Virus record (IMG/VR): IMGVR_UViG_3300021964_009390
Location: 1-64,000 of that record
Strand: one strand, 5' to 3'
DNA: 64,000 nt
In this document: positions 1 to 64,000 of the stretch, piece by piece
Layout of the letters: every line of letters starts with the position of its first letter
Position numbering within the stretch: the first letter of the stretch is position 1
Made by a program: the position numbers and the translations under genes
Notes under the pieces: model-generated
Seen by the model: the letters and a program-made list of their open reading frames with translations, nothing else
What the model was told of the DNA's origin: nothing
The model's database searches: none

Positions 1-139
1 CTGACGAGCTGTGCGGAACTAACACTGACGAGCTGTGCGGAACTAACACTGACGAGCTGTGCGGAACTAACACTGACGAGCTGTGCGGAACTAACACTGA
101 CGAGCTGTGCGGAACTAACACTGACGAATTGTGCGGAAC
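1..139 (+). repeat. 24-bp tandem repeat CTGACGAGCTGTGCGGAACTAACA (5 perfect copies plus 1 degenerate), encoding (TDELCGTN)n
   Basis: Read directly: units at 1, 25, 49, 73 and 97, degenerate unit at 121. No spacers; in frame with the neck ORF. Confidence 0.97.
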
Positions 140-782
140 GAATAGCTCTGAAACTACCGGTACAACTGCTACAACTGCTACAACTGCTACAACTGCTACA
201 ACTGCGGCGAATTGTGAGTTTAATATATCATATGATTATGATTTAAATGATTATAGGAAAGTTATTGATGTGTGGAGTTTCCGTCAAGGTAGCCATACAG
301 GAGTAAACACTCTATTCACACTAGAGCAATCATTAGCTCAGCAAACATACTTTAGTTACGCAATGGGTAACTATGGTTTTGATTTGGTGAGTTGGTATGC
401 AGTCAAAGAATGGTTGGAATTGCGTGAAAAATTATTAGTTACAAAACCAAGCATAACGTTTAATGATCGGACACAGTACATGAAAATCATCCCGGAACCT
501 AGAAACAGATATTACGGTATCGTGGGATGTTATGTTGAAGCGCCAGTTAGAGACTTGGTCAAAAGTTTGTGGGTGTATCAATATGCACTGGCGTTAACTA
601 AAATGGTTGTCGGTAGAGTACGTGGCAAATACGGGGGAACAAGTCTGGTAGGTGGTGGTAACATAGATGGAGATAGCTTGATATCTGAAGGTAAAGAAGA
701 AAAAGCTCAACTCGAAAAAGAGTTGTACGAAGTTGCCCCCGGTTTAGGTGACTCCCCACCACCGCAGTTTTTTGTTGCATAA
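3..782 (+). CDS. T4 gp13-like neck protein, 5'-truncated by the window edge, with internal repeat insertion
   Basis: The frame is open from base 3 through the repeats. The C-terminus WVYQYALALTKMVVGRVRGKYGGTSLVGGGNIDGDSLISEGKEEKAQLEKEL resembles the gp13 C-terminal motif. Head genes are adjacent. Confidence 0.75.
   Translation, partial: DELCGTNTDELCGTNTDELCGTNTDELCGTNTDELCGTNTDELCGTNSSETTGTTATTATTATTATTAANCEFNISYDYDLNDYRKVIDVWSFRQGSHTGVNTLFTLEQSLAQQTYFSYAMGNYGFDLVSWYAVKEWLELREKLLVTKPSITFNDRTQYMKIIPEPRNRYYGIVGCYVEAPVRDLVKSLWVYQYALALTKMVVGRVRGKYGGTSLVGGGNIDGDSLISEGKEEKAQLEKELYEVAPGLGDSPPPQFFVA
162..206 (+). repeat. 9-bp tandem repeat ACAACTGCT (4 perfect copies plus 1 near-perfect), encoding (TTA)n
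   Basis: Read directly. Confidence 0.95.
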
Positions 783-1087
783 TGTTGTACAATACAAATT
801 GTGACTTGTGTAATCTAGTTAAAAAAACTAAATGGTATTATGAATGCGGTACATTCGTTATATTGGATTGTGTTGTATGCAAAATACCCATGGCTGTGTC
901 TAGAGAGCATATACCACCAACTGCTAGTGACCTTGTTGTGAATCAGATTAGATTGAACATGAGGACCAAACTGGAGCAAATCGCTGAAAAGTTTTACAAC
1001 GATAAACCTTTCTACATAGACAAGATACAGAGGAAAATACCTGACCATTTGCACTGGCATGCTCGATTGTTAACTGATGCATCATAA
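782..1087 (+). CDS. Small HIT-like protein
   Basis: Two CxxC motifs and a C-terminal HLHWH (HxHxH) motif. Confidence 0.5.
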   Translation: MLYNTNCDLCNLVKKTKWYYECGTFVILDCVVCKIPMAVSREHIPPTASDLVVNQIRLNMRTKLEQIAEKFYNDKPFYIDKIQRKIPDHLHWHARLLTDAS

Positions 1088-1532
1088 AGACGAGAGATAC
1101 AAACAAGGGGTGTACCGCCCTATAAACAAAAAATATACCGGTAAGCATTATCCTAAATACAGAAGTAGTTGGGAGTTAAAATTTTTTAGATGGTGTGACC
1201 TGAATCCAAACGTTGTAGAATGGAACAGTGAAAATGTAGTGATACCATATCGTATAGGTAACGGTAAACCTCGCCGATACATAGTTGACAACACTGTGTC
1301 CATGAAACAAAATGGTTGTATCAAGAAATATCTTGTTGAAATCAAACCTTACGCGCAAACACAACCACCCAAACCACATGGAAACAAAAAACGTAGTACT
1401 TTGATATACGAGCAATACACATATGCAAAAAACAAAAGCAAATGGCTTGCTGCGAAACAATGGTGTAGCAAGCACGGTTACCAATTCATGATACTCACCG
1501 AACGCGAGTTATACAACAAGCGTACTAAATAA
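1077..1532 (+). CDS. T4 gp4-like head completion nuclease (TnsA-like fold)
   Basis: YKQGVYRPIN..KY..YRSSWELKFFRWCDLNPNVVEWNSE..IPY and LVEIKPYAQTQPP motifs. Confidence 0.9.
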   Translation: MHHKDERYKQGVYRPINKKYTGKHYPKYRSSWELKFFRWCDLNPNVVEWNSENVVIPYRIGNGKPRRYIVDNTVSMKQNGCIKKYLVEIKPYAQTQPPKPHGNKKRSTLIYEQYTYAKNKSKWLAAKQWCSKHGYQFMILTERELYNKRTK

Positions 1533-1536
1533 TTAT

Positions 1537-1845
1537 ATGAAATATATAATGATAACATGCTTACTTTTGACCGGATGCTTGTCTTCAGTCGTGAAACATC
1601 ATAAATCCGCATCGGTATCCAACGCTACTGTTGAACCTACCGTACCATTTGTAACTAATGTCGAAACGACTTTACCTCGAAACAGCGTCAATCCTGGTAC
1701 ATATGACCTGACAAATGATATTATGTTAATAATTGGTACAATAATCATGCTGATATGTTTCGCACCTCTAATACTATCTTTTCTAGACTATTCAATAGAA
1801 ATTGTTCGTGATAAAATATCGAACTTAATTAACAAGACTAAATAA
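1537..1845 (+). CDS. Putative membrane-anchored lipoprotein
   Basis: Lipobox-like LLLTGC and one C-terminal hydrophobic segment; TAAATA motif upstream. Confidence 0.5.
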   Translation: MKYIMITCLLLTGCLSSVVKHHKSASVSNATVEPTVPFVTNVETTLPRNSVNPGTYDLTNDIMLIIGTIIMLICFAPLILSFLDYSIEIVRDKISNLINKTK

Positions 1846-1849
1846 TTAC

Positions 1850-2281
1850 ATGTTTGGGAGTGTATTAAACACAATTATAGGGGCTGGTATCAAAATAGGT
1901 GCCAACTTAATAAGCGCGTGGATTGAACAACGTAAAGTTGATAGAACATTAATGGCCGCGCGGGATGAAAATATACTCAAGATGATAGCAGAGAGTCAAA
2001 AAGAAACAAGAAGCGACCCGTTTGTAAAAACTACTCGGAGAATATTGTTCTTAGCACTCACATTCACCTACTGTTATTTAATGATATTTTACGCGTTGAA
2101 TCCTGATATAACATACCAAATTGTAAAACCAGCAGACCCCAGCGGTGGTATTTTGAGCTGGTTTTTTGGTGATACACAATGGGTGACATTCAACCTAACC
2201 GGTGGTTTGTTATTAGCAAGTTTTGTTGATTTAATGTTCATGGTTATAGGTTTTTACGCCATTCCTAGTAACAAAAGGTAG
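1850..2281 (+). CDS. Multi-TM membrane protein, holin-like candidate
   Basis: N-terminal amphipathic segment plus two hydrophobic helices. Function is inferred only. Confidence 0.4.
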   Translation: MFGSVLNTIIGAGIKIGANLISAWIEQRKVDRTLMAARDENILKMIAESQKETRSDPFVKTTRRILFLALTFTYCYLMIFYALNPDITYQIVKPADPSGGILSWFFGDTQWVTFNLTGGLLLASFVDLMFMVIGFYAIPSNKR

Positions 2282-2316
2282 TAGTATTTTCCGTTCTCGG
2301 ACTAAATACTCGTATT

Positions 2317-2988
2317 ATGGCATTTAAGTTACTAGTGGAAAAACCTGACATGCACGAGTTTGAATACATTCTCGAGGAGCAAAACGACAAATCAGAAAGC
2401 AATTTGTACGTCTCTGGCCCGTATATGCAATTTGGAGAAAAGAACCGAAACGGTCGAATATACGAAGAACGGGAGATGTGTACTGAAGTGAACCGGTACA
2501 TAAAAGAGATGGTCAATGAAAAAAGATCGTTAGGGGAGCTAAACCACCCCACAAGCGCGGAAGTGAATCCAGAAAAGGCATGTCATATGGTTACTGAGCT
2601 CAAACAAAACGGTAATATATTTTTCGGAAAATCTAAAGTGTTGGGTACACCATGTGGACAAATCATGAGAAGCTTGATAATGGATGGTGTGAAACTTGGC
2701 ATGAGTAGCCGCGCGTTAGGCCAATTGGAAGAAAAGGAAGACGCTAATTATGTTAAAGAAATGAGACTAGTGGCAGTAGATTGTGTAGCAGATCCTAGCT
2801 TTCCAAAAGCTTTTGTGAATGGTATACTAGAAAGTAAAAATTACGTGCTCACACAGGATGGAGGTTTCAGTGAAACTTACGAAGATTTTGAAGCTGGTAT
2901 AAAAAATTTACCAAAAAAAGATCTAGATACATATTTAAAAGAACAAATTTGTATGTTTTTAAATAGAATTAACCAAGTGATTGACTAA
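2317..2988 (+). CDS. Prohead core protease (T4 gp21-like)
   Basis: KNRNGRIY, LGELNHP, GMSSRALG and VDCVADPSFPKAFVNGILE motifs; lies upstream of scaffold and capsid genes. Confidence 0.93.
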   Translation: MAFKLLVEKPDMHEFEYILEEQNDKSESNLYVSGPYMQFGEKNRNGRIYEEREMCTEVNRYIKEMVNEKRSLGELNHPTSAEVNPEKACHMVTELKQNGNIFFGKSKVLGTPCGQIMRSLIMDGVKLGMSSRALGQLEEKEDANYVKEMRLVAVDCVADPSFPKAFVNGILESKNYVLTQDGGFSETYEDFEAGIKNLPKKDLDTYLKEQICMFLNRINQVID

Positions 2989-2998
2989 ATAATTAGTA

Positions 2999-3163
2999 AT
3001 GACAATGAAACCACGTAGCAAAGAAAGAACACACATTGTAAATTTTATCAAAAACTTAAATGAACAAGATTATGCTAATGCTAATCGCTGTTTAAAAAAT
3101 GTTGTTTTCGAAAAGATCCGGAAAAAAATTAGATTAGCCGCTACAAAACCCCTTTTTAATTGA
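2999..3163 (+). CDS. 54-aa small head-cluster protein (possible gp67-like core protein); missing from the ORF track
   Basis: Translated by hand as MTMKPRSKERTHIVNFIKNLNEQDYANANRCLKNVVFEKIRKKIRLAATKPLFN. It fills the gp21-gp22 gap exactly. Confidence 0.55.
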   Translation: MTMKPRSKERTHIVNFIKNLNEQDYANANRCLKNVVFEKIRKKIRLAATKPLFN

Positions 3164-3164
3164 T

Positions 3165-4091
3165 ATGAGCACTGAAAACCAAAAATTCCAAGAGATGTTA
3201 AAAGAGGTCACCAAGGATATCTTGAGTGAAGACAGCCTGTCTCAAATCCAAGAAGCTTTTGACTCTGCAGTACAAGAGCGAGTTGACCTGCATGTAGAAA
3301 AAGCTTTAGTTGAACAGGACGACCAGTACGCTGGAAAGCTAGAAAAGCTACTTGAAGCTATTGATAACGACCATTGTAACAAATTAGAGCAACTAGTTGA
3401 AGCTATTGACACCAACCACGCTCAAAAATTACAACTTATAGTCAACAAGTATAAAACGGCTTTGAACGAAGAAGCAGTTGAATTGAAAGAAAGTCTTATA
3501 GACAACATAAGTAACTATTTAGAATTGTATGTAGAAAAGTCATTACCTATGGAACATATACAGGAAGCTGTGAACAACAAACGCGCTCGTAGTGTGCTCG
3601 GTGAGTTGCGTCAGGTACTAGCAGTTGACGGTGTGTTGGGTAAACAATCAATTGCAAACGCAATCGCGGACGGTAAGCATCAAATAGACGAGTCTACTGC
3701 GATCGCTCGGAAAAAAGCTAAAGAAAACAAATTACTCAAAGAAAATTTAGACCGTGCTCAAGCAGAGTTAATATTAGAAAGAAAGTCTGTTGGTTTACCG
3801 GAGCGTAAAAAAGAATATGTACGCCGAGTGTTAGATGGGAAGTCCGCGGAGTTCATCACGGAAAACTTTGATTACACGCTGCAGTTATTTGAAAAAGACG
3901 ATATAAATGCTAGAAACAGTTTGAGAGAACAAGCTAAACAGTCTCGAGCAGTCAGTAAAAAGAATGTAGATGTTATAGTTGAGAACAAACAACCAGAACA
4001 AGCACCAATACAAGAGAGTGCTAGCAATTTAGATGATACTGCTAATGACCCGATGTTCAACACGTACATGGGGGAACTTGGTAAGTATTAA
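3165..4091 (+). CDS. Prohead scaffolding protein (T4 gp22-like)
   Basis: Acidic, coiled-coil-like protein between protease and capsid genes; C-terminus MFNTYMGELGKY. Confidence 0.85.
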   Translation: MSTENQKFQEMLKEVTKDILSEDSLSQIQEAFDSAVQERVDLHVEKALVEQDDQYAGKLEKLLEAIDNDHCNKLEQLVEAIDTNHAQKLQLIVNKYKTALNEEAVELKESLIDNISNYLELYVEKSLPMEHIQEAVNNKRARSVLGELRQVLAVDGVLGKQSIANAIADGKHQIDESTAIARKKAKENKLLKENLDRAQAELILERKSVGLPERKKEYVRRVLDGKSAEFITENFDYTLQLFEKDDINARNSLREQAKQSRAVSKKNVDVIVENKQPEQAPIQESASNLDDTANDPMFNTYMGELGKY

Positions 4092-4149
4092 TTTTATACG
4101 ATGATGAGGTAGCGATACCTGAGTAACAAGGTCAAGGAGAAAACATAAT

Positions 4150-5706
4150 ATGTCAAAAGTTATTAAACCAACTCAAGCTTATATCGATGAAAGTCGCGCA
4201 AGGGTGTTGCTCGAGAAGTGGGGTCCAGTACTCGACTACAACTCAGCAAATGTAGCACCTATTGAAGATGATCATACACGTCTCAACACAGCCATGCTTT
4301 TGGAAAACCAAGAGTCTTGGTGTTTGAATGAGGCCAATGTAGCAGGTGGAACTGGTGCAGTATTCGGCGGTCCTTCCGCTGGTGCCGGTGCACAAGGTGG
4401 AGTCTTCCCAGGTTCTGGGGACACTGCTTATGCACAAGGTGACGCACGTCTGCCAAAGATCCTCATCCCGATGATTCGTCGTACATTCCCAGAGTTGTTG
4501 ACTAATGAATTAGTAGGTGTTCAGCCAATGAGCGGTCCTGTAGGGCTCGCTTTTGCTTTGCGTTACAAGTACAGCGACACAATGCTTGGAGAGACTAACA
4601 ACAACGGTAAAGACGGAAGTCTTGGATCCGGAGTGTCAGGTCCTGCAGGTACAGACGCGTACAGTGCCGCGGCCGGAAATGCCGGTCCTGGTGGTCGTAA
4701 TGTTCCGGGCAACCTCAATGGTAGCCCAGTCGCTGGTGAACTTGGATATCAATATCTTGATACCCGCTTCACTGGTAAGAGCAGCGCGGCTCTTCAAGGT
4801 TCAGATATCTCCCAAACTTCTGGTACATTCGGGCTCAGCCCCGGGAAAGGTACCGTCAATTGGGACGCATTGAATCAGGACGCTGGTGTAGCAGCTCTCT
4901 TGGGTGAATTCGAATTAGGAAGTAACATTCCTACAATCGAGGTCAGTTTCGAGAAAACAGCTGTTGAAGCCGGAACACGTAGGCTTGCTGCCAACTGGAG
5001 TGTGGAACTCGAACAAGACTTGAAGAACATGAACGGTATCGACATTGATACTGAGCTCACCAACGCGATGAGCTACGAGCTTCAAGCCGAAATCGATCGT
5101 GAGATGATTGTTCGTATGATCCAAACAGCACTTCAAGGAGGAATCGGCAAAGGCTACAGTGCATGGTTTGCTGAAACCGCTGATGGACGTTGGATGGCAG
5201 AACGTAACCGTGACCTTTACGCAAAACTCATCGTTGAAGCAAATCGTATAGCGATCCGCAACCGTCGTGGTGCAGCAAACTTTATTGTTGCTAGCCCGTC
5301 CGTTTGCGCGATACTAGAGATGCTTCCTGAGTTTACATGGATGCCTGTCAATGGTTCCGTCAACACACAACCTGTTGGCGTTGCTAAGGTAGGTAACCTA
5401 GGCGGAAGGTTCAACGTTTACAGAGACACCCGTACTGAGGCTCAAAAGGAACAAGGTTTACGTTCCAATCAAGTCGAGTACGCACTCTTAGGATACAAGG
5501 GACCAGAGTTTTATGATACTGGTATCATATACTGCCCTTACATCCCTGTGATGGTTCAACGCACTATTGGCCCTAACGACTTCAGTCCACGTGTTGGACT
5601 ACTCACCCGTTACGGTGTTGTAGACAACATTTTTGGTGCTGAGTTGTACTACCATGTAGTACTAGTCGGTGGGCTCAAGGGTGGTTTGTCAACAGGACAC
5701 CTCTGA
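4150..5706 (+). CDS. Major capsid protein (T4 gp23-like)
   Basis: LLEKWGPVLD, MLLENQE, ILIPMIRRTFP..GVQPMSGPVGLAFALR, WSVELEQDLK and GIIYCPYIP..GLLTRYG motifs; AAGGAG upstream. Confidence 0.97.
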   Translation: MSKVIKPTQAYIDESRARVLLEKWGPVLDYNSANVAPIEDDHTRLNTAMLLENQESWCLNEANVAGGTGAVFGGPSAGAGAQGGVFPGSGDTAYAQGDARLPKILIPMIRRTFPELLTNELVGVQPMSGPVGLAFALRYKYSDTMLGETNNNGKDGSLGSGVSGPAGTDAYSAAAGNAGPGGRNVPGNLNGSPVAGELGYQYLDTRFTGKSSAALQGSDISQTSGTFGLSPGKGTVNWDALNQDAGVAALLGEFELGSNIPTIEVSFEKTAVEAGTRRLAANWSVELEQDLKNMNGIDIDTELTNAMSYELQAEIDREMIVRMIQTALQGGIGKGYSAWFAETADGRWMAERNRDLYAKLIVEANRIAIRNRRGAANFIVASPSVCAILEMLPEFTWMPVNGSVNTQPVGVAKVGNLGGRFNVYRDTRTEAQKEQGLRSNQVEYALLGYKGPEFYDTGIIYCPYIPVMVQRTIGPNDFSPRVGLLTRYGVVDNIFGAELYYHVVLVGGLKGGLSTGHL

Positions 5707-5756
5707 TACGAGAGCGCCTAGAGCGTTGAAATGATACACACGCTCTAAAAAATTTA

Positions 5757-5789
5757 ACACCGGTCTTAACCGACCGGTGTTTCTTTTTG
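5757..5789 (+). terminator. Intrinsic terminator after the major capsid gene, probably bidirectional
   Basis: Stem ACACCGGTC/GACCGGTGT with a 6-nt loop, followed by TTCTTTTT. The clpC stop codon lies in the loop. A second hairpin TAGAGCGT/ACGCTCTA sits at 5719-5747. Confidence 0.85.
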
Positions 5790-8228
5790 TTCAATTACAA
5801 TCTCGTCGTCATGTAGCTTGATTACTACATCAGTTGTCCGCTCATTTTTTAAAATGTATTTAGCGAGTGGAGTCTGTATATGTGTTTGTATAGCACGTCT
5901 CAACGGCCTGGCCCCGAATTTGCTATCAAACCCTCGATCAACTAACATATTCCTCACCGGCCTGGTGATTTCTAAGTTGATCTGTTTCATATTCATACGG
6001 GTTATAAATTTTTTCAACTCACTATTCAAAATCTTTTTACATACATCCAATGTGAGACTGTTAAACATTACAATTTCATCCAACCGGTTTAAAAATTCCG
6101 GACGTAGATATTGCTGCAATTGTTTCTTCACATTGTCTAAATTATCCTGTTCATTAGAACCAAACCCTACTACATGATTTTTCTGCATCCGATCCGCACC
6201 GATATTAGACGTCATTAAAATGATACAATTTCTAAAATTAATAGTCACTCCTCGGCTATCAGTCAACTGCCCCTCATCTAACAATTGCAACAACAACTGC
6301 ATCACATCCGGATGTGCTTTTTCTATCTCATCAAACAATACAACACTGTATGGATTGTACCGTATTTGCTCGGTAAGTTGCCCACCCTCACCGTAACCAA
6401 CATAACCCGGAGGACTGCCAATCAATTTGCTGACAGAATGTGATTCCATTAATTCGCTCATGTCCACACGAATCATATTATCCATGTCCCCGTATATATG
6501 TTCCGCTAGTTGTTTGGCTAGATATGTTTTACCCACACCTGTAGGTCCCATCAACAAGAATGACCCAACAGGTTTACCCGGTTCATTGACATCAGTACGA
6601 CCACGTATCACACTGTCGCAAATTAAATTTACTGCTTGCTGTTGCCCTATCACCTTTTTATTAATGGTTCTTTCTAGCGACAGCAGCTTTTTACTCTCGC
6701 TACGTTTCAAATGCTGCAACGGGACCCCGCACCAGTTGCTTACTGTTTTACGTATATCTTCTTCTGTTATGGTAGTGGTTTTCTGATTATTTTTCACCCG
6801 TTCTAATGCATTGTATTTTTTCTTACGTAATCGCTTCTCCGCTTCTCTGTATGTTGCAGCTGCGATATAATCATCTTTATCTAGAAACTCATGAATCAAC
6901 TGTACGCTGTCCTGAATTTTTTCATCTATAGACAATACCGACTTGGGTATCTTACCCTTAGCTAATTTGACACGAGCTGCACATTCATCTAGTACATCTA
7001 TCGCTTTGTCTGGAAAAAATCTATCTGATATGTACCGTTCACTCAAACTAACAGCCGCTTCTATCGCATCCGGTGTGAACTCTACACTATGAAAGTCTTC
7101 ATATTTATATTTCAACCCATCTAGTATGTCTATAACCATATCATATTCCGGTTCATCTACAACAATTTTTTGAAATCTACGCTCAAGAGCACCATCACTT
7201 TCTATAAACTCTCTGTATTCATCAAATGTAGTTGTACCGATACAGCAAATACCACCTCTACTTAACGCAGGTTTTAAAATATTGGCGGCATCCATAGCAC
7301 CGTCCGCGTTACCAGCTCCAACTAACATATGGATCTCATCAATAAACACAATAGCGTTGTCAATATTGAGTAAATCATCCATGACCTGTTTCATACGCTC
7401 TTCAAACTGTCCGCGGAATTTTGTACCAGCCACCATCAAAGACAAATCTAGATTGTATATGTTTTTGTCTTTCAATTGTACCGGTACTAGATCGGAGGCA
7501 ATCAAATTGCACAAACCTTCTACAACAGCAGTCTTCCCCACTCCCGGTTCACCTACTAGCACCGGGTTGTTCTTTTGCCGGCGGACTAGAACTTGCATAA
7601 CGCGTTCAATTTCCGAGTCTCTACCAATCACAGGATCTAGCTCCCCTTGTTTGGCAAGTTCTGTCATGTTGCTGCTGAACATACGCAAAGCTTCACCTGG
7701 TGCCACAGTTGTTTCTTCCCCTCCGGTACCAACATTTTGCTCTTCGTTTTTTGTACCCCCGTTTTCGATTTGTGGATTTAAATAAGCCCGTAGGCTTTGT
7801 GCTAATTCCGGAAGATCTACACTATGTTCATATAGAAAATTAAAAGCTGGGCATTCTGTATGACATACAACCCCTAGAAATATATGCTCGGTACCTATAA
7901 ATGAATGGTCCATTTTGATACTAATGTTCCTGGCGATTTGCAACACCTTGTCAACATCATCAGAAGCGGGGATCTTTATTTTAGCTTCTAGTTTAGGATC
8001 CACTTTTTTGATGTCTAAATTGTCTAGGTAATGATCCAAACGCTCGATTAACCGCGATACATCCACCCGCTGTTCGTTTGCTAGTATGTCACATATGTAA
8101 CTGCCTTGTGTGTTTAGTGTAGCATACAACAGATGTAATGTGTTGATCTCACCATGGTTATATTTCTTGGCTGTGATTTGAGCTGCCGCTAATAAATCGC
8201 TAGCGCGAGGTGTAAAATTATACATCAT
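5766..8228 (-). CDS. clpC: ClpC/ClpA-type AAA+ unfoldase (ClpP partner)
   Basis: Double Clp-N domain, two Walker A motifs (GEPGVGKT, GPTGVGKT), pore loops GTKFRG and GYVGY, short UVR-like middle domain, VGF ClpP-docking tripeptide. Confidence 0.92.
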   Translation of the reverse strand: MMYNFTPRASDLLAAAQITAKKYNHGEINTLHLLYATLNTQGSYICDILANEQRVDVSRLIERLDHYLDNLDIKKVDPKLEAKIKIPASDDVDKVLQIARNISIKMDHSFIGTEHIFLGVVCHTECPAFNFLYEHSVDLPELAQSLRAYLNPQIENGGTKNEEQNVGTGGEETTVAPGEALRMFSSNMTELAKQGELDPVIGRDSEIERVMQVLVRRQKNNPVLVGEPGVGKTAVVEGLCNLIASDLVPVQLKDKNIYNLDLSLMVAGTKFRGQFEERMKQVMDDLLNIDNAIVFIDEIHMLVGAGNADGAMDAANILKPALSRGGICCIGTTTFDEYREFIESDGALERRFQKIVVDEPEYDMVIDILDGLKYKYEDFHSVEFTPDAIEAAVSLSERYISDRFFPDKAIDVLDECAARVKLAKGKIPKSVLSIDEKIQDSVQLIHEFLDKDDYIAAATYREAEKRLRKKKYNALERVKNNQKTTTITEEDIRKTVSNWCGVPLQHLKRSESKKLLSLERTINKKVIGQQQAVNLICDSVIRGRTDVNEPGKPVGSFLLMGPTGVGKTYLAKQLAEHIYGDMDNMIRVDMSELMESHSVSKLIGSPPGYVGYGEGGQLTEQIRYNPYSVVLFDEIEKAHPDVMQLLLQLLDEGQLTDSRGVTINFRNCIILMTSNIGADRMQKNHVVGFGSNEQDNLDNVKKQLQQYLRPEFLNRLDEIVMFNSLTLDVCKKILNSELKKFITRMNMKQINLEITRPVRNMLVDRGFDSKFGARPLRRAIQTHIQTPLAKYILKNERTTDVVIKLHDDEIVIEQKETPVG

Positions 8229-8267
8229 ATATATTAATACTAATGTAACTATCTGTATTTTTCAACG

Positions 8268-8876
8268 TCATATTTTTTTAACAAAAAATGGTTCCCATTC
8301 CTCCCTGTAGTGTTTAAACACATGGAGATAGGGAAGCGGTTTTATTGGTGCTAGCTCGTTTCCGGCCACGTCTTTGAATGGATATATATTACCACGTGTG
8401 TTATTACAAGGCTTACATGTGAGAGTCAAATTAAAATCATCGTTTGTACCGTGTAAGCTTTTAGGTAATATATGCTCCACACTCATGTCACATATTGGTT
8501 TCTTATTACCGCATATCTGGCAACGACCGGAATAACGTTTGTACATGTATTTGACTGTAGGCTTGATTTTACAATTATAACTCCACTTAGATGTAGTCAA
8601 TAAAATAGTCGGTACAGGATATTTAGACTTGTTCGTTCGGACATACGGTTGATTGTTATATAACTCCCCCGGTGATGATTCGACCCATTGATCCCAGTTT
8701 TTAATGTTACTATGACTATCTATAACAAACACAGAACATTGAGTCCTAGATTTACCTTGGTCTCGGACTATTTTATGTACACTCTCCCGAGCTGATGTGA
8801 CTCCGATAGGTGTCCAAAACTTTGATAAGATCAATGTTATACTATCATACGGGTCACATATATATCCAACGCTCAT
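8268..8876 (-). CDS. HNH endonuclease (probable start MSVGY at 8876)
   Basis: RYSGRCQICG...SVEHILPKSLHGTNDDFNLTLTCKPCNNTRGN. Confidence 0.85.
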   Translation of the reverse strand: MSVGYICDPYDSITLILSKFWTPIGVTSARESVHKIVRDQGKSRTQCSVFVIDSHSNIKNWDQWVESSPGELYNNQPYVRTNKSKYPVPTILLTTSKWSYNCKIKPTVKYMYKRYSGRCQICGNKKPICDMSVEHILPKSLHGTNDDFNLTLTCKPCNNTRGNIYPFKDVAGNELAPIKPLPYLHVFKHYREEWEPFFVKKI

Positions 8877-8929
8877 ATATGTATATTTATATGTTGATAA
8901 TGCAGCTTCTACATTATATAATATGTTAT

Positions 8930-9730
8930 ATGAAAATTGAAGTTTCTCATGAGAGCCCGTTAAGCCTTTTAGATAAATCATTAGAATACAACGACTATTG
9001 TTACGCATTAGTACATCTGTTCGAACAATACCCGGAATATTATAATTTCTTCAAAAATGCAAAAGATGTTCATGACAAATGTGTGTATCTAGACAACAGT
9101 ATATTCGAACTAGGTACCAGCTTCGAACCTAAAAGTTACAGCAAATGGATAGAACAGCTGCAACCTAATGTGTATATCGTTCCGGACACATTAGAGGATG
9201 GTAAGGAGACAATTACACAATTTTATACATTCACTGGTGAATACACGAGTTTACCAGGTATAAAGATGGGAGTGGTTCAAGGTAAGACATATGATGATCT
9301 AGTTAGATGTTACAGTTTCATGAGCGAGTATGCAGATATTGTTGCTATAAGCTTTGACTATTCATACTATTTATCCACCGGAGTGGGTAACACTAAACTA
9401 GAAAGGTACATGAATGGTCGTAAAAAATTTATACAAGATTTAATAAATGAAAATCGATGGAACTGGGCAAAGCCAGTACATTTACTAGGTTGTAGTTTGG
9501 CTAGAGAATTCACATACTATGTAGACAACAACATACACAACATCAGAAGCTGTGACACATCAAACCCGATAGTTGCATCTATGTTCGATTTAAAATACAA
9601 TGATGAATGGGGATTGAATGAGAAACCATCGCAAAAATTAGCGGATATGTTAGAAGCAAACTTGAATGACGACCAAATGGAACTTTTAGAGTATAATTTG
9701 AAAATGTTTAAGAAAATTTTAAGAAGATGA
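8930..9730 (+). CDS. TGT-fold (tRNA-guanine transglycosylase-like) protein, DpdA-like candidate (probable start MKIEVSHE)
   Basis: YLDNSIFELG, IVPD, MGVVQG, HLLG and SCDTSNP match TGT barrel motifs; adjacent to QueF. Subfamily is inferred. Confidence 0.7.
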   Translation: MKIEVSHESPLSLLDKSLEYNDYCYALVHLFEQYPEYYNFFKNAKDVHDKCVYLDNSIFELGTSFEPKSYSKWIEQLQPNVYIVPDTLEDGKETITQFYTFTGEYTSLPGIKMGVVQGKTYDDLVRCYSFMSEYADIVAISFDYSYYLSTGVGNTKLERYMNGRKKFIQDLINENRWNWAKPVHLLGCSLAREFTYYVDNNIHNIRSCDTSNPIVASMFDLKYNDEWGLNEKPSQKLADMLEANLNDDQMELLEYNLKMFKKILRR

Positions 9731-10272
9731 CACGTGACCGTCCATGGATAGCCTTGTACAGTCATACTGGGTCTGAAATAGTAAATGTATCTAAAAAATT
9801 AGGAGCCCTTCCGGACCTGGTAGTAACAAACAACGATCGATCACTCATACATGTCAAACATTCACTCCGGACAGCATCTAAACCATCAGCAGTTGATTAC
9901 CGAACTGTATTCGACACTGTCGGTGAGAATCCAATAGTCACGCTGCATGGATGGATGAGAATTATTCCCGGTGAAATCTGCGAAGAATATGATATATACA
10001 ATTTGCACCCTGGGTTGATAACCAAATATCCAGAGCTCAAAGGTAAGGACCCGCAGCAAAGGGTATTTGAAATGCTAAACTCGCCACAATATGTTGGCTG
10101 TGTGTTACATCGAGCCATTGCTGAAGTAGATGCCGGTGATATTATCATGACCCGGAGCGTGTTCAACACATACATGTCCGTACATACATTGACAGATGTA
10201 TTGCATGAAATGGCCGGGTCAATGTGGGTAGATTTTTTCGAAAGAGAATTATATGATGAATCAAACCTTTAA
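9727..10272 (+). CDS. PurN-like formyltransferase (DpdN-like candidate)
   Basis: LHGWMRIIP, YNLHPGL and GCVLHRAIAEVDAGDII are 10-formyl-THF transferase motifs. Confidence 0.85.
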   Translation: MTRDRPWIALYSHTGSEIVNVSKKLGALPDLVVTNNDRSLIHVKHSLRTASKPSAVDYRTVFDTVGENPIVTLHGWMRIIPGEICEEYDIYNLHPGLITKYPELKGKDPQQRVFEMLNSPQYVGCVLHRAIAEVDAGDIIMTRSVFNTYMSVHTLTDVLHEMAGSMWVDFFERELYDESNL

Positions 10273-10537
10273 GTTAAAACCAATAAAAACCCCAGACGGT
10301 AAAATACACATAAGGGAAGTGTATTACACCTCAACCGGGTCGATATGCGATATAGAGATGCAAGTAAAACATCCATACACTGGTGATCGAGTGAAAGATT
10401 TAGAATATTTGAAACCACTATATTACAATGTGGAACAGTTCGGAATGTATGATGACCGAGTCATAAAATATGATCCGGACAATGACACTTTGGTTGAATG
10501 GGAATTACAAGAAGATGGTACCGTGGAGACATCTTAA
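10253..10537 (+). CDS. Hypothetical protein
   Basis: ORF with overlapping start/stop inside the operon. Confidence 0.55.
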   Translation: MMNQTFKLKPIKTPDGKIHIREVYYTSTGSICDIEMQVKHPYTGDRVKDLEYLKPLYYNVEQFGMYDDRVIKYDPDNDTLVEWELQEDGTVETS

Positions 10538-10695
10538 CAATCGAGGAAAATTGATGGTACTGTGTGTACCGTTAAACATGTACATAGCGATACTGTATGC
10601 TACAGCTGGAAGTTATCTCGCAATATTACCGGTATGTGCAGCGGCAATATGTGGCATGGCTACATATAATAAGAAATATCAAATTTACAATACAG

Positions 10696-11064
10696 ATGAG
10701 CAACCAAAATCAACAGACTCCCGAGAATAGACAATTCACCACCGGTGCGCAACGTGACACAGGAGAAGGTAAACTTCGAATGAGTTTAGTACCACAACAG
10801 GAATTAAAACGTGTAATGAAGCGTTACCTAGACGGTGCAAAAAAATATGGGGAGAACAACTGGATGAGAGGCATGCCGTTGAGTGTATATTACGATTGCG
10901 CGCATAGACATCTGGATGCATGGTGGCGTGGTGATGATGGAGAAGATCATGCAGCAGCTGTAGTATGGAACATGCTATGCGCCATGTGGACAGAAGCAAA
11001 CCACAATGATGATGAACATTTAGGGGATGGTTTAAATGATAAGTGGAAATTCCCTAGTGATTAG
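10696..11064 (+). CDS. dATP/dGTP diphosphohydrolase domain protein (DUF5664-like)
   Basis: FTTGAQRD..GKLRMSLVP, GAKKYGENNWMRG, RHL.AW..G...EDHAAAVVWN. Confidence 0.85.
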   Translation: MSNQNQQTPENRQFTTGAQRDTGEGKLRMSLVPQQELKRVMKRYLDGAKKYGENNWMRGMPLSVYYDCAHRHLDAWWRGDDGEDHAAAVVWNMLCAMWTEANHNDDEHLGDGLNDKWKFPSD

Positions 11065-11079
11065 TTTATAATATATACA

Positions 11080-11637
11080 ATGTTAATTAGTTTCACAGGT
11101 GCGCAAAGTACTGGTAAGAGTACACTATTAGAACGTATGGTGAGTGATGTAAAATTTAGAAAATGTTCATTCATCAAAGAAGTTACACGTAAAGTTGCCC
11201 GGCAAGGAGTGAATATAAATGACTCTGGTGACAATATAACTCAGCTATTGATATTATCAGAGCATATAAACAATCATATCATGCGCGGTTGCACGGTTTT
11301 AGATCGGTGCATAGTAGATGGCTTGATATATACTGAATGGTTGTATAATGAAGGCAAAGTAGACAAATGGGTATATGAATATGCTGTCAACTTACACAAC
11401 GCATTATTACCTAAACTAGACATTATATTTTATACAAACCCAGCAGATGTACCATTAGTAAACGATGGTCAGAGGAGCGTGAACAAAGAATTTAGGGAGG
11501 GTATAATACGGCTATACAACGAATATTACGAGTGTAACACTATAGCTAGAGACAAGACTGTAACATTATCAGGCACAGTTGATCAAAGATACAAAACCAT
11601 TACAAACACTTTAAAAAATCATGACACAACTAGATAA
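11080..11637 (+). CDS. P-loop nucleotide monophosphate kinase-like protein (AAA_28/NadR-like)
   Basis: ISFTGAQSTGKSTL Walker A and VLDRCIVD motif. Confidence 0.8.
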   Translation: MLISFTGAQSTGKSTLLERMVSDVKFRKCSFIKEVTRKVARQGVNINDSGDNITQLLILSEHINNHIMRGCTVLDRCIVDGLIYTEWLYNEGKVDKWVYEYAVNLHNALLPKLDIIFYTNPADVPLVNDGQRSVNKEFREGIIRLYNEYYECNTIARDKTVTLSGTVDQRYKTITNTLKNHDTTR

Positions 11638-12535
11638 TTCACATATTAGCAAAGTGCTGGGACAAACTGTTGATTACCCAGATCAATATGACCCTACTAT
11701 ACTGGTCAGAGAACCAAGGATCAACAATAGGCAACACTTGGATATACACGATGACAACCTACCTTTTGTAGGTTACGACACATGGAACGCGTACGAAGTA
11801 AGTACTCTGACTACAAAGGGTCTCCCGGTGACTGGAGTATTGAAAATAGTATATCCTTGTGATAGTAAATACATAGTAGAGAGCAAAAGCATCAAACTGT
11901 ATTTGAACTCATTCAATATGTTCAACTGCGGAGACACTAGACAACAGTCAATAACAAATCTAGTGAATGCGGTTAGACGGGATTTGGGTGAATTGCTACA
12001 AACCACTGTACAAGCTGAGTTTATTGATGACAATAATAGGACCAACCCAGAACCAGTGTTTGGTGAAATGTATCATTACAGTAGTTTAGAGTATGACCTG
12101 GTACCAGGAGATACGATTGACGATAGCGACTTCACTATATACGAGGAAACCCCGGGAATATTGAAGAGTCATAATGTGACACAGAGTGTACAAGTATTTA
12201 AATCTGGATTGTTGAAGAGCAATTGCCGTGTGACTAGCCAACCTGACTGGGGAGATGTATTTGTTTACATACTAGGTAACAAACACGTTACATATGAAAG
12301 TATGTTGGAGTACATTGTTTCGTTTAGAAATGAATGTCATTTCCATGAAGAAATATGCGAGACAATTTACAAGAGATTGTCCACATTACTATCACCGGAC
12401 GAATTGTGTGTTACATGCTTGTATGCGAGAAGGGGTGGCATAGATATAAATCCAACCAGAGCGTCACACGAACATTTACTACCACAGAATTTGATAGACC
12501 CTAAAATAGAGCACTGTAAAACACAAAAACAGTAG
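11621..12535 (+). CDS. queF: NADPH-dependent 7-cyano-7-deazaguanine reductase, long (type II) form
   Basis: IVESKSIKLYLNSFN, LKSNCRVTSQPDWG (catalytic Cys and Asp), FHEEICE, RRGGIDINPTR. Confidence 0.93.
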   Translation: MTQLDNSHISKVLGQTVDYPDQYDPTILVREPRINNRQHLDIHDDNLPFVGYDTWNAYEVSTLTTKGLPVTGVLKIVYPCDSKYIVESKSIKLYLNSFNMFNCGDTRQQSITNLVNAVRRDLGELLQTTVQAEFIDDNNRTNPEPVFGEMYHYSSLEYDLVPGDTIDDSDFTIYEETPGILKSHNVTQSVQVFKSGLLKSNCRVTSQPDWGDVFVYILGNKHVTYESMLEYIVSFRNECHFHEEICETIYKRLSTLLSPDELCVTCLYARRGGIDINPTRASHEHLLPQNLIDPKIEHCKTQKQ

Positions 12536-12566
12536 TTAAACATAACTGGAGCTCATAAATAATGTT

Positions 12567-13193
12567 ATGAGTGATGAAGCTAGTATATTACGTACCGGTC
12601 CTTTGCAACCAGTCCAGCCACATGTGACGCGCCGCCGGGAGCGGATGATGGAACAGGACATGTCTGATACCGCGTTCAGACAAGAGCAAGCGATCAAGAA
12701 AAACAAAATAGGTGATGCAACTGCTGTGGTGGCGGACCAAGCAGAGGCCGCGGCGGATGCTGGTACACCGTTTACAAAAAAACAACTCGCCCAAACAGCA
12801 GTGGAGGTGCTTTCTCAGATGAATTTTGAAGTACCGTCTCAATCTGGGAAAATGATCGAACGAGACCCATCACAACAAGGTAGCCAATTTAGTTTACCAG
12901 AATACGGGTATTATATGGATTTGATAGAACTAGCAACAGAGGGTATACCTATTGAGTACCCAAAAGGTAACTTAACAACCAAAGGTGTGAAACCAGAGAC
13001 CCCGGAACGATTCCGGAATGTATTTGAAGGTGGTTTGAAAAAAGCTCGTAACCGGATAAGTGATGACCCGGAATTAAAAGAGGTGTTACCACAATATGTT
13101 AGAGAACAAAAATCCGGCATGCCAGTGCCATTGAGTATACCCAAACTAGACAATTTCACAAGCCTGAACCAATTTATCAACAGACATAGTTGA
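12567..13193 (+). CDS. Hypothetical late protein
   Basis: ORF with a TAAATA motif 5 nt upstream. Confidence 0.6.
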   Translation: MSDEASILRTGPLQPVQPHVTRRRERMMEQDMSDTAFRQEQAIKKNKIGDATAVVADQAEAAADAGTPFTKKQLAQTAVEVLSQMNFEVPSQSGKMIERDPSQQGSQFSLPEYGYYMDLIELATEGIPIEYPKGNLTTKGVKPETPERFRNVFEGGLKKARNRISDDPELKEVLPQYVREQKSGMPVPLSIPKLDNFTSLNQFINRHS

Positions 13194-13437
13194 AATATAC
13201 AATAACATACACTATATATTAGTGTATGAACCGATACTCATCGAACAAAAAATTCATAGTAACCATAAAAAACAAATGGTCTAACCAATCTAGAACCATT
13301 GTTTTATCCAGCGACAAGGACATCCGGGACCTGCACAAGTATGCATATTACAAACATACAAACAACCTCGAAGATATAACATCCATACAGAACACTGGTA
13401 AAAAAAATCTATTTACTTTACGTTCCGGGTTTAGAAA

Positions 13438-14487
13438 ATGACACGTACTGGTTATGTAGTTTTTTGTGAAGACAAAAAGTATCTGTTGTGGCAGACAGAA
13501 CTGTTGATACAGTCACTCACTAAGAGAGCTCAGGTGTCACGTGATGATATAGTGGTGTTATTTGCTGACCCAGCGTATCATAACAAGAACAACGAGTATA
13601 GTGTGTCACCGTACATGAGCGGCATGATATCGTGTTACTCACCTGCACGTTTCCATTGTGTTCAAAACTGGGGAAGGAAAAACTGGTATTACCGGTTCAA
13701 AGACGATGGTTCGTGGTACCCTAAACAATATCCCGGTATCAATAAATGGTTGAGTTTATGTGAAGCTGCAAATGCCGGTTGGTTAGACGACTTCGATGAA
13801 GTGCTACTGTTAGAACAAGATTTATGGTTCAGTGGTACAATACCAGAGTTACCACCAGGTAACTGCGCGACGGACAACTGGATAAACAACCGTTACCGGG
13901 CATTTGAAGTGACAGATAAAGAGGTGCATATGAACACTGTAGGCTTCGACTTGGATGACATAATGAAACTATGCAAAGTTCCACCATCAAGCAGAGAAAA
14001 ATGGGTAGGTGGAGCCATAATATTTAAATTTGTTACCGATCAATTGAAGAAGGGTAAGTTTTTAAACAGCATTGTGAATTACAACCAATTGCTCATGACG
14101 TTGGGAGAATTAGCACTACCTCAAGGCGCTCGCCACGAGACTGACATGGTGGCACCATCACTAGCGATGGCGCATTGTGGAATGGACTGCACTCTCATAC
14201 AAGATTTGCAATGGCGGTCAGATGTATGGACCTGGCATGAAGAACCACCAACCAACACAGTAGTACACTATGGATGGGATTTCGCACATTACCCACATTT
14301 GAAATGCCCATTTAGTAAATTTAAATACAACGAATCACTACCCTGGGATGACCGGGAAACCTTGCTATCTGGACAGTCTAGCACAACATATACATGGATG
14401 AAATCATTCATTGACGACCTACTAGAGGTAGGGGAAATACAAATGGATCGAACATGTAACAACCAAGTGTCTATACCTGTGATATAA
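13438..14487 (+). CDS. Putative glycosyltransferase resembling plant-type peptidyl O-glycosyltransferases (HPAT/SGT1-like)
   Basis: YLLWQTELLIQS, YPGINKW and EVLLLEQDLWF resemble YxxWQ / YxxxNKP / DxD-type motifs. Weak match, judged by eye. Confidence 0.4.
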   Translation: MTRTGYVVFCEDKKYLLWQTELLIQSLTKRAQVSRDDIVVLFADPAYHNKNNEYSVSPYMSGMISCYSPARFHCVQNWGRKNWYYRFKDDGSWYPKQYPGINKWLSLCEAANAGWLDDFDEVLLLEQDLWFSGTIPELPPGNCATDNWINNRYRAFEVTDKEVHMNTVGFDLDDIMKLCKVPPSSREKWVGGAIIFKFVTDQLKKGKFLNSIVNYNQLLMTLGELALPQGARHETDMVAPSLAMAHCGMDCTLIQDLQWRSDVWTWHEEPPTNTVVHYGWDFAHYPHLKCPFSKFKYNESLPWDDRETLLSGQSSTTYTWMKSFIDDLLEVGEIQMDRTCNNQVSIPVI

Positions 14488-14857
14488 TGACAGTGGCTGA
14501 ACTGTTTCGTAAAGGAGATGTAAAAGAATGTGTAGACACTTTAGTAGCCTTGCATCGTAGACATTATCACCACCCCGGTTACACGTTGAACAGCCGGTTG
14601 GTAAGAGAAAAATACACCGACAAATTCAACAATATCGCCTCCATGTCTGGAAAGTCTGAAGATACAATCACGATAAAATATGACGAAAACAGCAGTACAT
14701 ATCGTTTAAAATTTAAAAATCAATTGATTAGAGAGTTGAACATACAAGACAAACAGTTAGGTTCCGCTACTATAAATCATCATGAAACGGCACTGTCTGA
14801 TGAACAAATCATAACAGAAATTTTATTTGAAACTACATATTACACGCTATAAAGGTG

Positions 14858-14886
14858 TTGATATCACATGAAAAATAAACTATATA
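14858..14886 (+). promoter_or_regulatory. Sigma70-like promoter for the prkA operon
   Basis: TTGATA-17 nt-TATATA; the ATG follows 6 nt after the -10 box with no Shine-Dalgarno. Confidence 0.55.
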
Positions 14887-14892
14887 TATTAT

Positions 14893-16959
14893 ATGAGCCA
14901 ACAAGACATTTATAATTTATCCGACCTATTAACATCTACTGCATCAGAAACTGATTATGGTGCCTTGAATTGGACTGGTACTTTTGACGAATACCTGGAC
15001 ATAGTGAATGAAACTCCAAAAGTAACTAGGAACTCATATCAGCGTATGTATGACATGGTAATGTCCCATGGTACAGAGGAAGTCAATTACTGTAAACAAA
15101 CATATACAAAATATAAATTTTTCGCTAGCGGTAAGGATGGTGACATAAGTATTTACGGTTTGGAAGAACCGTTGATGGAACTTGTAGATGTATTGAGATC
15201 CGCTGCGTATCACTATGGACCAGAGCGCAGAATCATATTGCTGCACGGTCCAGTAGGTAGTAGCAAATCGACGATAGTAACCACATTGAAAAAGGGATTA
15301 GAACAATATTCAATCACCGATCCATTGTATTCATTCACCTGGTGTGTGGAAGATGATAATGGTACACCAGTTGAAGTTCCATGCCCCATGAATGAAGAGC
15401 CATTGAAATTGTTACCGGAAGCCGCTAGGAAGAACATTGTTGAACGTATCAACAATTCACTAGCCAACGATGATTATAGAATCAAACTAGATGGCAATTT
15501 GTCACCAGTGTCCGAGTTTTACAGAGATAAGTTGCTGAAAAAATATAACGGTGATTTTAACAAAGTACTATCACACGTCAAAGTGAGACGTGTTATATTG
15601 TCTGAAAAATCAAGAGTAGGTATAGGAACATTTCAACCGAAAGATGAAAAGAGTCAAGATGCTACTGAATTAACAGGCGACATAAACTACAGAAAGCTAG
15701 CTCAATATGGTAGTGAGAGTGACCCACGTGCTTTTGACTTTGATGGTGAATTTTTGATATCAAACAGAGGCATGGTTGAGTTTCAAGAGATCCTCAAATT
15801 GCAAACAGAGTTTTTGTACGACCTCTTGGGAGCCACGCAAGAGCATCGAGTCAAGCCTAAACGATTCAATCAAGTACCGATAGATGAAGTGATTATAGGT
15901 CACACCAACAACGCAGAATATGACAAGCTGAAAAACAATAAGTTCATGGAGGCTCTACGTGACAGAACCATAAAAATAGATGTACCGTACTTACTGAAAA
16001 TAAATGATGAGAAAAAAATATACGATTATTTCTACAATCAACACACGGTACACAAACACATCGCACCACATACTACATATCTTGCTGCGCTGTATGCAGT
16101 AGTGTCACGTCTAGAAAAACCGGTCAAGAATGACATGAGTATAATCCAAAAAGCAAAATTGTACAACGGAGTTGGTGTACATGGTTTCACAGAAGAACAT
16201 GTCAAGGAGATGTTAGAAGAGACACCTAACGAAGGTTTGTTGTCTGGTGTGAGTGCGCGTTTCATACAGAATCAATTTAGTAACGCTATTGTGAACCCTA
16301 GGATGGGTAAAAAAAGTATCAATCCTTTCATGCTGTTCTCGCAAATACGAGACGGTATCAAAAATTATTCCGGTTTCAACAGCGAGGATCTGCGCGCTGA
16401 AGCGTTAGAAAGATTGGAACTAGTCGAGAAAGAATATGACCGTATAGTGAAAAGAGAGGTACAACAAGCGCTCAGCAGTAGTGAAGAGGCCATCAAAACG
16501 TTGTGTACAAATTATATTGACAACGTTGTTGCTTTTGTAAACGATGAAAAGGTGACCAACCCCATTACTGGTAAAGATGAACCGGCTAATGAAAAGATGA
16601 TGAGATCTATTGAGGAAAAAATAAATGTCTCTACCAATATGAAAGAAGATTTCCGTCGTGAGATCATGAATTATATGGGTTCACTGGCAGCAAAAGGTAA
16701 GTCATTTAAATACGATAGTAACGAGCAATTGCATAAAGCCCTAGAAAAGAAGTTGTTTGAAGATATTAAAGACAGTATCAAACTATCCGCGCTGGCACAA
16801 GACACGGCCACTGTGGTAGACAAGGAGTTACTTGATAAAATCAACGCACTCAAGCAACGACTGGTGAAAGACTTTGGGTATGATGAAGATAGTGCTCATG
16901 ATGTTCTCGTGTATGTGGGGAGTATATTTGCCCGAGGTGACGACGTAGGAGACAAGTAA
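14893..16959 (+). CDS. prkA: PrkA/YeaG family AAA+ serine kinase
   Basis: LLHGPVGSSKST, GELxGDIN..L..YGSESDPRAFDFDGEF..SNRGMVEFQEILK, EALRDR, SGVSARF. Confidence 0.93.
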   Translation: MSQQDIYNLSDLLTSTASETDYGALNWTGTFDEYLDIVNETPKVTRNSYQRMYDMVMSHGTEEVNYCKQTYTKYKFFASGKDGDISIYGLEEPLMELVDVLRSAAYHYGPERRIILLHGPVGSSKSTIVTTLKKGLEQYSITDPLYSFTWCVEDDNGTPVEVPCPMNEEPLKLLPEAARKNIVERINNSLANDDYRIKLDGNLSPVSEFYRDKLLKKYNGDFNKVLSHVKVRRVILSEKSRVGIGTFQPKDEKSQDATELTGDINYRKLAQYGSESDPRAFDFDGEFLISNRGMVEFQEILKLQTEFLYDLLGATQEHRVKPKRFNQVPIDEVIIGHTNNAEYDKLKNNKFMEALRDRTIKIDVPYLLKINDEKKIYDYFYNQHTVHKHIAPHTTYLAALYAVVSRLEKPVKNDMSIIQKAKLYNGVGVHGFTEEHVKEMLEETPNEGLLSGVSARFIQNQFSNAIVNPRMGKKSINPFMLFSQIRDGIKNYSGFNSEDLRAEALERLELVEKEYDRIVKREVQQALSSSEEAIKTLCTNYIDNVVAFVNDEKVTNPITGKDEPANEKMMRSIEEKINVSTNMKEDFRREIMNYMGSLAAKGKSFKYDSNEQLHKALEKKLFEDIKDSIKLSALAQDTATVVDKELLDKINALKQRLVKDFGYDEDSAHDVLVYVGSIFARGDDVGDK

Positions 16960-18083
16960 TGCCCGGTCGCCGGATACGAGAAGATCACAGTGAATATCGT
17001 GATCTAATCAAAGACAAAGTAAAAAGCCGAGTCAAAGATCATATCAAAACCGGTAAAAAAGTCAAACGTCATGGGAAAGACTTGGTTGTTGTAGATATAC
17101 CTGTTATAGATCTACCGTCATTCCGCCATGGGAAAAGTAAATCTGATGGTGGTGTAGGTAACGGTCCAGTGGATGTAGGGGACGAAGTAGGTGATGGTCC
17201 ACAACAACCCGGAAAGGGTCAAGCTGGTGATCAACAAGCGGAGCATACAATGGGTGTAGGTGTTACTGTCGAAGACTATATTGATGTACTAGGTGATGAA
17301 CTAGAATTACCACGTCTAGTACCTAAACTGAGAGGTGATATAATAAATCAAAAGGTCAAATATAACGGTATTAGTCGAGTTGGTAACAATTGTCTGCTAC
17401 ATAAAAAGAAGACATTGAAAAATGCAATGAAACGCGTGATGTCTACCGGGTTATATAATCCTGACAATATATCTAATGTGTACCCAATAACACAAGACAA
17501 GGTATATAAAACATGGAACGTTGTTGACTCACCGGACATAAACGCAGTAGTATTTTTTTTACAGGATATAAGCTGGAGTATGGATGGTGAGAAAAGAGAT
17601 CTAGTAAGAGAACTATGCTGGTATCTGGAACAATGGATAAGAAAATTTTACAATCAAGTCGATTTAAAACATATTGTACACGATGTAGTGGCTCAAGAAG
17701 TTGATCAAGAAAAATTTTACAGTTTTGAAGCTGGAGGTGGTACCAAGATAAGCTCCGCCTTCGAATTGACGTCGGATATTATAGATAGTTCCTACCCGGC
17801 CGAGGATTGGAACATGTATGTCTTTTATTTCTCCGATGGTGAAAATTTTTCAAATGACACTAAGAGATGTATACAGTTATTAGAACAATTGCAAACCAAA
17901 TGCAATTTGATAGGGGTTGGAGAAGTCAAAGGTGTTACGGATTGGGCCGATTTCGCGCTATCAATAGAAGAGGAAATAGACAATAAAGTCCTAGACGAGG
18001 GTGTTATAACCACAAGCTCGATCGATTCACATGATGATGTGTTACGCGCAATTCAAGAATTTTTATCACCGGTTTCACGATGA
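16959..18083 (+). CDS. yeaH: YeaH/YhbH (DUF444) vWA-domain protein
   Basis: Gly-rich linker, MIDAS-like DISWS, GGTKISSA, YFSDGEN; translationally coupled to prkA. Confidence 0.9.
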   Translation: MPGRRIREDHSEYRDLIKDKVKSRVKDHIKTGKKVKRHGKDLVVVDIPVIDLPSFRHGKSKSDGGVGNGPVDVGDEVGDGPQQPGKGQAGDQQAEHTMGVGVTVEDYIDVLGDELELPRLVPKLRGDIINQKVKYNGISRVGNNCLLHKKKTLKNAMKRVMSTGLYNPDNISNVYPITQDKVYKTWNVVDSPDINAVVFFLQDISWSMDGEKRDLVRELCWYLEQWIRKFYNQVDLKHIVHDVVAQEVDQEKFYSFEAGGGTKISSAFELTSDIIDSSYPAEDWNMYVFYFSDGENFSNDTKRCIQLLEQLQTKCNLIGVGEVKGVTDWADFALSIEEEIDNKVLDEGVITTSSIDSHDDVLRAIQEFLSPVSR

Positions 18084-19690
18084 GACGTACAACATCTAGC
18101 AATTTATTACAACAGGGTGTAGGTACCGAGCTAGCCAAGCAAATCCCGGAGATCATTGATGTATGTAAAAAGGAAGGATTGGACCCATACGAACTGGTTA
18201 TTGAAGAATATACTGCTGACGAGATTGCGGAACTAGGAGCCTATGGTGGGTTCCCCGTGAGATACCCACACTTTTCATTTGGTCAGCAATACGAAACATT
18301 ACACCACCAGTATCACAGTGGTATGGGTAAGATATATGAAATGGTTGTGAATAACGATCCTACATACATGTATTTGCAGCGAAACAATCCAATAGTGGAC
18401 AATTTGACAGTTGTCGCTCATGCATTAGCACATTCTGATTTTTTTAAAAATAATATATACTTTGGTAACACCAACCGAAACATGATGAATGTGATGGCTA
18501 ACCATGGTCAAAAAATCCGGCAGTATATGAATATATACGGTAAATCTCGAGTGTCTAAATTTTTAGATGCCTGTTTGTCTGTCGATGATTTAATAGACCC
18601 GAACATTGTGTGGTCGGATCAACAATATAACAAACCTACAATAACGGAATTTGCACCACCGATAGAACAATTCACTCCGAAGCGTATAGGTACCAATCAT
18701 TACATGGACCATTATGTGAATACAGCCAAATTTTTAGAGAAGCAGCATAAATCACATTTGAGACAAAAAGCTCGCGCAGACAGTAAATATCCTTTGAAAC
18801 CAGTGAAAGACATACTGTTGTTCATACTACAACATGTCCGAATGGAACGCTGGCAGCAAAACATATTATCCATGGTACGTGACGAGAGCATCTATTTCCG
18901 TCCGCAAATGTTGACAAAAGTGTTAAACGAAGGTTGGGCTAGTTACTGGGATAGTTACATCATGACCAAATGTGGTTACGCAGGTGATGAAGGTATAATA
19001 CAATACGCGCAACACCATTCAGGGGTGTTAGGTGGTAAATATGCAATGAGTAACCCGTACAGATTGGGTAACTGTTTGCTCCGTCATGTGGAGGATCGAT
19101 GGAACAAAGGGCAGTTCGGCCGGGCATGGGACAACTGTGATGACGAATTCAAAAGAAAATCATGGGACACTAAAGCTAGTCAAGGTCGCGACAAAATATT
19201 TGAAGTTCGTCGCGATTATAATGACGTTAATTTTATAAACGAATTTTTTACACCGGAATTTTGTGACGAGCATGAATATTTTGAATACCAATTGGACCCG
19301 GAAACAAACAAATACGTGGTTGTGAGCAAGGATTATGACAAAATTAAATCTAAATTGCTGCAACGTTACACGAATGGTGGTCGCCCTAGTATAGTGCTCA
19401 CAAATTTTGACAAGTCTGGTATAGAATTGAGACATCGGTATGAAGGCATGGAACTAGAGAGTAATTATGTTGAAAGTACCATGAAGATGTTGTATAATAT
19501 TATAAATATGCCAATTGTATTGAAATCCAAAGCGTATGTATCTAAAAAGAAAAAGGTATATGGTGCAGTGTTTGCTGTCGCGGAAGAGGAAGAAGAACTA
19601 TGTGGTCGTGTGTTTAAATATGATGGTAAGACGTTCAAGTCATGGGAAGACTACAAACAACGTGACTTTCCCAACTACCAAATTACATGA
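18080..19690 (+). CDS. spoVR: SpoVR/YcgB family protein
   Basis: GGFPVRYPHFSFG, IYEMVVNNDP, AHALAHSDFFKNN, TKVLNEGWASYW, NPYRLG. Confidence 0.93.
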   Translation: MRRTTSSNLLQQGVGTELAKQIPEIIDVCKKEGLDPYELVIEEYTADEIAELGAYGGFPVRYPHFSFGQQYETLHHQYHSGMGKIYEMVVNNDPTYMYLQRNNPIVDNLTVVAHALAHSDFFKNNIYFGNTNRNMMNVMANHGQKIRQYMNIYGKSRVSKFLDACLSVDDLIDPNIVWSDQQYNKPTITEFAPPIEQFTPKRIGTNHYMDHYVNTAKFLEKQHKSHLRQKARADSKYPLKPVKDILLFILQHVRMERWQQNILSMVRDESIYFRPQMLTKVLNEGWASYWDSYIMTKCGYAGDEGIIQYAQHHSGVLGGKYAMSNPYRLGNCLLRHVEDRWNKGQFGRAWDNCDDEFKRKSWDTKASQGRDKIFEVRRDYNDVNFINEFFTPEFCDEHEYFEYQLDPETNKYVVVSKDYDKIKSKLLQRYTNGGRPSIVLTNFDKSGIELRHRYEGMELESNYVESTMKMLYNIINMPIVLKSKAYVSKKKKVYGAVFAVAEEEEELCGRVFKYDGKTFKSWEDYKQRDFPNYQIT

Positions 19691-20535
19691 CCAAATCAGT
19701 TTATATAATTGGTGAGATAGGTATAAATCATAATGGTGACCTAGACATAGCCAAACGATTGATAGATATAGCTAGTTGCGCTGGGTTTGATGCGGTGAAG
19801 TTTCAGAAGAGGACACCGGATGTGTGTGTGCCCGACGCGCAAAAAAACGTTACTAGATCCACACCATGGGGTGACATGCCCTATATAGAGTATAAAAAAA
19901 GACTAGAATTTGGTAAACGTGAGTATAACAAAATCTCATCATATTGCCACGAAAAGGGTATAGACTGGTCCGCTAGTCCATGGGATTTAGACAGCGCTGA
20001 ATTTTTGTCACAATACAAACTACCATGGGTGAAAATTGCTAGCGCTAGTATGACGAATTTAGAGTTGTTACGCTACTGCGCCATCACATTTGACAAGATA
20101 ATACTTAGCACTGGTATGTGTACATATGAGCAAATAATAACTGCTGTTAAAAACTGCAAGAGGTACACAGACATATCAAACATAACACTGCTACACTGTA
20201 ACAGCAGTTACCCCACACCTGTCGATGAAATAAATTTAAATGTTATACATACATACAAAACAGATCCACAGCTTAAAGGTGTGTCTATAGGTTACAGTGG
20301 TCATGAATATGGACTAACAACCACAATAGCTACTACAGCTATGGGCGTTAGTTGTATAGAGAGGCACATCACTTTAGACAAAGGAATGTGGGGTAGTGAC
20401 CAACAATGCTCGTTAGAACCACATGCTATGTTCAAACTGGTACGTGGTATCAGAGAGTTAGAATCAGCAATGGGTAGCTATGATAAGTGTATAACTCCTA
20501 GTGAGCAGGAGAAAATAAAAACGTTGAGAGGTTAA
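19687..20535 (+). CDS. neuB: N-acetylneuraminate (nonulosonate) synthase, short form without the antifreeze-like domain
   Basis: IGEIGINHNGD, DAVKFQKR, LLHCNSSYP, GYSGHE, IERHITLD..WGSD. Confidence 0.92.
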   Translation: MTKSVYIIGEIGINHNGDLDIAKRLIDIASCAGFDAVKFQKRTPDVCVPDAQKNVTRSTPWGDMPYIEYKKRLEFGKREYNKISSYCHEKGIDWSASPWDLDSAEFLSQYKLPWVKIASASMTNLELLRYCAITFDKIILSTGMCTYEQIITAVKNCKRYTDISNITLLHCNSSYPTPVDEINLNVIHTYKTDPQLKGVSIGYSGHEYGLTTTIATTAMGVSCIERHITLDKGMWGSDQQCSLEPHAMFKLVRGIRELESAMGSYDKCITPSEQEKIKTLRG

Positions 20536-21308
20536 TGATACACGCTATAACATATTGCTCTAACCAGTATACTAAGCGCGCATGTTGGATATCTAAACAG
20601 TTCGAAGCCACTAATTATATAGATACATACAAGTGCTATACCCAGGCTGACCTGTCAACTAATTATATGGGGGAATTTCCAAGCAAATGGTTTTCAACAA
20701 CGAGTAAAGGTGGTGGATGGTGGGTATGGAAACCGTACATTATCAAGCATGCCATTGAACAAATCGACCGGAATGATGTGCTTATGTATATAGATTGTGG
20801 ATGTACGTTGAATAATACACCGGCTGCAACTGACCGGTTCAGTCAATATATTAATGCAATTGACGAATCAACAAGCAAGATGCTATTATTCGAGTTGCCC
20901 GAGTGTGTTGAAAAGGACTGGACTAATATGCACTGTATAAATACACTGAAGCAAAAGTATAATATAACAGATCAACGTATGAACGAATATATAAATAAAC
21001 CTCAACATGCTGCAACTACAACTATAATGAAACCTAGCGAGTTTACATACAATTTATGTGACGAATGGTTGAAGGTAGCAGTATATAAAAACGGTATATT
21101 ATTTTCTGAACAACATACACTTTCTGGTGAACGTCACCGGCATGATCAGTCATGTTTAAGCATGTTATACAAAATATATCAAGGGGATATAAGTATATCA
21201 AACGAAACATGGTTCGGTTCTCGAGGTTTCGGAACTAAAAAATCATTAAAGTATCCGATTTGGTCTACTAGACTTACCAAATACCACCCTAGGTTTGACA
21301 CCGCTTGA
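20535..21308 (+). CDS. Putative glycosyltransferase
   Basis: GGWWVWKPYII, MYIDCGC and RHRHDQSCLS motifs typical of viral GT-A-like proteins. Confidence 0.55.
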   Translation: MIHAITYCSNQYTKRACWISKQFEATNYIDTYKCYTQADLSTNYMGEFPSKWFSTTSKGGGWWVWKPYIIKHAIEQIDRNDVLMYIDCGCTLNNTPAATDRFSQYINAIDESTSKMLLFELPECVEKDWTNMHCINTLKQKYNITDQRMNEYINKPQHAATTTIMKPSEFTYNLCDEWLKVAVYKNGILFSEQHTLSGERHRHDQSCLSMLYKIYQGDISISNETWFGSRGFGTKKSLKYPIWSTRLTKYHPRFDTA

Positions 21309-21542
21309 TTTATACTACAGATATATAAATATACACATGGAAATAGATCGTATAGAGGTCAAAAAAATTATTGAACAAGAGGTAAAACCTAATGAAAATT
21401 TAATAGTATGGACAGATGCATATATACGAGGTATAAAAAAAACATTCGATGAGCAAAAATTAGTGTATAATGTGGAGTCAGAAGTTGCTAAACAACGTAT
21501 CATAACGTACGTTATGGAACGTCTAGAAAACGAACTCAGAGA

Positions 21543-21881
21543 ATGACAGTATGTTTTGACTTGGATGGTACAATATGCCATACCGATGAAACCCTTCCCA
21601 TACCCGAGAGATACTATCAATCAACTGTCGAACCGGTGATAAGAGATGTAATTCAAAGAATGTATCAACGTGGTCATACTATTATTATAGACACCGCTCG
21701 TGCTAGTTCTGCAACCGGTTTGAATAAATATTGGAAAAGGTACAGGATGAAATTAGTCACAATGAAACAACTAAAAGAATGGAAGGTTCCATACCACCGG
21801 TTGAGAGTGGGTGTGAAATTCCCGGCGGACTTATATATAGATGACAAAGCCACAACACCTGGAGTTTTTGAAAACAGATAG
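21543..21881 (+). CDS. HAD-family phosphatase (capsule-biosynthesis phosphatase-like)
   Basis: FDLDGTIC, TAR, KFPADLYIDDKA. Confidence 0.8.
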   Translation: MTVCFDLDGTICHTDETLPIPERYYQSTVEPVIRDVIQRMYQRGHTIIIDTARASSATGLNKYWKRYRMKLVTMKQLKEWKVPYHRLRVGVKFPADLYIDDKATTPGVFENR

Positions 21882-21888
21882 AGGTACA

Positions 21889-22548
21889 ATGAGCTTGAAA
21901 AATATTATTATACCGGCTCGAGCCGGTAGCAAAGGCTGGGTGCGCAAAAATTTGAAACTATTCACCCATACAGCGGATTCAATACCTGTACAATACCGAT
22001 CACGTGTGATTGTGTCTACAGACGATCTACAAATAGCTGCATTGAGTGAAGACGCCGGGTTCACTGTGCATAATAGGTCCGAAGAAACATCACAAGATGT
22101 ATCAGACACAAAATCAACAGTCACAGAAGTAATTGACAGTCTAGAGACTACACCTACTGACTTATTTGTCATGTTGTATCTAACATACCCAACAAGAACA
22201 TGGGACGATGTACAAGGTATGTACAACAAGTTCGTCTCAACAAAATGTTCTAGTATGCTGTGTCGACAACCAGTGAAAACACATCCGTACTTGGTGATGT
22301 ACCCGGGGGATCAAGACACTGGTGAACTGGTAATAAATCATCGAGCGTATCAACGACAGCAGTATCCTGAATGTTTTGAGATATCTCATTATATGTGCAT
22401 GTTTAGAGCTGGTGAGTTACCAAAATTAGGCCGGAACATGTACAACAAAAACACAAAATACTACCCGATCGAACGAGTTATCGATGTAGATAGCGAAACA
22501 GACTACAAAAATTTTACAAACATATATGAATCTGAAAATAGTAATTGA
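21889..22548 (+). CDS. neuA: CMP-nonulosonate synthetase (cytidylyltransferase)
   Basis: IIPARAGSKG..RKN, VSTDD, LYLTYPTR, IDVD. Confidence 0.88.
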   Translation: MSLKNIIIPARAGSKGWVRKNLKLFTHTADSIPVQYRSRVIVSTDDLQIAALSEDAGFTVHNRSEETSQDVSDTKSTVTEVIDSLETTPTDLFVMLYLTYPTRTWDDVQGMYNKFVSTKCSSMLCRQPVKTHPYLVMYPGDQDTGELVINHRAYQRQQYPECFEISHYMCMFRAGELPKLGRNMYNKNTKYYPIERVIDVDSETDYKNFTNIYESENSN

Positions 22549-23297
22549 GGAACGTGGTACAAAATCAATCCGAGCGACCATGTATATCACAGATACAAAC
22601 GCCAATATAGGTACACTATGGATGACACATGAAGAGTTTGAACAATTTCATGATATGTTAACGTTTGGTATGAACGAGACTTGTACATTAGAAGTAGAAG
22701 ATAACATATAGTGATGGACTCACATTTTGAAGTAATACTGGAAAGAGTAAAACAACTTTCCAATGTGACTAATCAGGTTGTATGGTTCGAACTATACAAC
22801 AGCGATTCAAAGACACCTTCAATGATATTGATAAACAAATCGAACACTATAGGACTAATAAATTTAACTTACAAAGGTAAGACCCCAATCCTCACTGGTT
22901 ATCTATTGGGTAAAAATGTATATGATGATTTAGTTGACACTACCATCGCATTTGATCAAGTACGCGATCATACAAAACAAACAACACCTGTACCCAAACT
23001 GATACAAAAGATAGTCAAATCTTAAGGTACGTATATAAAAGTACTAGTTACAGTGTTCCTTGGATGTACACAGGCTTTGAACACTTCTTGGTAACCTAAG
23101 TTCTTCAATCTGATAGATAATGGAAAATAAAATTCATGTTCTACATTGACTAAAATACTCAAGTTACCAGTGTCTAGTACCACGTATCTACAGAATTCTT
23201 CACAAAGCGCCATGGCTCTAGATTCTACATCGGTTATGTTACTATTGTCCATATAACTATTTAGTTTATTTCCGAAAATTAAAGAGTAAATAATCAC

Positions 23298-23834
23298 GTG
23301 AATATTGATACATTTGAACAAAGCATACTAGATGTGTCGGGAATCCGGCAACGTAATTTAATAGTTCCAGCGAAGCTGGCGGCTGAAAAACCAGACACAG
23401 GTGTGAAAATCTTGAAAAAAAGTGCATATTATGTTATAAAGGATTGCGCGAGTATAGCATGTCAGTATGTCACCTTGTTAGCATATGCCAGTTTATCAGA
23501 CCCTATCAAACAACTACAAGGAGCATTCACCCGTGAATCCGTAGAAGATTTCGTCAAAAGATCCAAAGAAGAACATCAAACTAACCAATTGCTCACGTTG
23601 ATATTCGCAGACATTAGCAAATTTGCACCACCCAAAGTCATAATAAACATAGACAAAGGACCGGAGTTTAATTTCAACAACGAAGATGGTCCGTACGGTG
23701 ATTATAATTACGATGGTTATTTGGATCCTGATGATTATGTAGAACATGACCCAGAGGTGGTGATAGAAAAAATTGACATGACAGATGACACTATAGTGAT
23801 ATCAAAATTGTTAGAAATATTTAAAATTAAATAA
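23298..23834 (+). CDS. Hypothetical protein
   Basis: 178-aa ORF with an acidic C-terminus. Confidence 0.55.
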   Translation: MNIDTFEQSILDVSGIRQRNLIVPAKLAAEKPDTGVKILKKSAYYVIKDCASIACQYVTLLAYASLSDPIKQLQGAFTRESVEDFVKRSKEEHQTNQLLTLIFADISKFAPPKVIINIDKGPEFNFNNEDGPYGDYNYDGYLDPDDYVEHDPEVVIEKIDMTDDTIVISKLLEIFKIK

Positions 23835-23853
23835 TTGGAGACTAAATAAACAT

Positions 23854-24033
23854 ATGAGTGAAACACATGAAAATATCTTAGAAGCAATTGATGCTTATCT
23901 AGAAGAAAACGCTAAATTTGAAGAAAAAGGTGTAAAAGCTGCCGCGACTAGGGCGCGTAAAGCTCTTATGGATCTTAAAAATTTGGCGCATGATCGGCGG
24001 AAAGAGATACAGGACAAGAAAAACTCCGGGTAA
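23854..24033 (+). CDS. Small basic histone H1-like/Hc1-type protein (59 aa); missing from the ORF track
   Basis: Translated by hand as MSETHENILEAIDAYLEENAKFEEKGVKAAATRARKALMDLKNLAHDRRKEIQDKKNSG; contains the KG.KAA.TRARKA motif. Confidence 0.75.
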   Translation: MSETHENILEAIDAYLEENAKFEEKGVKAAATRARKALMDLKNLAHDRRKEIQDKKNSG

Positions 24034-24036
24034 AGC

Positions 24037-24459
24037 ATGTTCACGTCTGATGCGCATGAAATTGTTCTCGTGTACGAGAGCATGAAAAATGCAAATCGGG
24101 TCAGCAAAGTAGTGATAGTAAACAACAACAAGATACTGTTGCTACAAAAAAACGGCTCTCTCAAATGGGAGTTACCAGGGGGGCATGTGGAGAGTGAAGA
24201 GAAGTTTTCACAAGCAGCTGTCCGTGAAGTCCGAGAGGAAACCGGTTACAAATTGGAATCTGATCGCTTGACCAAATTGCAGACTAGTGTAAATGACAAT
24301 GTCAAACAACGTGTTTACAGGTACACTGAGCTGGTCAAACACAAGCCACGTCTGAGCGATGAACATGTGGATTACGCTTGGGTTTCCCGGGATAAACTAG
24401 ATAAATACAAGCTATCACCATCTACAAACCATTTGGCTATACTGAGCAGTTACAACTAA
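24037..24459 (+). CDS. NUDIX hydrolase
   Basis: Nudix box WELPGGHVESEEKFSQAAVREVREETG. Confidence 0.92.
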   Translation: MFTSDAHEIVLVYESMKNANRVSKVVIVNNNKILLLQKNGSLKWELPGGHVESEEKFSQAAVREVREETGYKLESDRLTKLQTSVNDNVKQRVYRYTELVKHKPRLSDEHVDYAWVSRDKLDKYKLSPSTNHLAILSSYN

Positions 24460-24960
24460 TTGAAACCCCCTAATATAGGTGATATAGTCACCATACGTTT
24501 CGCTGGCATGACACGCATCGGTCCAGTGGTGGAAATTACCGGTACTGGTACTGACAAACGATGGGTGGTCAAAAGCAAAGGTATATTTTATCCATGTTTG
24601 ACTCTTGACACTAGCAAATTAAATTATATAATAGGATATACATAATGATATCGATAATGCCAGAACACGCTCCACCAGGTAGTAATATAGGTAAGCTATC
24701 ATTAGTTGTTGCAGAGGATGAACTGATTCAGTTTGACGCGGAAGATGCGATGGAAACCTTGACTGAATATGCGGACCTGATGATCAAGGACATAATGGAC
24801 CTGGAATTGATGAAATTGATCCCGGGAGAAATCACATTAGATTCACTCAACGTGGCATTAAACTTTATTGTAGTAAACGATTATTATGGTGATGAGGACC
24901 CGCACTGGACAAACACGTATCATAATTTAATACGTATAAAATTTATGTTGAATAAATAGT

Positions 24961-25908
24961 ATGAACGTAGCGTTTTTTGAAAATAAGTTGTCTGAACGAG
25001 GTACAACTACTAGTTTGTTTGATTATGCATACTACAACCAAAAAATATTAGGTAATAAATCGTATGTATTTTATTGTAAACAGCACCACGTGAACAACAA
25101 TGATCAGGTAATTGAAAAATTTAACAAACATTTTACAGTACATGGAGTTGTAGAGTTTGAAGAGGTAGATAGATATCTAACACATTACAATATCAATCAT
25201 ATCTATATAATTAAAGGTGGTGGTATCGATAACCAATTGAGTAGAGTTGCTAAAAATTGCATTCATTGTGTTTTTAACAGTAAACACCCACATGGTGATG
25301 TGTATAGTTCTATAGCTCCTTGGGTAAAAGGTAATAATAATAAATATCCTGTTGTTCCTCATATGATAAATTTACCAAAACATAATTTAAATATGCGTCA
25401 ACAATTAAATATTCCAAAAGAAGCAATTGTGTTTGGTGGTTATGGTGGCCGGGATAGTTTTAGTATTTCATTCGTTCATAATGTTGTATATGATATAGCA
25501 AAAAATAATTCAAATATATAATTTTTATTTGCGAATTTTAATAAATTTTGTAAAAGTTTGCCAAATATTATTCATTTACCTACTATAATAGATTTAAATG
25601 AAAAAGTTAAATTTATAAATAGTTGTGATGCTAATTTATGGGCACAAAAACATGGAGAAGTAATGAGTTTGTCTATGGGTGAATTTAGTATTAATAATAA
25701 ACCAATTATATGTAAAAATATAGGTAATCCCGGTCATGTTCATTTATTAAAAGATAAAGCAATTTGGTATAAAAATAAAAATGATTTAAAAAAGATTTTA
25801 TTAAATTTTAATCCTAAAATAGAAAGTCAAAAAGATTGGAATGCGTATAAAGAATATACCCCAAAAAAAGTAATGAAAATATTTAATGATGTATATTTAA
25901 ACTCATGA
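24961..25908 (+). pseudogene. AT-rich glycosyltransferase interrupted by one in-frame TAA at 25519-25521
   Basis: The two ORFs share a frame: KNNSNI*FLFANFNKFCKSLPNIIHL. The GT-B-like FGGYGG and GExxxLSxGEFS motifs lie on either side of the stop. Confidence 0.75.
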
Positions 25909-25953
25909 AATATCTGTTGCAAAAACAATAAACATAATATATCATATATATAT

Positions 25954-26400
25954 ATGAACATAAAACATACACTATATCTTATCGGTACTCTAGTAGCAAC
26001 TCATACATATGGTAACACTTGCCCGTTGATGCAAGGAGACACCGTCGACCCGGACGAGACCAGTGTTGTCGCTGGACAGACAATAGAGTTTTGTTGCGGG
26101 AGTTGTGTGAAAGCGTTTGATAACAATGTAGCTTACTACATAAAAGCGATCCCATCATTAGGCGAGCTGTTCACTGACGAACAAAAAAAGCAACTCAAGG
26201 TGTGTTGTGTAAAATTGTTACCTCAACGTTTCTGCCCGGTGTACCCGGATCGGATCATCAACCCAAAAAGTCCAAGCGTAGAATACAAAGGTACTAAAAT
26301 ATATTTGTGGAGCAGCTCCGCGGTACGACGGTGGAATCGTGACCCGGATCGATATTACAAGCAAGCTGTAGAAGCCGGCGTGTTACCGGGATCCAAGTGA
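25954..26400 (+). CDS. Secreted YHS-like metal-binding protein
   Basis: Signal-peptide-like N-terminus, CPLM..VDP, IEFCCGSC, and a second repeat FCPVYP..VEYKG.KIY. Confidence 0.6.
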   Translation: MNIKHTLYLIGTLVATHTYGNTCPLMQGDTVDPDETSVVAGQTIEFCCGSCVKAFDNNVAYYIKAIPSLGELFTDEQKKQLKVCCVKLLPQRFCPVYPDRIINPKSPSVEYKGTKIYLWSSSAVRRWNRDPDRYYKQAVEAGVLPGSK

Positions 26401-26747
26401 TCACCCGGTTCACGTTGCTGGTGTTACTTCTCACTGGATGTAACCACAGTAACACGTTGTCCCCTGGAGACACCAATGTATACCGTACAGCTAGCTATGA
26501 TTCTGAAATACAAGCGTTGCTCAGAACAGACGCAGATAACAAACGCTGGTCCCGGACGTATTTACATGAAATAGACACAGCGGTGAGAAACGATGACCAT
26601 GACGCGATTAAATTCTACGTATCCGAATATGAAAAAATACCAATGGATATAGTACCTCATCATTTGAGACATGAACCAGGCTATGTACAACCGGTAACAC
26701 CATTAGAAAAATTCTTTAGAATCACCATATTTTTACCAGCTGAGTAA
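26397..26747 (+). CDS. Putative lipoprotein
   Basis: Lipobox LLTGC. Confidence 0.5.
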   Translation: MITRFTLLVLLLTGCNHSNTLSPGDTNVYRTASYDSEIQALLRTDADNKRWSRTYLHEIDTAVRNDDHDAIKFYVSEYEKIPMDIVPHHLRHEPGYVQPVTPLEKFFRITIFLPAE

Positions 26748-26896
26748 ACCTAAATAAGTATGTGGATCAGGAAGGGCAAGAGTCGATTGAGCAACTCAAA
26801 AATCAATTGGACAAGCAAAGACAAGAAATACAGTGGTTACAATCTGAGCTCATGAGATATAAAATGTTATTGGAGGGTAAAGATGTGATGATGAAC

Positions 26897-27067
26897 TCAC
26901 TTCCGACCACTAGACCTGATGCGTGACGGTTCAATTTGTATTTTGTTATCTACAATTTTAATTTTAAAACCTTCCGGACTGACATTTTTATAATATTGTA
27001 AATAATGCTTCAAACGATTGAATTTAGGCGCTTCATCACCCTCTACATATTGTCTAAACGATTTCAC
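26897..27067 (-). CDS. Small late protein with MKSFRQYVE N-terminus (GTG start)
   Basis: TAAATA lies 5 nt upstream of the GTG at 27067 on the minus strand. Confidence 0.6.
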   Translation of the reverse strand: MKSFRQYVEGDEAPKFNRLKHYLQYYKNVSPEGFKIKIVDNKIQIEPSRIRSSGRK

Positions 27068-27102
27068 ATGTATATTTATCGACCCAAACAATAAATACTA
27101 TA

Positions 27103-28803
27103 GTGATAACATTCAAAGAGTATGCAAAAACATTACTGAACGAGGTCAAAGACACGCGTCGTAATCGGGAACAGATGATACAATCATACGGTTTGATGGA
27201 TCATGCACCCGAACATGTAGCTCAAGAACGAGCCAAAGAGTTGATAGACAAATTCACAAAATTAGAACCACTCATAGACCCTAATCATGACTATTTTGGT
27301 CTTCCGGGGAAAAAATACAATCCGAAAGATATATTCAGCTGGGCTAGATTATCCAAGGACATGGGGTATGACAAGCTAGAAGCGTTACAAAATTTTGAAG
27401 CGATGTTGATCGATCTAGGTAGAATGTCAGATCGGAAAGAACAAACAAAACTATCTGAAAAAGAATATGATGTATTAGTTGATAATGAACATGCTACTCT
27501 GTATCGCCCCAAGTCGATGGCCGCTAGCTGTAAACTAGGTGCAGGAACAAAATGGTGCACGGCTGCAACTAATAACAACCAATTTGATAGTTACATAGCA
27601 CGAGGTATTGTGTTGTTTTATGCTATAACCAAGCGGAAGAAGTATAACACAGCACAAGCTGTATGGCCACCACAACCCGCTGGGGCCGGTGGCCGTGCAC
27701 CTGGTAGTGATTTCAAGCCGGAGGAGAAATATGCAGTGGCCATGTACCCTGATGGCGAAACATTTGAATTTTTTGATTCTCAAGATTTTGCTATGGATAA
27801 ATCTGACTGGAAGGATGAATTCGCTGCTTTGGAGCTACCAACAGATTTAAATTTTTACAAGAAACATGGCCCATCACCCATATCCTTGCTCCGACAATCT
27901 GCTATTGACGCGCAATCCAAGTTGAGCGGTCAAGTGGCGCGTAGTGAGTTCGATGAAGAGACTAACTGGGAGTTGTTAAATGATGTGTTAGACAGGGTCA
28001 AGAGAATATTCAAGGACCAGGATCCGGAACAAATAGAACAGTTAAAAAAATATCGCGCGGACGAAGGCATGCCGGATGAAGTGTTTTTGATGGATGTGTT
28101 TGATAGCAACTCAATGGAATATTTCACAGACCAGGAATACAACCCACCTGGCAGCAACAACTGGGGCAACGCGCAATTCCAACAGGAGATAGTAAGAAAC
28201 GTCAAGCGATTGACATACTTGACCAAACAATTGAACGACCGTCAAGGATCCGAGGACGATGGTCGTGAGATGGATGACATAAATCGACTGCTATACGGTC
28301 CTAATGACAGTGAAGAGTCTCAAAACCGCATGCACATGTTGATTGGATATGTCGTCAAACACATGAACGGTTCTTGGCCGGAGCTAGAAAAGGCTCTTAT
28401 CGACATGTGGATGACCAATCATGCTTCTACAGACATGGTGGTCGCAGATGGTTACTCTGAACACTCACAACACCCGTTTCAAGACAGCATGATGTGGTTG
28501 AGACTGGTGATGAAATACAAAGATTACAACTGGCCGGAGCTAGAACAAGCTTTACATACACGTATCAAGCAAGTGTTGCATAAAAAACCAGATGATGAGA
28601 ACCTCACACGAGGATTGATAAGCATGGGTAAGTCATTCAACCTGTTGAGCAACATAGGTATCAAAACAACCGAGATGCTTGCTCATGTACCGGAGACAAA
28701 AAATCATCTGTTGAGGTATGCTGGTGGTGAGTGGGATATTGATGGACCACCTTTGACTGACCGAGCCGAGCGAGAGCTCAGATGGCGAAAAACTGGTAGA
28801 TAA
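27103..28803 (+). CDS. Large putative internal virion protein
   Basis: MITFKEY..LLNE N-terminus, ASCKLGAGTKWCTAA motif, late motif 5 nt upstream. Confidence 0.6.
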   Translation: MITFKEYAKTLLNEVKDTRRNREQMIQSYGLMDHAPEHVAQERAKELIDKFTKLEPLIDPNHDYFGLPGKKYNPKDIFSWARLSKDMGYDKLEALQNFEAMLIDLGRMSDRKEQTKLSEKEYDVLVDNEHATLYRPKSMAASCKLGAGTKWCTAATNNNQFDSYIARGIVLFYAITKRKKYNTAQAVWPPQPAGAGGRAPGSDFKPEEKYAVAMYPDGETFEFFDSQDFAMDKSDWKDEFAALELPTDLNFYKKHGPSPISLLRQSAIDAQSKLSGQVARSEFDEETNWELLNDVLDRVKRIFKDQDPEQIEQLKKYRADEGMPDEVFLMDVFDSNSMEYFTDQEYNPPGSNNWGNAQFQQEIVRNVKRLTYLTKQLNDRQGSEDDGREMDDINRLLYGPNDSEESQNRMHMLIGYVVKHMNGSWPELEKALIDMWMTNHASTDMVVADGYSEHSQHPFQDSMMWLRLVMKYKDYNWPELEQALHTRIKQVLHKKPDDENLTRGLISMGKSFNLLSNIGIKTTEMLAHVPETKNHLLRYAGGEWDIDGPPLTDRAERELRWRKTGR

Positions 28804-28814
28804 GCCGTGTAACC

Positions 28815-28840
28815 AAAAAAAAGCCCTCCGAAGAGGGCTT
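28815..28840 (-). terminator. Intrinsic terminator with cUUCGg tetraloop
   Basis: The minus strand reads AAGCCCTC-TTCG-GAGGGCTT-TTTTTT. Confidence 0.9.
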
Positions 28841-28863
28841 AGTCAATAGACTTCTTGATCTTG

Positions 28864-29103
28864 CTACTCTTGTTTGCCTCCTTTTTGCAGCAATGCGACC
28901 ACCAAAAGCAAGGTGATCACACCAGCAAGACTGGCACCTTCACCTACAAATCCATTTACTACAGATTGGAGGTTACCAATGACGTTAATACTAGCAGTTT
29001 CGCCAAAAACTACTTGCGCTACTACGAGAAGGCCGAGTACTGACAGAAGCACGGTCGTGACTCCACCAACTAGGCCCTTGATTGTTGATAATGTATCTTT
29101 CAT
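28864..29103 (-). CDS. Small two-TM membrane protein
   Basis: MKDTLSTIKGLVGG... with two hydrophobic helices; followed by a strong terminator. Confidence 0.7.
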   Translation of the reverse strand: MKDTLSTIKGLVGGVTTVLLSVLGLLVVAQVVFGETASINVIGNLQSVVNGFVGEGASLAGVITLLLVVALLQKGGKQE

Positions 29104-29160
29104 ATCCCCAATATTTATTCTAGACACTATCATTAGCAACTACTTTCAATAAATATACAT

Positions 29161-29439
29161 ATGTCTATCAAAACTTTCAAACAGTATGTGGAGATGCTCG
29201 CCCGGGACGCGAAAAAAGGAGACAAGATTAAAAACATTAATCCTGACTGTGAACATCATGGGTCTGAAGGTGAAATAGAAGATGTGGTTGACTTACCAGA
29301 AAAAGGATCAAAACAAGTAAAGAGCAAGCACAACATGCCAGGTAAGCTAATCAAATATAAAGTTTCTAATACCGATGGTAAAAATTATGATTCTGGTGAC
29401 ACGTTATACAAGGACCCGAGTCAACTTAAAAAACGCTAG
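29161..29439 (+). CDS. Putative virion protein (IKTFKQYVE N-terminus)
   Basis: N-terminal motif plus TAAATA 5 nt upstream. Confidence 0.6.
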   Translation: MSIKTFKQYVEMLARDAKKGDKIKNINPDCEHHGSEGEIEDVVDLPEKGSKQVKSKHNMPGKLIKYKVSNTDGKNYDSGDTLYKDPSQLKKR

Positions 29440-29456
29440 ACTTGTAGTCTATATAA

Positions 29457-31646
29457 TTAATTTTGTTCTAACTTCTTAATATACACTCCCCATACACAAT
29501 TTTCCAGGAGAGCTTCTCCTGCCCATTCCACGTCCTTTAAATTTAAAATATTTTCGAACCCAGACTCATGCCACTGCCACCGTCCGGAACCATAAATTCT
29601 ATCGTATGCCTCTTGGTTTCTAGCAAAATCATGCAACATCAATACATCCCCTTCTTCAGCTATAGGTGAGTAAGTCCCGAACTCTGCGTTTTTTGAATTA
29701 CCGTCTACGAGCCAGCAAGTTTTTTTATCTTGAGCTAGCTTCCGCAAATGCTCTATTGTCTTGGTATTAAAACAATCAAGAGGTTTAAATTTTATATTAT
29801 TAAATGTATCAAACATCTTTTGAGAGTGCCTGGGGAATGGGTCAATCGTATGTATCGGAGTTTGAGGACAAATAGTTGCCAAAAAGGCAGTCAGGCCCCC
29901 CTCCCCTGTACCTAGTTCAATAATTAAATCAAACTTGTTACGAGAAAAGTAATCATGGAAGGCGTGGTACGCTCCTGGATGTTGTTGTGATCGTAAACCT
30001 TTTAGGGAATCGCTCCACCCTCCTTCAAAACAAGGTCCGTTATATTCAGATTTGGATGTACGTAATAGTATGTCAAGCTCATCCGTACCAAGGTAAGTAT
30101 CTATTAGTCGTTGAAGTAAAAAGTCTTCCGGCATGATACCTTTTTGATGATGCCGGATTTGAGACGAATGTAGAGTTACTACAACTGTATCTTCGAGTAC
30201 AATATCGTCTAGCGGGATCGTTGCTGATTTGTATATGTCACTAAACGAGCCATGCCGGCTTTGCGCAAACTGAAGAGAGATTACATTCTCATCAATATAT
30301 TTTACTAAATTTCTATAACCGAGCTCTTTAATACCATATTTTGTAGGAGTGTTTAACAAATCTCCCCAGCCGATATGCAAGGACATAACAGCATTTACAG
30401 ATTCCATTACCTTTTTGAACACTTGAGACCTAGGCCTACATGCCATCGCGCAGATGTTAACGCTACCACACCCCGCATTTTCGAGAGGTTGAACCTGATC
30501 ATGTGTCCATGTATGGCTCATAATAGACTCGTACAGGTCTCCTACAACAAACATATCAGCGTCTAACCACATACCCCCATTCTCGTACAAGACCCTTTGC
30601 CGAGCGTAATCTGATTTAAATTCAACACATAGTGAGTCATATTCTTCTGGTATATCGTCAAACGTTGATTTTAACTTTTCAGTGTTCCACACTTCGAAGA
30701 CGCAATTAGAATTCTTTTCCATAGACTGTAAACATTTTTCAATGAAATACGGTTTTTCTCCCTCCCAAAATGTGAATAGTTTCCTTTCTTCGAAGAATCG
30801 CCAATCGTAACTGTCTAGTCTGTCAATAAGTGCGGTTCTTTCTTCTTCTGTGAATTCTTGATCAAACCTTTTCAAATGCAAATTCTCCATGATGAAATCA
30901 AAATACGTAGCCCCTGGATACAAAGGCCGGCCTGAGCCAGTATCGTTATTTTGAGTAGTGATTCCCTCAGATGTACATTGCAAATGGACATACGAAGGTT
31001 TACCTCTGTTAGGGTCTCCCCAATAATATACAAAACTATGGTCACCCATACCAACTGCTGGGTCTATACAGAGCATTTCAAATTTGGATGTCCATTGAGG
31101 ATGAGGGTGTTGCTTTTCCGCTTGCATGTTACCGAATCCATAATGGTCTAAAACGGATTTTTTGACTACAATACAACCTTCACAGTAATTGCGTATTGCG
31201 TTAATTTTAGGATACATCTCCAAATTGCTGTCTATTTGAAGCTGTTCTGTTGGCTTACAACCAAGATGTGTACCTTTATTCAACCACTTGACGGCATTGG
31301 ACAAATGCCACGGTAGGTAAATATCATCATCATCCCATATAGCGACGTATTCCGAATGCTGACCACCAAAACTGTCCACGTATGTAAGAGCCTTGTTATA
31401 TACATCCGAGATCGACTCAAACTCACCGGCGTTTATTAGACGTATGTTGTGTTGCTGTTTTAAAAATTCAGACAACTTTATTTCTACTCGGTGATTGTTA
31501 AAAATAATCAGCTCTTTATTAGGATAATCCTGTAACATAAAATACGATATAGCTGAACGTAATAACTCATATCGCCCCTTCGTCGCGCAAAGGCATGTCA
31601 CTTTAGGTACACCGTAAATGTATTCTGGTTCCGGCTTAACTTCCAT
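29457..31646 (-). CDS. Three-domain fusion: GT2 glycosyltransferase + GT32/capsular DxD glycosyltransferase + class I SAM methyltransferase
   Basis: N-terminus CATKGR...IWDDDDIYLP; middle FKSDYARQRVLYENGGMWLDAD; C-terminus IIELGTGEGG...LVDG...LMLHD. Confidence 0.8.
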   Translation of the reverse strand: MEVKPEPEYIYGVPKVTCLCATKGRYELLRSAISYFMLQDYPNKELIIFNNHRVEIKLSEFLKQQHNIRLINAGEFESISDVYNKALTYVDSFGGQHSEYVAIWDDDDIYLPWHLSNAVKWLNKGTHLGCKPTEQLQIDSNLEMYPKINAIRNYCEGCIVVKKSVLDHYGFGNMQAEKQHPHPQWTSKFEMLCIDPAVGMGDHSFVYYWGDPNRGKPSYVHLQCTSEGITTQNNDTGSGRPLYPGATYFDFIMENLHLKRFDQEFTEEERTALIDRLDSYDWRFFEERKLFTFWEGEKPYFIEKCLQSMEKNSNCVFEVWNTEKLKSTFDDIPEEYDSLCVEFKSDYARQRVLYENGGMWLDADMFVVGDLYESIMSHTWTHDQVQPLENAGCGSVNICAMACRPRSQVFKKVMESVNAVMSLHIGWGDLLNTPTKYGIKELGYRNLVKYIDENVISLQFAQSRHGSFSDIYKSATIPLDDIVLEDTVVVTLHSSQIRHHQKGIMPEDFLLQRLIDTYLGTDELDILLRTSKSEYNGPCFEGGWSDSLKGLRSQQHPGAYHAFHDYFSRNKFDLIIELGTGEGGLTAFLATICPQTPIHTIDPFPRHSQKMFDTFNNIKFKPLDCFNTKTIEHLRKLAQDKKTCWLVDGNSKNAEFGTYSPIAEEGDVLMLHDFARNQEAYDRIYGSGRWQWHESGFENILNLKDVEWAGEALLENCVWGVYIKKLEQN

Positions 31647-31681
31647 GAAGTTATTTATATACAGCTGTATATCTGTTCAAC

Positions 31682-32221
31682 TTATTGTTGAGCAGGCTGT
31701 TGCTGTTGCTGAGCAGGCTGTTGCTGTTGCTGAGCAGGCTGTTGCTGTTGCTGAGCAGGCTGTTGCTGAGCAGGCTGTTGCTGTTGCTGAGCAGGCTGTT
31801 TACCCAACTGCTGTTGAACTTGTTGTATCAGTTGCTCCACTTTGCCGATACGCTGATCTATTGCAGCAATTTTCTGAACGTTAGTGTCAATCTCTTGCTC
31901 TTGTGTTTGGTCTAGTTGATCAGCCGCTTGTTGCGCCTTCTCGATACCTTGTGCTTGTTGAGCATCCACCTCCGCTTCTTGTGAAGCTTGTTGTTCTGCG
32001 TCTTGCGCTTGTTGGTCTACTTGTCCTTGTAAATTGTCAATTTGTGTTCCTGCATCCTTACCTCGAGCGGCATCCACCGTGTCTTGTATTGCGGTGCTGA
32101 TTCCCCCGGTGGCTATATCTAAAGCATGCCCTCCTGCAGTCTTCGCGGCATTTTTCATGTTCTGCCAGTTAACCTCGTTAATTTTAACGTACTGTTTGTA
32201 AATATCATCAACTTTGCTCAT
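31682..32221 (-). CDS. Gln-rich late protein with a PAQQQQQ repeat tail
   Basis: TAAATA 5 nt upstream; coiled-coil-like Q/A-rich body. Confidence 0.75.
   Translation of the reverse strand: MSKVDDIYKQYVKINEVNWQNMKNAAKTAGGHALDIATGGISTAIQDTVDAARGKDAGTQIDNLQGQVDQQAQDAEQQASQEAEVDAQQAQGIEKAQQAADQLDQTQEQEIDTNVQKIAAIDQRIGKVEQLIQQVQQQLGKQPAQQQQQPAQQQPAQQQQQPAQQQQQPAQQQQQPAQQ
31690..31800. repeat. 21-bp tandem repeat GAGCAGGCTGTTGCTGTTGCT (4 full copies, one 15-bp copy, one partial copy)
   Basis: Read directly; encodes QQQQQPA on the minus strand. Confidence 0.95.
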
Positions 32222-32276
32222 GTTATTATTTATTTAGTTGCACCGGATAACAATATAATATATAATAAATAATTAC

Positions 32277-32660
32277 GGGCCTGTAAAGGATTCGACGTTC
32301 ATTGACAGTTAACAACCGCAAGTGAGAGAGATGCCTGGCTCTCTAAAAAGGCATACCCGCATACTTGGCGATATTCAAGATGCTAAGCGTGGTGTTCAAG
32401 AGGTCCTTCACGGGATCTTCTCCGAGCAGCCCGCTCTCTTGGCAGCTTAAGCTGTCACGTGTCACCCCGGATGCTCGATAAGGGAGTGATGCGTCAACAT
32501 CGAGCAAGCACCAGATATGTTGTCTGTTGATGACTGGTGTTGAAACTCAAATCGAAACAGGATAGGAGGTCTGCAGCCGAGAACAGTAGACTAAACTTGT
32601 GAACGAGGTGTTAACCAGAGATGTTAACGGACGCCGGTTCGACTCCGGCCAGGTCCACCA
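32277..32660 (+). ncRNA. ssrA: tmRNA (transfer-messenger RNA), 384 nt
   Basis: 5' GGGCCTG pairs with 3' CAGGTCC-ACCA, including the G3:U alanine determinant. Also GGATTCGAC, the T-arm GCCGG-TTCGACT-CCGGC, pseudoknot 1 (GAGAGAG/CTCTCT with ATGCCT/AGGCAT), and a tag ORF ending ALLAA-TAA. Confidence 0.95.
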
Positions 32661-32912
32661 TTTTCATGAAATATACAATATTATCCATCATACTACCATG
32701 AGGCTCACAAAGTATCAAAAAGCTAGACTACTAGAGTTTGAATGGAACGTTGTTGACAACGGCGTGGACAACACGTGTTGGTTGAGGATAGACAAAAACG
32801 ATGGTCGAGTGTTTGAAGACGTCAAACAATTGCTAGATTGCAGTGATGGTACAGACCATATTAAAATTTTGATCGTGGCACACAGTGGTCGAGCCATCGA
32901 CCCGGTCAGTCA

Positions 32913-33653
32913 TTGAGTATATATATGGTTTGTTTTAAAAAACAAGTACGTAAGGTAAGTGTAGAACAACGCGGGGAATTTGCATATAGCTTAGGTAACA
33001 TAATAACATGGTCACTTACCCTCAAACCAGGGTACCGTCCGGTTGTGGACCAACATACGAGCAATTACCCTAACACACTGGCCAGCGATATAATAGAGTA
33101 TGCCAAAGACGACAATACACCTGGCCATCAAAACAGATTGAAAAATATCTACGAAAATATAATCAAACCAAAATTGAGTTATACAAGTAAAATATATGTA
33201 CATTTGAGACTAGGAGATTGTTCGATATCTAGAAGAGTTGTAGATAAGAACAAAATAACTTATGTGGAAAACCCTGTGAATACTACTCATTTTAAAAATA
33301 CTGTTATAGATATATACAAACACGACCAAACCACTTGTATCAATTTTGTTACTGGTGTTCATAATCATAAAGATTTAAAACATAATAAATATCTACAAAA
33401 AGGCCGACCTGGTCAAGGTTCATATGATAATATGGTTGAACAACTCGAAACACTAAAAACATTCTTAGAAGATAATTATATAACATATGATTTTTCTATT
33501 AACAACCACCCAGACGATGATTTTTTAAATATGGTTGGCTGTAAACAAGTGGTAACAACATATGGTAGTTTCGGTAAATATGTTAGAATGTTCCGCGCAT
33601 TAGGTGGTGCTAATGACGATATAAATTTATGTAACAAAAATGTGGAGCGCTAG
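32913..33653 (+). CDS. GT11-like (alpha-1,2-fucosyltransferase-like) protein
   Basis: YVHLRLGD and DDDFLNM...GSFG motifs. Confidence 0.5.
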   Translation: MSIYMVCFKKQVRKVSVEQRGEFAYSLGNIITWSLTLKPGYRPVVDQHTSNYPNTLASDIIEYAKDDNTPGHQNRLKNIYENIIKPKLSYTSKIYVHLRLGDCSISRRVVDKNKITYVENPVNTTHFKNTVIDIYKHDQTTCINFVTGVHNHKDLKHNKYLQKGRPGQGSYDNMVEQLETLKTFLEDNYITYDFSINNHPDDDFLNMVGCKQVVTTYGSFGKYVRMFRALGGANDDINLCNKNVER

Positions 33654-33691
33654 TGGTCCTAGCTTTATAAAAAAGTATAACTATATAATAT

Positions 33692-34483
33692 ATGTTCTAT
33701 TGCTTTGACGATTTAAATATAATTGTACATACACCACCAAAAAATGCGTGTACCACTGTAAAAGAATACATGTGGAACCAGCTACGCGTAAAGCATCCTG
33801 ACTTACCAAATCATCACCCACATGCGCGATCCATGGTGGAATACATGATAAGTGAACGTGCATGGGTTAGAGAGAAGGATATACCTGCTAGAATAAATGA
33901 TCGAGGGTATAAATTATATACAATATACAGAGACCCATACACCAGATTTTATAGCGCTTTACATCAAAAATTTATCGCTCATCACCCAGCTGGTAACAAA
34001 AATTTACTCCATCCGGAAACCCCTAGTCAAAAAAGAGGAGGGGAGTTTTACAACTGGTTTAAAAGTATACACGGGCAAGATATATCTAAGATAACAAATA
34101 AACAATTGATAGACTACCATTGTGGAACATATACTAGCATAGTAGACCCACATTTTACACCAATATTTAATAATGATATATACAATAACATAATCGATTA
34201 CAAAAACATTATTATATTAAATATTGATTCAAATTTAAATAAAAATTTGGATGAAATTTTTAAAGAGCGTACCACTACCTTTAAATTAAAAAGACATAAC
34301 ACAAGTACTTACAACACAAAATACCTGGCAGATTTCAATGAAAAAACATTTTTAGAAAACTGTATCGATGATAATAGATGTATAAACAAAAGCGAGTATT
34401 ACAAGAGCTCGGTACGTGAATCGTTCAAAATTGATTTTGATATGTACAACAAATTAGATAAGTTATCTATATATAGTACCTAA
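33692..34483 (+). CDS. Sulfotransferase family 2 protein
   Basis: 5'-PSB-like PKNACTTVK and 3'-PB-like RDPYTRFYSA. Confidence 0.75.
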   Translation: MFYCFDDLNIIVHTPPKNACTTVKEYMWNQLRVKHPDLPNHHPHARSMVEYMISERAWVREKDIPARINDRGYKLYTIYRDPYTRFYSALHQKFIAHHPAGNKNLLHPETPSQKRGGEFYNWFKSIHGQDISKITNKQLIDYHCGTYTSIVDPHFTPIFNNDIYNNIIDYKNIIILNIDSNLNKNLDEIFKERTTTFKLKRHNTSTYNTKYLADFNEKTFLENCIDDNRCINKSEYYKSSVRESFKIDFDMYNKLDKLSIYST

Positions 34484-35173
34484 TTTTTTTTGTTGCTTAG
34501 ACCAGTGTGTACCACCTCTTGTTATTGGGTATATCTTTATATATTTAATAATATCTTCTCTACATACTAGATTGATACTATGGTCTACTTTTAACTTGTC
34601 GATGTAAAATAGAAGGTTTTGTTTCCAATCAGTATCACTAGGGTAACCAATCAGTGAGGAGATATAATGCTGAATTACACCAGGCCCTGTACAGCTCCAA
34701 ACATTATTATGTTTTCTCTTTTCAATATTAACACATACATTACGCCATATTGTGGAGATATGTATATTTCTAGGTGTGGATATCAAAGGACTATTAGAAA
34801 TTCGAAACTTTCCCCGGGCATTAATTTTACAAACCAGTGTAATGTCGTACTCCGGAGCGATAAACAACTGTTTAATTTTTTTAAGATTACTGTGTATAAT
34901 TCGATGACTAGTATCCCAATAACTGCCCCCGTCAACCAAACATCTGACTATCCTAAACATATCCGACCGGGCGGCCGGTAATGTATCATGGAAATTTTCA
35001 AAATATTCACAAACTTCCGGAGACATGTTGTCACGTATGTATTCACTAGCAGTGTCTCTGTTATACAAAACATAGCTTTCACTCGAAACAATATTTTCCA
35101 TTGACTTAATATTAGGAGTTAGCCGTGGGTCTATATTAATTGTGTCCCAGTATTGAAATAATGTTTTTATCAT
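34463..35173 (-). CDS. GT32/OCH1-like DxD glycosyltransferase
   Basis: LFQYWD, AARSDMFR...GGSYWD, TGPG. Confidence 0.75.
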   Translation of the reverse strand: MIKTLFQYWDTINIDPRLTPNIKSMENIVSSESYVLYNRDTASEYIRDNMSPEVCEYFENFHDTLPAARSDMFRIVRCLVDGGSYWDTSHRIIHSNLKKIKQLFIAPEYDITLVCKINARGKFRISNSPLISTPRNIHISTIWRNVCVNIEKRKHNNVWSCTGPGVIQHYISSLIGYPSDTDWKQNLLFYIDKLKVDHSINLVCREDIIKYIKIYPITRGGTHWSKQQKKLGTIYR

Positions 35174-35190
35174 ATAAGTATATATAACTT

Positions 35191-35961
35191 ATGGGAAAAT
35201 TACAACATGTATATGTAGCTACTGTATGTACCGGTAACCGATTAGAAGAGTTTAAATTGTTAAAACGGACATTAGAAAGATATCATCGTTGTACATGGTA
35301 TGTGACATGTGACACGTATAGTCACACGACCATCAAACAATATCATAATGTAGTTGCATTAGAGAAGCAGTTACAACCCGCTAGAAACACTGGAGAAAGC
35401 TTTCAAAACTTCACCGCGGTAGTTGAGAACAAGATGGAGAGCATGATACATGGTATAAACCAGCATGGTTGGTGCCTATTCTTGGATACCGATTTGATAT
35501 TTTTAAATAAACTAGACGGTGAGTTTACATCTTATATTAATAATGACACAAAACGGTTATTTGTAACTGATCACTATTCTTTAACACCACGAAAATACGG
35601 TAGATTCAACGCCGGAATGATCGCGATGAAAGATGTAGATACCGCTCGTCGATGGTCGCAATTGACATATGAGCTGTCATGCCCAGTAGGTCTAGAACAA
35701 AAACCAATTGAAAGTCTAGTACGTGAGAATAAACCCAACACCATTATCGCTGGTCCGCAATATAATTACGGGTGGTGGAGAGATAGGAACATAGATAATG
35801 CGCATAATGTTGTAGGAGGTCAATTCTGTATTAATAATAAACCGGTGGTAAACTTACATGTACATACAGATAAACTGTTGCAAAGAGCCCGGGAGTCTAG
35901 ATGGCTCGCTAAAATAAAAACCGACGTAAAAGAGTGTTCAAATTATCAAAATATATTATAA
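35191..35961 (+). CDS. GT-A fold nucleotide-sugar transferase
   Basis: LFLDTDLIF, FNAGMI, EQK..E, YNYGWW. Confidence 0.65.
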   Translation: MGKLQHVYVATVCTGNRLEEFKLLKRTLERYHRCTWYVTCDTYSHTTIKQYHNVVALEKQLQPARNTGESFQNFTAVVENKMESMIHGINQHGWCLFLDTDLIFLNKLDGEFTSYINNDTKRLFVTDHYSLTPRKYGRFNAGMIAMKDVDTARRWSQLTYELSCPVGLEQKPIESLVRENKPNTIIAGPQYNYGWWRDRNIDNAHNVVGGQFCINNKPVVNLHVHTDKLLQRARESRWLAKIKTDVKECSNYQNIL

Positions 35962-36698
35962 ACATACTTAGCAGTATTGTAACATATATTACTCACTTCA
36001 CTATCATTAAGCTTTATTTTTTTACAAATCTTATTCAATCTATCAAACTGTGTAATTTCATTAGAATATGGATAATCACTACCAAACATGATCTTGTTAG
36101 AAGGCATGTACCGTAAGAAATGTTTTACATCTTTCCAGATTGAACTACCTTTGAAATAACCTAATGTTAACGATAGGTCATAATACATATTACCAATTTT
36201 CCTCGTATGCATGAAGTAATCCAATATCTTCGACCCCCCAGCATGTGCTATAACAAACTTTTTATGTGGGTATCTCAATGCTAGCTTTATATTATGTTCT
36301 AGTGATGGTTGTATTGACAAATCGCACCAATCGTACCAGCCATCAATTATAATAGGAATCCTGTCCGGTATTATAGATATTATATCTGAAATAGTATCAT
36401 AGTCATGTGTACTAATCTGTTGAATTTTCGAATGTATTTTGGCACCTTGTATCTCACCTCGGTCTACCCTGTCTAAAAAGATTGATATATTATCCTCTGA
36501 TCGGAAATCGAATATACATGTAAGACTGTAACGTTTAGATGAATTATTGATAGTATCTCTGTACAATTCAAACAACTCTAGAAAATTGACTATCAGGTTA
36601 CCACCGGTGATATCAAGATTATAGTTATCAAAACCTACTACATTTTTTTCAAATACATCACCCTCTAGGTGTATATGACTATCAAAAATCATCGACAC
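35946..36698 (-). CDS. Amidohydrolase family 2 protein
   Basis: FDSHIH, GAKIHS, IAHAGG, YDLS, MFGSDYP. Confidence 0.85.
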   Translation of the reverse strand: MSMIFDSHIHLEGDVFEKNVVGFDNYNLDITGGNLIVNFLELFELYRDTINNSSKRYSLTCIFDFRSEDNISIFLDRVDRGEIQGAKIHSKIQQISTHDYDTISDIISIIPDRIPIIIDGWYDWCDLSIQPSLEHNIKLALRYPHKKFVIAHAGGSKILDYFMHTRKIGNMYYDLSLTLGYFKGSSIWKDVKHFLRYMPSNKIMFGSDYPYSNEITQFDRLNKICKKIKLNDSEVSNICYNTAKYVYNIF

Positions 36699-37740
36699 TT
36701 TCCTTTACAATCAACCACCCAGGTCTATGAGTTTTATCTACCACTGACATATTATCAAAGTTATCAGGTACAATATGACTATCGAGTACATCCACATACT
36801 TATTTTTAATATTATTAAATGATTGTATATCATTTACTTTAGGGTATAAAACAGTTACATTGTACGTACTATCAGTTTTGTTTATCGTCTTAAGCTCTCT
36901 AGCATATAACAGTTCATAAGGGGTAGGGGATATAAATTCCGGAAGAACTCTAGATGCGATATTACATCCACCGCCTCTACATGCAAAATCAATTAGATTG
37001 AAATTTCCGGAATCATTAACAACCCACTCTGAGTGAGTTAACCCGTTCTGCAAATTAGTGAAACTTACAAACATATCATTGTATTTTAAAATATGTTTAT
37101 ATTTAGAATTATTAGCAGTTGAGTAACTAATTTTATTCGCGACCGCAAATTGACTATGAGACTTCACACCTACAATAATAGAAGTATGTTCACCGTTCAT
37201 ACATACACCTTCAATTGTGATTTCAGTACCTTGCAGGAGTGGTTGTACTAATGAATCAGTAGTAATAACTACACTACCTGCAGGTTCAACTACATGTATG
37301 CTTTTACTATTGCTACCAATAACAGGTTTAACCACCATAGAATTGCTATTGCTATTTATATATTCAGTACCTCTCAATATTTTTTTTACTGAAGGTGTAG
37401 GTATATTATACTGCTTACATAGTCTATACATACTGTGCTTGTTACAATAATACTTTAATGTATTTGTCGATATATGAGGTAAATTATAATGACCGCTAAC
37501 AATACTGGCTGTTTGTGTTAAGTGATCTGATTGATCTGTAATGACACTATGTATGTCTATATTTTTTAAAAAATTTATAATACCCCGTATATCACAAGCA
37601 TCATGACATATCCATTGAAAATTATATCTAACATTTATCGGTCGATTTGGGGCGATGACTAATGTATTGTATTTGCTAGCAACATAGTTTATCAAGTCAA
37701 CCTGGCAGACCCCTGCGCCCAATACTACCACAGTACTCAT
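36682..37740 (-). CDS. ATP-grasp ligase
   Basis: VLGAG, NKHSM, VVKP..GSNSKSI, HSEW...IDFACRGGG. Confidence 0.8.
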   Translation of the reverse strand: MSTVVVLGAGVCQVDLINYVASKYNTLVIAPNRPINVRYNFQWICHDACDIRGIINFLKNIDIHSVITDQSDHLTQTASIVSGHYNLPHISTNTLKYYCNKHSMYRLCKQYNIPTPSVKKILRGTEYINSNSNSMVVKPVIGSNSKSIHVVEPAGSVVITTDSLVQPLLQGTEITIEGVCMNGEHTSIIVGVKSHSQFAVANKISYSTANNSKYKHILKYNDMFVSFTNLQNGLTHSEWVVNDSGNFNLIDFACRGGGCNIASRVLPEFISPTPYELLYARELKTINKTDSTYNVTVLYPKVNDIQSFNNIKNKYVDVLDSHIVPDNFDNMSVVDKTHRPGWLIVKESVDDF

Positions 37741-38318
37741 CTTGTTAAATTATAGAGCATCGAGTAATAATTATTGACCACTGGTTCAAAATATGTAACT
37801 TTAATATCACCAAAGTACTCGTCGTTCAAATAATCTCGACCGCCTGAACCGCTGATATATTCTCTACCATCTACTGCTCTTACAATATTTGCTAAAAGCT
37901 CAGACTTGTGCCCTTTAACGTTCAACTCACTAGCCATCACAATTGGAGTTTCAATACCCATCCTAACCATACACCATTTTATACTACTCATATTAATATC
38001 TACAAGCTTATCATACATGTATATGTCAGATATATCAGTTTTTAAATTTTGAAATATGGTCTGATTTATTTTTTTTCTCCAGATAACATCGGCTGATACA
38101 GTAACATCTTTAATAATCTTCCGGGTAGCTTTTTTTTCAACCGGAACAGTTATCCATTGCACCTTCCCGGACAACAACTTTATTTTGTTTCTATTTTGAA
38201 AATTATTTTTACAGAATTTAACATCATCTAATATTACAAATATATCTGCCAATTTTAACTTTTGGAAAAAACCTTCATATGGGAAATGTTCAGGCTGATG
38301 TATCGCAACTTTCATCAA
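37737..38318 (-). CDS. WbqC-like protein
   Basis: IHQPEHFPYEGFF.K....FVILDDVKF...FQNRNKI, YISGSGGRDY. Confidence 0.9.
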   Translation of the reverse strand: MMKVAIHQPEHFPYEGFFQKLKLADIFVILDDVKFCKNNFQNRNKIKLLSGKVQWITVPVEKKATRKIIKDVTVSADVIWRKKINQTIFQNLKTDISDIYMYDKLVDINMSSIKWCMVRMGIETPIVMASELNVKGHKSELLANIVRAVDGREYISGSGGRDYLNDEYFGDIKVTYFEPVVNNYYSMLYNLTR

Positions 38319-38959
38319 ATAAATAACCTATGTGGTATGTAACCCTCCGCATACTTGCAAGTTCTAGACAACGCACCATTTGAAAGAGCTTTAGAAGTTA
38401 TATAATCCTCCAAAGTTAGTTCATATTTATCGATACCTGCAGCTCCAAGTATTTGAGACCTGTAGAATGACGATATTTTGACTTTGTTACTTAGTTGTGT
38501 ACCATTTAACTCGGTGTATAATGTCGGTACAAATCTCAAGGTTGAAGGTGTCTCGTAGAGTAAAATATTCCGCTTATATCTGCATGCAGCAACTGCCGCC
38601 TGGTTTACTACTAGATGATCCTGGTGCGTGTCTTCATGATATGGTATGAATATATTGTGATAATGATTGTTAGTAACCAGGTTTTGTATAAAAATAATAA
38701 GCGAGTTTAAGTCTTTGTATAACTGTGTATCTACACCACCAGGGTACCTGATATGATTTACTTTGCAACCTAACGTACCGCGTAGCTCATTTACCGCGGC
38801 AATTTCCTCATCAATACGTACCTTGTCAGAAGGTAGCAAATCCTTATTCGCGACCAGTAGTATATCAAATTTATAACGGTCACTATACTTTAAAATATAA
38901 CCACCGCAGCTTATGACAAAGTCGTCCGGGTGCGGGGCAATTATTAAGATTTTATCCAT
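38315..38959 (-). CDS. PIG-L/LmbE family deacetylase
   Basis: IAPHPDD, DTHQDH, YETPST. Confidence 0.9.
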   Translation of the reverse strand: MDKILIIAPHPDDFVISCGGYILKYSDRYKFDILLVANKDLLPSDKVRIDEEIAAVNELRGTLGCKVNHIRYPGGVDTQLYKDLNSLIIFIQNLVTNNHYHNIFIPYHEDTHQDHLVVNQAAVAACRYKRNILLYETPSTLRFVPTLYTELNGTQLSNKVKISSFYRSQILGAAGIDKYELTLEDYITSKALSNGALSRTCKYAEGYIPHRLFI

Positions 38960-38989
38960 GTCGTATTATAGTATATATTGTAGTATGTT

Positions 38990-39631
38990 TCAAGTATGGT
39001 GGATTGAGCTCTCGAATTGGTTTTGAGTCACTATAGTTGGTTCTAACCAATACACATCTAAATCGAGAAACCTAGCTGCTTTGTTCATCCACCAGTCGAG
39101 AGGTAAATATACATGGGTGATTTCATTAGAGAAATGTTCATATAATTTATACGCACATTTTGGTGATATAATGTATGAGTCGGTACAACGTGTACAACCA
39201 TCACCTCCCCATTTTGTGGCATAGTTACACTTTTTATATATGTTAATTCCGGTGGTTTGTTGTTTTAGAGGGATATGTAAATCACAACCATCACCAATAA
39301 ACAACATGTCATAATCCTCCGGTAAAATGTGTGTATATATGTTTAGTTTATTGATAAAATCGTTACATAATTTGACATCATCTTCTAAAATTAACACATA
39401 ATTAGTCTGTTGTAATTTTTGCGAATCCCATATTGATAGATGTTTACAAAAACATGAAATCTCTCCTGGTGACAACTGGTTACTAAATTTACATTTATAA
39501 TTATGAGGTATGTTGTTACAGTCATAGTCGAATACATACTCCCACTCGACATTATATAATTTCAATTGCTCCTCCATATGCGCATGCCGTTCATTAAATG
39601 ATTTACATGTAACTACAAATGTATTATACAT
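38990..39631 (-). CDS. GT25 glycosyltransferase
   Basis: GEISCFCKH, LILEDDV, YIISPKCAYKL, PLDW. Confidence 0.85.
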   Translation of the reverse strand: MYNTFVVTCKSFNERHAHMEEQLKLYNVEWEYVFDYDCNNIPHNYKCKFSNQLSPGEISCFCKHLSIWDSQKLQQTNYVLILEDDVKLCNDFINKLNIYTHILPEDYDMLFIGDGCDLHIPLKQQTTGINIYKKCNYATKWGGDGCTRCTDSYIISPKCAYKLYEHFSNEITHVYLPLDWWMNKAARFLDLDVYWLEPTIVTQNQFESSIHHT

Positions 39632-40268
39632 ATTTACCCAACCAAAATTTAGTGTTAGCTTGTAAGTGTGTGGAACGAGTACGCCAGTAAGAGTATGTCA
39701 ATTTGTCGAAATTATAAACTGTGTTGCTAATTGTATCGTATACATGGTTTAAATATTCAATAGTGATGTCACTATAATCGGTGGTCCACAACACCGGTAA
39801 ATCGTTATATTTTCTCATATACGATGAATCCCAACATACCGGGACTTTAATTATAGGTATGCATTTCGCAAGTATAGACTCGTAATGCCTATGGCAATCA
39901 ACACCATTCCCTTCTGGTGAAAAGCAAAACTTATGTTGTTTTAACATGTCAAAATAAGAATTAAAATTAGTTAACTTAGGGTTACATGTAGTCAAATATT
40001 GCGGACCTAAATTGTGTTGAACCGTACTGTAATGTGACCTACGTAACTTAGAGTAACTATGTTCCCCGGACGCAGTGACGCTACTGTAACACAGTTTGTT
40101 TTTCCCGGTCTGTTTTAAACTACACTTTTGAAAGTGTGACCATGCTTGAGGCGCTACTCCGATCGGATGCACCACTGGTCGATCTTTACCGTCAGTAGTA
40201 CTCCCACCGCCAATCAAATTGGTTTTATCTATACAGCAAGGATCCCAATCTTTATATGTTATATTCAT
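39624..40268 (-). CDS. Exostosin/GT47-like protein
   Basis: HKFCFSPEGNGVDCHRHYESILAKCIPII. Confidence 0.65.
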   Translation of the reverse strand: MNITYKDWDPCCIDKTNLIGGGSTTDGKDRPVVHPIGVAPQAWSHFQKCSLKQTGKNKLCYSSVTASGEHSYSKLRRSHYSTVQHNLGPQYLTTCNPKLTNFNSYFDMLKQHKFCFSPEGNGVDCHRHYESILAKCIPIIKVPVCWDSSYMRKYNDLPVLWTTDYSDITIEYLNHVYDTISNTVYNFDKLTYSYWRTRSTHLQANTKFWLGKYV

Positions 40269-41157
40269 TAATAATATTATTTAAAAACATTTTCAACCGG
40301 TTTACATCATAACTGTTAACGTTTTTAACTTTGTCAGTTATTAGCATCTCATTGTATAGATCATCGTCATGGTCAAGGGAAACAATTTTATCAATAAATT
40401 GACTATCAGTATGAAAATCCACCCTATTTAAAAAACTATGCTGTACATGGTCCATATATACATCCGGGTCGCCCCAGTATATGGGTATTGTGTTTGCCAG
40501 GAAACCGTACCACGGCTTCTCAGTAAAATACCCACTATTGGAGCTGTTCTCAAACGATATTATAAATTTGTATTGAGATACTCTATTCAATGTCTCTTGA
40601 TACCCTCGAGGCCATGGCCTGTCAATATTCAAGAGCCTTTTACCGGTACAGTCAATACGTTTGTATGTGGATAATTTCTTTACAAATTCTTCCCGGAACG
40701 GTACAGGGTTTGAATTGATAAAACAACAAAATTTAGTTTTTTTAATTTTTGCTAAACCTTTAGCCTGCCCAGTAGAGAAATACTTAGGTAACAGTGAACC
40801 AAAGACAGGTTCGACGGCAGCTAGTGGTATGTATATACACCGGCGACTGTCTGAGCACCTATCCATGGAGATCAAATACCGGTTGTTTGATATTTGTAGT
40901 ATATTGTCAGGCGATTTAAAACCATACCTTTTTATATTTTCTCCACTAAAACATATTATGTAATCAAATTCAGTATATTTAGACCAATTGATTTTTTGAG
41001 AATTGCAGACACTATACACGAGTATTTTTTTGGATGTTTTAAATAGTACCGGTAAACACTCCCGGAACACTGATTTGCCTATCCATGGAAAAAACCAATT
41101 GTTAACATCTCTAACTAAAAACGTAACATTTTTTACTGTTACTGTATAGTCTTTCAT
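40252..41157 (-). CDS. GT10 alpha-1,3/4-fucosyltransferase
   Basis: KFCCFINSN, YKFIISFENS..GYFTEKP...TIPIYWG. Confidence 0.85.
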   Translation of the reverse strand: MKDYTVTVKNVTFLVRDVNNWFFPWIGKSVFRECLPVLFKTSKKILVYSVCNSQKINWSKYTEFDYIICFSGENIKRYGFKSPDNILQISNNRYLISMDRCSDSRRCIYIPLAAVEPVFGSLLPKYFSTGQAKGLAKIKKTKFCCFINSNPVPFREEFVKKLSTYKRIDCTGKRLLNIDRPWPRGYQETLNRVSQYKFIISFENSSNSGYFTEKPWYGFLANTIPIYWGDPDVYMDHVQHSFLNRVDFHTDSQFIDKIVSLDHDDDLYNEMLITDKVKNVNSYDVNRLKMFLNNIINEYNI

Positions 41158-41165
41158 TGCTTAAT

Positions 41166-41795
41166 TTATTCTCCAAATTCATAACCAAAATACTCAATAT
41201 CTTTTGCGTATTTTTCTGCAACAATTTCTCTTGTTTCGTCATCGTAGTATTCAGTGTAGTGTTTGTGATTAGATTTGTTCACATGGGGAAGTTTCATATC
41301 GGGTATATTCAATTGTCTATTAATTGTATCAACGTCTTGCTGAAAATTTTCCACCTTACCAACAAAGTCTAAACTACTAACATAGTAATGTGGGTTCATT
41401 AAACCAGAGCAGTGTAACTTTAAATCATCAATCACCCGGATCAAATTATTATGATCTAGAATCATCGGAGTATATACATCCATCCCGGTCAATGTATCTA
41501 CAACAAAGTGTTTAAATGTGGGGCTCACCCGGGTGCTTAATTTGTTATGGTACAGTGAAACTATCCTAGAGAATGGATTCCTCACAAACCCTACCTTGTA
41601 CATTTGTGACCATCGGCAATGATCTGTATCAATAACGTGAGAAGTAACTAACTGATTACTGGGCATACCACCTGGAGAGTTTACATGATGACTTTGTGTA
41701 TATACATGTGATATGTCTTTATACATGTAGTCTAGACTCTGGGTACCACATTTGTGGATCCGGGCTATGTACATTTCTTTATTGGTCATATTCAT
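41166..41795 (-). CDS. Sulfotransferase family 2 protein
   Basis: RIHKCGTQSL, FVRNPFSRIVSLY, DFVGKVENFQQD. Confidence 0.85.
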   Translation of the reverse strand: MNMTNKEMYIARIHKCGTQSLDYMYKDISHVYTQSHHVNSPGGMPSNQLVTSHVIDTDHCRWSQMYKVGFVRNPFSRIVSLYHNKLSTRVSPTFKHFVVDTLTGMDVYTPMILDHNNLIRVIDDLKLHCSGLMNPHYYVSSLDFVGKVENFQQDVDTINRQLNIPDMKLPHVNKSNHKHYTEYYDDETREIVAEKYAKDIEYFGYEFGE

Positions 41796-41808
41796 GTTTT
41801 ACTGTCTA

Positions 41809-42393
41809 TTACTCACCGAATTTGTAGCCGAACCGCTCGATATCTTTTGCGTAACGTTCCGCAACAATTTGTCTTGTTTCATCATCATAGTATTCAGTGT
41901 AATGTTTATGTTTAGATTTGTTTTCATGTGGCAGCTGTCGTGGAGGTATGCCAATTTTATCGCAGATTATGTTGAAATCATTTTGGAGGTTTTCGTAGCG
42001 GCCAATAAAATCAATGTCGGTTACCCACCTGAACTGTTGTAAGTGCTCATATATATTCCAAGTAGTGCCATCTATGTTTACGTAATTTTTATCATGCCTA
42101 TGTTGATCTTGCGGTCTTTTTCTCAAAACTTCGTGTTTAGCGTGTGATGGGCAACCAGATTTTACCCATGTTTTGAAATCGTGATACGACTGCTTGATAC
42201 CTGGTTGAAAGCTATACCATGAAACTAAAAGGTCATAGGTATTTCTTACGAATGTAAATCTAAAATATTCTTTGTTTTTGTCATTACTATAAGTTTGATG
42301 TCTTAATCCATTATAGCTAAGAGATCTTTCTATGCTAACACCACCTGTTTTTGGTATATGGATAAAAATAAATTTATATTTATGGTTTATCAT
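41809..42393 (-). CDS. Sulfotransferase family 2 protein (paralogue)
   Basis: FIHIPKTGGVSI, FTFVRNTYDLLVSWY, DFIGRYENLQND. Confidence 0.9.
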   Translation of the reverse strand: MINHKYKFIFIHIPKTGGVSIERSLSYNGLRHQTYSNDKNKEYFRFTFVRNTYDLLVSWYSFQPGIKQSYHDFKTWVKSGCPSHAKHEVLRKRPQDQHRHDKNYVNIDGTTWNIYEHLQQFRWVTDIDFIGRYENLQNDFNIICDKIGIPPRQLPHENKSKHKHYTEYYDDETRQIVAERYAKDIERFGYKFGE

Positions 42394-42400
42394 TTAAGTT

Positions 42401-43249
42401 TTAGCCTCGCTTGTACCAATGATAAGAAATATAATTGTAGTTTGCTTCACTCTTGAGTAAAAGATCAGCCCATTTGGGCGGTATGGAAGTGGGTTTGTTA
42501 AGTAAGATTTTTTCCCAGTCTTTTATACGTGCATTACTCCATTGCAAGTTTCTAATTTTTATTTTATCTGAGTGGTTTATCATCATATAGTTAAAATAAA
42601 TTTCATATTCAGAGGCGCCCGATTTTTGCTCATTATCTATATTGTTAAGAAAAACAGTGTAGAAATTTTCATTAAATATATTCTCTACACGGGACATAAT
42701 CTCTTTCACGTATTTTGTTTCAAACATCATGTGGTGACATATTCCAGATATTTTTTTATCATATCTTTTTAATCCAATTCCAAGCTTTTCCATGTGAGCA
42801 AAGTATGGCTTATGATATTGGAAACCATGGAACCCTTTACCTCTTCGACCCGTGTTATACAGGCACTTATCATTTTCTATAAAAGTAGTTGGTTTTAAAA
42901 AATAAGTATCTGCGTCAATTACTAAGTATCTATCGAGAATATTTGGAATGCAAATACCAGCATATAGTTTTAGCAATTGTTGCAAATACCAACCAGTGCG
43001 ACAGTCTGCGTTTTTTTCTTTTTCTTTTTCTGTTAGTTTGTATCTGTTTTGACAGTCAGCTAATCCAAACGGAAAAATATTTTCATTTATTGTAATACAG
43101 TTATCAATTTTTAAGTCTTCATTGGATGTGACCAAATAAATATTTCTGTACCCTATAATGTTATTTTTAGTATATTCTATTTGCGTGTGAATTACCTCCG
43201 AATCCTTAGGGCCTACATTAATTACTACGTCGAATTTATAATCTTTCAT
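42401..43249 (-). CDS. DUF6492-like putative glycosyltransferase (probable start MKDYKF)
   Basis: TGWYLQQLLKL, YLVIDADTYFLKP, SGASEYEIYFNY. Confidence 0.65.
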   Translation of the reverse strand: MKDYKFDVVINVGPKDSEVIHTQIEYTKNNIIGYRNIYLVTSNEDLKIDNCITINENIFPFGLADCQNRYKLTEKEKEKNADCRTGWYLQQLLKLYAGICIPNILDRYLVIDADTYFLKPTTFIENDKCLYNTGRRGKGFHGFQYHKPYFAHMEKLGIGLKRYDKKISGICHHMMFETKYVKEIMSRVENIFNENFYTVFLNNIDNEQKSGASEYEIYFNYMMINHSDKIKIRNLQWSNARIKDWEKILLNKPTSIPPKWADLLLKSEANYNYISYHWYKRG

Positions 43250-43373
43250 TTTATTCTCCAAATTCATATCTTATCGCACATATTGATTTCTATTGACGTA
43301 CCACCACATCGAGGGATGTGAATAAAAATACATTTATGTTTATGACTTATCATGTATAATATTTACTCAAAAG

Positions 43374-43402
43374 TTGACTTATGCCAATTTATATTATACA
43401 AT
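43374..43402 (+). promoter_or_regulatory. Sigma70-like promoter
   Basis: TTGACT-17 nt-TACAAT; the ATG at 43408 is only 5 nt downstream. Confidence 0.65.
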
Positions 43403-43407
43403 AATAT

Positions 43408-44124
43408 ATGGAGTACAACCCGAAACATCGCAGAAGAACTAGAGAAACAAAAGCATACAACAACAACACTTTTCTGAACAGCAGAGAGGCTCGAAACATC
43501 CGCGTACAATGCGAGGTGATGGAACCGGGAATGAGACTAGATCGGCTAGGAGTTGACAACATGATCACATTTTTCGGAAGCGCCAGAACCAAACCAAACC
43601 ACCCGGATTATATAGACGCGTACAAACTAGCGTACAAACTAGGTACATGGACCAAAAAACATGCACCTACCACAGGTATATCCAGCGGCGGTGGTCCGGG
43701 TATAATGGAAGCCACAAACAAAGGTGCATATGACAGTGGTGCCAAAAGCATAGGGATGGGTATCAGTCTCCCGTTCGAACAGCACAATAACGAATATATC
43801 TCACCTGATTTGGATTTTGAATTCCATTACTTTTTCACTCGCAAATACTGGTGTGTATATTTGAGCAAGGCATATGTGATGATGCCCGGTGGAGTAGGTA
43901 CCATGGACGAGCTGTTCGAGGTGTTGACACTGATACAGACACAAAAAATAAAACAACCCAAACCTATTGTTTTATATAATACAGACTTTTGGAAAAAAAC
44001 TGTGAATTTCTCCCGTATGATTGACCAGGGTACAATAGGTGAGGACGATCTAGAGTTGTTCGAGTATCACGATGACACGCAGACTGCATATGATTATATT
44101 GTCTCAAACATACATTTGACATAA
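43408..44124 (+). CDS. LOG family (TIGR00730-like) nucleotide monophosphate phosphoribohydrolase
   Basis: FFGSART, SGGGPGIMEA, FFTRK, PGGVGTMDELFE. Confidence 0.92.
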   Translation: MEYNPKHRRRTRETKAYNNNTFLNSREARNIRVQCEVMEPGMRLDRLGVDNMITFFGSARTKPNHPDYIDAYKLAYKLGTWTKKHAPTTGISSGGGPGIMEATNKGAYDSGAKSIGMGISLPFEQHNNEYISPDLDFEFHYFFTRKYWCVYLSKAYVMMPGGVGTMDELFEVLTLIQTQKIKQPKPIVLYNTDFWKKTVNFSRMIDQGTIGEDDLELFEYHDDTQTAYDYIVSNIHLT

Positions 44125-44375
44125 ATAACTATGTGACCGCAAAAGGTGAGCCAGTATTTCATATATATTTGATATTCATTTTATGCTGTTTGTGTTACGG
44201 TGGTTGGTCACTGTTCAAGTATATTAAATACATGGAAGATACGATTGAACTCCAGTTAGAAGCTATAGACAAACAGAACCAAGAAAACCAAGCGTTAAAG
44301 AACTACATGCTAATGATGCAGCAATACAATCAATCACCAACACATCGATACCAGCCAACACCTCAGCAATTGTAA

Positions 44376-44879
44376 TTACAATGTTGTGTCACGATTGATA
44401 ATGTCTATCGCATGAGCTTTATCCAACCAATCCCCAACTTCGACTTTTTTATTCTCTAGGTCTTTGTAGTGTTTGAAAAAGTTCTTTGTAACTTTCAAAA
44501 ACATTGGATCTATATCGTTGTGTATACATCTATACTCTTTGATGTGAGAGCAAGGTGTAGCTAGGATTTTATAATCCTTCTTACCCTGGTCTGTCATGTC
44601 CAAAACACCAATCACATTGCACTCGACCAGTGTACCTCTCATGATGGGTGTGTTGTTGTATATCAAGATATCCAATGGGTCATCATCATCAGCTTTGGTA
44701 CTGGGAATGAAACCATAATTACATGTGTATACCATGGCGCTATTCAAGCATCTGTCCAGCTTGAAAGCTTCAATCACTGGATCGTACTCGTATTTGGCGC
44801 TGGTACCTTTGGATATCTCTACTACTGCATACACCATGTCCGGCGAATTTTTATGTGGTGCCACGTGATACAAATTCAT
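44376..44879 (-). CDS. ppa: Inorganic pyrophosphatase (family I)
   Basis: VEISKG..AKYEYD, NYGFIPST.ADDDDPLDIL, FF.HYKDLE. Confidence 0.95.
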   Translation of the reverse strand: MNLYHVAPHKNSPDMVYAVVEISKGTSAKYEYDPVIEAFKLDRCLNSAMVYTCNYGFIPSTKADDDDPLDILIYNNTPIMRGTLVECNVIGVLDMTDQGKKDYKILATPCSHIKEYRCIHNDIDPMFLKVTKNFFKHYKDLENKKVEVGDWLDKAHAIDIINRDTTL

Positions 44880-45289
44880 AGTTGCTAATATATATTGTAA
44901 AATTAAATAGATTACAAGATGGAAAAGGAACTTTTAAAAGAAATAAACAAATTAAACCGGCATAAAAATGATATGTACGTGGTCATAGACACGTTGCAAA
45001 CGAACCTCCGGTCAATATGCAGCTATCTCACGAACGAGCAATTGGACGAAGTCAAAACCCCTAGTTACAAATGGTGTGTTGAATGGACCAGAAACGAGTT
45101 AGATGACTAGTTATCAAGACTTGACTGAGATGTGGCGGGACCATATGTATTATGAAGTGGGTAAAACCATACAGTTAGAACAATGGCCACCTCGTAGAGT
45201 GGCTGAGTTTTGTACATATTTTGCTAGGTATATAGGGTTGAAACAACTAGAAACACTGTATAAGTTCATATAGTAGATTAAATAAATAC

Positions 45290-46057
45290 ATGAGCGATCG
45301 AGACGATAAAAAAATATTTGAATCATACACAGACTCCCCGGCTTCAACTCGACCGGGTTCATACATAAGCCGGTTGATACAATCCGCAAAAGACCGAAAA
45401 TCCCGGGGAAGACAGGAAACAGAAACACATAAAGGTTTCAGTTCGGATGACCAACGCGAGGATGATGAACGTGAGATGGAACGTATCATGGCATTGCAAA
45501 AATTCGGTCATGGAGCAGATTACAACACACCATTTGAAGAGACTGACCACAGCAAGGATGACCCGGCATTAGCTCCTGGTGACAAACGTATGAAGGATGG
45601 GAGCGTGGTAGACAAGGATGGTAAAGTGGTGTACAAACCCAAACCAAAAGTTGCCAAAGAGAAGAAAAAGCCGGATGGTGATAGTGATGGAGTGCCGGAC
45701 TGGGCGGACAAACATCATGGTGAAGATGACCATGCTAAGAAAAGAGTGGCTAAAGAAGGTACCAAGGGTACTCGATCAGATCGCGAAAAAGCTGATGTTA
45801 ATGACGATGAAAAAATAGAACCATGGGAAAAGGCCCGGGCGAACGCCATTCGAAAGTCTCAAGGTAAAACGCATTTATGTGCTAAAACAGTGAATCATGA
45901 AAGTTATGGACCAGGTGCCACAATACATGGTCAACACGCCATACCGGACGTGAACGGAAACATCGAGTGGTACATGGTCGAGTTCAAACATGGAACAGAA
46001 AAGGTACGTACAGAAGATGTTGAAGTCGTTTTTGCTGTTGAACATCACCACAATTAA
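45290..46057 (+). CDS. Putative virion protein with Ca-binding DxDxDG-like motifs
   Basis: PDGDSDGVPDWAD and DVNDDEKIEPWE; C-terminal His-rich domain HLCAK..H..QHAIPD..G..EWY.VEF.HG. Confidence 0.6.
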   Translation: MSDRDDKKIFESYTDSPASTRPGSYISRLIQSAKDRKSRGRQETETHKGFSSDDQREDDEREMERIMALQKFGHGADYNTPFEETDHSKDDPALAPGDKRMKDGSVVDKDGKVVYKPKPKVAKEKKKPDGDSDGVPDWADKHHGEDDHAKKRVAKEGTKGTRSDREKADVNDDEKIEPWEKARANAIRKSQGKTHLCAKTVNHESYGPGATIHGQHAIPDVNGNIEWYMVEFKHGTEKVRTEDVEVVFAVEHHHN

Positions 46058-46071
46058 GTATATATATATGT

Positions 46072-46947
46072 ATGCCCTCTGGTAGAGTTACTATATATGT
46101 TGTTACATGGAATAACGAGCAGTTCATAGACTTGTTAGTTAACCGTATACATGAAACTACATCATATCCTTACCGGTTGGTTGTTTCCGAAAACCGGTCT
46201 GAAAATTCTCCAGCTATTATAGAAAAGTTAAAAACACTCAAAGAGAAAGGGCTTATTGATAAAATATACGCGTTTGATCAAAATACTGTTGGTACAGCAC
46301 AACGATTCACACCGGAACATGATGAAGCTGACCGTTTAAAGGAAGGCCGATCATTTTATGTAACTACTGACCATGATGCCTATATAAAGGGGATGTCTGA
46401 TGTCATTCCTGATTGGTTAGAACACTACGCTACTGTGTTAGAGGATGCTCAAAGTGACGTCCGCGCTATAAGAATGAGACCCACAACTGGGCACTTGGCT
46501 GCATATATTGGCGCATGTAACCCGAGACCATCTGACACATCGTTAAAATATAACGATATAGAAAAGTGGTACCACCAGTCCCGGGTAGAAGGTAAACTAC
46601 ATAAAAAATACGATTATTTAAGTAGTAAACATGTACCAACAAATTATCATTTTCAAGCCGTTACTGAATCAGCCATGACCCGGTGGTTTGAAATGCACCC
46701 AACATGTAACCCTGTAGATGGTAATATATGGCCCTACCTTGTCAAAGAACATAATGTACATATATATGCTCCTGCGTATGTTGAAAATTTAAGTATATTT
46801 CAGCACTTTCCAGACCCCACAGGTACAGTGCAATTAGATCCAAAGTACGTCGAAGACAGGAAAAAAGTTTTCCGGTCGGGTAAAAATGAATCTGGTTATA
46901 GTTTCCTCGAATATAAACCCCGTAACTTGACATTTAAAATTATATAA
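46072..46947 (+). CDS. GT2-like glycosyltransferase
   Basis: IYVVTWNN, VVSENRS, YVTTDHD. Confidence 0.55.
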   Translation: MPSGRVTIYVVTWNNEQFIDLLVNRIHETTSYPYRLVVSENRSENSPAIIEKLKTLKEKGLIDKIYAFDQNTVGTAQRFTPEHDEADRLKEGRSFYVTTDHDAYIKGMSDVIPDWLEHYATVLEDAQSDVRAIRMRPTTGHLAAYIGACNPRPSDTSLKYNDIEKWYHQSRVEGKLHKKYDYLSSKHVPTNYHFQAVTESAMTRWFEMHPTCNPVDGNIWPYLVKEHNVHIYAPAYVENLSIFQHFPDPTGTVQLDPKYVEDRKKVFRSGKNESGYSFLEYKPRNLTFKII

Positions 46948-46948
46948 T

Positions 46949-47602
46949 ATGAATAAGATAAATATAGCTAATATATATACAGTAACAGACTCCTTTGAAC
47001 TGAAATTGGCTGAATACACAGGAGCAAAATATGCTATATGTGTAGATAACATGAGTAACGCATTATTTTTGTCACTATATTATGAAAAACATGTAAAAAA
47101 ATCTTGTGAGGACTTTATAACTATACCTAGTAGAACATATCCTTCGGTCCCGTGTGAAATTATACATGCGGGATTAAAAGTGAAATTTAAACAAGTCGCC
47201 GGTGAAACGTTAACAGGGGCATATCTACTTGAGGGGAGCAATGTATGGGATTCAGCTTTACGGTTTACTGCGGATATGTATAAACCTAAATCACATATGT
47301 GTATATCATTCACCGGTCCGTATAAACACTTCAAATTAAGCAAAGGAGGAGCAATACTTACTGATTCATCAGAAGCAAATAATTGGTTCCGGAGAGCGAG
47401 GTACAGTGGTCGGAGAGAGTGTTCATATCACGAGGATAATTTTGACATGACTGGCTGGAACTACTATATGATGCCAGAACTTGCAGCGCGTGGATTATTG
47501 TTGATGAGCCAATTTTACACCCATGATGGTAAAAAAATAGATAATGACGATTTGACCCTCCCGTACCCTGACCTGAGCAAGTACCCGATATACACGACAT
47601 AA
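46949..47602 (+). CDS. DegT/DnrJ/EryC1/StrS-family PLP sugar aminotransferase, short form
   Basis: FELKLAEYTGAKYA, TYPSVP, WDSA, SFTGPYKH (PLP Lys), GWNYYM. Confidence 0.75.
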   Translation: MNKINIANIYTVTDSFELKLAEYTGAKYAICVDNMSNALFLSLYYEKHVKKSCEDFITIPSRTYPSVPCEIIHAGLKVKFKQVAGETLTGAYLLEGSNVWDSALRFTADMYKPKSHMCISFTGPYKHFKLSKGGAILTDSSEANNWFRRARYSGRRECSYHEDNFDMTGWNYYMMPELAARGLLLMSQFYTHDGKKIDNDDLTLPYPDLSKYPIYTT

Positions 47603-47619
47603 TTATTACAATTTGCAAT

Positions 47620-48243
47620 ATGAAAAATTATAAATATACAAAACAATGGTTCACATCTAAAGATTTAGAGCAGTTTTTAAAAATCGACCGGGAGAAAGAA
47701 TTGCATATTCTTGAAATTGGCTCATTTGAAGGTGAAAGTACAGTCTGGTTTCTTAACAATGTACTCCAACATTCAAAATCTACTATCACATGTATAGACC
47801 CGTGGGACAGTTATTCGCAGAATAGCAAAAGCTTTCAAAGTTACTCCAACCCAGAAAATGAATGGCATAATAGTGATAAGTATGACACATTCAAGCATAA
47901 TATAAAAGAGTCTGGGGTTGAAGAAAAGGTTTTAGTTAAAAGAGGATTATCTCATGAAATTTTACCGGAATTGCTTGTTGAGAACAACCAATATGACATC
48001 GTCTTTATAGATGGTAACCATGTAGCCCCATATGTACTAACAGACGCCATGTTTAGCTGGTACATGCTAAAAGATCGTGGGATAATGATATTTGATGATT
48101 ACTTGTGGAGACCTCAGCTTAATAAAGTCTTGACACCAAAACTGGCTGTAGATTCGTTTATAACCAACTTTCAAGATTATTGTGAGGTAATTTACGATGG
48201 CTACCGCAAGGCCATTAAAAAGGTAATGAGTGACAATGAATAA
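47620..48243 (+). CDS. Class I SAM methyltransferase (Methyltransf_24-like)
   Basis: LEIGSFEGEST, YDIVFIDGNH, IMIFDDYLW. Confidence 0.9.
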   Translation: MKNYKYTKQWFTSKDLEQFLKIDREKELHILEIGSFEGESTVWFLNNVLQHSKSTITCIDPWDSYSQNSKSFQSYSNPENEWHNSDKYDTFKHNIKESGVEEKVLVKRGLSHEILPELLVENNQYDIVFIDGNHVAPYVLTDAMFSWYMLKDRGIMIFDDYLWRPQLNKVLTPKLAVDSFITNFQDYCEVIYDGYRKAIKKVMSDNE

Positions 48244-48934
48244 AAAAACACTCATACTAACTGACAATTTACAAGCATACAAGCTAGCGGGTGAACTCAA
48301 CCAGTTGCACGGCGGTATTGATACATATCAATCACCTAATGGTACTATAGAAGGTATACCACATTTACATGTTCGAGATCAAGTAACATCAATTATTGAC
48401 AAATATGACCTTGTCTTATCTATACATTGCAAACAGATTTTCCCAGACGAACTAGTTATCGGTTCACGATGTGTAAATGTACATCCCGGGCTGAACCCAT
48501 ATAATAGAGGTTGGTTTCCACAGGTCTTTTCAATTATTAACGGTCTTCCCAGTGGGGTAACCATTCATGAAATTGATAACGAACTGGACCATGGACCGAT
48601 AATCGCTCAGAAGGAATACACAATACAACCCTGGGACACATCCGGGTCAGCATATGCGAAAATTATAGCTCTTGAAAAAGAATTGCTAATGGAACATTTT
48701 ACATCGATCAGAAATCGTACTTACAAGGCTATACCACCAGAAGAAGAAGGTAATCTCAATTATAAAAAAGATTTTAATAAGTTGAAACATATTGACATGA
48801 ACCAGCAAGGTACATTTGGTGAGTTCATAAACCGGCTCCGTGCACTCACTCATGATAATTATAACAACGCCTATTATATAGAACCTTCCGGTAAAAAGGT
48901 TTTTGTTAAACTCCAACTAGAGTTGGAAGGTTAA
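48230..48934 (+). CDS. dTDP-4-amino-4,6-dideoxyglucose formyltransferase (VioF/Rv3404c-like)
   Basis: LSIHCKQIFP, CVNVHPGLNPYNRGWFPQVFSI, GVTIHEID.ELDHGPII. Confidence 0.85.
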   Translation: MTMNKKTLILTDNLQAYKLAGELNQLHGGIDTYQSPNGTIEGIPHLHVRDQVTSIIDKYDLVLSIHCKQIFPDELVIGSRCVNVHPGLNPYNRGWFPQVFSIINGLPSGVTIHEIDNELDHGPIIAQKEYTIQPWDTSGSAYAKIIALEKELLMEHFTSIRNRTYKAIPPEEEGNLNYKKDFNKLKHIDMNQQGTFGEFINRLRALTHDNYNNAYYIEPSGKKVFVKLQLELEG

Positions 48935-49003
48935 TTAATTAGTCTATATTAACAACTTTGTAATAAAAGTTGCTAGATTGTATAAAATAACATAAATTAT
49001 ATT

Positions 49004-51052
49004 ATGAAAATAATACACCATGTCACTATGTGGGCCATGTCAGTAGGTACAGTTACCGGTGGAGAGTTGTGGTTCAACAACGGAAAAATGCTAGAAGGAG
49101 AAATACTAGAAGCGAACAACACTCACGTACTGTTCGCGCGCGCGTCCGATCTACAACAATTCAGATTCAGCAAAGAGCTACTGACACTAGACAGTCAAAA
49201 ATTAATAGAGCTATATTATAACACAAACAGATATGGTGAAATTCCACAGGTCAAAACACCGTTAGACGATCGAACATTACAAATCTACACCAATCGTATA
49301 GATCAATTGATCGAGAACCGTTTGAGAGGCCTGAAAAAGAGACCCACTGCAAAAGCTGATGATAATACATGGGTGAGAAGGGTGTATTTGACCACGATTG
49401 GTCGTATACCCAATAGACAAGAGGTCGCGGAGTATCTGAACGATAGAGACTCTCAAAAGAGGGACAAACTGATACAGAAGCTGCTGTCTGGTCCCGGTCA
49501 TGTGACACATCAATTGAACTGGCTGAGCGATTTGTTACGAGTCAAAGATCGTCTGGACGGAGTCAACATAAACGTAGGTGGTGTATACAGGGAATGGCTC
49601 CGACAGCAATTGCAAAACAATGTACCGTGGGACCAGTTTGTGAGAAGTTTGTTGGATAGTGAGGGTGATTTATTCGGTAACAATCCGGCCGCCGGTTATT
49701 ATCTACGAGACAGAGGCATGCAACAAGACAACATAGCGCACACTGTACAAATATTTTTAGGTACACGTCTCGAATGCGCCATGTGTCACAACCACCCGTT
49801 CGACAGATGGACACAAAAAGAGTTTTACGAGATGACCGCATTCACTAGCGGTGTTGGGGGAGTGACTAGAAGCGCTAGGAGGCAACCGTTGAGAGATTTG
49901 AATAGAATGATAAGCAGAGATGGTACACCCCTTGCAGGTAAGTTACAAAATTGGAGAAACGTAGTGAGAGATTCTATACAGTTTGGTGTAGACACAAACG
50001 GTACTGGTAAAATAAAATTGACAGATGAGTTTATGGAAAATGATGCCAAGCCAGGCGACACACTACATGCTAAAGCCATGTTCACACCACATACCTACAT
50101 AGACCCTGAGGATAAAAACCCTAGAAGTCTCACCATACTGGCAAAATGGTTGACTGATCGGAACAACCCGCGGTTCACCACCGTGATAGCCAATAGATTG
50201 TGGAAGAACGTATTTGGTGTAGGTGTAATAGAACCAGTCGACAATTTTATGGATAGCACCATCCCGGAAAACACAGACCTCATGTGGTTTATTGAAAGAA
50301 TATTAGTTAGTGTCAATTATGACATGAGAGAATTCCAACGAGTGTTGTTGAATACCAAGCTGTTCTCTAGAGAGAGCAAACCGACTGATTACGAGAGTCT
50401 GGAAACTTATGATTTTTCTGGACCAGTGTTACGTCGAATGACCGGTGAGCAACTATGGGATTCATTGGTCACTCTAGTATACAACAACATAGACACGAGT
50501 GACAGAGTGTACATACAAAATCAGTCTGCTGTGTATGTGAACATATACAACAAGTACAAGGATTGGAACGGTACAGCCATATATCAAGACCTGGTTCGGA
50601 TAGCTCAAGCCAACCCAGATCAGAGACGGTTGGAAGATTCATTCAAACAAGAGTCTAGCGACGTGAAACCGATACCAGACAGAGGTCTGATTCGAAGCAG
50701 CTATTTGTCGTATCCAGCACCAGGGGGTCACTTGATAAGGCAGTTTGGTGGTAGTGATAAATTGGCAATTGAGAACAGCAACAGTGAACCAAACACAACA
50801 CAAGTGTTAAACTTGTTGAACGGATTTGTAGAGAAAAATATATTGAACAACAAAAAGGCGGATTTTATCAAAAGCATGCAAGCTGAGAAAAACTCGGTCA
50901 AGCAAATTGAAGATGTGTACATGTCTGTGTTGGCACGTAAACCAACCAGTCAAGAGTTACGTGAGCTGAAAGATATACTAAAAGAAGAGAATGGATACAA
51001 ACACGTCGCATGGATATTGCTCAACACCCACGAGTTTATGTTTATACAGTAA
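49004..51052 (+). CDS. DUF1549/DUF1553 (PSD1/PSD2) protein with N-terminal signal and SHD1-like domain
   Basis: ADD.TWVRRVYL..IGRIP, FLGTRLECAMCHNHPFDRWTQKEFY, NPRFTTVIANRLW, RRMTGEQLWDS, QVL.LLN, W.LLNT.EF.F. Confidence 0.9.
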   Translation: MKIIHHVTMWAMSVGTVTGGELWFNNGKMLEGEILEANNTHVLFARASDLQQFRFSKELLTLDSQKLIELYYNTNRYGEIPQVKTPLDDRTLQIYTNRIDQLIENRLRGLKKRPTAKADDNTWVRRVYLTTIGRIPNRQEVAEYLNDRDSQKRDKLIQKLLSGPGHVTHQLNWLSDLLRVKDRLDGVNINVGGVYREWLRQQLQNNVPWDQFVRSLLDSEGDLFGNNPAAGYYLRDRGMQQDNIAHTVQIFLGTRLECAMCHNHPFDRWTQKEFYEMTAFTSGVGGVTRSARRQPLRDLNRMISRDGTPLAGKLQNWRNVVRDSIQFGVDTNGTGKIKLTDEFMENDAKPGDTLHAKAMFTPHTYIDPEDKNPRSLTILAKWLTDRNNPRFTTVIANRLWKNVFGVGVIEPVDNFMDSTIPENTDLMWFIERILVSVNYDMREFQRVLLNTKLFSRESKPTDYESLETYDFSGPVLRRMTGEQLWDSLVTLVYNNIDTSDRVYIQNQSAVYVNIYNKYKDWNGTAIYQDLVRIAQANPDQRRLEDSFKQESSDVKPIPDRGLIRSSYLSYPAPGGHLIRQFGGSDKLAIENSNSEPNTTQVLNLLNGFVEKNILNNKKADFIKSMQAEKNSVKQIEDVYMSVLARKPTSQELRELKDILKEENGYKHVAWILLNTHEFMFIQ

Positions 51053-51071
51053 ATTGAATCAAATTAGTACC

Positions 51072-51497
51072 ATGAAAAAACACGACAGTATAGATGCATC
51101 AATATTAAAAACATTACCTAACCCAACCACTGGTGCATATGAAATTAAAATAAAAATCCCAGAATTTACATTTTTAGGGGTCAAAGAACAACCGGATTTC
51201 GCAGATACATACCTGAGTTTTTACCCTAAAGACAAAATAATTGAGTTGAAAAGCCTTAAACAATATGTGTACCAATTGAGAGATATTGTTGTTTCATACG
51301 AGAGGTTGATTAATGTATTTTACGATCACGTAATGGGTGTTTATCAGCCTGAGAGACTTAGGGTTGTAATGGTGTTTAACCCGCGTGGTGGTATAACATC
51401 GAAATTGACTATAGATTCTGATTGGTCAGTCAGAGGCGGTGAAGAAAAATTTAAAGACTGGACTAACAAAAACGAACAGTGGAACATAACACTATAA
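51072..51497 (+). CDS. QueF type I-fold protein lacking the catalytic Cys
   Basis: LPNP..YEI.I..PEFTFLGVKEQPDFA..ELKSLK.Y....SYE..RGGI. The canonical CP..G.PDF is replaced. Confidence 0.75.
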   Translation: MKKHDSIDASILKTLPNPTTGAYEIKIKIPEFTFLGVKEQPDFADTYLSFYPKDKIIELKSLKQYVYQLRDIVVSYERLINVFYDHVMGVYQPERLRVVMVFNPRGGITSKLTIDSDWSVRGGEEKFKDWTNKNEQWNITL

Positions 51498-51505
51498 TAG
51501 TGTAA

Positions 51506-51907
51506 ATGGATAAAGATCTCCCGGATAATGTAGCGCCGAACCCACACTCACTACCATATGCGAGTAATATAGGTGCACCAGTAATTAAACCGGACCATAG
51601 TATCACTGGATGGAAGCATGGAGCAGTACACTCAGCTAACAAACACTACCAGGACCGGTTTGATGAATTGAAAAAACAATTCGAACAGCTAGCAGAAGAT
51701 TTTAAATGGAACGATATAATGTTCAACGCCGATTTTCGCTTGAAGCCAGTTATAGGTAACACATATTATTTGTACAAGAGACCCAGTCAGAACAAACACT
51801 ACATATCGTTGTTCGCCCCGCAGGAACGTGTTGGAGGATATGACAACTATGTAGGCGCTTTCCGCTTAAACTATGACAACAGGTGGGAAAAAATTACAAA
51901 TGATTAG
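51506..51907 (+). CDS. DUF2452-like protein
   Basis: LPYASNIGAP.I, F...PVIG.TYYLY.R, G.FRLN.D..W. Confidence 0.65.
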   Translation: MDKDLPDNVAPNPHSLPYASNIGAPVIKPDHSITGWKHGAVHSANKHYQDRFDELKKQFEQLAEDFKWNDIMFNADFRLKPVIGNTYYLYKRPSQNKHYISLFAPQERVGGYDNYVGAFRLNYDNRWEKITND

Positions 51908-52874
51908 CTAGCAATCTACGTGCTTGTTTCTCTTCATGCTCAATCATAAGATTGATCGCGTAGTCTTTTTGTTTGAGTTCGATGTCCCAGTCAATATGCA
52001 TGTTCTCTGTATAGAAACTCTCGTGTTTGTGTCGCCACAACGCTGGTGAATCAATAGCAAAATCTGTATGGGCTCGTGGGTTACCATTGGCACCACCCTC
52101 ACTGTAATGAAACAATGGATTCACATCATGAGCTTTCCATGTACTAGCACACACTCGGAACGCCTCTTTAGCGCCCCACGTACCTGGGTTACATGCATGA
52201 TGCAAGTTGTCAAATGTGATGGGTATACCAGTCTCTAGATGGATCAGCTCGAACAACATGTCGGGTGTCCATAGACCTTTGTCTTCGTTCTCTAGCACTA
52301 GCCGAGATTTGACTCGATCCGGAAGCTTGTGGTAGTTAGTTATGAATTCAGCAGCTATAGTTTCTGCATCACCGGTACTGCGACTCATGTGTATATTCAA
52401 GGGATACCAGTAAGATCTACTGTGTTCACCTGCCATACGATCCAGCAGCCATGCATGATGGTCCAACTCATTTATGGTGCGTCTCACAACTTCTGGATTG
52501 GCGCTACACAACACATTGAAATGATCCGGATGAAAACTGACACGAAAATCTTTGGGAGACTGTCTGGTCACAAAATGTTGTATCTCTGCAAACTTGTCGT
52601 CAATCAACGTGGCGTTAGGTAGGTCTCGTAAACCAACGTTGGCTTTGTCAAGATTGAACAACGGAAACAGCGTGCTACTGATTCGATAACCCCAGCCGTT
52701 ACTGAGCGCGAACCGCATGGTTTCGAGAGTGGTTGTGAGATTCTCTAGTGCACGTTCTCCTAGGATCTCTAGAGCATCCACACGTTCATGTTTCTCGAAC
52801 TGAGTGAATCTGAACGCGCGATGGTTAAATCCTTGTTTTTTTAACGCTAAACTAATGCAACATAGGTTATACAT
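51894..52874 (-). CDS. uvsE: UV damage endonuclease
   Basis: YRISS.LFP, RVSFHPDHFNVL.S, LNIH, RLVLENED, TFDNLHH, HYSE. Confidence 0.9.
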   Translation of the reverse strand: MYNLCCISLALKKQGFNHRAFRFTQFEKHERVDALEILGERALENLTTTLETMRFALSNGWGYRISSTLFPLFNLDKANVGLRDLPNATLIDDKFAEIQHFVTRQSPKDFRVSFHPDHFNVLCSANPEVVRRTINELDHHAWLLDRMAGEHSRSYWYPLNIHMSRSTGDAETIAAEFITNYHKLPDRVKSRLVLENEDKGLWTPDMLFELIHLETGIPITFDNLHHACNPGTWGAKEAFRVCASTWKAHDVNPLFHYSEGGANGNPRAHTDFAIDSPALWRHKHESFYTENMHIDWDIELKQKDYAINLMIEHEEKQARRLLANHL

Positions 52875-52887
52875 AATAAATAAGTAT

Positions 52888-53418
52888 ATGAGCATAAACC
52901 AAGACACGCAACTAATATGGGAGAATTACAACTATTCATTCGACAAAGATTCCATGATAAATCACGCGGTAAAAATGCACCAGAAACATGGTGCTGGGAT
53001 TGACGAGATAAAAGAAACATTGATGGCTGCGGCGATGTCCGGTGGTCCGGAACAAGCACATCATGTGGCGCAGTATTTAAAAAGTGATGAATTCACTAAC
53101 GAACTTAAAAATCGTTTACAGTCTCTAGATGATGAGATGATGCACGAGGAGCTTGACCGAGGAGACGAAGCTGGTGATTATACTGCGTTTTTGAAGGAGA
53201 TGGCACGAGAGCTGGTGAGAAACGACATGCCGGAGGAGGAAGCAATGGAAATTGTGTTGAGTCATCCATTTGAAGAAACATACGGTGAATATTTGAGAGT
53301 CAGAGGAGCAGCCGGTGTATACACAGCCGCTCAAAAGCACAAAGAACTAGCGGAAAAGTCCGGATATTACCATGAGGTTGACATGAACATGTTACAAAAT
53401 TGGAAGTATGTTAGCTAG
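52888..53418 (+). CDS. Putative virion protein (DTQLIWENY N-terminus)
   Basis: Late motif 5 nt upstream. Confidence 0.6.
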   Translation: MSINQDTQLIWENYNYSFDKDSMINHAVKMHQKHGAGIDEIKETLMAAAMSGGPEQAHHVAQYLKSDEFTNELKNRLQSLDDEMMHEELDRGDEAGDYTAFLKEMARELVRNDMPEEEAMEIVLSHPFEETYGEYLRVRGAAGVYTAAQKHKELAEKSGYYHEVDMNMLQNWKYVS

Positions 53419-54383
53419 TCTATATAATATTTAATTGTACTTTCTAACAGCTCATCAAAATTAGCGCTTGAAGACCAACCAAGTTCAGTCTTCAATTTGT
53501 TACAATCAACCGCGTACCGGTAGTCATGCCCCTTACGATCCGTTACAAATGTAATTTGCTGTTTATATGACATACCATCTTGTTTAGGTCTCAATCTATC
53601 TAGCAACCCACATATTTTGCTCACAAGGTCAATGTTACTCATCTCATGATCACCTCCAATATTATATGTTTCCCCGGTCAAACCTTTACGAAAGACCAGC
53701 TCGATGGCTCGGCAATGGTCTAATACATACAACCAGTCTCGTATGTTTTTACCGTCACCATACACTGGTATATTCCCACCTGTTAACGCGGTTTTCACCA
53801 CTGTAGGTATCAATTTTTCTACATGTTGATGGGGTCCAAAATTGTTACTACAACTGGTGATGACTGTGTCAATTCCATATGTACGTTGATAACTACGCAC
53901 CATCAAACCACCACTCGCTTTGCTGGCGCTGTAAGGGCTGTTAGGCGCAACTGGTGTATCCTCTGTGAACATACCTGTGTCACCTAAAGTACCATATACT
54001 TCATCGGTACTTACATAGTGAAACCTACCGGTACAATATTTCCGGAATGCTTCTAGTAACACTCCTGTACCATTCACATTTGTGGTGACAAATTGCAAAG
54101 GGTCTTCGATAGAGTTATCCACGTGACTCTCAGCCGCTAGATGTATGATAGAATCTATACCGTACTGTTGGATGGTGTATTCAACTTGCTGAGCATTGCA
54201 TATGTCACCTTTGACAAATGTGTATCTACCATTCAATTTGACTGAATCTAAATTGCTCAAGTCTCCTGCGTATGTCAGCTTGTCATAATTAACAAACCAC
54301 ATGTCATTACTATTGTTGATCAAATGCAATATCAAATTACTACCAATAAAACCGCACCCTCCAGTGATTAAAACATGTTTCAT
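53415..54383 (-). CDS. rmlB: dTDP-glucose 4,6-dehydratase
   Basis: ITGGCGFIGSN, DKLTYAG, HLAAESHVD, VSTDEVYG, YSASKAS, YGDG.NIRDWLYV, DRKGHD.RY. Confidence 0.95.
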   Translation of the reverse strand: MKHVLITGGCGFIGSNLILHLINNSNDMWFVNYDKLTYAGDLSNLDSVKLNGRYTFVKGDICNAQQVEYTIQQYGIDSIIHLAAESHVDNSIEDPLQFVTTNVNGTGVLLEAFRKYCTGRFHYVSTDEVYGTLGDTGMFTEDTPVAPNSPYSASKASGGLMVRSYQRTYGIDTVITSCSNNFGPHQHVEKLIPTVVKTALTGGNIPVYGDGKNIRDWLYVLDHCRAIELVFRKGLTGETYNIGGDHEMSNIDLVSKICGLLDRLRPKQDGMSYKQQITFVTDRKGHDYRYAVDCNKLKTELGWSSSANFDELLESTIKYYID

Positions 54384-54396
54384 AATAAATATATGT

Positions 54397-54918
54397 ATGT
54401 TAGAACGATTCGATAATCTATATGAAAAGCACCTTCCGGAGGAAAAAAAGAAAGGTTTAGACGGCAAAGCATGTTGGAAAGGATATCGACAACAGGGCAC
54501 CAAAAAGAAGGGTAACAAAACTGTCGACAACTGCGTGAAGGTCGGTGAGGGTTTATGGGCCAATATAAACAAGAAAAATAAGTCCGGTCGTAAATCAGCC
54601 AGCAAAGGAAGCAAAGCCTACAAAGCCGCTGTCAAAGCCGGAGACAAGCTAGAAGCCACCAAGGAAAGTATTGCTGCTGAGAAAAATGCACAATGCACTG
54701 GACCTACTAAAAAAGCCAGTAGCACCAGCAAAGGTAAAAAATGGATGAAATGTGTGAAAAGTGACAGCGGTGGTTACAAACGTATACACTGGGGTCAAAA
54801 AGGAGTCAAAGTGAGCGGCAAAGCAAACACCAAAAGACGTAAAAGCTTCAGAGCTCGTCACAAATGTAGCACGGCCAAAAGCAACACACCACGCGGACAA
54901 GCATGCAAGGACTGGTAG
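54397..54918 (+). CDS. Basic modular putative virion protein
   Basis: CWKGY..GTKKKG..VDNCV and GLWANIN modules; Lys-rich. Confidence 0.65.
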   Translation: MLERFDNLYEKHLPEEKKKGLDGKACWKGYRQQGTKKKGNKTVDNCVKVGEGLWANINKKNKSGRKSASKGSKAYKAAVKAGDKLEATKESIAAEKNAQCTGPTKKASSTSKGKKWMKCVKSDSGGYKRIHWGQKGVKVSGKANTKRRKSFRARHKCSTAKSNTPRGQACKDW

Positions 54919-55538
54919 TAACAGACGCTAGATTGCATGAGCAACCTCATTGCGAAAAAGCAGTAGCCGACTACACACCCACATTGCAAGATGTGGCCAT
55001 ATTCGATCAGAACGGATATGACATGTGCCCGGTGGAGCTGGAATATGCAAAAGCGAACGGTTTCATACACAGCAATCATCGTGTGAGTCACATAGCGTTA
55101 AGACAGGAGTGGATGACACATGAACCGGTCACAATAGGAGCACACTTCAATCATTGCAATCTATTCGAGCGCAAAGGGTACACAGGAGAAGCTAGACAAC
55201 AGCTGCACACATGGAGCAAACACAACGCGCTTGTGTGGAAGATAATAAAAATTCGTCCAAAATGGGGATTAGACTTCAGTGTAGATTATGCAGACAACGA
55301 TGGTAATGTGTTCGAGGTGTTACACTGGGAATGGGACAGCTTCGACTACAACGAAGTGAGACAGAAGCGAGACAAATACGAACCTTTCTTGTTAAGTACA
55401 GACTGGGATGACGCGGCTAAACAATTGTTGAAACGTAAAGACGAATGGCATTCATTAGATTTCTTTGCACAAAGTGACTGGAAGTGTAAATACTTTGGAA
55501 TAGAACCAGAACAATTTAAAATGGTATTATGGCAATAG
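54903..55538 (+). CDS. Conserved phage hypothetical protein
   Basis: FDQNGYD, FERKGY and PKWGLDFSVDY recognised as T4-like accessory motifs. Confidence 0.6.
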   Translation: MQGLVVTDARLHEQPHCEKAVADYTPTLQDVAIFDQNGYDMCPVELEYAKANGFIHSNHRVSHIALRQEWMTHEPVTIGAHFNHCNLFERKGYTGEARQQLHTWSKHNALVWKIIKIRPKWGLDFSVDYADNDGNVFEVLHWEWDSFDYNEVRQKRDKYEPFLLSTDWDDAAKQLLKRKDEWHSLDFFAQSDWKCKYFGIEPEQFKMVLWQ

Positions 55539-55948
55539 AACAAGAACATCAAGACGAATCAATACGCCCATGGGGTCATTACGAGATCCTGTTGGATGAA
55601 GAGTATTGCAAAGTGAAACGTATATATGTGAAGCCCGGTCAACGTCTGAGTTATCAGTATCATCACAAGAGGCAGGAAGCATGGACCGTGGTGAGCGGAG
55701 TCGCTAGAATCACCTTGAACGGTAACACAAGCGATTATGAACCAGGTCAAACTGTGTTGATACCACTAGGTGCTAAACATCGCATGGCCAACCCAGCAGA
55801 AGATCAGGACATGATACTGATCGAGGTGCAAACGGGTACATATTTTGGTGAGGATGACATAGTGAGAGTAGAAGATGACTACGATCGTCCGAAGAAACAT
55901 GTCAATGTGTGGAAACCTAAATGGGAATGGACAGATGAGGACCTTTAA
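55529..55948 (+). CDS. Mannose-6-phosphate isomerase type II-like cupin
   Basis: RPWGHY, VKRIYVKPGQRLSYQYHHKRQEAW, IEVQTG.YFGEDDIVR. Confidence 0.88.
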   Translation: MAIEQEHQDESIRPWGHYEILLDEEYCKVKRIYVKPGQRLSYQYHHKRQEAWTVVSGVARITLNGNTSDYEPGQTVLIPLGAKHRMANPAEDQDMILIEVQTGTYFGEDDIVRVEDDYDRPKKHVNVWKPKWEWTDEDL

Positions 55949-56381
55949 AAAATTTCATGAAAACCGAGAGGGTTGCCCAAAAGCAACACAGGACCTAGAA
56001 CTGAACACCAAGAACAGGAACGCCACAAGAGAAAACCACATGTACGGTCCGTTGAACCCGGCCATGCCCAGCAAAGATTACTGGCAAAAGATCGCTGACA
56101 AATGGGGCTCTAGTGTGGAAGAGGCCATGAACAGTCGATGTGCCAATTGTGTAGCGTTTGACAAATCCCCTCGTATGAAAGATTGCTTACCGATGTCTGA
56201 CGAGAAGATGCATTGGTCATATCACGACATGCCGGGGTTCGATCAAGACCCAGAGTTTGGCTATTGCTGGATGCATCACTTCAAATGTTTCAACGGCCGG
56301 ACTTGTGACACCTGGGCCACCGGCGGGCCTATAACAGATGATGAAACATCTAAAAAGTGGCAAGAAAAAAACCAGTCATGA
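55935..56381 (+). CDS. Putative virion protein (MRTFKKFHE N-terminus), Cys-rich
   Basis: CPKATQD, YGPLNP, CANCVAFD. Confidence 0.6.
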   Translation: MRTFKKFHENREGCPKATQDLELNTKNRNATRENHMYGPLNPAMPSKDYWQKIADKWGSSVEEAMNSRCANCVAFDKSPRMKDCLPMSDEKMHWSYHDMPGFDQDPEFGYCWMHHFKCFNGRTCDTWATGGPITDDETSKKWQEKNQS

Positions 56382-57604
56382 AAACGTTCAAACAATTTTT
56401 TTACGAAAACAGAGAGTATCAAGTAGATGACTTTCAGCAAGAAGAATATCTAGAGTATCAGAGCGAGTTTGTATATGATTATGAAGCCATGATGGGCTTA
56501 CCACATGATAAACTAGCCAGTATCATAACCAAAGCCGGTAACAAACGTTTCTCTGCAACCATTGATGGTGTGGATCCATCTGTTGATGGTACTGAGCATT
56601 ATTATGTCGTTACTGATCGTGACGTGTTGAAAAATATAGCGTCATTGATTGCTAGTACAGGTGAGCCACATCATGAGGAATTCGCCATGGGTGTTGGTAC
56701 TGGTGATAGTTTTGAATTCATGGTACGTTTACCCAAATCCGGTTTCACCGGTGAAGAGATTGGTGACATGCAAGTGTTTCTTGTAACACCAGGAGGTTCT
56801 GATCAGCTACATGCACTACTATCTCAAGTGAGAGAAGGTTTATGGACCAACATCAACGCCAAGAAAAAACGCGGAGGCAAGAGTGCCAAGAAAGGCAGCA
56901 AAGCTTACAAAGCAGCCAAGAAAGCTGGTGACAAGCTAGAAGCCACAAAAGAAAGTGTATGGAAACCGGGAGATTTAGGTGTTCAGAATTGGGGTGAGTA
57001 TGAAGCAGGTGGTCGGCATGCTGAACTAGGAGCCATCGAACCTCATATGGAGAAAATCCCAGGTCCGGATCGTGTGGTAGCGCACATGAACGGATTGCAG
57101 AATGAATACATGAGAGTGTTAAAAACCCGGAAATCCAACCCAGATGTGAAGGACAACTACAAGTATGTCCGCAACAATATAGATCAAGCCATACAGATGA
57201 TGAATCAGACGACAGGTGGAGAAACCGAATCAAGAAGAAGCATCATACAAGACATCCACATTGCAGGATTTGCAGCACGTAGATACATACGAGCAATTGA
57301 ATCAGGTGAAACTAATCAAGCTTATTACAAGAGATTGTTGAATCATCTGCGTGACGCGGCTGATGCCATGGAGGGATTGATCGAACAAGAGGTTGAAGGA
57401 GAACTTGGTGGATGGAATGTCAATGAAAATTTCAAGGACGGCAAGAAAAAAGGCAAGAGCCGTCCGGGTCGAGTCAAAAGAGCCGGGGCCAGTTGCAACG
57501 GCAGCGTCACAAGTTTACGTAAAAAGGCCAAAGCCGGTGGTGAGAAGGGCAAGATGTACCACTGGTGCGCCAACATGAAGAGTGGGAGGAAGAAGAAAAA
57601 ATAA
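56378..57604 (+). CDS. Modular putative virion polyprotein (MKTFKQFFYE N-terminus)
   Basis: Acidic domains alternate with basic modules EGLWTNIN... and ENFKDGKKKG... Confidence 0.65.
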   Translation: MKTFKQFFYENREYQVDDFQQEEYLEYQSEFVYDYEAMMGLPHDKLASIITKAGNKRFSATIDGVDPSVDGTEHYYVVTDRDVLKNIASLIASTGEPHHEEFAMGVGTGDSFEFMVRLPKSGFTGEEIGDMQVFLVTPGGSDQLHALLSQVREGLWTNINAKKKRGGKSAKKGSKAYKAAKKAGDKLEATKESVWKPGDLGVQNWGEYEAGGRHAELGAIEPHMEKIPGPDRVVAHMNGLQNEYMRVLKTRKSNPDVKDNYKYVRNNIDQAIQMMNQTTGGETESRRSIIQDIHIAGFAARRYIRAIESGETNQAYYKRLLNHLRDAADAMEGLIEQEVEGELGGWNVNENFKDGKKKGKSRPGRVKRAGASCNGSVTSLRKKAKAGGEKGKMYHWCANMKSGRKKKK

Positions 57605-57667
57605 TGATTAGACCAAGTTTAATTAATACTATAAATAGTATGGAAAAAAATTGCAATATCACTTGAA

Positions 57668-58390
57668 ATGAGATCAAAAAAACATATTTTAGTTTTAGGT
57701 GACTCACATGCAAATAAGTTTTTTAGCTCTACCAAACTAGCAACCGGGGCCCAGAAACAACCGGATAGAATAATAAACGCTTTACAACCTGACTTTAGAT
57801 TCGATACCGTGGTCTGCCCGGGCGCGACTGCTCAGGGTGCAGTAAATCCTACATCCAAAACAAAAGCACTTGAAACATTTAAAAAGAAATTGAGTAAAAT
57901 AAATCCAGACGATTATGATTACATTGCAATTATGTTGGGTGAAGTAGATTGTGGTTTCGTAATTTGGTATCGTGCGGAAAAATACTCGATATCGGTTGAG
58001 GAACAATTGAATTTGTCGGTAAACAATCTGTTTGAATTTATTCGGAATGAAGTGCTTTTAAAGTTTAAACCAAAACAAGTTATCGTTATGGGAAGTGTTT
58101 TGCCTACCATAAAAGACGATCAAGATTGGGGTGAAGTTTGTCATCTTAGAAGTTCCGTAAAAGCAACTCAACTCGAAAGAACAAATTTGACACTAAGATA
58201 CAATTGTATATTGAAAGAAGAGTCGTGTAAACTAGGTTATAATTATATTGATATTACAGATGAGACAATCGATAAACATACAGGTTTAATTGGTGACAAA
58301 TACATAAATAGTAACGAATTTGACCACCACCTGCCTTTCAAAAAAACATGGAAGTTTTTTTATACCAAATTAATTAAATTAACAAAATGA
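57668..58390 (+). CDS. SGNH/GDSL-like hydrolase or acyltransferase
   Basis: LVLGDSH, G.TAQG, GEVDC, DHH. Confidence 0.65.
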   Translation: MRSKKHILVLGDSHANKFFSSTKLATGAQKQPDRIINALQPDFRFDTVVCPGATAQGAVNPTSKTKALETFKKKLSKINPDDYDYIAIMLGEVDCGFVIWYRAEKYSISVEEQLNLSVNNLFEFIRNEVLLKFKPKQVIVMGSVLPTIKDDQDWGEVCHLRSSVKATQLERTNLTLRYNCILKEESCKLGYNYIDITDETIDKHTGLIGDKYINSNEFDHHLPFKKTWKFFYTKLIKLTK

Positions 58391-58496
58391 AAACATTTAA
58401 ACAATATTAGATATGAAATACAAATTTACAAAAAATTGGTTCGATGACTCAGCAATAAAAAAAATAACATATAAGTTGCGGATTAGTCAAAATACC

Positions 58497-58504
58497 TATA
58501 AATA
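58497..58504 (+). promoter_or_regulatory. Canonical T4-type late promoter TATAAATA upstream of DUF1501
   Basis: Exact match, 8 nt before the ATG. Confidence 0.6.
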
Positions 58505-58512
58505 TATAGTAT

Positions 58513-59781
58513 ATGAATGATTTAAGCCGCCGCGAATTTGTAAGTACAGTTGCCAAAAGCTGTTTAGGAGTGAGCGCCATACTGAGCGCTCAAGATTTAT
58601 TAGCAATCAAACCCACCGGGCAGATACCAACCGCTCGGAATGTTATATTTTTATACATGGCAGGAGGCATGACTCACATCGACACGTTCGACCCAAAACC
58701 GGAGAACAGTGACGTGATGGGTGAAACAACTGCCATTGACACTACAGCGGACGGGGTACAGATAGGCAACTGGTTACCCAACACCGCCAAACAGATGCAC
58801 AACGCAAGTTTGATACGTACATTGTCGTCCAATCAAGGTGCACATGCACAAGCCAACTATTTGTTACACACCAGCTACCAACGCCGCGGCACGATCGTGC
58901 ATCCAACCATGGGTGCATGGGTGAGCAAACAGACACCCAAACTGAATCGATCGTTACCATCTAACGTGAGAATCAACGGAGGTAGCGACATATTAGGTTC
59001 CGGTTATTTGGAGAAAAAACACGGACCGTTACCATTGGGTAACCCCAACGCAGGTATACAAAATGTGTCACAGGCCAAGTATCTGGACGAGACCATGTAC
59101 AACAAACGGATGGACATATCCAGCAAATTCAACAAAAATTTCTTAGACATGTTCCCACAAAAGCAAGTACGTGCATACACTGATTTATATGATGATGCCA
59201 TCCGGTTGATGAAAAGCACAGATCTTGAAGCGTTCGATCTGACAAAAGAAGACCAAGCCACTCGAGACATGTACGGTACCAACAGTTTTGGTCAGGGCTG
59301 CCTATTAGCTAGACGGTTGGTTGAGACTGGTGTACGTTATGTCGAGGTGCAGCTAGGTGGTTGGGACATGCACAACGATGTGTTTGGTAACATGGAGACA
59401 CGAGGTGCTACATTGGACAATGGATTGGCTTCGTTGTTACAAGATTTGAACCGTCGTGGTCTGTTGAGCTCCACACTAGTTGTTGTGGCGAGTGAATTTG
59501 GTCGTACACCAGAGGTCAAAGCAGGCCGCGTGGGACGTGACCATCACCCATCTGCATTCAGCGCCATGTTGGCCGGAGGAGGAGTCAAAGGAGGTTACGT
59601 ACATGGCAAGAGCGACAAGCGTGGTCACTATGTAGAAGAGAAAGGTGTGAAAATGGAAGATCTGAACGCCACGATTGCTTACATGATGGGAATGGACATC
59701 ACTGAAACAATCTATTCTCCAAGTGGCAGACCATTTAAAATTGCTAATGCGGGTGAGGTTGTAACTGACATTTTAGCATAA
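58513..59781 (+). CDS. DUF1501 protein with twin-arginine (Tat) signal
   Basis: LSRREFV, VIFLYMAGGMTHIDTFDPKP, FGQGCLLARRLVETGV..VEV..GGWD.H, SEFGRTP, GRDHHP, GGGVKGG..G.SD. Confidence 0.93.
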   Translation: MNDLSRREFVSTVAKSCLGVSAILSAQDLLAIKPTGQIPTARNVIFLYMAGGMTHIDTFDPKPENSDVMGETTAIDTTADGVQIGNWLPNTAKQMHNASLIRTLSSNQGAHAQANYLLHTSYQRRGTIVHPTMGAWVSKQTPKLNRSLPSNVRINGGSDILGSGYLEKKHGPLPLGNPNAGIQNVSQAKYLDETMYNKRMDISSKFNKNFLDMFPQKQVRAYTDLYDDAIRLMKSTDLEAFDLTKEDQATRDMYGTNSFGQGCLLARRLVETGVRYVEVQLGGWDMHNDVFGNMETRGATLDNGLASLLQDLNRRGLLSSTLVVVASEFGRTPEVKAGRVGRDHHPSAFSAMLAGGGVKGGYVHGKSDKRGHYVEEKGVKMEDLNATIAYMMGMDITETIYSPSGRPFKIANAGEVVTDILA

Positions 59782-59789
59782 ATAATGAC

Positions 59790-60215
59790 ATGCACGACAA
59801 AGACCACCACCTGATATGGGAATCATATTTTGATGAGACTGTAGCCACACCTAAAAACATTGAACGTGTGAGGTCCACATTGAACGATCCGGACCTGCAA
59901 GAACATGAACGACAGCTCATAATAGACACGTTACGCGAGCTAGAGAGACTAGCCACAACACAAGACATCAAAACTGTCAAGCAGAGCATCATGGACAAGC
60001 TGGGCAAGATGCTAGGACGTGAGCGAGTCAATGAACAGGGTAACTATGCCCGGATTGTGGCGGATGAAGAAAAGTTTTTAGAAATAGCGTACAAGTATTA
60101 CGGAGACATGGAAGAAGCCGAGCTGAAATTCCACCACTATGTACTGGAGGAGTTGCTAGAGATGGACGAGCTGACACGTCGCGAGTATCAAGGCCAAGGA
60201 CCACAGCGAGACTAA
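59790..60215 (+). CDS. Putative virion protein (DHHLIWESY N-terminus)
   Basis: Late motif 5 nt upstream. Confidence 0.6.
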   Translation: MHDKDHHLIWESYFDETVATPKNIERVRSTLNDPDLQEHERQLIIDTLRELERLATTQDIKTVKQSIMDKLGKMLGRERVNEQGNYARIVADEEKFLEIAYKYYGDMEEAELKFHHYVLEELLEMDELTRREYQGQGPQRD

Positions 60216-60216
60216 C

Positions 60217-60519
60217 ATGCATAACGGTACAGACATACGGAGCATATATGATATCTACTCCGGTAACAGCTCGTTGATTACCGAGTCTAAAGAGCAACCA
60301 GGTGAGATACCTGAGCTAGGTATTCGAGTGATACGTAACGAACATGGTGATAATGATGGTGACAGATATTATGAAACGTGGGAAGTATATCCCATAGATA
60401 ACACATCTGGTACTGGAGCACCATTGGATTGGGACTACGCCGGAGGGACTGAAACCATTGACGAGGTGGTAGCCAGAGTCAAAATGAATTTCAAAACAAG
60501 AGGAACACCAACATTATGA
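60217..60519 (+). CDS. Putative virion protein
   Basis: DIRSIYDIY..LITE N-terminus; in an operon with its neighbours. Confidence 0.5.
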   Translation: MHNGTDIRSIYDIYSGNSSLITESKEQPGEIPELGIRVIRNEHGDNDGDRYYETWEVYPIDNTSGTGAPLDWDYAGGTETIDEVVARVKMNFKTRGTPTL

Positions 60520-61043
60520 AAGATAAAGATCAACAATTAATATGGGAATCATACATTCGAGAGAATGAATATGGACCCAGTGGAGCACCTAGTATCAATG
60601 TATCAGATTGGAAATTAGAATCATGGTACAAACAAGACGATTGGGATGACAATCCAAACCCATGGGACCGGTATGTTGATGACGTGCTAGGTGACATATA
60701 TCAAGATATCCAAGAATATGGAGTAGAGTCTGACCGAGTGTATGTCGCGTTTTTCGGTCCACCTCGAGGAACTGCTGATTACGAGCAATGGACCGACCCG
60801 GGTATTGTGGTGGCTTTTGGAAACAATTCAGAAGAATACGGAGGAGACACGTTCAATTCGAAAGGTATATTTGTTGATAATGATGGAGAAGGTGAGAGTT
60901 TTGTATTACCATCACAACAACTAGAAGAATTGCTCAAAGTTAACAACCGAGCAATAGACGATGAAGTCACTAGTGACGAAGACTACAAGACTTGGGACCC
61001 ATACGGTCCAGAAGGTGTCGTGAGTAGAAGCGATTTTTACTGA
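60516..61043 (+). CDS. Acidic putative virion protein (DQQLIWESY N-terminus)
   Basis: Shares its N-terminal motif with the gene at 59790. Confidence 0.6.
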   Translation: MKDKDQQLIWESYIRENEYGPSGAPSINVSDWKLESWYKQDDWDDNPNPWDRYVDDVLGDIYQDIQEYGVESDRVYVAFFGPPRGTADYEQWTDPGIVVAFGNNSEEYGGDTFNSKGIFVDNDGEGESFVLPSQQLEELLKVNNRAIDDEVTSDEDYKTWDPYGPEGVVSRSDFY

Positions 61044-61078
61044 GTAAACATATAAGGAGGTACACCAACCAAACATAC

Positions 61079-63163
61079 ATGATTGACGAACATTTTCTCA
61101 CCAGTGTTGAAGTATTCACCAGCAAATGGTCTACATTCTGCAAAATACACAAAGTACCAAACGGGATATTGACATCAGAAAATTTCATGAGTTTTTGTGA
61201 CGCCACCGGGATTGAATATCATTCCCGGTTTGACATATGCACACAAGACCAGAAACTCATGCATTCGTTGATGTGTTACTTGCGTACAGACGAGTTACGA
61301 GACAAAACGAAAAACGTGAAGACCATCAGATCCACTGAAAATTTGGCTATAATGATGGAGGATCGAGTGTTACCACACCTGGAGTTCATGATTCGTAACA
61401 CTGTACATTTACTACCCAAAGATTTTGCTCACATGATCGTGTGTACTGACAAATCATACGATCAGATACGTGACATATGTGACAACATATGCGAGAACAT
61501 CATGGTGATGAGCTGCAAAGAGAGCTGTATAACACAGAACATATACAACAATTTGTTCATGAGCAAATCTTTTTGGAGCGGTATTGAATATGAAAACATA
61601 TTGGTGTATCAACAGGACACCTGTTTGTTCCGACCCGGGATCGCAAAGTTCATGCAATATGATTATGTAGGTGCACCGTGGCCTGGTATGAGCGATGACA
61701 ATGTGATAGGGGTGGGTAACGGTGGCTTGTCATTTCGCCGGCGGAGCAAAATGTTACAATGTTTAGATGTCGTAAAACCGCAAGATTTTGTATCCGGTCG
61801 CACCACCAGAGGTTACATGTTGAGGTGCAAATTAGATCATGTACCAGAGGATGTGTATTACAGTTCAACCATGATACTACATGGTGTGGGGAGAGTGGCT
61901 CCCCGAGCGGTGGCCAATCAATTTTCACAAGAGTGTGTGTTACATGACAATCCGTTTGGTGGTCATCAATACTGGCTAGGTCATGTACAATTGCATGATG
62001 AAAAACGTGGCAAGCTGTTGTTGATAGACGACAATTTCGCGTATGACTCGCAAGGTCAAGGCTTCAACCGCGCTAAAACTGTGGTGGAAATGCTATGCAA
62101 AATGTTCCATGTGACTTTCATGCCAACTAACTATCGACCATGTGATCATGATCGAATAGAACATTACCATACGTTGGGTGTGAATGTGGTGCTGGAGCGT
62201 CGCGATCATCATGGTATGAAAATATTTGATGTGGTGGGTGAACATATAAAGCAACATGCCGGTGAATACGATGTGATATATTTCAGCCGACCTCACAACT
62301 TTGGATATGTGATAGATTACTGCCGCGAGCATTCTCCATCTAGCAAAATAGTGTATGATGCAGAAGCGTTGTTTTACAAGCGTATACAAGCTCAATACAA
62401 CACCACCGGGCAGATCAGCATCTGGCCACCATGTGACACACCGTCACAGCAAGTGGTGGATCAAGAGAAGGCAAAAGAATTTGACATGTTGTCCAAAACG
62501 GACAATGTTATTGTTGTGTCAGATTCAGAACGTGAAAGTGTGGTCAAAAACGTACCGGCTTTGAAGGGTAAAGTTGCAGTGTATGGACATGCTATACCAC
62601 CTCGACCTACCGATAACAACTATCATGAGCGAGCGCACATGCTGTTTGTAGGTTCTTTCGGTAAGGATGACACACCCAATTCTGACGCCATGATACATTT
62701 TGTGAACAACATGTTTGACAAGATACATGAACGTACCGGTAGCAAATTGTACATCATAGGTACAAACCCAACCGAGACCATTTTGTCTCTGACCAGTGAC
62801 AAGGTGGAGGTTCTAGGTTATGTAGAGGACATAACACCGTACTACAATAATTGTCGATTGTTTGTGGCCCCACATCGCTTCGCCGGAGGTATACCATGGA
62901 AAATATCGGAATCCATGTCGAGAGGTTTACCGGTCGTCATCACAAAACTACTGGCCGATCAGTTGGGTATCGGGAGAGAATGTTGCGGTGTGGGTGATAA
63001 CGATACTCAATTCATAAACCAAGCGGTACAAATATACAACTACTCAACCCGGTGGGACAATTGTAGGAACAAAAGCTTACAATACATAAAAAACACACAT
63101 GACCCCATGACACATAGAAAGCAGCTACTAAACAGTATAAACAAGGCATTAAAAACACCATGA
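61079..63163 (+). CDS. DUF5672 domain fused to a GT4-like glycosyltransferase
   Basis: YDYVGAPW...VGNGGLSFR, PEDVYY, PFGGH; C-terminal LFVGSF...N.DA, VAPHRFAGG..K..E.M..GLPVV. Confidence 0.8.
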   Translation: MIDEHFLTSVEVFTSKWSTFCKIHKVPNGILTSENFMSFCDATGIEYHSRFDICTQDQKLMHSLMCYLRTDELRDKTKNVKTIRSTENLAIMMEDRVLPHLEFMIRNTVHLLPKDFAHMIVCTDKSYDQIRDICDNICENIMVMSCKESCITQNIYNNLFMSKSFWSGIEYENILVYQQDTCLFRPGIAKFMQYDYVGAPWPGMSDDNVIGVGNGGLSFRRRSKMLQCLDVVKPQDFVSGRTTRGYMLRCKLDHVPEDVYYSSTMILHGVGRVAPRAVANQFSQECVLHDNPFGGHQYWLGHVQLHDEKRGKLLLIDDNFAYDSQGQGFNRAKTVVEMLCKMFHVTFMPTNYRPCDHDRIEHYHTLGVNVVLERRDHHGMKIFDVVGEHIKQHAGEYDVIYFSRPHNFGYVIDYCREHSPSSKIVYDAEALFYKRIQAQYNTTGQISIWPPCDTPSQQVVDQEKAKEFDMLSKTDNVIVVSDSERESVVKNVPALKGKVAVYGHAIPPRPTDNNYHERAHMLFVGSFGKDDTPNSDAMIHFVNNMFDKIHERTGSKLYIIGTNPTETILSLTSDKVEVLGYVEDITPYYNNCRLFVAPHRFAGGIPWKISESMSRGLPVVITKLLADQLGIGRECCGVGDNDTQFINQAVQIYNYSTRWDNCRNKSLQYIKNTHDPMTHRKQLLNSINKALKTP

Positions 63164-63945
63164 AAAAATATAAAGACAACTTTTTAATTATGTGCGAGTC
63201 ACGGACCGGTAGTACCATGTTGAGTACTGCACTCTGGAACCATCCGCAGGTGTGCATGCATGGAGAGATATTGCAACCTCGGCAGTTCAATAAACAAAAA
63301 CGCGATGACAAATTAGAATTTTTCGGGCTGAGCTACGATACACCAGGAGCTTTGCTCGATCTGTTACGTGATGAGCTGGTGAATGATCCGGTAAAATATA
63401 TAAGCAGGTACGGTTTCTATACCGGTAGATACAAACGTGGAGGTTTCAAATTTAAATATGAAGAGATGTCATGTGGATTGTTTGATCCAGTATTAGAGTT
63501 TATAGTCACACATCCGGAGATCAAAATAATACATTTGACCCGGGACAATCTGTGGCACCGGTATAGATCTTCATATGTAGCCACAAAAATTACAAAACAA
63601 TACAACTCGGTAACAGACACGATATCAATCGATACTGACACTGACAAGGTCAAATTGAATATACAAGATATTGAATCGAGTTTCAAGCGGACAGTTCAAT
63701 GGCAAAGGAAATATAGAAACATGTTCAAACACCATGCGATGTTAAACATAACATACGAATCACTCCTGGCTGACCCGCAAGGAACTTTTGACCAAGTGAC
63801 CGGTTTCTTAAAAATATCCAACCAAAAATGGAAACCATGGACAAAGCAAGTACAACCAGTACAGGACGATGACATAATCCGAAACATGGATAAGATCAGA
63901 GAGCATTTCATTTCCAGTAAATACGGTGTATATTTCGATAAATAA
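63160..63945 (+). CDS. Sulfotransferase (Stf0/Sulfotransfer_3-like)
   Basis: SRTGSTML...LWNHPQV..HGE, IHLTR.N, YE.L. Confidence 0.8.
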   Translation: MKKYKDNFLIMCESRTGSTMLSTALWNHPQVCMHGEILQPRQFNKQKRDDKLEFFGLSYDTPGALLDLLRDELVNDPVKYISRYGFYTGRYKRGGFKFKYEEMSCGLFDPVLEFIVTHPEIKIIHLTRDNLWHRYRSSYVATKITKQYNSVTDTISIDTDTDKVKLNIQDIESSFKRTVQWQRKYRNMFKHHAMLNITYESLLADPQGTFDQVTGFLKISNQKWKPWTKQVQPVQDDDIIRNMDKIREHFISSKYGVYFDK

Positions 63946-64000
63946 TATTATTGATGAATCTTAAAAAAAAATAAATACTATTATATCAATATGGACAGCT

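What the first reader, a model, noticed from the sequence alone, without database searches (positions are those of the whole stretch)
1525..59790. TAAATA late-promoter motif exactly 5 nt before start codons and before the tmRNA: a leaderless late programme
Seen: TAAATA is followed by exactly 5 nt and then the start at 1537, 1850, 12567, 23854, 26762 (GTG), 27103 (GTG), 29161, 44133 (GTG), 52888, 54397 and 59790. The same holds on the minus strand at 27067 (GTG), 31646 and 32221, and at the tmRNA 5' G (32277). Spacing is 7-8 nt at 2317, 2999 and 58513. Known: T4 gp55-dependent late promoters are TATAAATA with +1 about 5-6 nt downstream. Inference: +1 coincides with the start codon, so many late mRNAs are leaderless, with no room for a Shine-Dalgarno. 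The tmRNA, whose 5' end is defined independently of translation, supports the spacing. The capsid gene is an exception with AAGGAG.
Basis: partly seen in the sequence, partly recalled or inferred. Interest (0 to 1): 0.78.

Follow-up and report, generated by a model that had tools for sequence, protein, structure and literature searches.

The report
Phage promoters placed directly against start codons
An uncultured 222-kb T4-like aquatic phage, and a wide clade of its relatives, place their late promoter box (TAAATA) and their early promoter box (TATAAT) at exactly the distance that should make RNA polymerase start on the first base of the start codon. Most of their messages, and a tmRNA, are therefore predicted to have no 5' leader.

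Summary
In the window, TAAATA sits exactly 5 nt before 18 gene starts (13 ATG, 5 GTG, 0 TTG) and before the mature 5' G of the tmRNA. No other offset among the 40 nt before a start has more than 3 sites (Poisson P about 3e-26).

The T4 late box TATAAATA spans -13 to -6, so +1 falls on the first base of the start codon. T4 and cyanophage S-SM2 controls show no such spacing.

The pattern recurs in 638 kb of relatives with 65-71% capsid identity: 83 sites at N5, background 12 or fewer. There the box precedes virion genes (gp21, gp13, gp15, gp4) and lacks a -35 element.

A second class, TATAAT exactly 6 nt before starts and with a TTGAnA -35 element, precedes nucleotide-metabolism and replication genes. 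In this genome it precedes DNA polymerase and the gp41-like helicase.

The same genome encodes a gp55 late sigma, outside the window, next to uvsW and gp47. Shine-Dalgarno sequences are scarce.

No transcript 5' ends could be mapped, so leaderlessness remains an inference.

The parts
1526..1539 (+). TAAATA-N5-ATG of a 102-aa gene in the gp67 position of the head module
   Evidence: Box and spacing are conserved in relatives L002 and L003.
1839..1852 (+). TAAATA-N5-ATG of a 143-aa gene in the gp68 position
   Evidence: Box and spacing are invariant in 7 relatives while the upstream 3' coding region diverges. Third-codon-position variation begins at codon 2.
2303..2319 (+). TAAATA-N8-ATG of the gp21 prohead protease (predicted 3-nt leader)
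   Evidence: The sixth base after the box is a conserved A. In more distant relatives gp21 is N5 in 17 loci.
2986..3007 (+). TAAATA followed by a small gene whose conserved start is 3005 (N13), not 2999
12556..12569 (+). TAAATA-N5-ATG, 208-aa gene
21326..21339 (+).
23250..23263 (-).
23287..23300 (+).
23843..23856 (+). TAAATA-N5-ATG, 59-aa gene
26751..26764 (+). TAAATA-N5-GTG, 54-aa gene
27065..27078 (-). TAAATA-N5-GTG (start 27067). Only 35 nt separate it from the divergent start at 27103.
27092..27105 (+). TAAATA-N5-GTG, 566-aa gene
29150..29163 (+). TAAATA-N5-ATG, 92-aa gene
31644..31657 (-). TAAATA-N5-ATG (start 31646), 729-aa glycosyltransferase
32219..32232 (-). TAAATA-N5-ATG (start 32221), 179-aa gene, divergent from the tmRNA
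32266..32660 (+). TAAATA-N5 followed by the tmRNA, whose mature 5' G is at 32277 and whose 3' CCA is encoded
   Evidence: ARAGORN. Rfam RF00023 at 90.3 bits, covering model positions 1-374 from 32277. The relative L131 has TAAATA-N4-GGG directly after a stem-loop followed by a T run that I read as an intrinsic terminator.
44122..44135 (+). TAAATA-N5-GTG, 80-aa gene
45279..45292 (+).
52877..52890 (+). TAAATA-N5-ATG, 176-aa gene
   Evidence: JGI calls the same start.
54386..54399 (+). TAAATA-N5-ATG, 173-aa gene
58499..58515 (+). TAAATA-N8-ATG of the DUF1501 gene
59779..59792 (+). TAAATA-N5-ATG, 141-aa gene
38957..38993 (-). Sigma-70-type promoter TTGAAA-17-TATAAT-N5-ATG (start 38959): early-class promoter abutting a start codon
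43374..43410 (+). Sigma-70-type promoter TTGACT-17-TACAAT-N5-ATG (start 43408)
11067..11082 (+). TATAAT-N7-ATG of thymidylate kinase. Its orthologues in relatives are TATAAT-N6.
4093..4152 (+). The exception: major capsid gene with a roughly 57-nt leader, a conserved hairpin at 4108-4119 and AAGGAG at 4134-4139

Best explanation
The window is the first 64 kb of a 222-kb T4-like phage. Its host is probably an SD-poor marine Verrucomicrobiota bacterium. (A/C)TAAATA is the -10-type box of late promoters read by host RNA polymerase core carrying the phage's gp55-like sigma. The box occupies -11..-6, as in T4, so transcription starts at the sixth base after it. In most late transcription units that base is the A or G of the start codon. 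The mRNA therefore begins with AUG or GUG and has to be translated without a Shine-Dalgarno sequence, presumably by direct binding of the 5'-terminal start codon by initiator-tRNA-loaded ribosomes. The tmRNA is made the same way, so its primary 5' end would be its mature 5' end and no RNase P cut would be needed. Early and replication genes follow the same rule with the host sigma-70-type promoter: TTGAnA, 17 bp, TATAAT, then 6 nt to the start codon. Shown here: motif, spacing, conservation, functional partition, the gp55 gene. Inferred: the actual start sites, gp55 dependence, timing and mode of translation.
For: Spacing peak in the window: 18 at N5 against 3 or fewer elsewhere. In 181 kb of this genome: 29 at N5 against 8 or fewer. 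In 638 kb of relatives with 65-71% capsid identity: 83 at N5 and 44 at N6, with 28 at N9 and 12 or fewer at every other spacing. T4 box geometry (-13 to -6) comes from PMC2988020. T4 and cyanophage S-SM2 controls have no site closer than 9 nt. +1 is always a purine, TTG starts are absent, and -1 is a pyrimidine in 17/18 (P 2e-4). The spacer is almost free of G, like the AT-rich melted segment of T4 late promoters. In the N7 and N8 sites of relatives the sixth base is a purine in 12/13 and 8/10, so the geometry follows the box, not the ATG. The tmRNA 5' end lies at the same spacing. Divergent start codons lie only 35-55 nt apart, and that space is filled by two boxes. Box and spacing stay invariant while flanks diverge, and codon-type variation starts at codon 2. 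Across relatives' loci, N5 genes include the prohead protease, neck, head-closure and sheath-stabiliser genes; several other N5 families have no known function. In this phage's own upstream sequence the portal and a 781-aa ORF sit at N6-N7 and the gp13-like gene at N5. A de novo scan finds only one other sharp signal, TATAAT at N6. It has a -35 match in 23/34 sites against 10/85 for TAAATA sites, and it precedes thymidylate kinase, helicase, the RNR small subunit and GTP cyclohydrolase. In this genome it precedes DNA polymerase and the gp41-like helicase. The gp55 homologue scores E 2e-31 to PHROG 'late sigma transcription factor', is 32% identical to S-SM2 gp55, and lies in the syntenic uvsY-uvsW-gp55-gp47-gp46 position. 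SD-like 4-mers occur before 9/91 genes against 6.3% of random 16-nt windows.
Against: gp33 and gp45 were not recognised in the 181 of 222 kb examined. Five of 18 N5 starts are GTG, and from my own knowledge leaderless GUG messages translate poorly in E. coli, although Shell et al. report them to work in mycobacteria (PMC4633059; listed, not read). The most abundant late protein, the capsid, uses a long leader with AAGGAG, so SD-led initiation also works in this host. Start-site choice by RNA polymerase can wander by 1-2 nt, which would destroy a 5'-terminal start codon. A small sample of Verrucomicrobiota DNA showed no -10 box next to gene starts.
Confidence: 0.68

Rival explanations
1. TAAATA is an RNA-level translation signal, a non-SD ribosome-binding or A/U-rich enhancer element at a fixed distance from the start codon, inside longer transcripts whose promoters lie elsewhere.
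For: The phage and its likely host are SD-poor, so some other initiation signal is needed. The dominant feature is constant spacing to the start codon. No start-site data exist.
Against: The same box at the same spacing precedes the tmRNA 5' end, which is not a translation start. When the ATG is 7-8 nt away, the conserved purine stays at the sixth base after the box. The box matches the T4 late promoter in sequence and position, lacks a -35 element and marks virion genes, and a gp55 sigma is encoded. A second motif that is plainly a promoter (TTGAnA-17-TATAAT) shows the same behaviour at its own canonical distance. Divergent gene pairs leave no room for other promoters.
Confidence: 0.1
2. TAAATA is a late promoter, but transcripts start 1-3 nt away from the start codon, or translation starts at downstream in-frame codons. 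The messages would then have short leaders or long untranslated 5' parts and would not be truly leaderless.
For: N6 (44), N9 (28) and N7-N8 classes exist in relatives and in this phage (gp21 N8, portal N6), so short leaders of 1-4 nt are tolerated. T4 start sites were partly defined by primer extension, with known caveats.
Against: N5 is by far the modal class. Purine at +1 and pyrimidine at -1 fit initiation on the start codon. Synonymous-type variation begins directly after the ATG in alignments of relatives. Independent gene callers pick the same starts.
Confidence: 0.17
3. The pattern is a by-product of AT-rich composition or of stop codons (TAA inside TAAATAA) of closely packed upstream genes.
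For: In several cases the upstream gene's TAA stop overlaps the box (1530-1532, 1843-1845, 23832-23834). TAAATA as a word is not over-represented overall (102 found against 84 +/- 9 expected).
Against: Shuffles give a mean of 0.2 sites at N5 against 18 observed. Many sites have no upstream gene on the same strand (27067/27103, 23252/23298, 32221/tmRNA). T4 and cyanophage, which are equally AT-rich, lack the peak.
Confidence: 0.02

Closest known systems
Bacteriophage T4 late promoters (gp55 sigma, gp33 co-activator, gp45 clamp)
   Same: An A/T box (TATAAATA in T4, mostly AATAAATA or ACTAAATA here) at the -10 position. No -35 element. An AT-rich segment downstream. Placement before virion genes on either strand. 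A gp55 homologue is encoded.
   Different: In T4 and in cyanophage S-SM2 the box lies 9-58 nt from the start codon, leaving a leader with an SD. Here it lies exactly 5 nt away. T at -13 is not conserved. gp33 and gp45 have not yet been found.
'-10 region adjacent to ORF' leaderless genes of Deinococcus-Thermus (PMC12340547), and of Actinobacteria
   Same: A -10 element a few bp before the start codon, no SD, and a predicted 5'-terminal AUG or GUG. The TATAAT-N6 early class here is the same design.
   Different: Those are cellular sigma-A promoters. Here a phage-encoded alternative sigma class shows the design as well, in a host phylum for which I know of no report of leaderless expression (own knowledge; no search for such a report was made).
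Thermus phage phiYS40 middle and late transcripts (Sevostyanova et al. 2007; cited in PMC12340547; content recalled from memory, the paper was not readable here)
   Same: A large phage whose middle and late promoters lack -35 elements and whose transcripts are reported to be largely leaderless.
   Different: It is not T4-like and has no gp55. It uses host sigma-A with phage modifiers, and its host phylum is known to be rich in leaderless genes.
Leaderless tRNA transcription in organisms lacking RNase P (Nanoarchaeum; recalled from memory, a lead only)
   Same: A promoter at a fixed distance, so that the primary 5' end equals the mature 5' end of a tRNA-like RNA, as predicted here for the tmRNA.
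   Different: That is an archaeal promoter and a different RNA. It is untested here.

Membership tests
T4-type (gp55-dependent) late promoter | TATAAATA-like box about one helical turn upstream of +1, with no conserved -35 element | tested here: met
   Logo from 79 distinct N5 sites in relatives: A at 53/79 and 59/79 for the two bases before TAAATA. The best -35 match is 4 of 6 or better in only 10/85 sites.
T4-type (gp55-dependent) late promoter | AT-rich segment between the box and +1 | tested here: met
   G makes up 6 of 90 spacer bases in the window against 52 of 365 at the same positions of other genes. G is nearly absent in the clade logo.
T4-type (gp55-dependent) late promoter | The phage encodes a gp55 sigma | tested here: met
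   A 159-aa protein at L306:6953-7429(-), about 160.7-161.2 kb of the same contig and outside the window. PHROG 'late sigma transcription factor' E 2e-31, 32% identity to S-SM2 gp55, located between uvsW and gp47.
T4-type (gp55-dependent) late promoter | gp33 co-activator and gp45 sliding clamp are encoded | tested here: inconclusive
   Neither was recognised in 181 of 222 kb by tblastn with S-SM2 gp45 or by PHROG scans of candidate ORFs. 41 kb was not seen, and no gp33 query sequence was available.
T4-type (gp55-dependent) late promoter | Precedes late (virion and morphogenesis) genes | tested here: met
   gp67/68-position genes, gp21, portal and gp13-like in this phage. gp21, gp13, gp15 and gp4 in relatives.
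T4-type (gp55-dependent) late promoter | Initiation in vivo depends on gp55 and occurs late | not testable with these tools
   The phage is uncultured and no time-resolved RNA data exist.
Leaderless mRNA | Primary 5' end at, or within a few nt of, the start codon | not testable with these tools
The only RNA-like contigs obtained cover the capsid gene, which has a leader.
Leaderless mRNA | Promoter -10 element at its canonical distance from the start codon, with no room for an SD | tested here: met
   TAAATA at N5 and TATAAT at N6, each a sharp peak.
Leaderless mRNA | The start codon can serve as the initiating nucleotide (purine first base) | tested here: met
   13 ATG, 5 GTG and 0 TTG in the window. 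66 ATG, 17 GTG and 0 TTG in relatives.
T4-like phage (T4 core gene set) | T4-type capsid and replication core genes | tested here: met
   gp23, gp21, gp22 and gp4 in the window. gp20, gp15, gp43, gp41-like, gp46, gp47, UvsX, UvsY, UvsW, NrdA and NrdB elsewhere in the genome.
tmRNA (Rfam RF00023) | Covariance-model score above gathering, tRNA-like acceptor stem with a G3:U pair, and a tag reading frame | tested here: met
   90.3 bits against a gathering score of 47, full-length match from 32277. The 5' GGGCCUG pairs with CAGGUCC, giving G3:U. ARAGORN reads a tag of 27 residues ending in LLAA.

The most novel reading that the evidence does not exclude
A whole, environmentally widespread clade of T4-like phages, marine and freshwater, has given up 5' untranslated regions for most genes. 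The host sigma-70 holoenzyme and the phage gp55 holoenzyme both start on the first base of the start codon, GUG included, and even a phage tmRNA is made without 5' processing. This would imply that the hosts, probably Verrucomicrobiota, translate leaderless AUG and GUG messages efficiently. I know of no report of such a property for that phylum.
Probability: 0.55. Interest if true: 0.72.

Novelty: new variant of a known kind. Interest (0 to 1): 0.64.

Why it matters
T4 late transcription and leaderless translation are each well studied, but I found no report that combines them. If the prediction holds, gene starts in this large uncultured phage group can be read straight from two promoter boxes, and early and late genes can be told apart from sequence alone. 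The probable hosts would also be expected to translate leaderless messages well. The tmRNA offers an independent, translation-free marker of the start site. The claim can be tested directly on existing metatranscriptomes by mapping read 5' ends.

Tried and rejected
- **RNA reads.** It still counted, so no read-level evidence was possible.
- **Nearest phages.** A megablast of 26-36 kb against GenBank phages found nothing. The best capsid hits are cyanophages at 33% identity.
- **Relatives of the 566-aa gene.** IMG/VR returned only the contig itself.
- **L011.** This 35% gp21 relative has in-frame stops and was dropped.
- **gp55 and gp45 in the window and near relatives' capsid genes.** No hits. 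gp55 was then found by walking the contig with all 12 look-ups. gp45 and gp33 were still not found.
- **A TAAATA promoter for the capsid gene.** Some relatives have TAAATA across the gp22 stop codon, but it is the codons GGT AAA TAT TAA (G-K-Y-stop). It varies synonymously, and the window has TAAGTA, so it is not a conserved promoter.
- **Other phage tmRNAs.** Of 118 viral matches to the tmRNA 5'-end pattern (some are chance matches, not tmRNAs), only this contig has N5 and one relative has N4.
- **Host signal.** 328 kb of Verrucomicrobiota loci show neither a -10 box next to starts nor an SD peak. The sample is too small to be conclusive.
- **Sigma-70 consensus scan of 20-36 kb.** Not enriched over shuffles (66 against 61).
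- **The phiYS40 paper.** It could not be read.


Full report
**What the window is.** The window is bases 1-64000 of IMG/VR contig IMGVR_UViG_3300021964_009390, also filed as JGI Ga0222719_10000014. The contig is 222,461 bp and comes from estuary or marine metagenomes. GC content is 39%.

It is a distant T4-like phage. The window carries:
- a gp23-type capsid gene at 4150-5706, at most 34% identical to cyanophage capsids;
- a gp21 prohead protease at 2317-2988, a gp22-like scaffold at 3165-4091 and a gp4-like head-closure gene at 1077-1532;
- many accessory genes: a ClpB-like ATPase, PrkA/DUF444/SpoVR, glycosyltransferases, and DUF1549/1553 with DUF1501;
- a tmRNA at 32277-32660.

**The observation.** Scoring every TAAATA on both strands against the next start codon that opens an ORF of at least 40 aa gives 19 at a 5-nt spacing. 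Every other spacing from 0 to 30 has 0-4.

With a curated list of 91 gene starts, 18 have the box at -11..-6, and no other offset within 40 nt exceeds 3. The Poisson P is 3e-26, and 5000 shuffles of the upstream regions gave a mean of 0.2 and a maximum of 4.

JGI's own gene calls pick the same starts where they could be compared. Alignment with relatives moves the start of the small gene from 2999 to 3005.

**Geometry.** The T4 review states that the 8-bp late box begins at -13. TAAATA is therefore -11..-6, and the sixth base after it is +1, which is exactly the base that opens the start codon here.

Several further features fit initiation by RNA polymerase:
- The base at +1 is always a purine (13 ATG, 5 GTG, no TTG).
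- The base at -1 is a pyrimidine in 17 of 18 sites, against 39 of 73 in other genes (P 2e-4).
- The 5-nt spacer is almost free of G.
- The tmRNA gives a test that does not involve translation. Its mature 5' G, defined by the acceptor stem with a G3:U pair and by a full-length Rfam match, is also the sixth base after a TAAATA.
- Three divergent pairs (23252/23298, 27067/27103, 32221/tmRNA) have start points only 35-55 nt apart. Two boxes fill that space and leave no room for other promoters or leaders.

**Controls.** In 50 kb of T4 and 50 kb of cyanophage S-SM2, both covering the structural genes, TAAATA lies 9-58 nt before starts and never 5 nt. About 970 kb of unrelated viral contigs show only a weak N5 excess. 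Much of that excess comes from a few loci, two of which (L122, L075) share genes with this phage.

**Conservation in close relatives.** In ten relatives with 78-90% gp21 identity, the box and its spacing before the orthologues of 1537 and 1850 are invariant, while the preceding coding sequence diverges strongly. Third-position variation starts at codon 2. gp21 keeps an 8-nt spacing with a conserved A at the sixth base.

**Conservation in distant relatives.** A capsid-based scan of metagenome contigs returned 80 loci. One is the same phage (L215), 12 have 77-88% capsid identity, and 67 have 65-71% identity and come from marine and freshwater samples.

In those 67 loci (638 kb) the spacing histogram has 83 sites at N5, 44 at N6 and 28 at N9, with 12 or fewer elsewhere. 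N5 starts are 66 ATG, 17 GTG and 0 TTG. The logo is AATAAATA, four A/T-rich bases, a pyrimidine, then the purine. In the N7 and N8 classes the sixth base is still a purine (12/13 and 8/10) preceded by T, so the conserved geometry belongs to the box and not to the ATG.

**A second promoter class.** A hexamer-by-offset scan of the relatives, made without prior assumptions, found one other sharp signal apart from a repeated block from one orthologous upstream region: TATAAT exactly 6 nt before starts. There are 34 such sites, against 8 or fewer at other offsets. This is the canonical -12..-7 position for sigma-70 promoters, and it again puts +1 on the start codon.

These sites carry a TTGAnA-like -35 element at 16-18 bp in 23 of 34 cases, against 10 of 85 for TAAATA-N5 sites.

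**Functional split between the two classes.**
- TAAATA-N5 precedes gp21 (17 loci), the gp13 adaptor (12), the gp15 sheath stabiliser (9), gp4 head closure (6) and a protein weakly similar to tape-measure proteins; several other N5 families have no known function.
- TATAAT-N6 precedes thymidylate kinase (8), a DNA helicase (4), GTP cyclohydrolase, the RNR small subunit and others.

**The rest of this genome.** I walked the contig with 12 exact-protein look-ups and joined the pieces with zero mismatches, giving 175.5 kb plus 5.9 kb upstream of the window.
- TAAATA shows 29 sites at N5 and 8 or fewer at other spacings.
- TATAAT shows 14 sites at N6 and 5 or fewer at other spacings. These include DNA polymerase gp43 (a GTG start), the gp41-like helicase, a 534-aa helicase, GTP cyclohydrolase I and PTPS.
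- Upstream of the window, a 781-aa ORF, the portal gene and the gp13-like gene carry the box at N7, N6 and N5.

Within the window the early class is less crisp. Examples are 38959(-), 43408 and 11080.

**gp55.** No homologue lies in the window. At about 160.7-161.2 kb of the same contig there is a 159-aa gene between uvsW and gp47/gp46, which is the position gp55 holds in cyanophages. It matches the PHROG 'late sigma transcription factor' at E 2e-31 and is 32% identical to S-SM2 gp55. gp45 and gp33 were not recognised in the DNA examined, and 41 kb remains unseen.

**Translation context and host.** SD-like 4-mers precede 9 of 91 genes, against 6.3% of random 16-nt windows. Only a few genes have a clear SD. 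The capsid gene is one: it has a conserved leader of about 57 nt with a hairpin and AAGGAG.

The DUF1501 protein's best cellular homologues (49-58% identity) are marine Opitutia/Puniceicoccaceae MAGs, and some of those loci have 40% GC. A survey lists members of Verrucomicrobia among SD-scarce organisms (PMC10783764). Host assignment rests on this one gene family and is tentative. A small sample of Verrucomicrobiota loci gave no signal for or against leaderless genes.

**Interpretation.** The simplest reading is that two RNA polymerase holoenzymes each start on the first base of the start codon: host sigma-70 type for early genes and gp55 type for late genes. This would give leaderless messages throughout the programme and a tmRNA that needs no 5' trimming.

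Three rivals were considered. The chance or composition artefact is excluded by the statistics. The RNA-level translation signal is disfavoured by the tmRNA, by the behaviour of the N7/N8 sites, by the -35 contrast between the two classes and by gp55. Short leaders, or starts at downstream codons, remain possible for a minority of genes.

**Comparison with known systems.** Each component is known: T4 late promoters, and -10 boxes abutting ORFs that produce leaderless messages in Deinococcus-Thermus (PMC12340547). Actinobacteria and phage phiYS40 are further examples that I recall from memory. Literature searches found no description of T4-type late promoters fused to start codons. I therefore rate this a new variant of a known kind, present across a large uncultured clade.

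Noticed in passing
window 4093-4152; L216-L294 upstream of the capsid gene: The capsid leader has a conserved layout across the clade: a hairpin (GAGG...CCUGA; GGUAGCGAUACC at 4108-4119 here), often GGUCGA, then an SD. Many 1.5-1.8-kb contigs that look like assembled transcripts begin 28-70 nt before the capsid ATG, in or near that hairpin. This suggests a stable 5' stem-loop or a processing site. The capsid promoter itself was not identified.
   Followed up: partly
window 129-782; L215:5473-6633: The first ORF of the window is the C-terminal part of a 386-aa gp13-like neck gene that starts upstream of the window, itself with TAAATA-N5-ATG. The portal gene lies just before it.
   Followed up: yes
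window 2999-3163: The conserved start of this small gene is 3005, not 2999. Relatives lack the first ATG.
   Followed up: yes
window 32277-32660; L131:194-595: The phage tmRNA encodes an unusually long tag, 27 residues ending in LLAA. A relative's tmRNA appears to encode an even longer one (my reading of the sequence; ARAGORN did not call it) and is followed directly by a DUF1501 gene.
   Followed up: partly
window 49004-51052 and 58513-59781: The DUF1549/DUF1553 and DUF1501 proteins are typical of Planctomycetes and Verrucomicrobia. The best cellular homologues of DUF1501 are marine Opitutia MAGs, which hints at the host.
   Followed up: partly
window 14893-19690: A PrkA kinase, DUF444 (YeaH-like) and SpoVR-like gene trio is carried by the phage.
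   Followed up: no
window 5766-8228 (-): An 820-aa ClpB/ClpA-like AAA+ protein lies immediately after the capsid gene on the opposite strand.
   Followed up: no
window 24605-24645: A perfect sigma-70 consensus promoter (TTGACA-16-TATAAT) ends 12 nt before the ATG at 24645. This early-type promoter would give a leader of about 5 nt rather than none.
   Followed up: partly
window 29457-31646, 53415-54614, 61079-63945; contig 64-75, 93-100 and 126-139 kb (L295-L304): The genome carries a very large set of glycosyltransferase, sulfotransferase, APS kinase and sugar-nucleotide genes, which suggests extensive modification of a glycan.
   Followed up: no
L298:15748-15966 (about 88.9 kb of the contig): A 72-aa protein with a weak Sigma70_r4/HTH match lies in a block of small, probably early genes. 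It could be a transcription factor.
   Followed up: no
L215 against the window: A second assembly of the same phage, Ga0222718_10000012, is 228,717 bp against 222,461 bp, and it continues 5.85 kb upstream of window base 1. This is consistent with a circularly permuted or terminally redundant genome. It was not verified.
   Followed up: no
L122, L091, L075, L112, L034: Some other viral contigs that matched the tmRNA 5'-end pattern also show 2-3 TAAATA-N5-ATG/GTG sites each. L122 and L075 share genes with this phage, so the trait may reach beyond the capsid-defined clade.
   Followed up: partly

What the first reader, a model, noticed from the sequence alone, without database searches (positions are those of the whole stretch)
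5766..32660. Phage-encoded proteostasis toolkit: ClpC + tmRNA + PrkA/YeaH AAA+-vWA pair
Seen: a full ClpC with a VGF ClpP-docking loop, a tmRNA whose tag ends in LAA, and an AAA+ PrkA with a MIDAS-bearing partner. No ClpP or SmpB is present in the window. Inference: the phage supplies both the degron-adding RNA and an unfoldase that borrows host ClpP, redirecting ribosome rescue and proteolysis. This fits with heavy leaderless translation, or with countering tRNA/mRNA-cleaving abortive defences.
Basis: partly seen in the sequence, partly recalled or inferred. Interest (0 to 1): 0.72.

Follow-up and report, generated by a model that had tools for sequence, protein, structure and literature searches.

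The report
Phage-borne ClpC, tmRNA and PrkA cassette
A 222-kb marine T4-like phage carries its own protein-unfolding motor (ClpC) and its own ribosome-rescue RNA (tmRNA) with an unusually long tag; both need host partners and may work together, while the PrkA stress operon is a separate add-on, and only the possible ClpC-tag pairing is new.

Summary
They are a full ClpC (5766-8228, minus strand) with a VGF ClpP-docking loop, a tmRNA (32277-32660; Rfam 90 bits against a cut-off of 47) whose 27-residue tag ends in LAA, and PrkA plus YeaH. The whole 222-kb phage record has no ClpP, SmpB, MecA or ClpS.

The parts are not one locus. They are spread over 27 kb among unrelated genes and have different histories. 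ClpC is fixed beside the gp23 capsid gene in a monophyletic clade of uncultured marine T4-like jumbo phages. The tmRNA belongs to a phage-only family with strong covariation and three classes of long tag. It occurs with ClpC in all three genomes I could read far enough. The PrkA trio is a cassette found only in the nearest relative.

A structure model docks the body of the tag onto ClpC's N-domain (score 0.85; best control 0.02). That surface is a hydrophobic groove peculiar to the phage clade. The model is a lead, not proof.

Each part is of a known kind. The possible private tag-and-degrade pairing is the novel element (probability about 0.4). The host is unresolved: PVC or Bacteroidota.

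The parts
5766..8228 (-). ClpC-type double-ring AAA+ unfoldase, 820 aa. It is conserved in the clade and sits divergently next to the gp23 capsid gene.
   Evidence: Pfam domains. Motifs. PDB ClpC match at E about 1e-213. PHROG 4871 'ATP-dependent protease' at 813 bits. A 29-member monophyletic phage clade with support 1.0. Synteny with gp23 in six contigs.
6162..6170 (-). Codons for the VGF tripeptide of the ClpP-docking loop (residues 687-689).
   Evidence: Sequence. G688 and F689 are invariant and V687 is at least 90% conserved in 16 clade members. All sampled clade members read HVVGFG, and bacterial ClpC reads [FLMIV]GF at the same columns.
7734..8228 (-). ClpC N-domain (residues 1-165), remodelled in the phage clade. 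The GTEH motif of repeat 1 is replaced by [NTS][TS]LH. Repeat 2 keeps GTEH. A hydrophobic surface peculiar to the clade spans residues 98-151.
   Evidence: This is the surface that contacts the tag in the model.
14893..16959 (+). PrkA/YeaG-type AAA+ protein, 688 aa. Its Walker A variant reads GPVGSSKS.
   Evidence: PF08298 at 294 bits and PF06798 at 239 bits. PHROG 22605. 90% identical to the copy in L087.
16959..18083 (+). YeaH/DUF444 vWA-like partner, 374 aa, with the MIDAS-type motif DISWS. Its start overlaps the PrkA stop codon.
   Evidence: PF04285 at 232 bits. Motif and gene junction.
18080..19690 (+). SpoVR/YcgB, 536 aa, the third member of the bacterial trio. It overlaps YeaH and NeuB by ATGA junctions.
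   Evidence: PF04293 at 363 bits. Junctions.
32277..32660 (+). One-piece tmRNA with a G3:U wobble pair and an encoded CCA end.
   Evidence: ARAGORN. Rfam at 90.3 bits. A 10-member family alignment has 71 predicted pairs, 29 of them with compensatory changes, and G3:U in 10 of 10. RNA-library contigs cover only this stretch.
32367..32450 (+). Tag reading frame: GGC resume codon, 27 codons and a TAA stop.
   Evidence: Within tag class 1, pN is below pS in most pairs.
32258..32276 (+). AT-rich ATAAATAAT-type motif ending 4 nt before the mature 5' end of the tmRNA. The same motif sits 0-9 nt before many start codons, so it is probably a phage promoter element.
   Evidence: The consensus sigma-70 scan did not call it.
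31682..32221 (-). Gln-rich 179-aa ORF, divergent from the tmRNA and adjacent to it in most relatives. It is a syntenic neighbour and is not SmpB.
   Evidence: It has no Pfam or PHROG hit.

Best explanation
The window is the left end of an uncultured marine/estuarine T4-like jumbo phage. The phage carries two conserved, host-dependent proteostasis parts and one unrelated add-on.

(1) ClpC. It is an active-looking ClpC-type unfoldase. The phage has no ClpP, and the docking loop is conserved, so ClpC most likely docks on the host's ClpP ring to form a hybrid protease (inferred).

(2) tmRNA. It is charged and delivered by host AlaRS, EF-Tu and SmpB (inferred from its canonical tRNA-like domain and the lack of a phage SmpB). 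It rescues stalled ribosomes and appends a 27-residue tag. The tag ends in the usual LAA degron, but its body is an amphipathic helix that is conserved at the peptide level.

The two are most likely coupled. The tag body would dock in a hydrophobic groove, peculiar to the phage clade, on the second repeat of ClpC's N-domain. Tagged chains would then be pulled into phage ClpC and host ClpP, giving the phage a private tag-and-degrade route that clears truncated proteins and recycles amino acids. This step is modelled, not shown.

(3) PrkA-YeaH-SpoVR. This is a separately acquired, variable copy of the bacterial yeaG-yeaH-ycgB starvation/stress operon and is not part of that route.
For: Both parts look real and under selection.
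- ClpC motifs are intact and the VGF loop is conserved across a clade with 50-78% identity.
- The tmRNA scores above the Rfam threshold. It has 29 compensatory pairs and an invariant G3:U. It is found in two metatranscriptomes at 98-99.6% identity, with zero depth on the flanks.

Both depend on the host.
- No ClpP, SmpB, MecA, ClpS or ArfB/RF-1 is found in 222 kb.

They are linked by co-occurrence.
- ClpC and a class-1 tmRNA sit on the same contig in the window, in scaffold_9 (ClpC 68% identical) and in scaffold_356.

Evidence for coupling.
- The complex model of ClpC 1-165 with the 27-residue tag scored ipSAE 0.85 in all three runs; the best of 3 controls scored 0.02. In the tool's calibration that mark was reached by 51 of 78 solved complexes and 2 of 108 mismatched pairs.
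- Contacts fall on tag residues 3, 6-7, 9-14, 17-18 and 20. The hydrophobic positions I3, A6, V10, V/I13, L14, I17 and F18 do not vary among class-1 tags.
- The contacted ClpC residues are more conserved than their neighbours (0.79 against 0.68; permutation p = 0.04). They are hydrophobic or small where bacterial ClpC is charged: I102 for E, C122 for K, T124 for K, F129 for A, A143 for R.
- Within class-1 tags pS is 0.2-0.36 and pN is 0.02-0.13 in most pairs.

The PrkA trio is separate.
- It is present only in the window and L087. It is absent at the same junction in L085 and in L088/L256.
Against: - The docking job lies outside the tool's calibration, because the partner is shorter than 30 residues. 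Any amphipathic helix might be placed in a hydrophobic groove. I could not run the other tag classes or the host-type tag as controls, because only one job is allowed.
- From established knowledge, ssrA-tagged proteins go mainly to ClpXP, and to ClpAP, Lon and FtsH. In B. subtilis they go to ClpXP rather than ClpCP.
- The tag keeps a canonical [LM]AA end, which host ClpXP would suffice to read.
- The tmRNA family has three very different tag bodies, whereas the ClpC groove is fairly conserved. I could not establish which tag class goes with which ClpC.
- One allele ends in PLTA.
- The genes lie 24-47 kb apart on different strands. Co-occurrence in three related genomes is not phylogenetically independent.
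- ClpC-type enzymes usually need an adaptor, and none was found.
Confidence: 0.42

Rival explanations
1. The modules are independent. The tmRNA only raises ribosome-rescue capacity during infection, when host mRNA decay and short-leader or leaderless phage messages produce many stalled ribosomes. Its products are degraded by host ClpXP through the LAA end. ClpC uses host ClpP on other substrates, such as host regulators or defence proteins. The two share only the phage.
For: - The tag ends in the canonical [LM]AA in nearly all family members.
- The genes are far apart, on opposite strands, and in a different relative order in relatives.
- Phage tmRNAs without a phage Clp ATPase are well known (mycobacteriophages Bxz1-type, Bacillus phage G, huge phages; PMC4131195, PMC7162821).
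- Jumbo phages with ClpA, ClpX or ClpS but no reported tmRNA link are also known (PMC7824862).
Against: This reading does not explain three things:
- why the tag is 18-35 residues long and conserved at the peptide level;
- why the ClpC N-domain has a hydrophobic groove peculiar to the clade;
- the docking score of 0.85 against 0.02.
Confidence: 0.38
2. ClpC is a ClpP-independent assembly chaperone or unfoldase for the head module. For example, it could remodel gp23 or the scaffold, in the way T4 uses gp31 with GroEL.
For: - ClpC sits next to gp23, the scaffold gene and the gp21 protease gene in all six contexts read.
- The genome has no GroES/gp31 homologue.
- Iyer et al. proposed virion-assembly roles for Clp ATPases of jumbo phages (PMC7824862).
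Against: - The ClpP-docking loop is invariant in the clade, whereas stand-alone disaggregases of the ClpB/Hsp104 type lack it (established knowledge).
- ClpC is on the opposite strand from the head genes, so it is a separate transcription unit.
Confidence: 0.1
3. The phage tmRNA acts mainly as a competitor or modulator of host trans-translation. It would titrate SmpB, or replace the host tag, so that the fate of tagged proteins or host sensing of stalled ribosomes changes, rather than feeding proteolysis.
For: - A tRNA-like-domain-only tmRNA from mycobacteriophage DS6A inhibits host tmRNA (PMC4131195, PMC11915505).
- The phage tag differs strongly from the 9-residue Gly-first tags of candidate host phyla.
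Against: - The tag frame, its stop codon and the [LM]AA end are conserved.
- The whole RNA covaries like a working tmRNA.
Confidence: 0.08

Closest known systems
Bacterial ClpC (B. subtilis or S. aureus ClpC, M. tuberculosis ClpC1) working with ClpP
   Same: It has the same architecture: a double Clp_N N-domain, D1, a short M-domain, D2, an [LIV]GF ClpP loop and D2-small. It is 42-45% identical over its full length. The aromatic M-domain residue aligned to the F of the QEFE motif is kept as Y.
   Different: - It is encoded by a phage that has no ClpP, MecA or ClpS.
- It forms a monophyletic phage clade on a long stem (0.62 substitutions per site).
- The GTEH glutamate of N-domain repeat 1 is lost. 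From memory of Trentini et al. 2016, this is one of the two phospho-arginine sites.
- The surface of repeat 2 has turned hydrophobic.
- The UVR motif (PF02151) is not detected, unlike in most bacterial hits.
Clp-system genes of jumbo phages (ClpP, ClpS, ClpA, ClpX; Iyer et al. 2021, PMC7824862) and the 'moraphage' lineage, whose near-core set includes a Clp ATPase (VOG02072; Perez-Hernandez et al. 2025, PMC12619734)
   Same: Both are large phages that encode a Clp ATPase presumed to exploit host machinery. Moraphages share T4-type structural genes, an Hc1 histone-like gene, many glycosyltransferases and HSP20. All of these are also seen here or in this clade.
   Different: - Those papers list the gene without analysing it.
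- Neither reports a docking loop, N-domain remodelling, a tmRNA or PrkA (0 mentions).
- I could not test whether this phage belongs to the moraphages, because no moraphage sequences were available.
Phage-encoded tmRNAs (mycobacteriophage cluster C such as Bxz1, Bacillus phage G, huge phages; PMC4131195, PMC7162821)
   Same: It is a complete tmRNA carried by a large lytic-type phage, without (here) a phage SmpB.
   Different: - It belongs to a distinct family found on 18 marine contigs whose flanks match this phage group.
- Its diagnostic 25-mer, and its 18-mer as part of a tmRNA, are absent from the GTDB species genomes.
- The resume codon is Gly, and the tags are 18-35 residues long, in three classes.
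Bacterial yeaG(prkA)-yeaH-ycgB(spoVR) stress/starvation trio, and its copies in Thermus phages phiYS40/TMA, Ralstonia phage RsoM2USA and huge phages
   Same: It has the same three families in the same order, translationally coupled. PrkA hits 17 GenBank phage records. RsoM2USA is annotated with PrkA and SpoVR (PMC8504454). PrkA has been reported to be a Lon-like ATP-dependent protease (PMC9512850), and YeaG to act in nitrogen starvation (PMC4664914).
   Different: Here it is a cassette inserted between a 121-aa ORF and NeuB in one subclade of a T4-like phage. The Walker A motif reads GPVGSSKS.
SspB/ssrA-tag adaptor logic and phospho-arginine marking for ClpC
   Same: The proposed idea is the same: a part of the degron other than the C-terminal residues is read by an accessory binding site that feeds a Clp unfoldase (established knowledge).
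   Different: Here the accessory site would be the N-domain of the unfoldase itself, and the extra element would be written into the tag by a phage RNA. This is modelled only.

Membership tests
ClpC (class I Clp/Hsp100 unfoldase that partners with ClpP) | Two AAA+ modules with intact Walker A and Walker B motifs | tested here: met
   Walker A is GEPGVGKT and GPTGVGKT. Walker B is IVFIDE and VVLFDE. Pfam finds AAA, AAA_lid_9 and AAA_2.
ClpC (class I Clp/Hsp100 unfoldase that partners with ClpP) | N-terminal double Clp_N repeat | tested here: met
   PF02861 hits repeat 2. Both repeats align to the S. aureus ClpC N-domain. In repeat 1 the GTEH motif is degenerate.
ClpC (class I Clp/Hsp100 unfoldase that partners with ClpP) | Short M-domain, half the length of ClpB's, with a UVR-like motif | tested here: inconclusive
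   The length is ClpC-like: one continuous alignment to ClpC against two stretches to ClpB. However, PF02151 (UVR) is absent from the clade's precomputed domains, whereas most bacterial hits have it. The motif reads D[DE]Y..AATYR instead of QEFE.AA.LRD.
ClpC (class I Clp/Hsp100 unfoldase that partners with ClpP) | [LIV]-G-[FL] ClpP-docking loop in D2 | tested here: met
   VGF is at residues 687-689. It is conserved across the clade.
ClpC (class I Clp/Hsp100 unfoldase that partners with ClpP) | Physical docking on ClpP and adaptor-regulated activity | not testable with these tools
   The record has no ClpP, MecA or ClpS. The host is unknown.
tmRNA (Rfam RF00023) | Covariance-model score above the curated threshold, over the full length | tested here: met
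   90.3 bits against a cut-off of 47, covering model positions 1-374.
tmRNA (Rfam RF00023) | tRNA-like domain with a G3:U70 pair for AlaRS and a 3' CCA end | tested here: met
   The ends read GGGCCUG...CAGGUCCACCA. G:U is present in 10 of 10 family members, and there are compensatory changes at pair 4.
tmRNA (Rfam RF00023) | In-frame tag ORF with a resume codon, a stop codon and a hydrophobic C-terminal degron | tested here: met
   The frame has a GGC resume codon, 27 codons and a TAA stop, and the tag ends in ALLAA.
tmRNA (Rfam RF00023) | Structure maintained by covariation in relatives | tested here: met
   29 of 71 predicted pairs show changes on both sides.
tmRNA (Rfam RF00023) | Presence as RNA | tested here: met
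   Two metatranscriptome runs hold contigs of 248-288 nt at 98-99.6% identity over 32327-32614, with zero depth on the flanking genes. These are assembler contigs, so DNA carry-over is unlikely but cannot be excluded.
tmRNA (Rfam RF00023) | A cognate SmpB partner | tested here: not met
   PF01668 is absent from the record. The conserved neighbouring ORF is a Gln-rich low-complexity protein and is not SmpB. A host SmpB would be required. This does not affect membership as an RNA family.
PrkA/YeaG-YeaH-YcgB(SpoVR) trio | PrkA AAA domain plus the PrkA C-terminal domain | tested here: met
   PF08298 at 294.5 bits and PF06798 at 238.8 bits.
PrkA/YeaG-YeaH-YcgB(SpoVR) trio | Canonical Walker A motif (the Lys needed for ATPase and protease activity in B. 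subtilis PrkA; PMC9512850) | tested here: inconclusive
   The motif reads GPVGSSKS. Lys and Ser are kept, but the Gly before the Lys is Ser. The copy in L087 is the same.
PrkA/YeaG-YeaH-YcgB(SpoVR) trio | DUF444 vWA-like partner with a MIDAS DxSxS motif, and SpoVR, adjacent in one operon | tested here: met
   PF04285 and PF04293 hit. DISWS is at residue 203. Stop and start codons overlap as TAATG and ATGA.
Integrated 'proteostasis toolkit' (ClpC + tmRNA + PrkA pair as one system) | Co-inheritance of all parts across related genomes | tested here: not met
   ClpC and the tmRNA occur together in 3 of 3 genomes. The PrkA cassette is absent from two of those and from the L085 site.
Moraphage lineage (PMC12619734) | Shared core genes and phylogenetic placement with the 25 published genomes | not tested
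   No moraphage sequences were available. The shared traits (T4-type core genes, a Clp ATPase, Hc1, HSP20, glycosyltransferase islands, aquatic origin) are resemblance only.

The most novel reading that the evidence does not exclude
The phage runs an orthogonal degradation code. Its own tmRNA writes a long helical tag onto stalled nascent chains. The remodelled N-domain of its own ClpC reads the body of that tag, and ClpC then feeds the chain into the captured host ClpP. Tag classes and ClpC grooves would co-diversify among related phages.
Probability: 0.3. Interest if true: 0.82.

Novelty: new variant of a known kind. Interest (0 to 1): 0.55.

Why it matters
Phage tmRNAs have been catalogued for twenty years without a demonstrated function. 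Phage Clp ATPases are listed in surveys but have not been studied. This lineage offers a concrete hypothesis that can be tested at the bench: a tag body docking in a defined groove, and a hybrid protease made of phage ClpC and host ClpP. If it holds, it shows how a virus can privatise host proteolysis and ribosome rescue in nutrient-poor seas. It would also provide an orthogonal degron-and-unfoldase pair for synthetic biology. If it fails, the result is still useful. It would mean that a conserved phage ClpC and a family of long-tag tmRNAs act separately, and that the PrkA trio is simply a mobile stress cassette.

Tried and rejected
- The conserved ORF next to the tmRNA (31682-32221) as a divergent SmpB: rejected. 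It is a Gln-rich low-complexity protein with no family hit.
- A recent bacterial origin for the tmRNA: no support. The family's invariant 25-mer is absent from the GTDB species genomes. The 18-mer hits there are chance matches, not tmRNAs. Only the 3' 32 nt match in 301 Verrucomicrobiota and 401 Bacteroidota genomes.
- Close relatives in the GenBank phage collection: none by DNA. The ClpC protein hits there are at most 45% identical, and many are unannotated fragments that look bacterial. The capsid protein is at most 34% identical to any cultured phage.
- Close ClpC relatives in the held IMG/VR set: none above 50% identity.
Kin cannot be drawn for a virus record. I walked along contigs gene by gene instead.
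- A sigma-70 promoter for the tmRNA: the consensus scan finds none on the plus strand. A phage-type AT-rich motif is there instead.
- A second Clp-like gene at genome position 103.6 kb: it is a ribonucleotide reductase.
- Other chaperone or rescue genes in the genome: no Cpn10, DnaK, DnaJ, RF-1/ArfB or CCA-adding enzyme. Only an HSP20 was found.

Full report
WHAT THE WINDOW IS

The window is bases 1-64000 of a 222,461-bp IMG/VR virus record that CheckV rates as 100% complete. Its left end holds a T4-type head module. The 518-aa protein at 4150-5706 matches PHROG 138 (major head protein), and a scaffold-like protein precedes it. In relatives the same block contains Pfam Gp23, Peptidase_S77 (gp21), Portal_T4 and Phage_T4_gp13. 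The capsid protein is at most 34% identical to that of any cultured phage, and cyanomyoviruses are marginally the closest. So this is a deep, uncultured T4-like lineage. Near-identical DNA is found in estuary and marine metagenomes.

ClpC (5766-8228, minus strand, 820 aa) has the following features:
- Clp_N, two AAA+ modules, AAA_lid_9 and ClpB_D2-small domains.
- Both Walker A and both Walker B motifs, and VGF at residues 687-689.
- A single continuous alignment to solved S. aureus and B. subtilis ClpC (E about 1e-213). ClpB aligns in two pieces because its middle domain is longer.

The tmRNA (32277-32660) is called by ARAGORN and scores 90.3 bits over the full Rfam model, against a cut-off of 47. 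Its tag is GDIQDAKRGVQEVLHGIFSEQPALLAA.

The three genes, and the NeuB gene after them, overlap by TAATG or ATGA junctions. This is the bacterial yeaG-yeaH-ycgB trio.

The whole record has no ClpP, SmpB, MecA, ClpS, Cpn10 or RF-1/ArfB. One caveat applies. The identical ClpC also sits on contigs of 228.7 and 230.0 kb, so a few kb of the genome may be missing from the record.

THE THREE PARTS HAVE DIFFERENT HISTORIES

ClpC:
- A search of 5.8 billion proteins found 28 metagenomic clusters at 51-78% identity. Below that there is a sharp drop to 47% or less for bacterial ClpC.
- In a tree of 118 sequences the 29 phage-type proteins are monophyletic, with support 1.0 and a stem of 0.62 substitutions per site.
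- In every context I could fetch, ClpC lies divergently beside gp23.

PrkA trio:
- The next 20 kb is collinear with relatives, except for an HNH endonuclease (8268-9008) and the PrkA trio.
- The trio is present at the same site only in the closest relative, L087, where ClpC is 78% and PrkA 90% identical.
- In L085 and in L088/L256 the 121- to 143-aa ORF is followed directly by NeuB.
- The trio is therefore a variable cassette.
- It is not new to phages. PrkA hits 17 GenBank phage records, including Thermus phiYS40/TMA, Ralstonia RsoM2USA and huge phages (PMC8504454). PHROGs already has families for PrkA, YeaH and SpoVR, and also one for ClpC.

THE tmRNA BELONGS TO A PHAGE-RESIDENT FAMILY

- Origin. 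A 25-mer from pseudoknot 1 is absent from 185,579 species genomes but present on 18 marine metagenome contigs. The flanking ORFs of those contigs all have homologues in this phage at 50-85% identity.
- Structure. Ten family members align with an invariant 5' third. RNAalifold predicts 71 pairs, 29 with changes on both sides. The G3:U pair is present in all ten, and pair 4 shows C-G, A-U and U-A.
- Tags. Read from the conserved GGC resume codon, the tags fall into three classes of 26-27, 18 and 35 residues. Nearly all end in [LM]AA, and one allele ends in PLTA.
- Selection on the tag. Within class 1, synonymous divergence exceeds non-synonymous divergence in most pairs (pS 0.2-0.36, pN 0.02-0.13). 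The counts are small. This suggests that the peptide itself is under selection, not only its C-terminal end.
- Expression. Contigs from two metatranscriptomes cover only the tmRNA (248-288 nt, 98-99.6% identical), and the neighbouring genes have zero depth. In DNA runs the tmRNA stretch is 10-60 times deeper than its flanks. I read that as many related phages sharing conserved tmRNA segments.
- Promoter. An ATAAATAAT-type motif ends 4 nt before the mature 5' end. The same motif sits 0-9 nt upstream of many start codons.

DO ClpC AND THE tmRNA TRAVEL TOGETHER?

I walked along two relatives gene by gene. Scaffold_9 is a 208.7-kb contig whose ClpC is 68% identical. It has a class-1 tmRNA (Rfam 99.4 bits) about 40 kb from ClpC, again beside the Gln-rich ORF. 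Scaffold_356 (57.5 kb) has ClpC at one end and a class-1 tmRNA about 30 kb away. Neither has the PrkA trio at the syntenic site. So ClpC and the tmRNA co-occur in 3 of 3 genomes that could be read far enough. These genomes are kin, so this is weak evidence of a functional link. I could not establish which ClpC goes with the class-2 and class-3 tags.

IS THERE A DIRECT LINK?

- The phage ClpC N-domain differs from bacterial ClpC in a consistent way. The GTEH motif of repeat 1 has become [NTS][TS]LH across the whole clade, while repeat 2 keeps GTEH. From my memory of Trentini et al. 2016, these glutamates form the two phospho-arginine sites of B. subtilis ClpC.
- The one complex prediction allowed, ClpC 1-165 with the 27-residue tag, scored ipSAE 0.85 in all three runs. 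The best of three controls scored 0.02. In the tool's calibration that mark was reached by 51 of 78 solved complexes and 2 of 108 mismatched pairs. The tool warns that a partner under 30 residues lies outside its calibration.
- The contacts are ClpC residues 98-151 and tag residues 3, 6-7, 9-14, 17-18 and 20. That is the body of the tag, not the LAA end. The hydrophobic positions there do not vary among class-1 alleles.
- The contacted ClpC residues are more conserved in the phage clade than their neighbours (0.79 against 0.68; permutation p = 0.04). They are hydrophobic or small where bacterial ClpC is charged: I102 for E, C122 for K, T124 for K, F129 for A, A143 for R.
- Together these results give a coherent picture of a new peptide groove that could read the tag. 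None of them is a measurement, and I could not run the obvious specificity controls.

MECHANISM

Shown by sequence:
- an intact ClpC with a conserved ClpP loop;
- an intact, covarying tmRNA that is present in RNA libraries;
- no phage ClpP, SmpB or adaptor.

Inferred from established knowledge of these families:
- ClpC must dock on host ClpP;
- the tmRNA must use host AlaRS, EF-Tu and SmpB.

Modelled only:
- the tag body docks on the ClpC N-domain, so that tagged chains go to the hybrid protease.

I put this coupled reading at about 0.42. The uncoupled reading, in which the tmRNA raises rescue capacity and ClpC has other substrates, is at about 0.38. A ClpP-independent assembly role is at about 0.10, and a modulator role for the tmRNA at about 0.08.

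The PrkA trio is most simply a borrowed starvation/stress module. PrkA has been reported as a Lon-like ATP-dependent protease (PMC9512850) and YeaG as a nitrogen-starvation factor (PMC4664914). I found nothing that ties the trio to ClpC or the tmRNA.

HOST

- A DUF1549/DUF1553 protein (49004-51052) lies next to the tmRNA in several relatives. Its nearest bacterial clusters are Verrucomicrobiota and Planctomycetota.
- Some Verrucomicrobiota have Gly-first tags (GEEQFALAA) that resume at the same position.

Other evidence points elsewhere:
- The phage genes lack Shine-Dalgarno motifs (10% against an 11% background). From general knowledge this is typical of Bacteroidota.
- The published moraphage lineage looks like this one, and most of its members are predicted to infect Bacteroidota (PMC12619734).

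The host remains open.

NOVELTY

Phage tmRNAs are known (PMC4131195, PMC7162821). So are Clp-system genes in jumbo phages (PMC7824862) and in moraphages (PMC12619734, Table 2), and so are phage copies of PrkA and SpoVR (PMC8504454). Four things appear to be undescribed: the long-tag tmRNA family, the clade-wide remodelling of the ClpC N-domain, the co-occurrence of the two, and the modelled contact between tag and N-domain. I rate the finding a new variant of a known kind, with moderate interest.

Noticed in passing
window 8268-9008 (-): An HNH endonuclease ORF (PF14279, PF01844) lies directly upstream of ClpC on the same strand. It has no counterpart in the collinear relatives L085 and L084, so it is probably a homing-endonuclease insertion.
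   Followed up: partly
window 9727-12535 (+): This gene run has homologues in relatives that carry Formyl_trans_N, dGTP_diPhyd_N (PF18909), AAA_28 and QueF_N/QueF. It looks like a 7-deazaguanine-type nucleotide or DNA modification cluster, and it is conserved across the clade.
   Followed up: no
window 19687-20535, 21841-22548 and about 29400-43000: NeuB and a CMP-sugar transferase-like gene suggest nonulosonic acid synthesis. They are followed by a large island of glycosyltransferases and sulfotransferases whose content differs completely between relatives.
   Followed up: partly
window about 23850-24030 (+); L085:10561-10740: A 59-aa Hc1 histone H1-like ORF (PF07432) is conserved in relatives. 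The same family is highlighted in the published moraphages (PMC12619734).
   Followed up: no
whole genome; for example window 12554, 21324, 44120, 57630, 58497, 59777 (+) and 31659, 8891 (-): Shine-Dalgarno-like motifs upstream of 248 ORFs are at background level (10% against 11%). A [TC]ATAAATA(AT) motif sits 0-9 nt before many ATG codons. This implies leaderless or very short-leader mRNAs driven by a T4-late-like promoter element. The same motif precedes the tmRNA and the divergent Gln-rich ORF.
   Followed up: partly
window 49004-51052 and 58513-59781 (+): These are DUF1549/DUF1553 (PSCyt2/PSD1) and DUF1501 proteins, families typical of Planctomycetota and Verrucomicrobiota. In several relatives they flank the tmRNA directly.
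   Followed up: partly
window 31682-32221 (-): This Gln-rich 179-aa protein has C-terminal (QQPAQQQQ)n repeats. It lies next to the tmRNA in most relatives. When reads were laid, its repeat DNA (31697-31753) drew depths in the thousands from other organisms.
   Followed up: partly
genome 73977-74270 (-), outside the window (L276): An HSP20 small heat-shock protein (82.6 bits) is the only other chaperone-type gene found in the genome.
   Followed up: no
L256:12640-14115 and L257:16146-17621: The scaffold_356 relative encodes a CCA-adding enzyme (PolyA_pol plus HD) between ClpC and the tmRNA. This genome has none.
   Followed up: no
L217 and L222 (metagenome contigs): One class-1 tmRNA allele ends its tag in APLTA instead of [LM]AA. 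The otherwise identical tag in scaffold_9 and scaffold_356 ends in APLAA.
   Followed up: no
L094-L168 (IMG/VR contigs): Many IMG/VR contigs carry permuted (two-piece) tmRNAs that share the same acceptor 3' strand. Several have 24-31-residue tags, for example the ANADTFDFSAMSFTGNTV... type. Long tags on viral or prophage contigs are therefore not confined to this lineage.
   Followed up: no

What the first reader, a model, noticed from the sequence alone, without database searches (positions are those of the whole stretch)
8930..12535. Complete-looking 7-deazaguanine DNA hypermodification cluster predicting formylated preQ1
Seen, tightly co-transcribed: a TGT-fold protein, a PurN-like formyltransferase, a dGTP/dATP diphosphohydrolase, an NMP-kinase-like P-loop protein and an intact QueF. 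Known: QueF reduces preQ0 to preQ1, phage DpdA-family TGTs put 7-deazaguanines into DNA, and a PurN-like formyltransferase (DpdN) has been linked to 7-(formylamino)methyl-7-deazaguanine in a Flavobacterium myovirus. Inference: the dGTPase and kinase point to a pre-replicative route (deplete dGTP to dGMP, exchange the base, re-phosphorylate) with extensive G replacement. FolE/QueD/QueE/QueC are not in this window, so preQ0 is made elsewhere in the genome or taken from the host.
Basis: partly seen in the sequence, partly recalled or inferred. Interest (0 to 1): 0.82.

Follow-up and report, generated by a model that had tools for sequence, protein, structure and literature searches.

The report
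Phage gene set for formyl-preQ1 DNA
An uncultured estuarine T4-like jumbo phage carries a close counterpart of the only gene set known to replace every guanine in phage DNA with a formylated 7-deazaguanine. Its constant partnership with a nucleotide-type kinase suggests that the modified base is built into nucleotides before replication, not swapped into finished DNA.

Summary
Window 8930-12535 (+ strand) carries, with overlaps or short gaps:
- a 266-aa TGT/DpdA-fold protein;
- a PurN-like formyltransferase;
- an orphan 94-aa ORF;
- a MazZ-2/DUF550-type dATP/dGTP diphosphohydrolase;
- an AAA_28 nucleoside/nucleotide-kinase-fold protein;
- an intact bimodular QueF.

[quoted passage not shown] That phage's DNA is published as 100% 7-(formylamino)methyl-7-deazaguanine. 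The transglycosylase is therefore DpdA3, not DpdA1, DpdA2 or DpdA4.

The window is the first 64 kb of a 222-kb IMG/VR contig. Walking along that contig found FolE, QueD, a QueE-like gene, QueC with a glutamine amidotransferase ORF, and a Gpt-like phosphoribosyltransferase. preQ0 is therefore made by the phage.

This is a new member of a known kind. The family is large and almost entirely viral.

The pre-replicative route is unproven and contradicts the published proposal. Comparative data favour it:
- The kinase follows DpdA3 in 65 of 66 close loci and 37 of 49 diverse loci.
- Among cultured phages, full-length kinase homologues occur only in DpdA3 carriers.
- An NTP pyrophosphatase or HD hydrolase recurs in these clusters.

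The parts
8894..8922 (+). Promoter-like site (TTGATA, 17 nt spacer, TATAAT) just upstream of the first gene
   Evidence: Consensus scan, 11 of 12 matches. The number of such sites in the region equals the shuffle expectation, so this is weak evidence.
8930..9730 (+). DpdA3-family guanine/7-deazaguanine transglycosylase: a minimal TGT-fold TIM barrel of 266 aa
   Evidence: 44% identity to immuto DpdA and CP220 gp056. PHROG 19058, E 4e-54. Model pLDDT 93.4. Best folds are DpdA 7ui4 and TGT. Three Asp (D55, D86, D209) are invariant across 57 diverse family members. There is no Cys cluster for a Zn site.
9727..10272 (+). DpdN-type PurN-like formyltransferase (181 aa)
   Evidence: Formyl_trans_N, E 6.8e-10. 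44% identity to immuto DpdN. GAR transformylases are the best PDB hits. N92, H94 and D135 are invariant and align with PurN N106, H108 and D144.
10253..10537 (+). 94-aa ORF of unknown function, specific to this genome
   Evidence: No Pfam or PHROG hit. No homologue in 91 related loci. It is called as a gene in the JGI and ENA records.
10597..11064 (+). MazZ-2/DUF550-type dATP/dGTP diphosphohydrolase (likely start 10696, about 122 aa)
   Evidence: PF18909, E 7.5e-22, 77.6 bits against a cut-off of 27. PHROG 801 'dATP/dGTP pyrophosphohydrolase'. Relatives are 110-135 aa and 69-84% identical.
11080..11637 (+). AAA_28 P-loop kinase with a deoxynucleoside / NMP kinase fold (185 aa)
   Evidence: AAA_28, E 9.2e-12. 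PHROG 2107. 30-32% identity to immuto gp203 and CP220 gp057. Model pLDDT 88.9. Best folds are deoxyadenosine kinase, the NadR ribosylnicotinamide kinase domain, dCK, dNK and thymidylate kinase.
11621..12535 (+). Bimodular (type II) QueF, the NADPH-dependent preQ0 reductase
   Evidence: QueF_N plus QueF. 49% identity to immuto QueF. E 9.5e-46 to V. cholerae QueF, with the catalytic Cys, Asp, His and the QueF motif conserved.
50991..51497 (+). Unimodular QueF-like paralogue without the catalytic Cys. It lies directly after QueF in some relatives, so it is probably linked to the pathway.
   Evidence: PF14489, E 1e-17. Aligned to B. subtilis QueF it has Gly at the Cys55 position and Tyr at the His position. 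It is adjacent to QueF in L004 and other loci and keeps the same Gly there.

Best explanation
The block is the insertion and tailoring half of a phage pathway that replaces genomic guanine with 7-(formylamino)methyl-7-deazaguanine (fdPreQ1).

Shown by homology:
- FolE, QueD, QueE and QueC, encoded about 135-160 kb further along the same contig, make preQ0 from GTP.
- QueF reduces preQ0 to preQ1.
- DpdA3 is the TGT-fold base exchanger.
- DpdN is a PurN-type formyltransferase with its catalytic Asn, His and Asp intact.

Inferred (about 0.5 for this layer): the exchange happens on a free deoxynucleotide or deoxynucleoside, not on finished DNA.
1. The MazZ-2-like enzyme turns dGTP into dGMP. This both removes dGTP and supplies the deoxyribose-phosphate.
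2. DpdA3 swaps guanine for preQ1.
3. DpdN formylates the aminomethyl group, either before or after the swap. dPreQ1-MP resembles PurN's substrate GAR.
4. The dedicated kinase phosphorylates the non-canonical (deoxy)nucleoside or nucleotide that host kinases would not handle.
5. The phage polymerase incorporates the triphosphate.
6. The released guanine could be recycled to GMP, and on to GTP, by the phage Gpt-like phosphoribosyltransferase.

The logic mirrors T4 gp56 / gp42 / gp1 and the MazZ / PurZ / DatZ cluster of Z-genome phages.
For: Identity of the cluster:
- Orthology and shared gene order with the immuto_2-6A block: DpdA3 44%, DpdN 44%, kinase 30%, QueF 49%.
- Immuto virion DNA is 345,000 fdPreQ1 per 10^6 nucleotides with no dG detected (PMC10516641).
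- TGT/DpdA fold.
- FolE (1e-72 to immuto FolE), QueD, a QueE-like protein and QueC (PF06508, 2.4e-59) lie on the same contig.

Nucleotide-level route:
1. The kinase directly follows DpdA3 or DpdN in 65 of 66 close IMG/VR loci and in 37 of 49 diverse loci.
2. In 50,697 phage records, full-length kinase homologues occur only in Campylobacter and immuto phages. These are the same phages that carry DpdA3; 19 of 20 DpdA3 records have the kinase.
3. CP220 has DpdA3 next to the kinase but no QueF or DpdN in the 18.7-kb stretch viewed. This points to DpdA3, rather than QueF, as the kinase's partner.
4. The kinase has a small-molecule deoxynucleoside / NMP kinase fold.
5. An NTP hydrolase recurs beside DpdA3 in three forms: MazZ-2-like here, a PRA-PH/MazG-like protein in immuto, and an HD domain fused to a kinase in CP220.
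6. The MazZ-2/DUF550 family is known to make dGMP for nucleotide-level base conversion (PMC8342488).
7. DpdA3 is a bare 266-aa barrel. It aligns over about 230 residues to TGT (residues 27-360) and to DpdA (residues 2-406) and has no Zn-site Cys cluster, so it lacks 100 or more residues present in the enzymes that bind nucleic acids.
8. DpdA3 phages show complete G replacement. DpdA3 alone failed in E. coli. ADG nucleoside was seen in CP220-infected cells (PMC10516641). Modified dGTP was proposed for Campylobacter phages (PMC6884629).
Against: - Every characterised member of the TGT/DpdA superfamily acts on a polynucleotide.
- Cui et al. [quoted passage not shown]
- 13 related clusters run DpdA3-DpdN-QueF-QueC with no kinase within 6 kb.
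- The MazZ-like gene is present in only a minority of clusters.
- The co-occurrence counts come from few independent lineages.
- The two DpdA3-DpdN fusion proteins are singletons and could be sequencing artefacts.
- No transcript, nucleoside or enzymatic data exist for this uncultured phage.
- The Cys-less QueF paralogue and the amidotransferase ORF beside QueC could change the final product.
Confidence: 0.55

Rival explanations
1. Same cluster and same product, but post-replicative. DpdA3 exchanges guanine for preQ1 (or preQ0) in newly made phage DNA, as DpdA1, DpdA2 and bacterial DpdA do. DpdN then formylates dPreQ1 in DNA. The kinase and the diphosphohydrolase serve general nucleotide-pool management.
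For: - This is the published view for DpdA3 (PMC10516641).
- The closest solved fold is the DNA preQ0 insertase DpdA.
- 13 clusters lack the adjacent kinase.
- DpdM, the sister tailoring enzyme, is proposed to act on DNA.
Against: - It does not explain why a small-molecule kinase is tied to DpdA3 across Campylobacter, Flavobacterium and marine T4-like phages and is absent from all other cultured phages.
- It does not explain why NTP hydrolases recur in the cluster.
- Complete replacement of about 20% of all bases by an enzyme that forms a covalent DNA intermediate is demanding. Known DNA-level DpdAs reach 0.1-30%.
- DpdA3 expressed without its partners was inactive in E. coli.
Confidence: 0.3
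2. The cluster modifies DNA, but the final base is not fdPreQ1. It could be plain dPreQ1, an archaeosine-like amidine made with the amidotransferase ORF next to QueC, or a further-decorated derivative.
For: - The genome has a class II glutamine amidotransferase ORF immediately after QueC, recalling the Gat-QueC of phage 9g that is linked to dG+.
- It has a second, Cys-less QueF paralogue.
- DpdN activity has never been shown biochemically.
Against: - DpdN keeps all catalytic residues and is 44% identical to the immuto protein.
- The only phage with this gene set that has been analysed has 100% fdPreQ1.
- QueC-amidotransferase pairs sit in many clusters that also hold QueF and DpdN. This fits a role as an ammonia supplier for QueC.
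Confidence: 0.12
3. The genes do not act on DNA at all. They boost host queuosine or tRNA modification, or NAD(P) supply, with the AAA_28 protein acting as a NadR-like ribosylnicotinamide kinase feeding NADPH to QueF.
For: - AAA_28 is modelled on the NadR kinase domain, and NadR is among the fold hits.
- The genome has two CTP_transf_like (NMNAT-type) genes.
- Phages with preQ0 genes but no DpdA were once proposed to boost tRNA queuosine.
Against: - A DpdA3 orthologue is present, and DpdA is the published signature of DNA modification.
- CP220 keeps DpdA3 next to the kinase with no QueF in the stretch viewed.
- The DpdA3 family is almost confined to viruses: only 18 loci in 185,579 species genomes, nearly all in MAGs.
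Confidence: 0.03

Closest known systems
[quoted passage not shown]
   Same: The same four genes occur in the same order at 30-49% identity. A MazG-superfamily NTP pyrophosphatase and a Gpt-like phosphoribosyltransferase are present in both genomes. Both encode the FolE to QueF pathway. Both are aquatic myoviruses.
   Different: - Here the preQ0 genes are dispersed 135-160 kb away instead of lying just upstream.
- The NTP pyrophosphatase is of the MazZ-2/DUF550 type and sits inside the block (immuto has a PRA-PH-type gene upstream).
- This genome adds an orphan 94-aa ORF, a Cys-less QueF paralogue and an amidotransferase ORF after QueC.
- The backbone is a T4-like jumbo phage of 222 kb or more with a gp23-type capsid.
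- No chemistry has been measured here.
Campylobacter Firehammervirus (CP220) dADG system
   Same: A DpdA3 orthologue (44%) is immediately followed by the same AAA_28 kinase (32%), with a phosphohydrolase just upstream. G replacement is reported as complete.
   Different: According to the cited paper, CP220's pathway stops at CDG. No QueF or DpdN was seen in the 18.7-kb stretch viewed. Its product is 7-amido-7-deazaguanine. Its hydrolase is an HD domain fused to a second kinase.
Z-genome cluster MazZ/PurZ/DatZ (S-2L, phiVC8, SH-Ab 15497)
   Same: It uses a MazZ-2/DUF550 dGTP/dATP diphosphohydrolase to deplete a canonical dNTP and supply dGMP for a nucleotide-level base conversion. Replacement is complete.
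   Different: The conversion enzyme is PurZ (adenylosuccinate-synthetase-like) and the target base is adenine. No transglycosylase is involved.
T4 hydroxymethylcytosine pathway (gp56 dCTPase, gp42 dCMP hydroxymethylase, gp1 dNMP kinase)
   Same: The proposed logic is the same: dNTP pyrophosphatase, then modification at the dNMP level, then a dedicated kinase, then the polymerase. (This comparison rests on textbook knowledge; it was not tested here.)
   Different: The enzymes are unrelated and the target is a pyrimidine. For T4 the route is experimentally proven.
DpdA1, DpdA2 and bacterial DpdA (phage 9g, CAjan, Salmonella Dpd system)
   Same: The TGT-superfamily fold and the 7-deazaguanine substrate.
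   Different: Those proteins match Pfam TGT (PF01702) and are larger (413 aa for 7ui4). They insert preQ0 into DNA post-replicatively at 0.1-30% or less. From my own knowledge, not checked here, their published clusters include no kinase.

Membership tests
DpdA3 (Cui et al. 2023) | Sequence homology to CP220 gp056 / immuto gp206 (the phiST CGPG_00065 group) | tested here: met
   44% identity over 94% of the length to the immuto protein (E 5e-58), and 44-45% to Campylobacter phages.
DpdA3 (Cui et al. 2023) | Distant TGT/DpdA fold | tested here: met
   Model pLDDT 93.4. Foldseek gives TGT E 4.5e-8 and DpdA 7ui4 E 2.5e-5. VIA-align gives Z 17.3. Three Asp are invariant at barrel-strand ends. hhalign to E. 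coli TGT was weak (probability 12%) but aligned the VVQGK and HLLGC motifs to the TGT IIQGS and YLMGVG motifs.
DpdA3 (Cui et al. 2023) | Co-encoded with 7-deazaguanine synthesis genes | tested here: met
   QueF is in the block. FolE, QueD, a QueE-like protein and QueC are on the same contig.
DpdA3 (Cui et al. 2023) | Complete replacement of G in virion DNA | not testable with these tools
   The phage is uncultured. The listed runs are held only as assembled contigs.
DpdA1 / DpdA2 / bacterial DpdA | Match to Pfam TGT (PF01702) | tested here: not met
   No Pfam family at E 0.01 or better. No PDB sequence hit even with a 37-sequence profile.
DpdA4 (archaeal viruses) | Match to PF20314 (DUF6610) | tested here: not met
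   No Pfam hit.
DpdN | PF00551 formyltransferase grouping with immuto YP_010114479.1 and co-encoded with DpdA and QueF | tested here: met
   Formyl_trans_N E 6.8e-10. 44% identity, E 1e-52, to immuto DpdN. It is adjacent to DpdA3 and QueF.
DpdN | PurN catalytic Asn, His and Asp | tested here: met
   N92, H94 and D135 are invariant in 23 DpdN sequences and align with E. coli PurN N106, H108 and D144.
DpdN | Formylation of preQ1 or dPreQ1 | not testable with these tools
   The activity has not been shown biochemically for any DpdN.
QueF type II | Two T-fold modules, the QueF motif, and catalytic Cys, Asp and His | tested here: met
   QueF_N plus QueF. The alignment to V. cholerae QueF 3bp1 conserves ESKS-KLY, NC...QPDWG and FHE.
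MazZ-2 / DUF550 dATP/dGTP diphosphohydrolase | Match to PF18909 above the gathering score | tested here: met
   77.6 bits against a cut-off of 27.
MazZ-2 / DUF550 dATP/dGTP diphosphohydrolase | Substrate preference (dGTP and/or dATP, sparing the modified dNTP) | not testable with these tools
   No PDB sequence relative at E 0.01 or better. The metal-binding acidic residues were not mapped.
Deoxynucleoside / NMP kinase superfamily (AAA_28) | P-loop kinase fold with a small-molecule acceptor site | tested here: met
   AAA_28. Fold matches to dAK, dCK, dNK, the NadR kinase domain and TMPK have TM 0.65-0.72. Whether the acceptor is a nucleoside or an NMP could not be decided.

The most novel reading that the evidence does not exclude
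DpdA3 would be the first TGT-superfamily enzyme that works on a free deoxynucleotide or deoxynucleoside instead of a polynucleotide. Together with its dedicated kinase, and where present a dGTP pyrophosphatase, it would form a purine counterpart of the T4 hmC and Z-genome routes. This pre-replicative pathway would make fdPreQ1-dNTP for the phage polymerase. It would explain why only DpdA3 phages reach 100% G replacement and why DpdA3 alone failed in E. coli. On this reading, hundreds of aquatic T4-like and other phages (580 or more IMG/VR loci) would carry G-free genomes.
Probability: 0.45. Interest if true: 0.8.

Novelty: new member of a known kind. Interest (0 to 1): 0.5.

Why it matters
The cluster itself is a new, uncultured member of a system described in 2023, so the annotation alone is ordinary. 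Three things add value.

1. It places the fdPreQ1-type pathway in a 222-kb estuarine T4-like jumbo phage. It also shows that the DpdA3 family is very large and virus-restricted: 1,360 clusters at 50% identity, 580 or more IMG/VR loci, and DpdN in most of the diverse clusters. Fully G-substituted DNA may therefore be common in aquatic viromes. That matters for restriction and CRISPR evasion, for sequencing bias, and for nanopore basecalling.

2. The comparative data make an open mechanistic question directly testable: is complete 7-deazaguanine replacement pre- or post-replicative? The data name the candidate partners (kinase, NTP pyrophosphatase) that earlier heterologous tests left out.

3. 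If the nucleotide-level route is real, it offers an enzymatic source of 7-deazaguanine dNTPs.

Tried and rejected
- Megablast of the block against 50,697 phage records found nothing.
- Pfam and PDB sequence searches of DpdA3 found nothing. hhalign against a single E. coli TGT sequence was weak (probability 12%), so fold evidence rests on the predicted model.
- Net charge and pI of DpdA3 (4.99) do not discriminate, because E. coli TGT is also acidic.
- Using immuto QueC as a query to pull the window's own QueC from IMG/VR failed: the 80 loci returned were all immuto-like. QueC was then found by walking along the contig.
- The walk covered about -7.6 to 178 kb. The stretch from 178 to 222 kb was not examined.
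- Sequencing runs: the DNA holders are kept only as assembled contigs, so no base-calling signal at G can be read. No RNA run was listed.
- The DpdA3-DpdN fusion proteins were considered as Rosetta-stone evidence. I downgraded them because each is a singleton on one short contig.
- I considered that the kinase might be a NadR-type ribosylnicotinamide kinase serving QueF's NADPH demand. I rate this unlikely because CP220 keeps DpdA3 next to the kinase with no QueF in the stretch viewed.
- The second formyltransferase in the window (48236-48934) is a sugar N-formyltransferase in a glycan cluster, not a DpdN.
- Four searches of the held paper library found no published nucleotide-level pathway for DpdA3. 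Papers outside that library were not searched.

Full report
**Where the window comes from.** The window is identical to the first 64 kb of IMG/VR contig IMGVR_UViG_3300021964_009390, which is JGI Ga0222719_10000014 (222,461 bp). A near-identical ENA contig of 230,007 bp starts about 7.5 kb further upstream. The DNA is found in estuary and marine metagenomes. The backbone is a T4-like myovirus, with a gp23 major capsid protein, prohead protease and scaffold just upstream of the finding and a T4-type portal further upstream. Its capsid protein is only about 33% identical to the nearest cultured phages, which are cyanomyoviruses.

**The observation.** On the + strand between 8930 and 12535 lie six ORFs that overlap or are separated by at most 59 nt.
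- 8930-9730: a 266-aa protein with no Pfam hit.
- 9727-10272: Formyl_trans_N.
- 10597-11064: PF18909 dGTP_diPhyd_N. The start is probably 10696, since relatives are 110-135 aa.
- 11080-11637: AAA_28.
- 11621-12535: QueF_N plus QueF.

A strong sigma-70-like site sits at 8894-8922, and no + strand terminator-like site lies within the block. Co-transcription remains an inference, because no RNA run was listed.

**The TGT-like protein is a DpdA3.**
- tblastn finds it in only 20 of 50,697 phage records. These are the four immuto Flavobacterium phage records (44%, annotated as DNA guanine transglycosylase), the Campylobacter CP220 group (44-45%), and two distant hits. The first two groups are the phages for which Cui et al. 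2023 defined DpdA3.
- A 37-sequence alignment gave an AlphaFold model with pLDDT 93.4.
- Foldseek ranks tRNA-guanine transglycosylases first (E 4.5e-8) and bacterial DpdA 7ui4 at E 2.5e-5.
- VIA-align gives Z 17.3 for DpdA and about 17 for TGT, with about 230 residues aligned at 3.1-3.2 Å. Unrelated TIM barrels score 14.9 or less.
- Across 57 members down to 33% identity, D55, D86 and D209 are invariant. They lie in motifs LDNS-FEL, PD and DTSNP.
- I read these three Asp as counterparts of the three catalytic or recognition Asp of TGT. Only the two motifs between them (VVQGK and HLLGC) were actually aligned to TGT, and weakly.
- The protein has no Cys cluster for the TGT zinc site. It lacks 100 or more residues that TGT and DpdA have within the aligned span.
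- It matches neither PF01702 (DpdA1, DpdA2, bacterial DpdA) nor PF20314 (DpdA4).

**The whole block is orthologous to the immuto block.** In immuto_2-6A the order is MazG-like hydrolase, hypothetical, DpdA3, hypothetical, formyltransferase (DpdN), 'thymidylate kinase', QueF. QueD, QueE, a phosphoribosyltransferase and FolE lie just upstream. blastp identities to the window proteins are 44% (DpdA3), 44% (DpdN), 30% (kinase) and 49% (QueF).
- DpdN keeps the PurN catalytic Asn, His and Asp. Its N-terminal S-x-T-G-S-E loop aligns with PurN's G-N-G-S-N loop. From my own knowledge, that PurN loop binds the GAR phosphate.
- QueF keeps the QueF motif and the catalytic Cys, Asp and His.
- Immuto DNA was measured as fully substituted by fdPreQ1. 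The prediction of formylated preQ1 therefore rests on orthology to an experimentally characterised system.

**preQ0 supply.** No FolE, QueD, QueE or QueC is in the window. Walking along the contig with exact-protein look-ups and IMG/VR fetches found:
- a Gpt-like purine phosphoribosyltransferase at about 75.7 kb, orthologous to immuto gp211 (E 6e-17; best PDB hits are xanthine-guanine PRTs);
- NrdA and NrdB at about 104-108 kb;
- QueD and a QueE-like protein at about 147-148.5 kb, with a second AAA_28 kinase nearby;
- FolE at about 152.3 kb (1e-72 to immuto FolE);
- family-B DNA polymerase at about 165.6-168.1 kb;
- QueC at about 171.1 kb (PF06508, 2.4e-59), immediately followed by a class II glutamine amidotransferase ORF.

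The QueE assignment is below NCBIfam's curated cut-offs, but only QueE models are hit. Positions 178-222 kb were not examined. The pathway from GTP to preQ1 is thus phage-encoded but dispersed.

**Size and shape of the family.**
- The 5.8-billion-protein index returns 3,130 hits, none named and none with a Pfam domain.
- An exhaustive search of 50%-identity representatives finds 1,360 clusters at E 1e-3 or better.
- IMG/VR holds at least 580 loci.
- In 185,579 species genomes there are only 18 loci, all but one in MAGs. The family is essentially viral.

**Gene neighbourhoods of DpdA3.**

| Set of IMG/VR loci | Loci counted | Kinase | QueF | DpdN | MazZ-like |
|---|---|---|---|---|---|
| Close clade, 3.5 kb or more of downstream sequence | 66 | 65 | 63 | 36 | 14 |
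| More diverse set, 3 kb or more on both sides | 49 | 37 | 42 | 39 | 3 |

- A few contigs in the close set were fetched twice.
- In the diverse set there are also FolE 30, QueE 32, QueD 27, QueC 27, amidotransferase 15, PRT 12 and MazG-like 8.
- The diverse loci are often one compact cluster: QueE-(PRT)-QueD-FolE-(MazG)-DpdA3-DpdN-kinase-QueF-QueC-amidotransferase.
- Thirteen loci have DpdN followed directly by QueF, with no kinase.

**How it most likely works.** The pathway steps up to preQ1, the base exchange and the formylation follow from homology. The open question is the substrate of DpdA3.

Evidence for a nucleotide-level, pre-replicative route:
- The kinase is the near-constant neighbour of DpdA3.
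- Among all cultured phages, full-length kinase homologues exist only in DpdA3 carriers.
- CP220 keeps DpdA3 next to the kinase with no QueF or DpdN in the stretch viewed. This points to DpdA3 as the kinase's partner.
- The kinase model (pLDDT 88.9) matches deoxynucleoside kinases, the NadR ribosylnicotinamide kinase domain and thymidylate kinases. All of these are small-molecule kinases.
- A dedicated kinase is needed only if a non-canonical (deoxy)nucleoside or nucleotide exists, as with T4 gp1.
- Three unrelated NTP hydrolases recur next to DpdA3: MazZ-2-like here, PRA-PH/MazG-like in immuto, and an HD domain fused to a kinase in CP220.
- The MazZ-2/DUF550 family is the enzyme that turns dGTP into dGMP for PurZ in Z-genome phages.
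- DpdA3 is a stripped barrel without the extra elements of the tRNA- and DNA-acting relatives.
- The literature reports complete replacement only for DpdA3 phages, failure of DpdA3 alone in E. coli, free ADG nucleoside in CP220-infected cells, and an earlier proposal of a modified dGTP for Campylobacter phages.

Evidence against:
- All characterised TGT and DpdA enzymes act on polynucleotides.
- Cui et al. propose post-replicative insertion.
- Some clusters lack the kinase.
- The MazZ-like gene is accessory.
- The lineages sampled are few.

I put the pre-replicative reading at about 0.5 and the post-replicative one at about 0.3. Whether the exchange is on dGMP (which fits MazZ) or on deoxyguanosine (which fits the dNK-like fold and the CP220 HD domain) cannot be decided here. 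The Gpt-like PRT fits either model, as a recycler of released guanine into GTP for FolE.

**Comparison with what is known, and novelty.** This is a new member of the DpdA3/DpdN kind. Its variant features are:
- an internal MazZ-2-type gene;
- dispersed preQ0 genes;
- an orphan ORF;
- a Cys-less QueF paralogue;
- a T4-like jumbo backbone.

Four searches of the held literature up to late 2026 found no paper describing a nucleotide-level DpdA3 pathway. A December 2025 paper still cites 7-deazaguanine as the example of nucleic-acid-level modification. The identification is ordinary. The comparative pattern is what makes it worth a bench test.

Noticed in passing
window 50991-51497 (+): A second, unimodular QueF-like protein. 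It has Gly at the catalytic Cys55 position and Tyr at the His position, so it cannot be a nitrile reductase. It sits directly after the bimodular QueF in relatives such as L004 and keeps the same Gly there.
   Followed up: partly
L195:15584-16964 (contig about 171.1-172.5 kb): QueC is immediately followed, with a 35-nt overlap, by a class II glutamine amidotransferase ORF. The same QueC-amidotransferase pair occurs in 15 of 27 diverse DpdA3 clusters that hold QueC. It could supply ammonia to QueC, or it could be a split version of the Gat-QueC linked to archaeosine DNA.
   Followed up: partly
L099:12642-13166 (contig about 75.7 kb): A Gpt-like purine phosphoribosyltransferase, orthologous to immuto gp211, which lies inside the immuto deazaguanine cluster. 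It is present in 12 of 49 diverse DpdA3 clusters. It may recycle released guanine or ribosylate a 7-deazaguanine base.
   Followed up: partly
P0165, P0166 (447 aa each): Two independent predicted proteins fuse DpdA3 to DpdN. Each is a singleton on one short contig, so they may be real fusions or frameshift artefacts.
   Followed up: partly
L220, L221, L224, L227, L235, L237, L240, L251, L253, L272, L292, L293, L297: Thirteen compact clusters run DpdA3-DpdN-QueF-QueC with no kinase between or nearby. This sub-group would be a natural control for the role of the kinase.
   Followed up: no
window 8268-9008 (-): An HNH homing-type endonuclease lies between the ClpB-like gene and DpdA3. Relatives such as L016 have ClpB and DpdA3 only 89 nt apart, so this is a recent insertion.
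   Followed up: partly
window 5766-8228 (-): An 820-aa ClpB/ClpA-type double-AAA chaperone is encoded by the phage. It is conserved next to the DpdA3 block in several relatives (37-40% identity).
   Followed up: no
window 14893-19690 (+): A complete PrkA / DUF444 (YeaH) / SpoVR operon, normally a bacterial starvation-response module, lies inside a phage genome.
   Followed up: no
window 19687-22548, 29457-43267, 46949-48934, 53415-54383, 61079-63945, and on to about 103 kb and 130-139 kb of the contig: A very large glycan-building repertoire. It includes NeuB, a cytidylyltransferase, GDP-mannose dehydratase-type enzymes, a sugar aminotransferase, a sugar N-formyltransferase, a methyltransferase, many glycosyltransferases (GT2, GT10, GT25, GT47-like, GT61, GT90), at least ten sulfotransferases and an APS kinase. 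The target (virion, host surface or DNA) is unknown.
   Followed up: no
window 49004-51052 and 58513-59781 (+): DUF1549/DUF1553 (PSCyt2/PSD1) and DUF1501 proteins. From my own knowledge this pair is typical of Planctomycetota and Verrucomicrobiota. It is unusual in a phage and may hint at the host.
   Followed up: no
window 24037-24459 (+) and 44376-44879 (-): A NUDIX hydrolase and an inorganic pyrophosphatase. Either could take part in nucleotide-pool reshaping; the pyrophosphatase would pull the MazZ-type reaction forward.
   Followed up: no
L113:12559-13245 (contig about 145.3-146 kb): A second, more distant AAA_28 kinase (228 aa) lies close to QueD and QueE. Campylobacter phages also carry two copies.
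   Followed up: no
window 1077-1532 (+): A TnsA-like endonuclease N-terminal domain protein lies inside the head-morphogenesis module.
   Followed up: no
L110:686-1282 (contig about 128.6-129.2 kb): A DUF366 protein lies beside a tail/helicase region. From my own knowledge this family is mostly archaeal. Its function is unknown.
   Followed up: no
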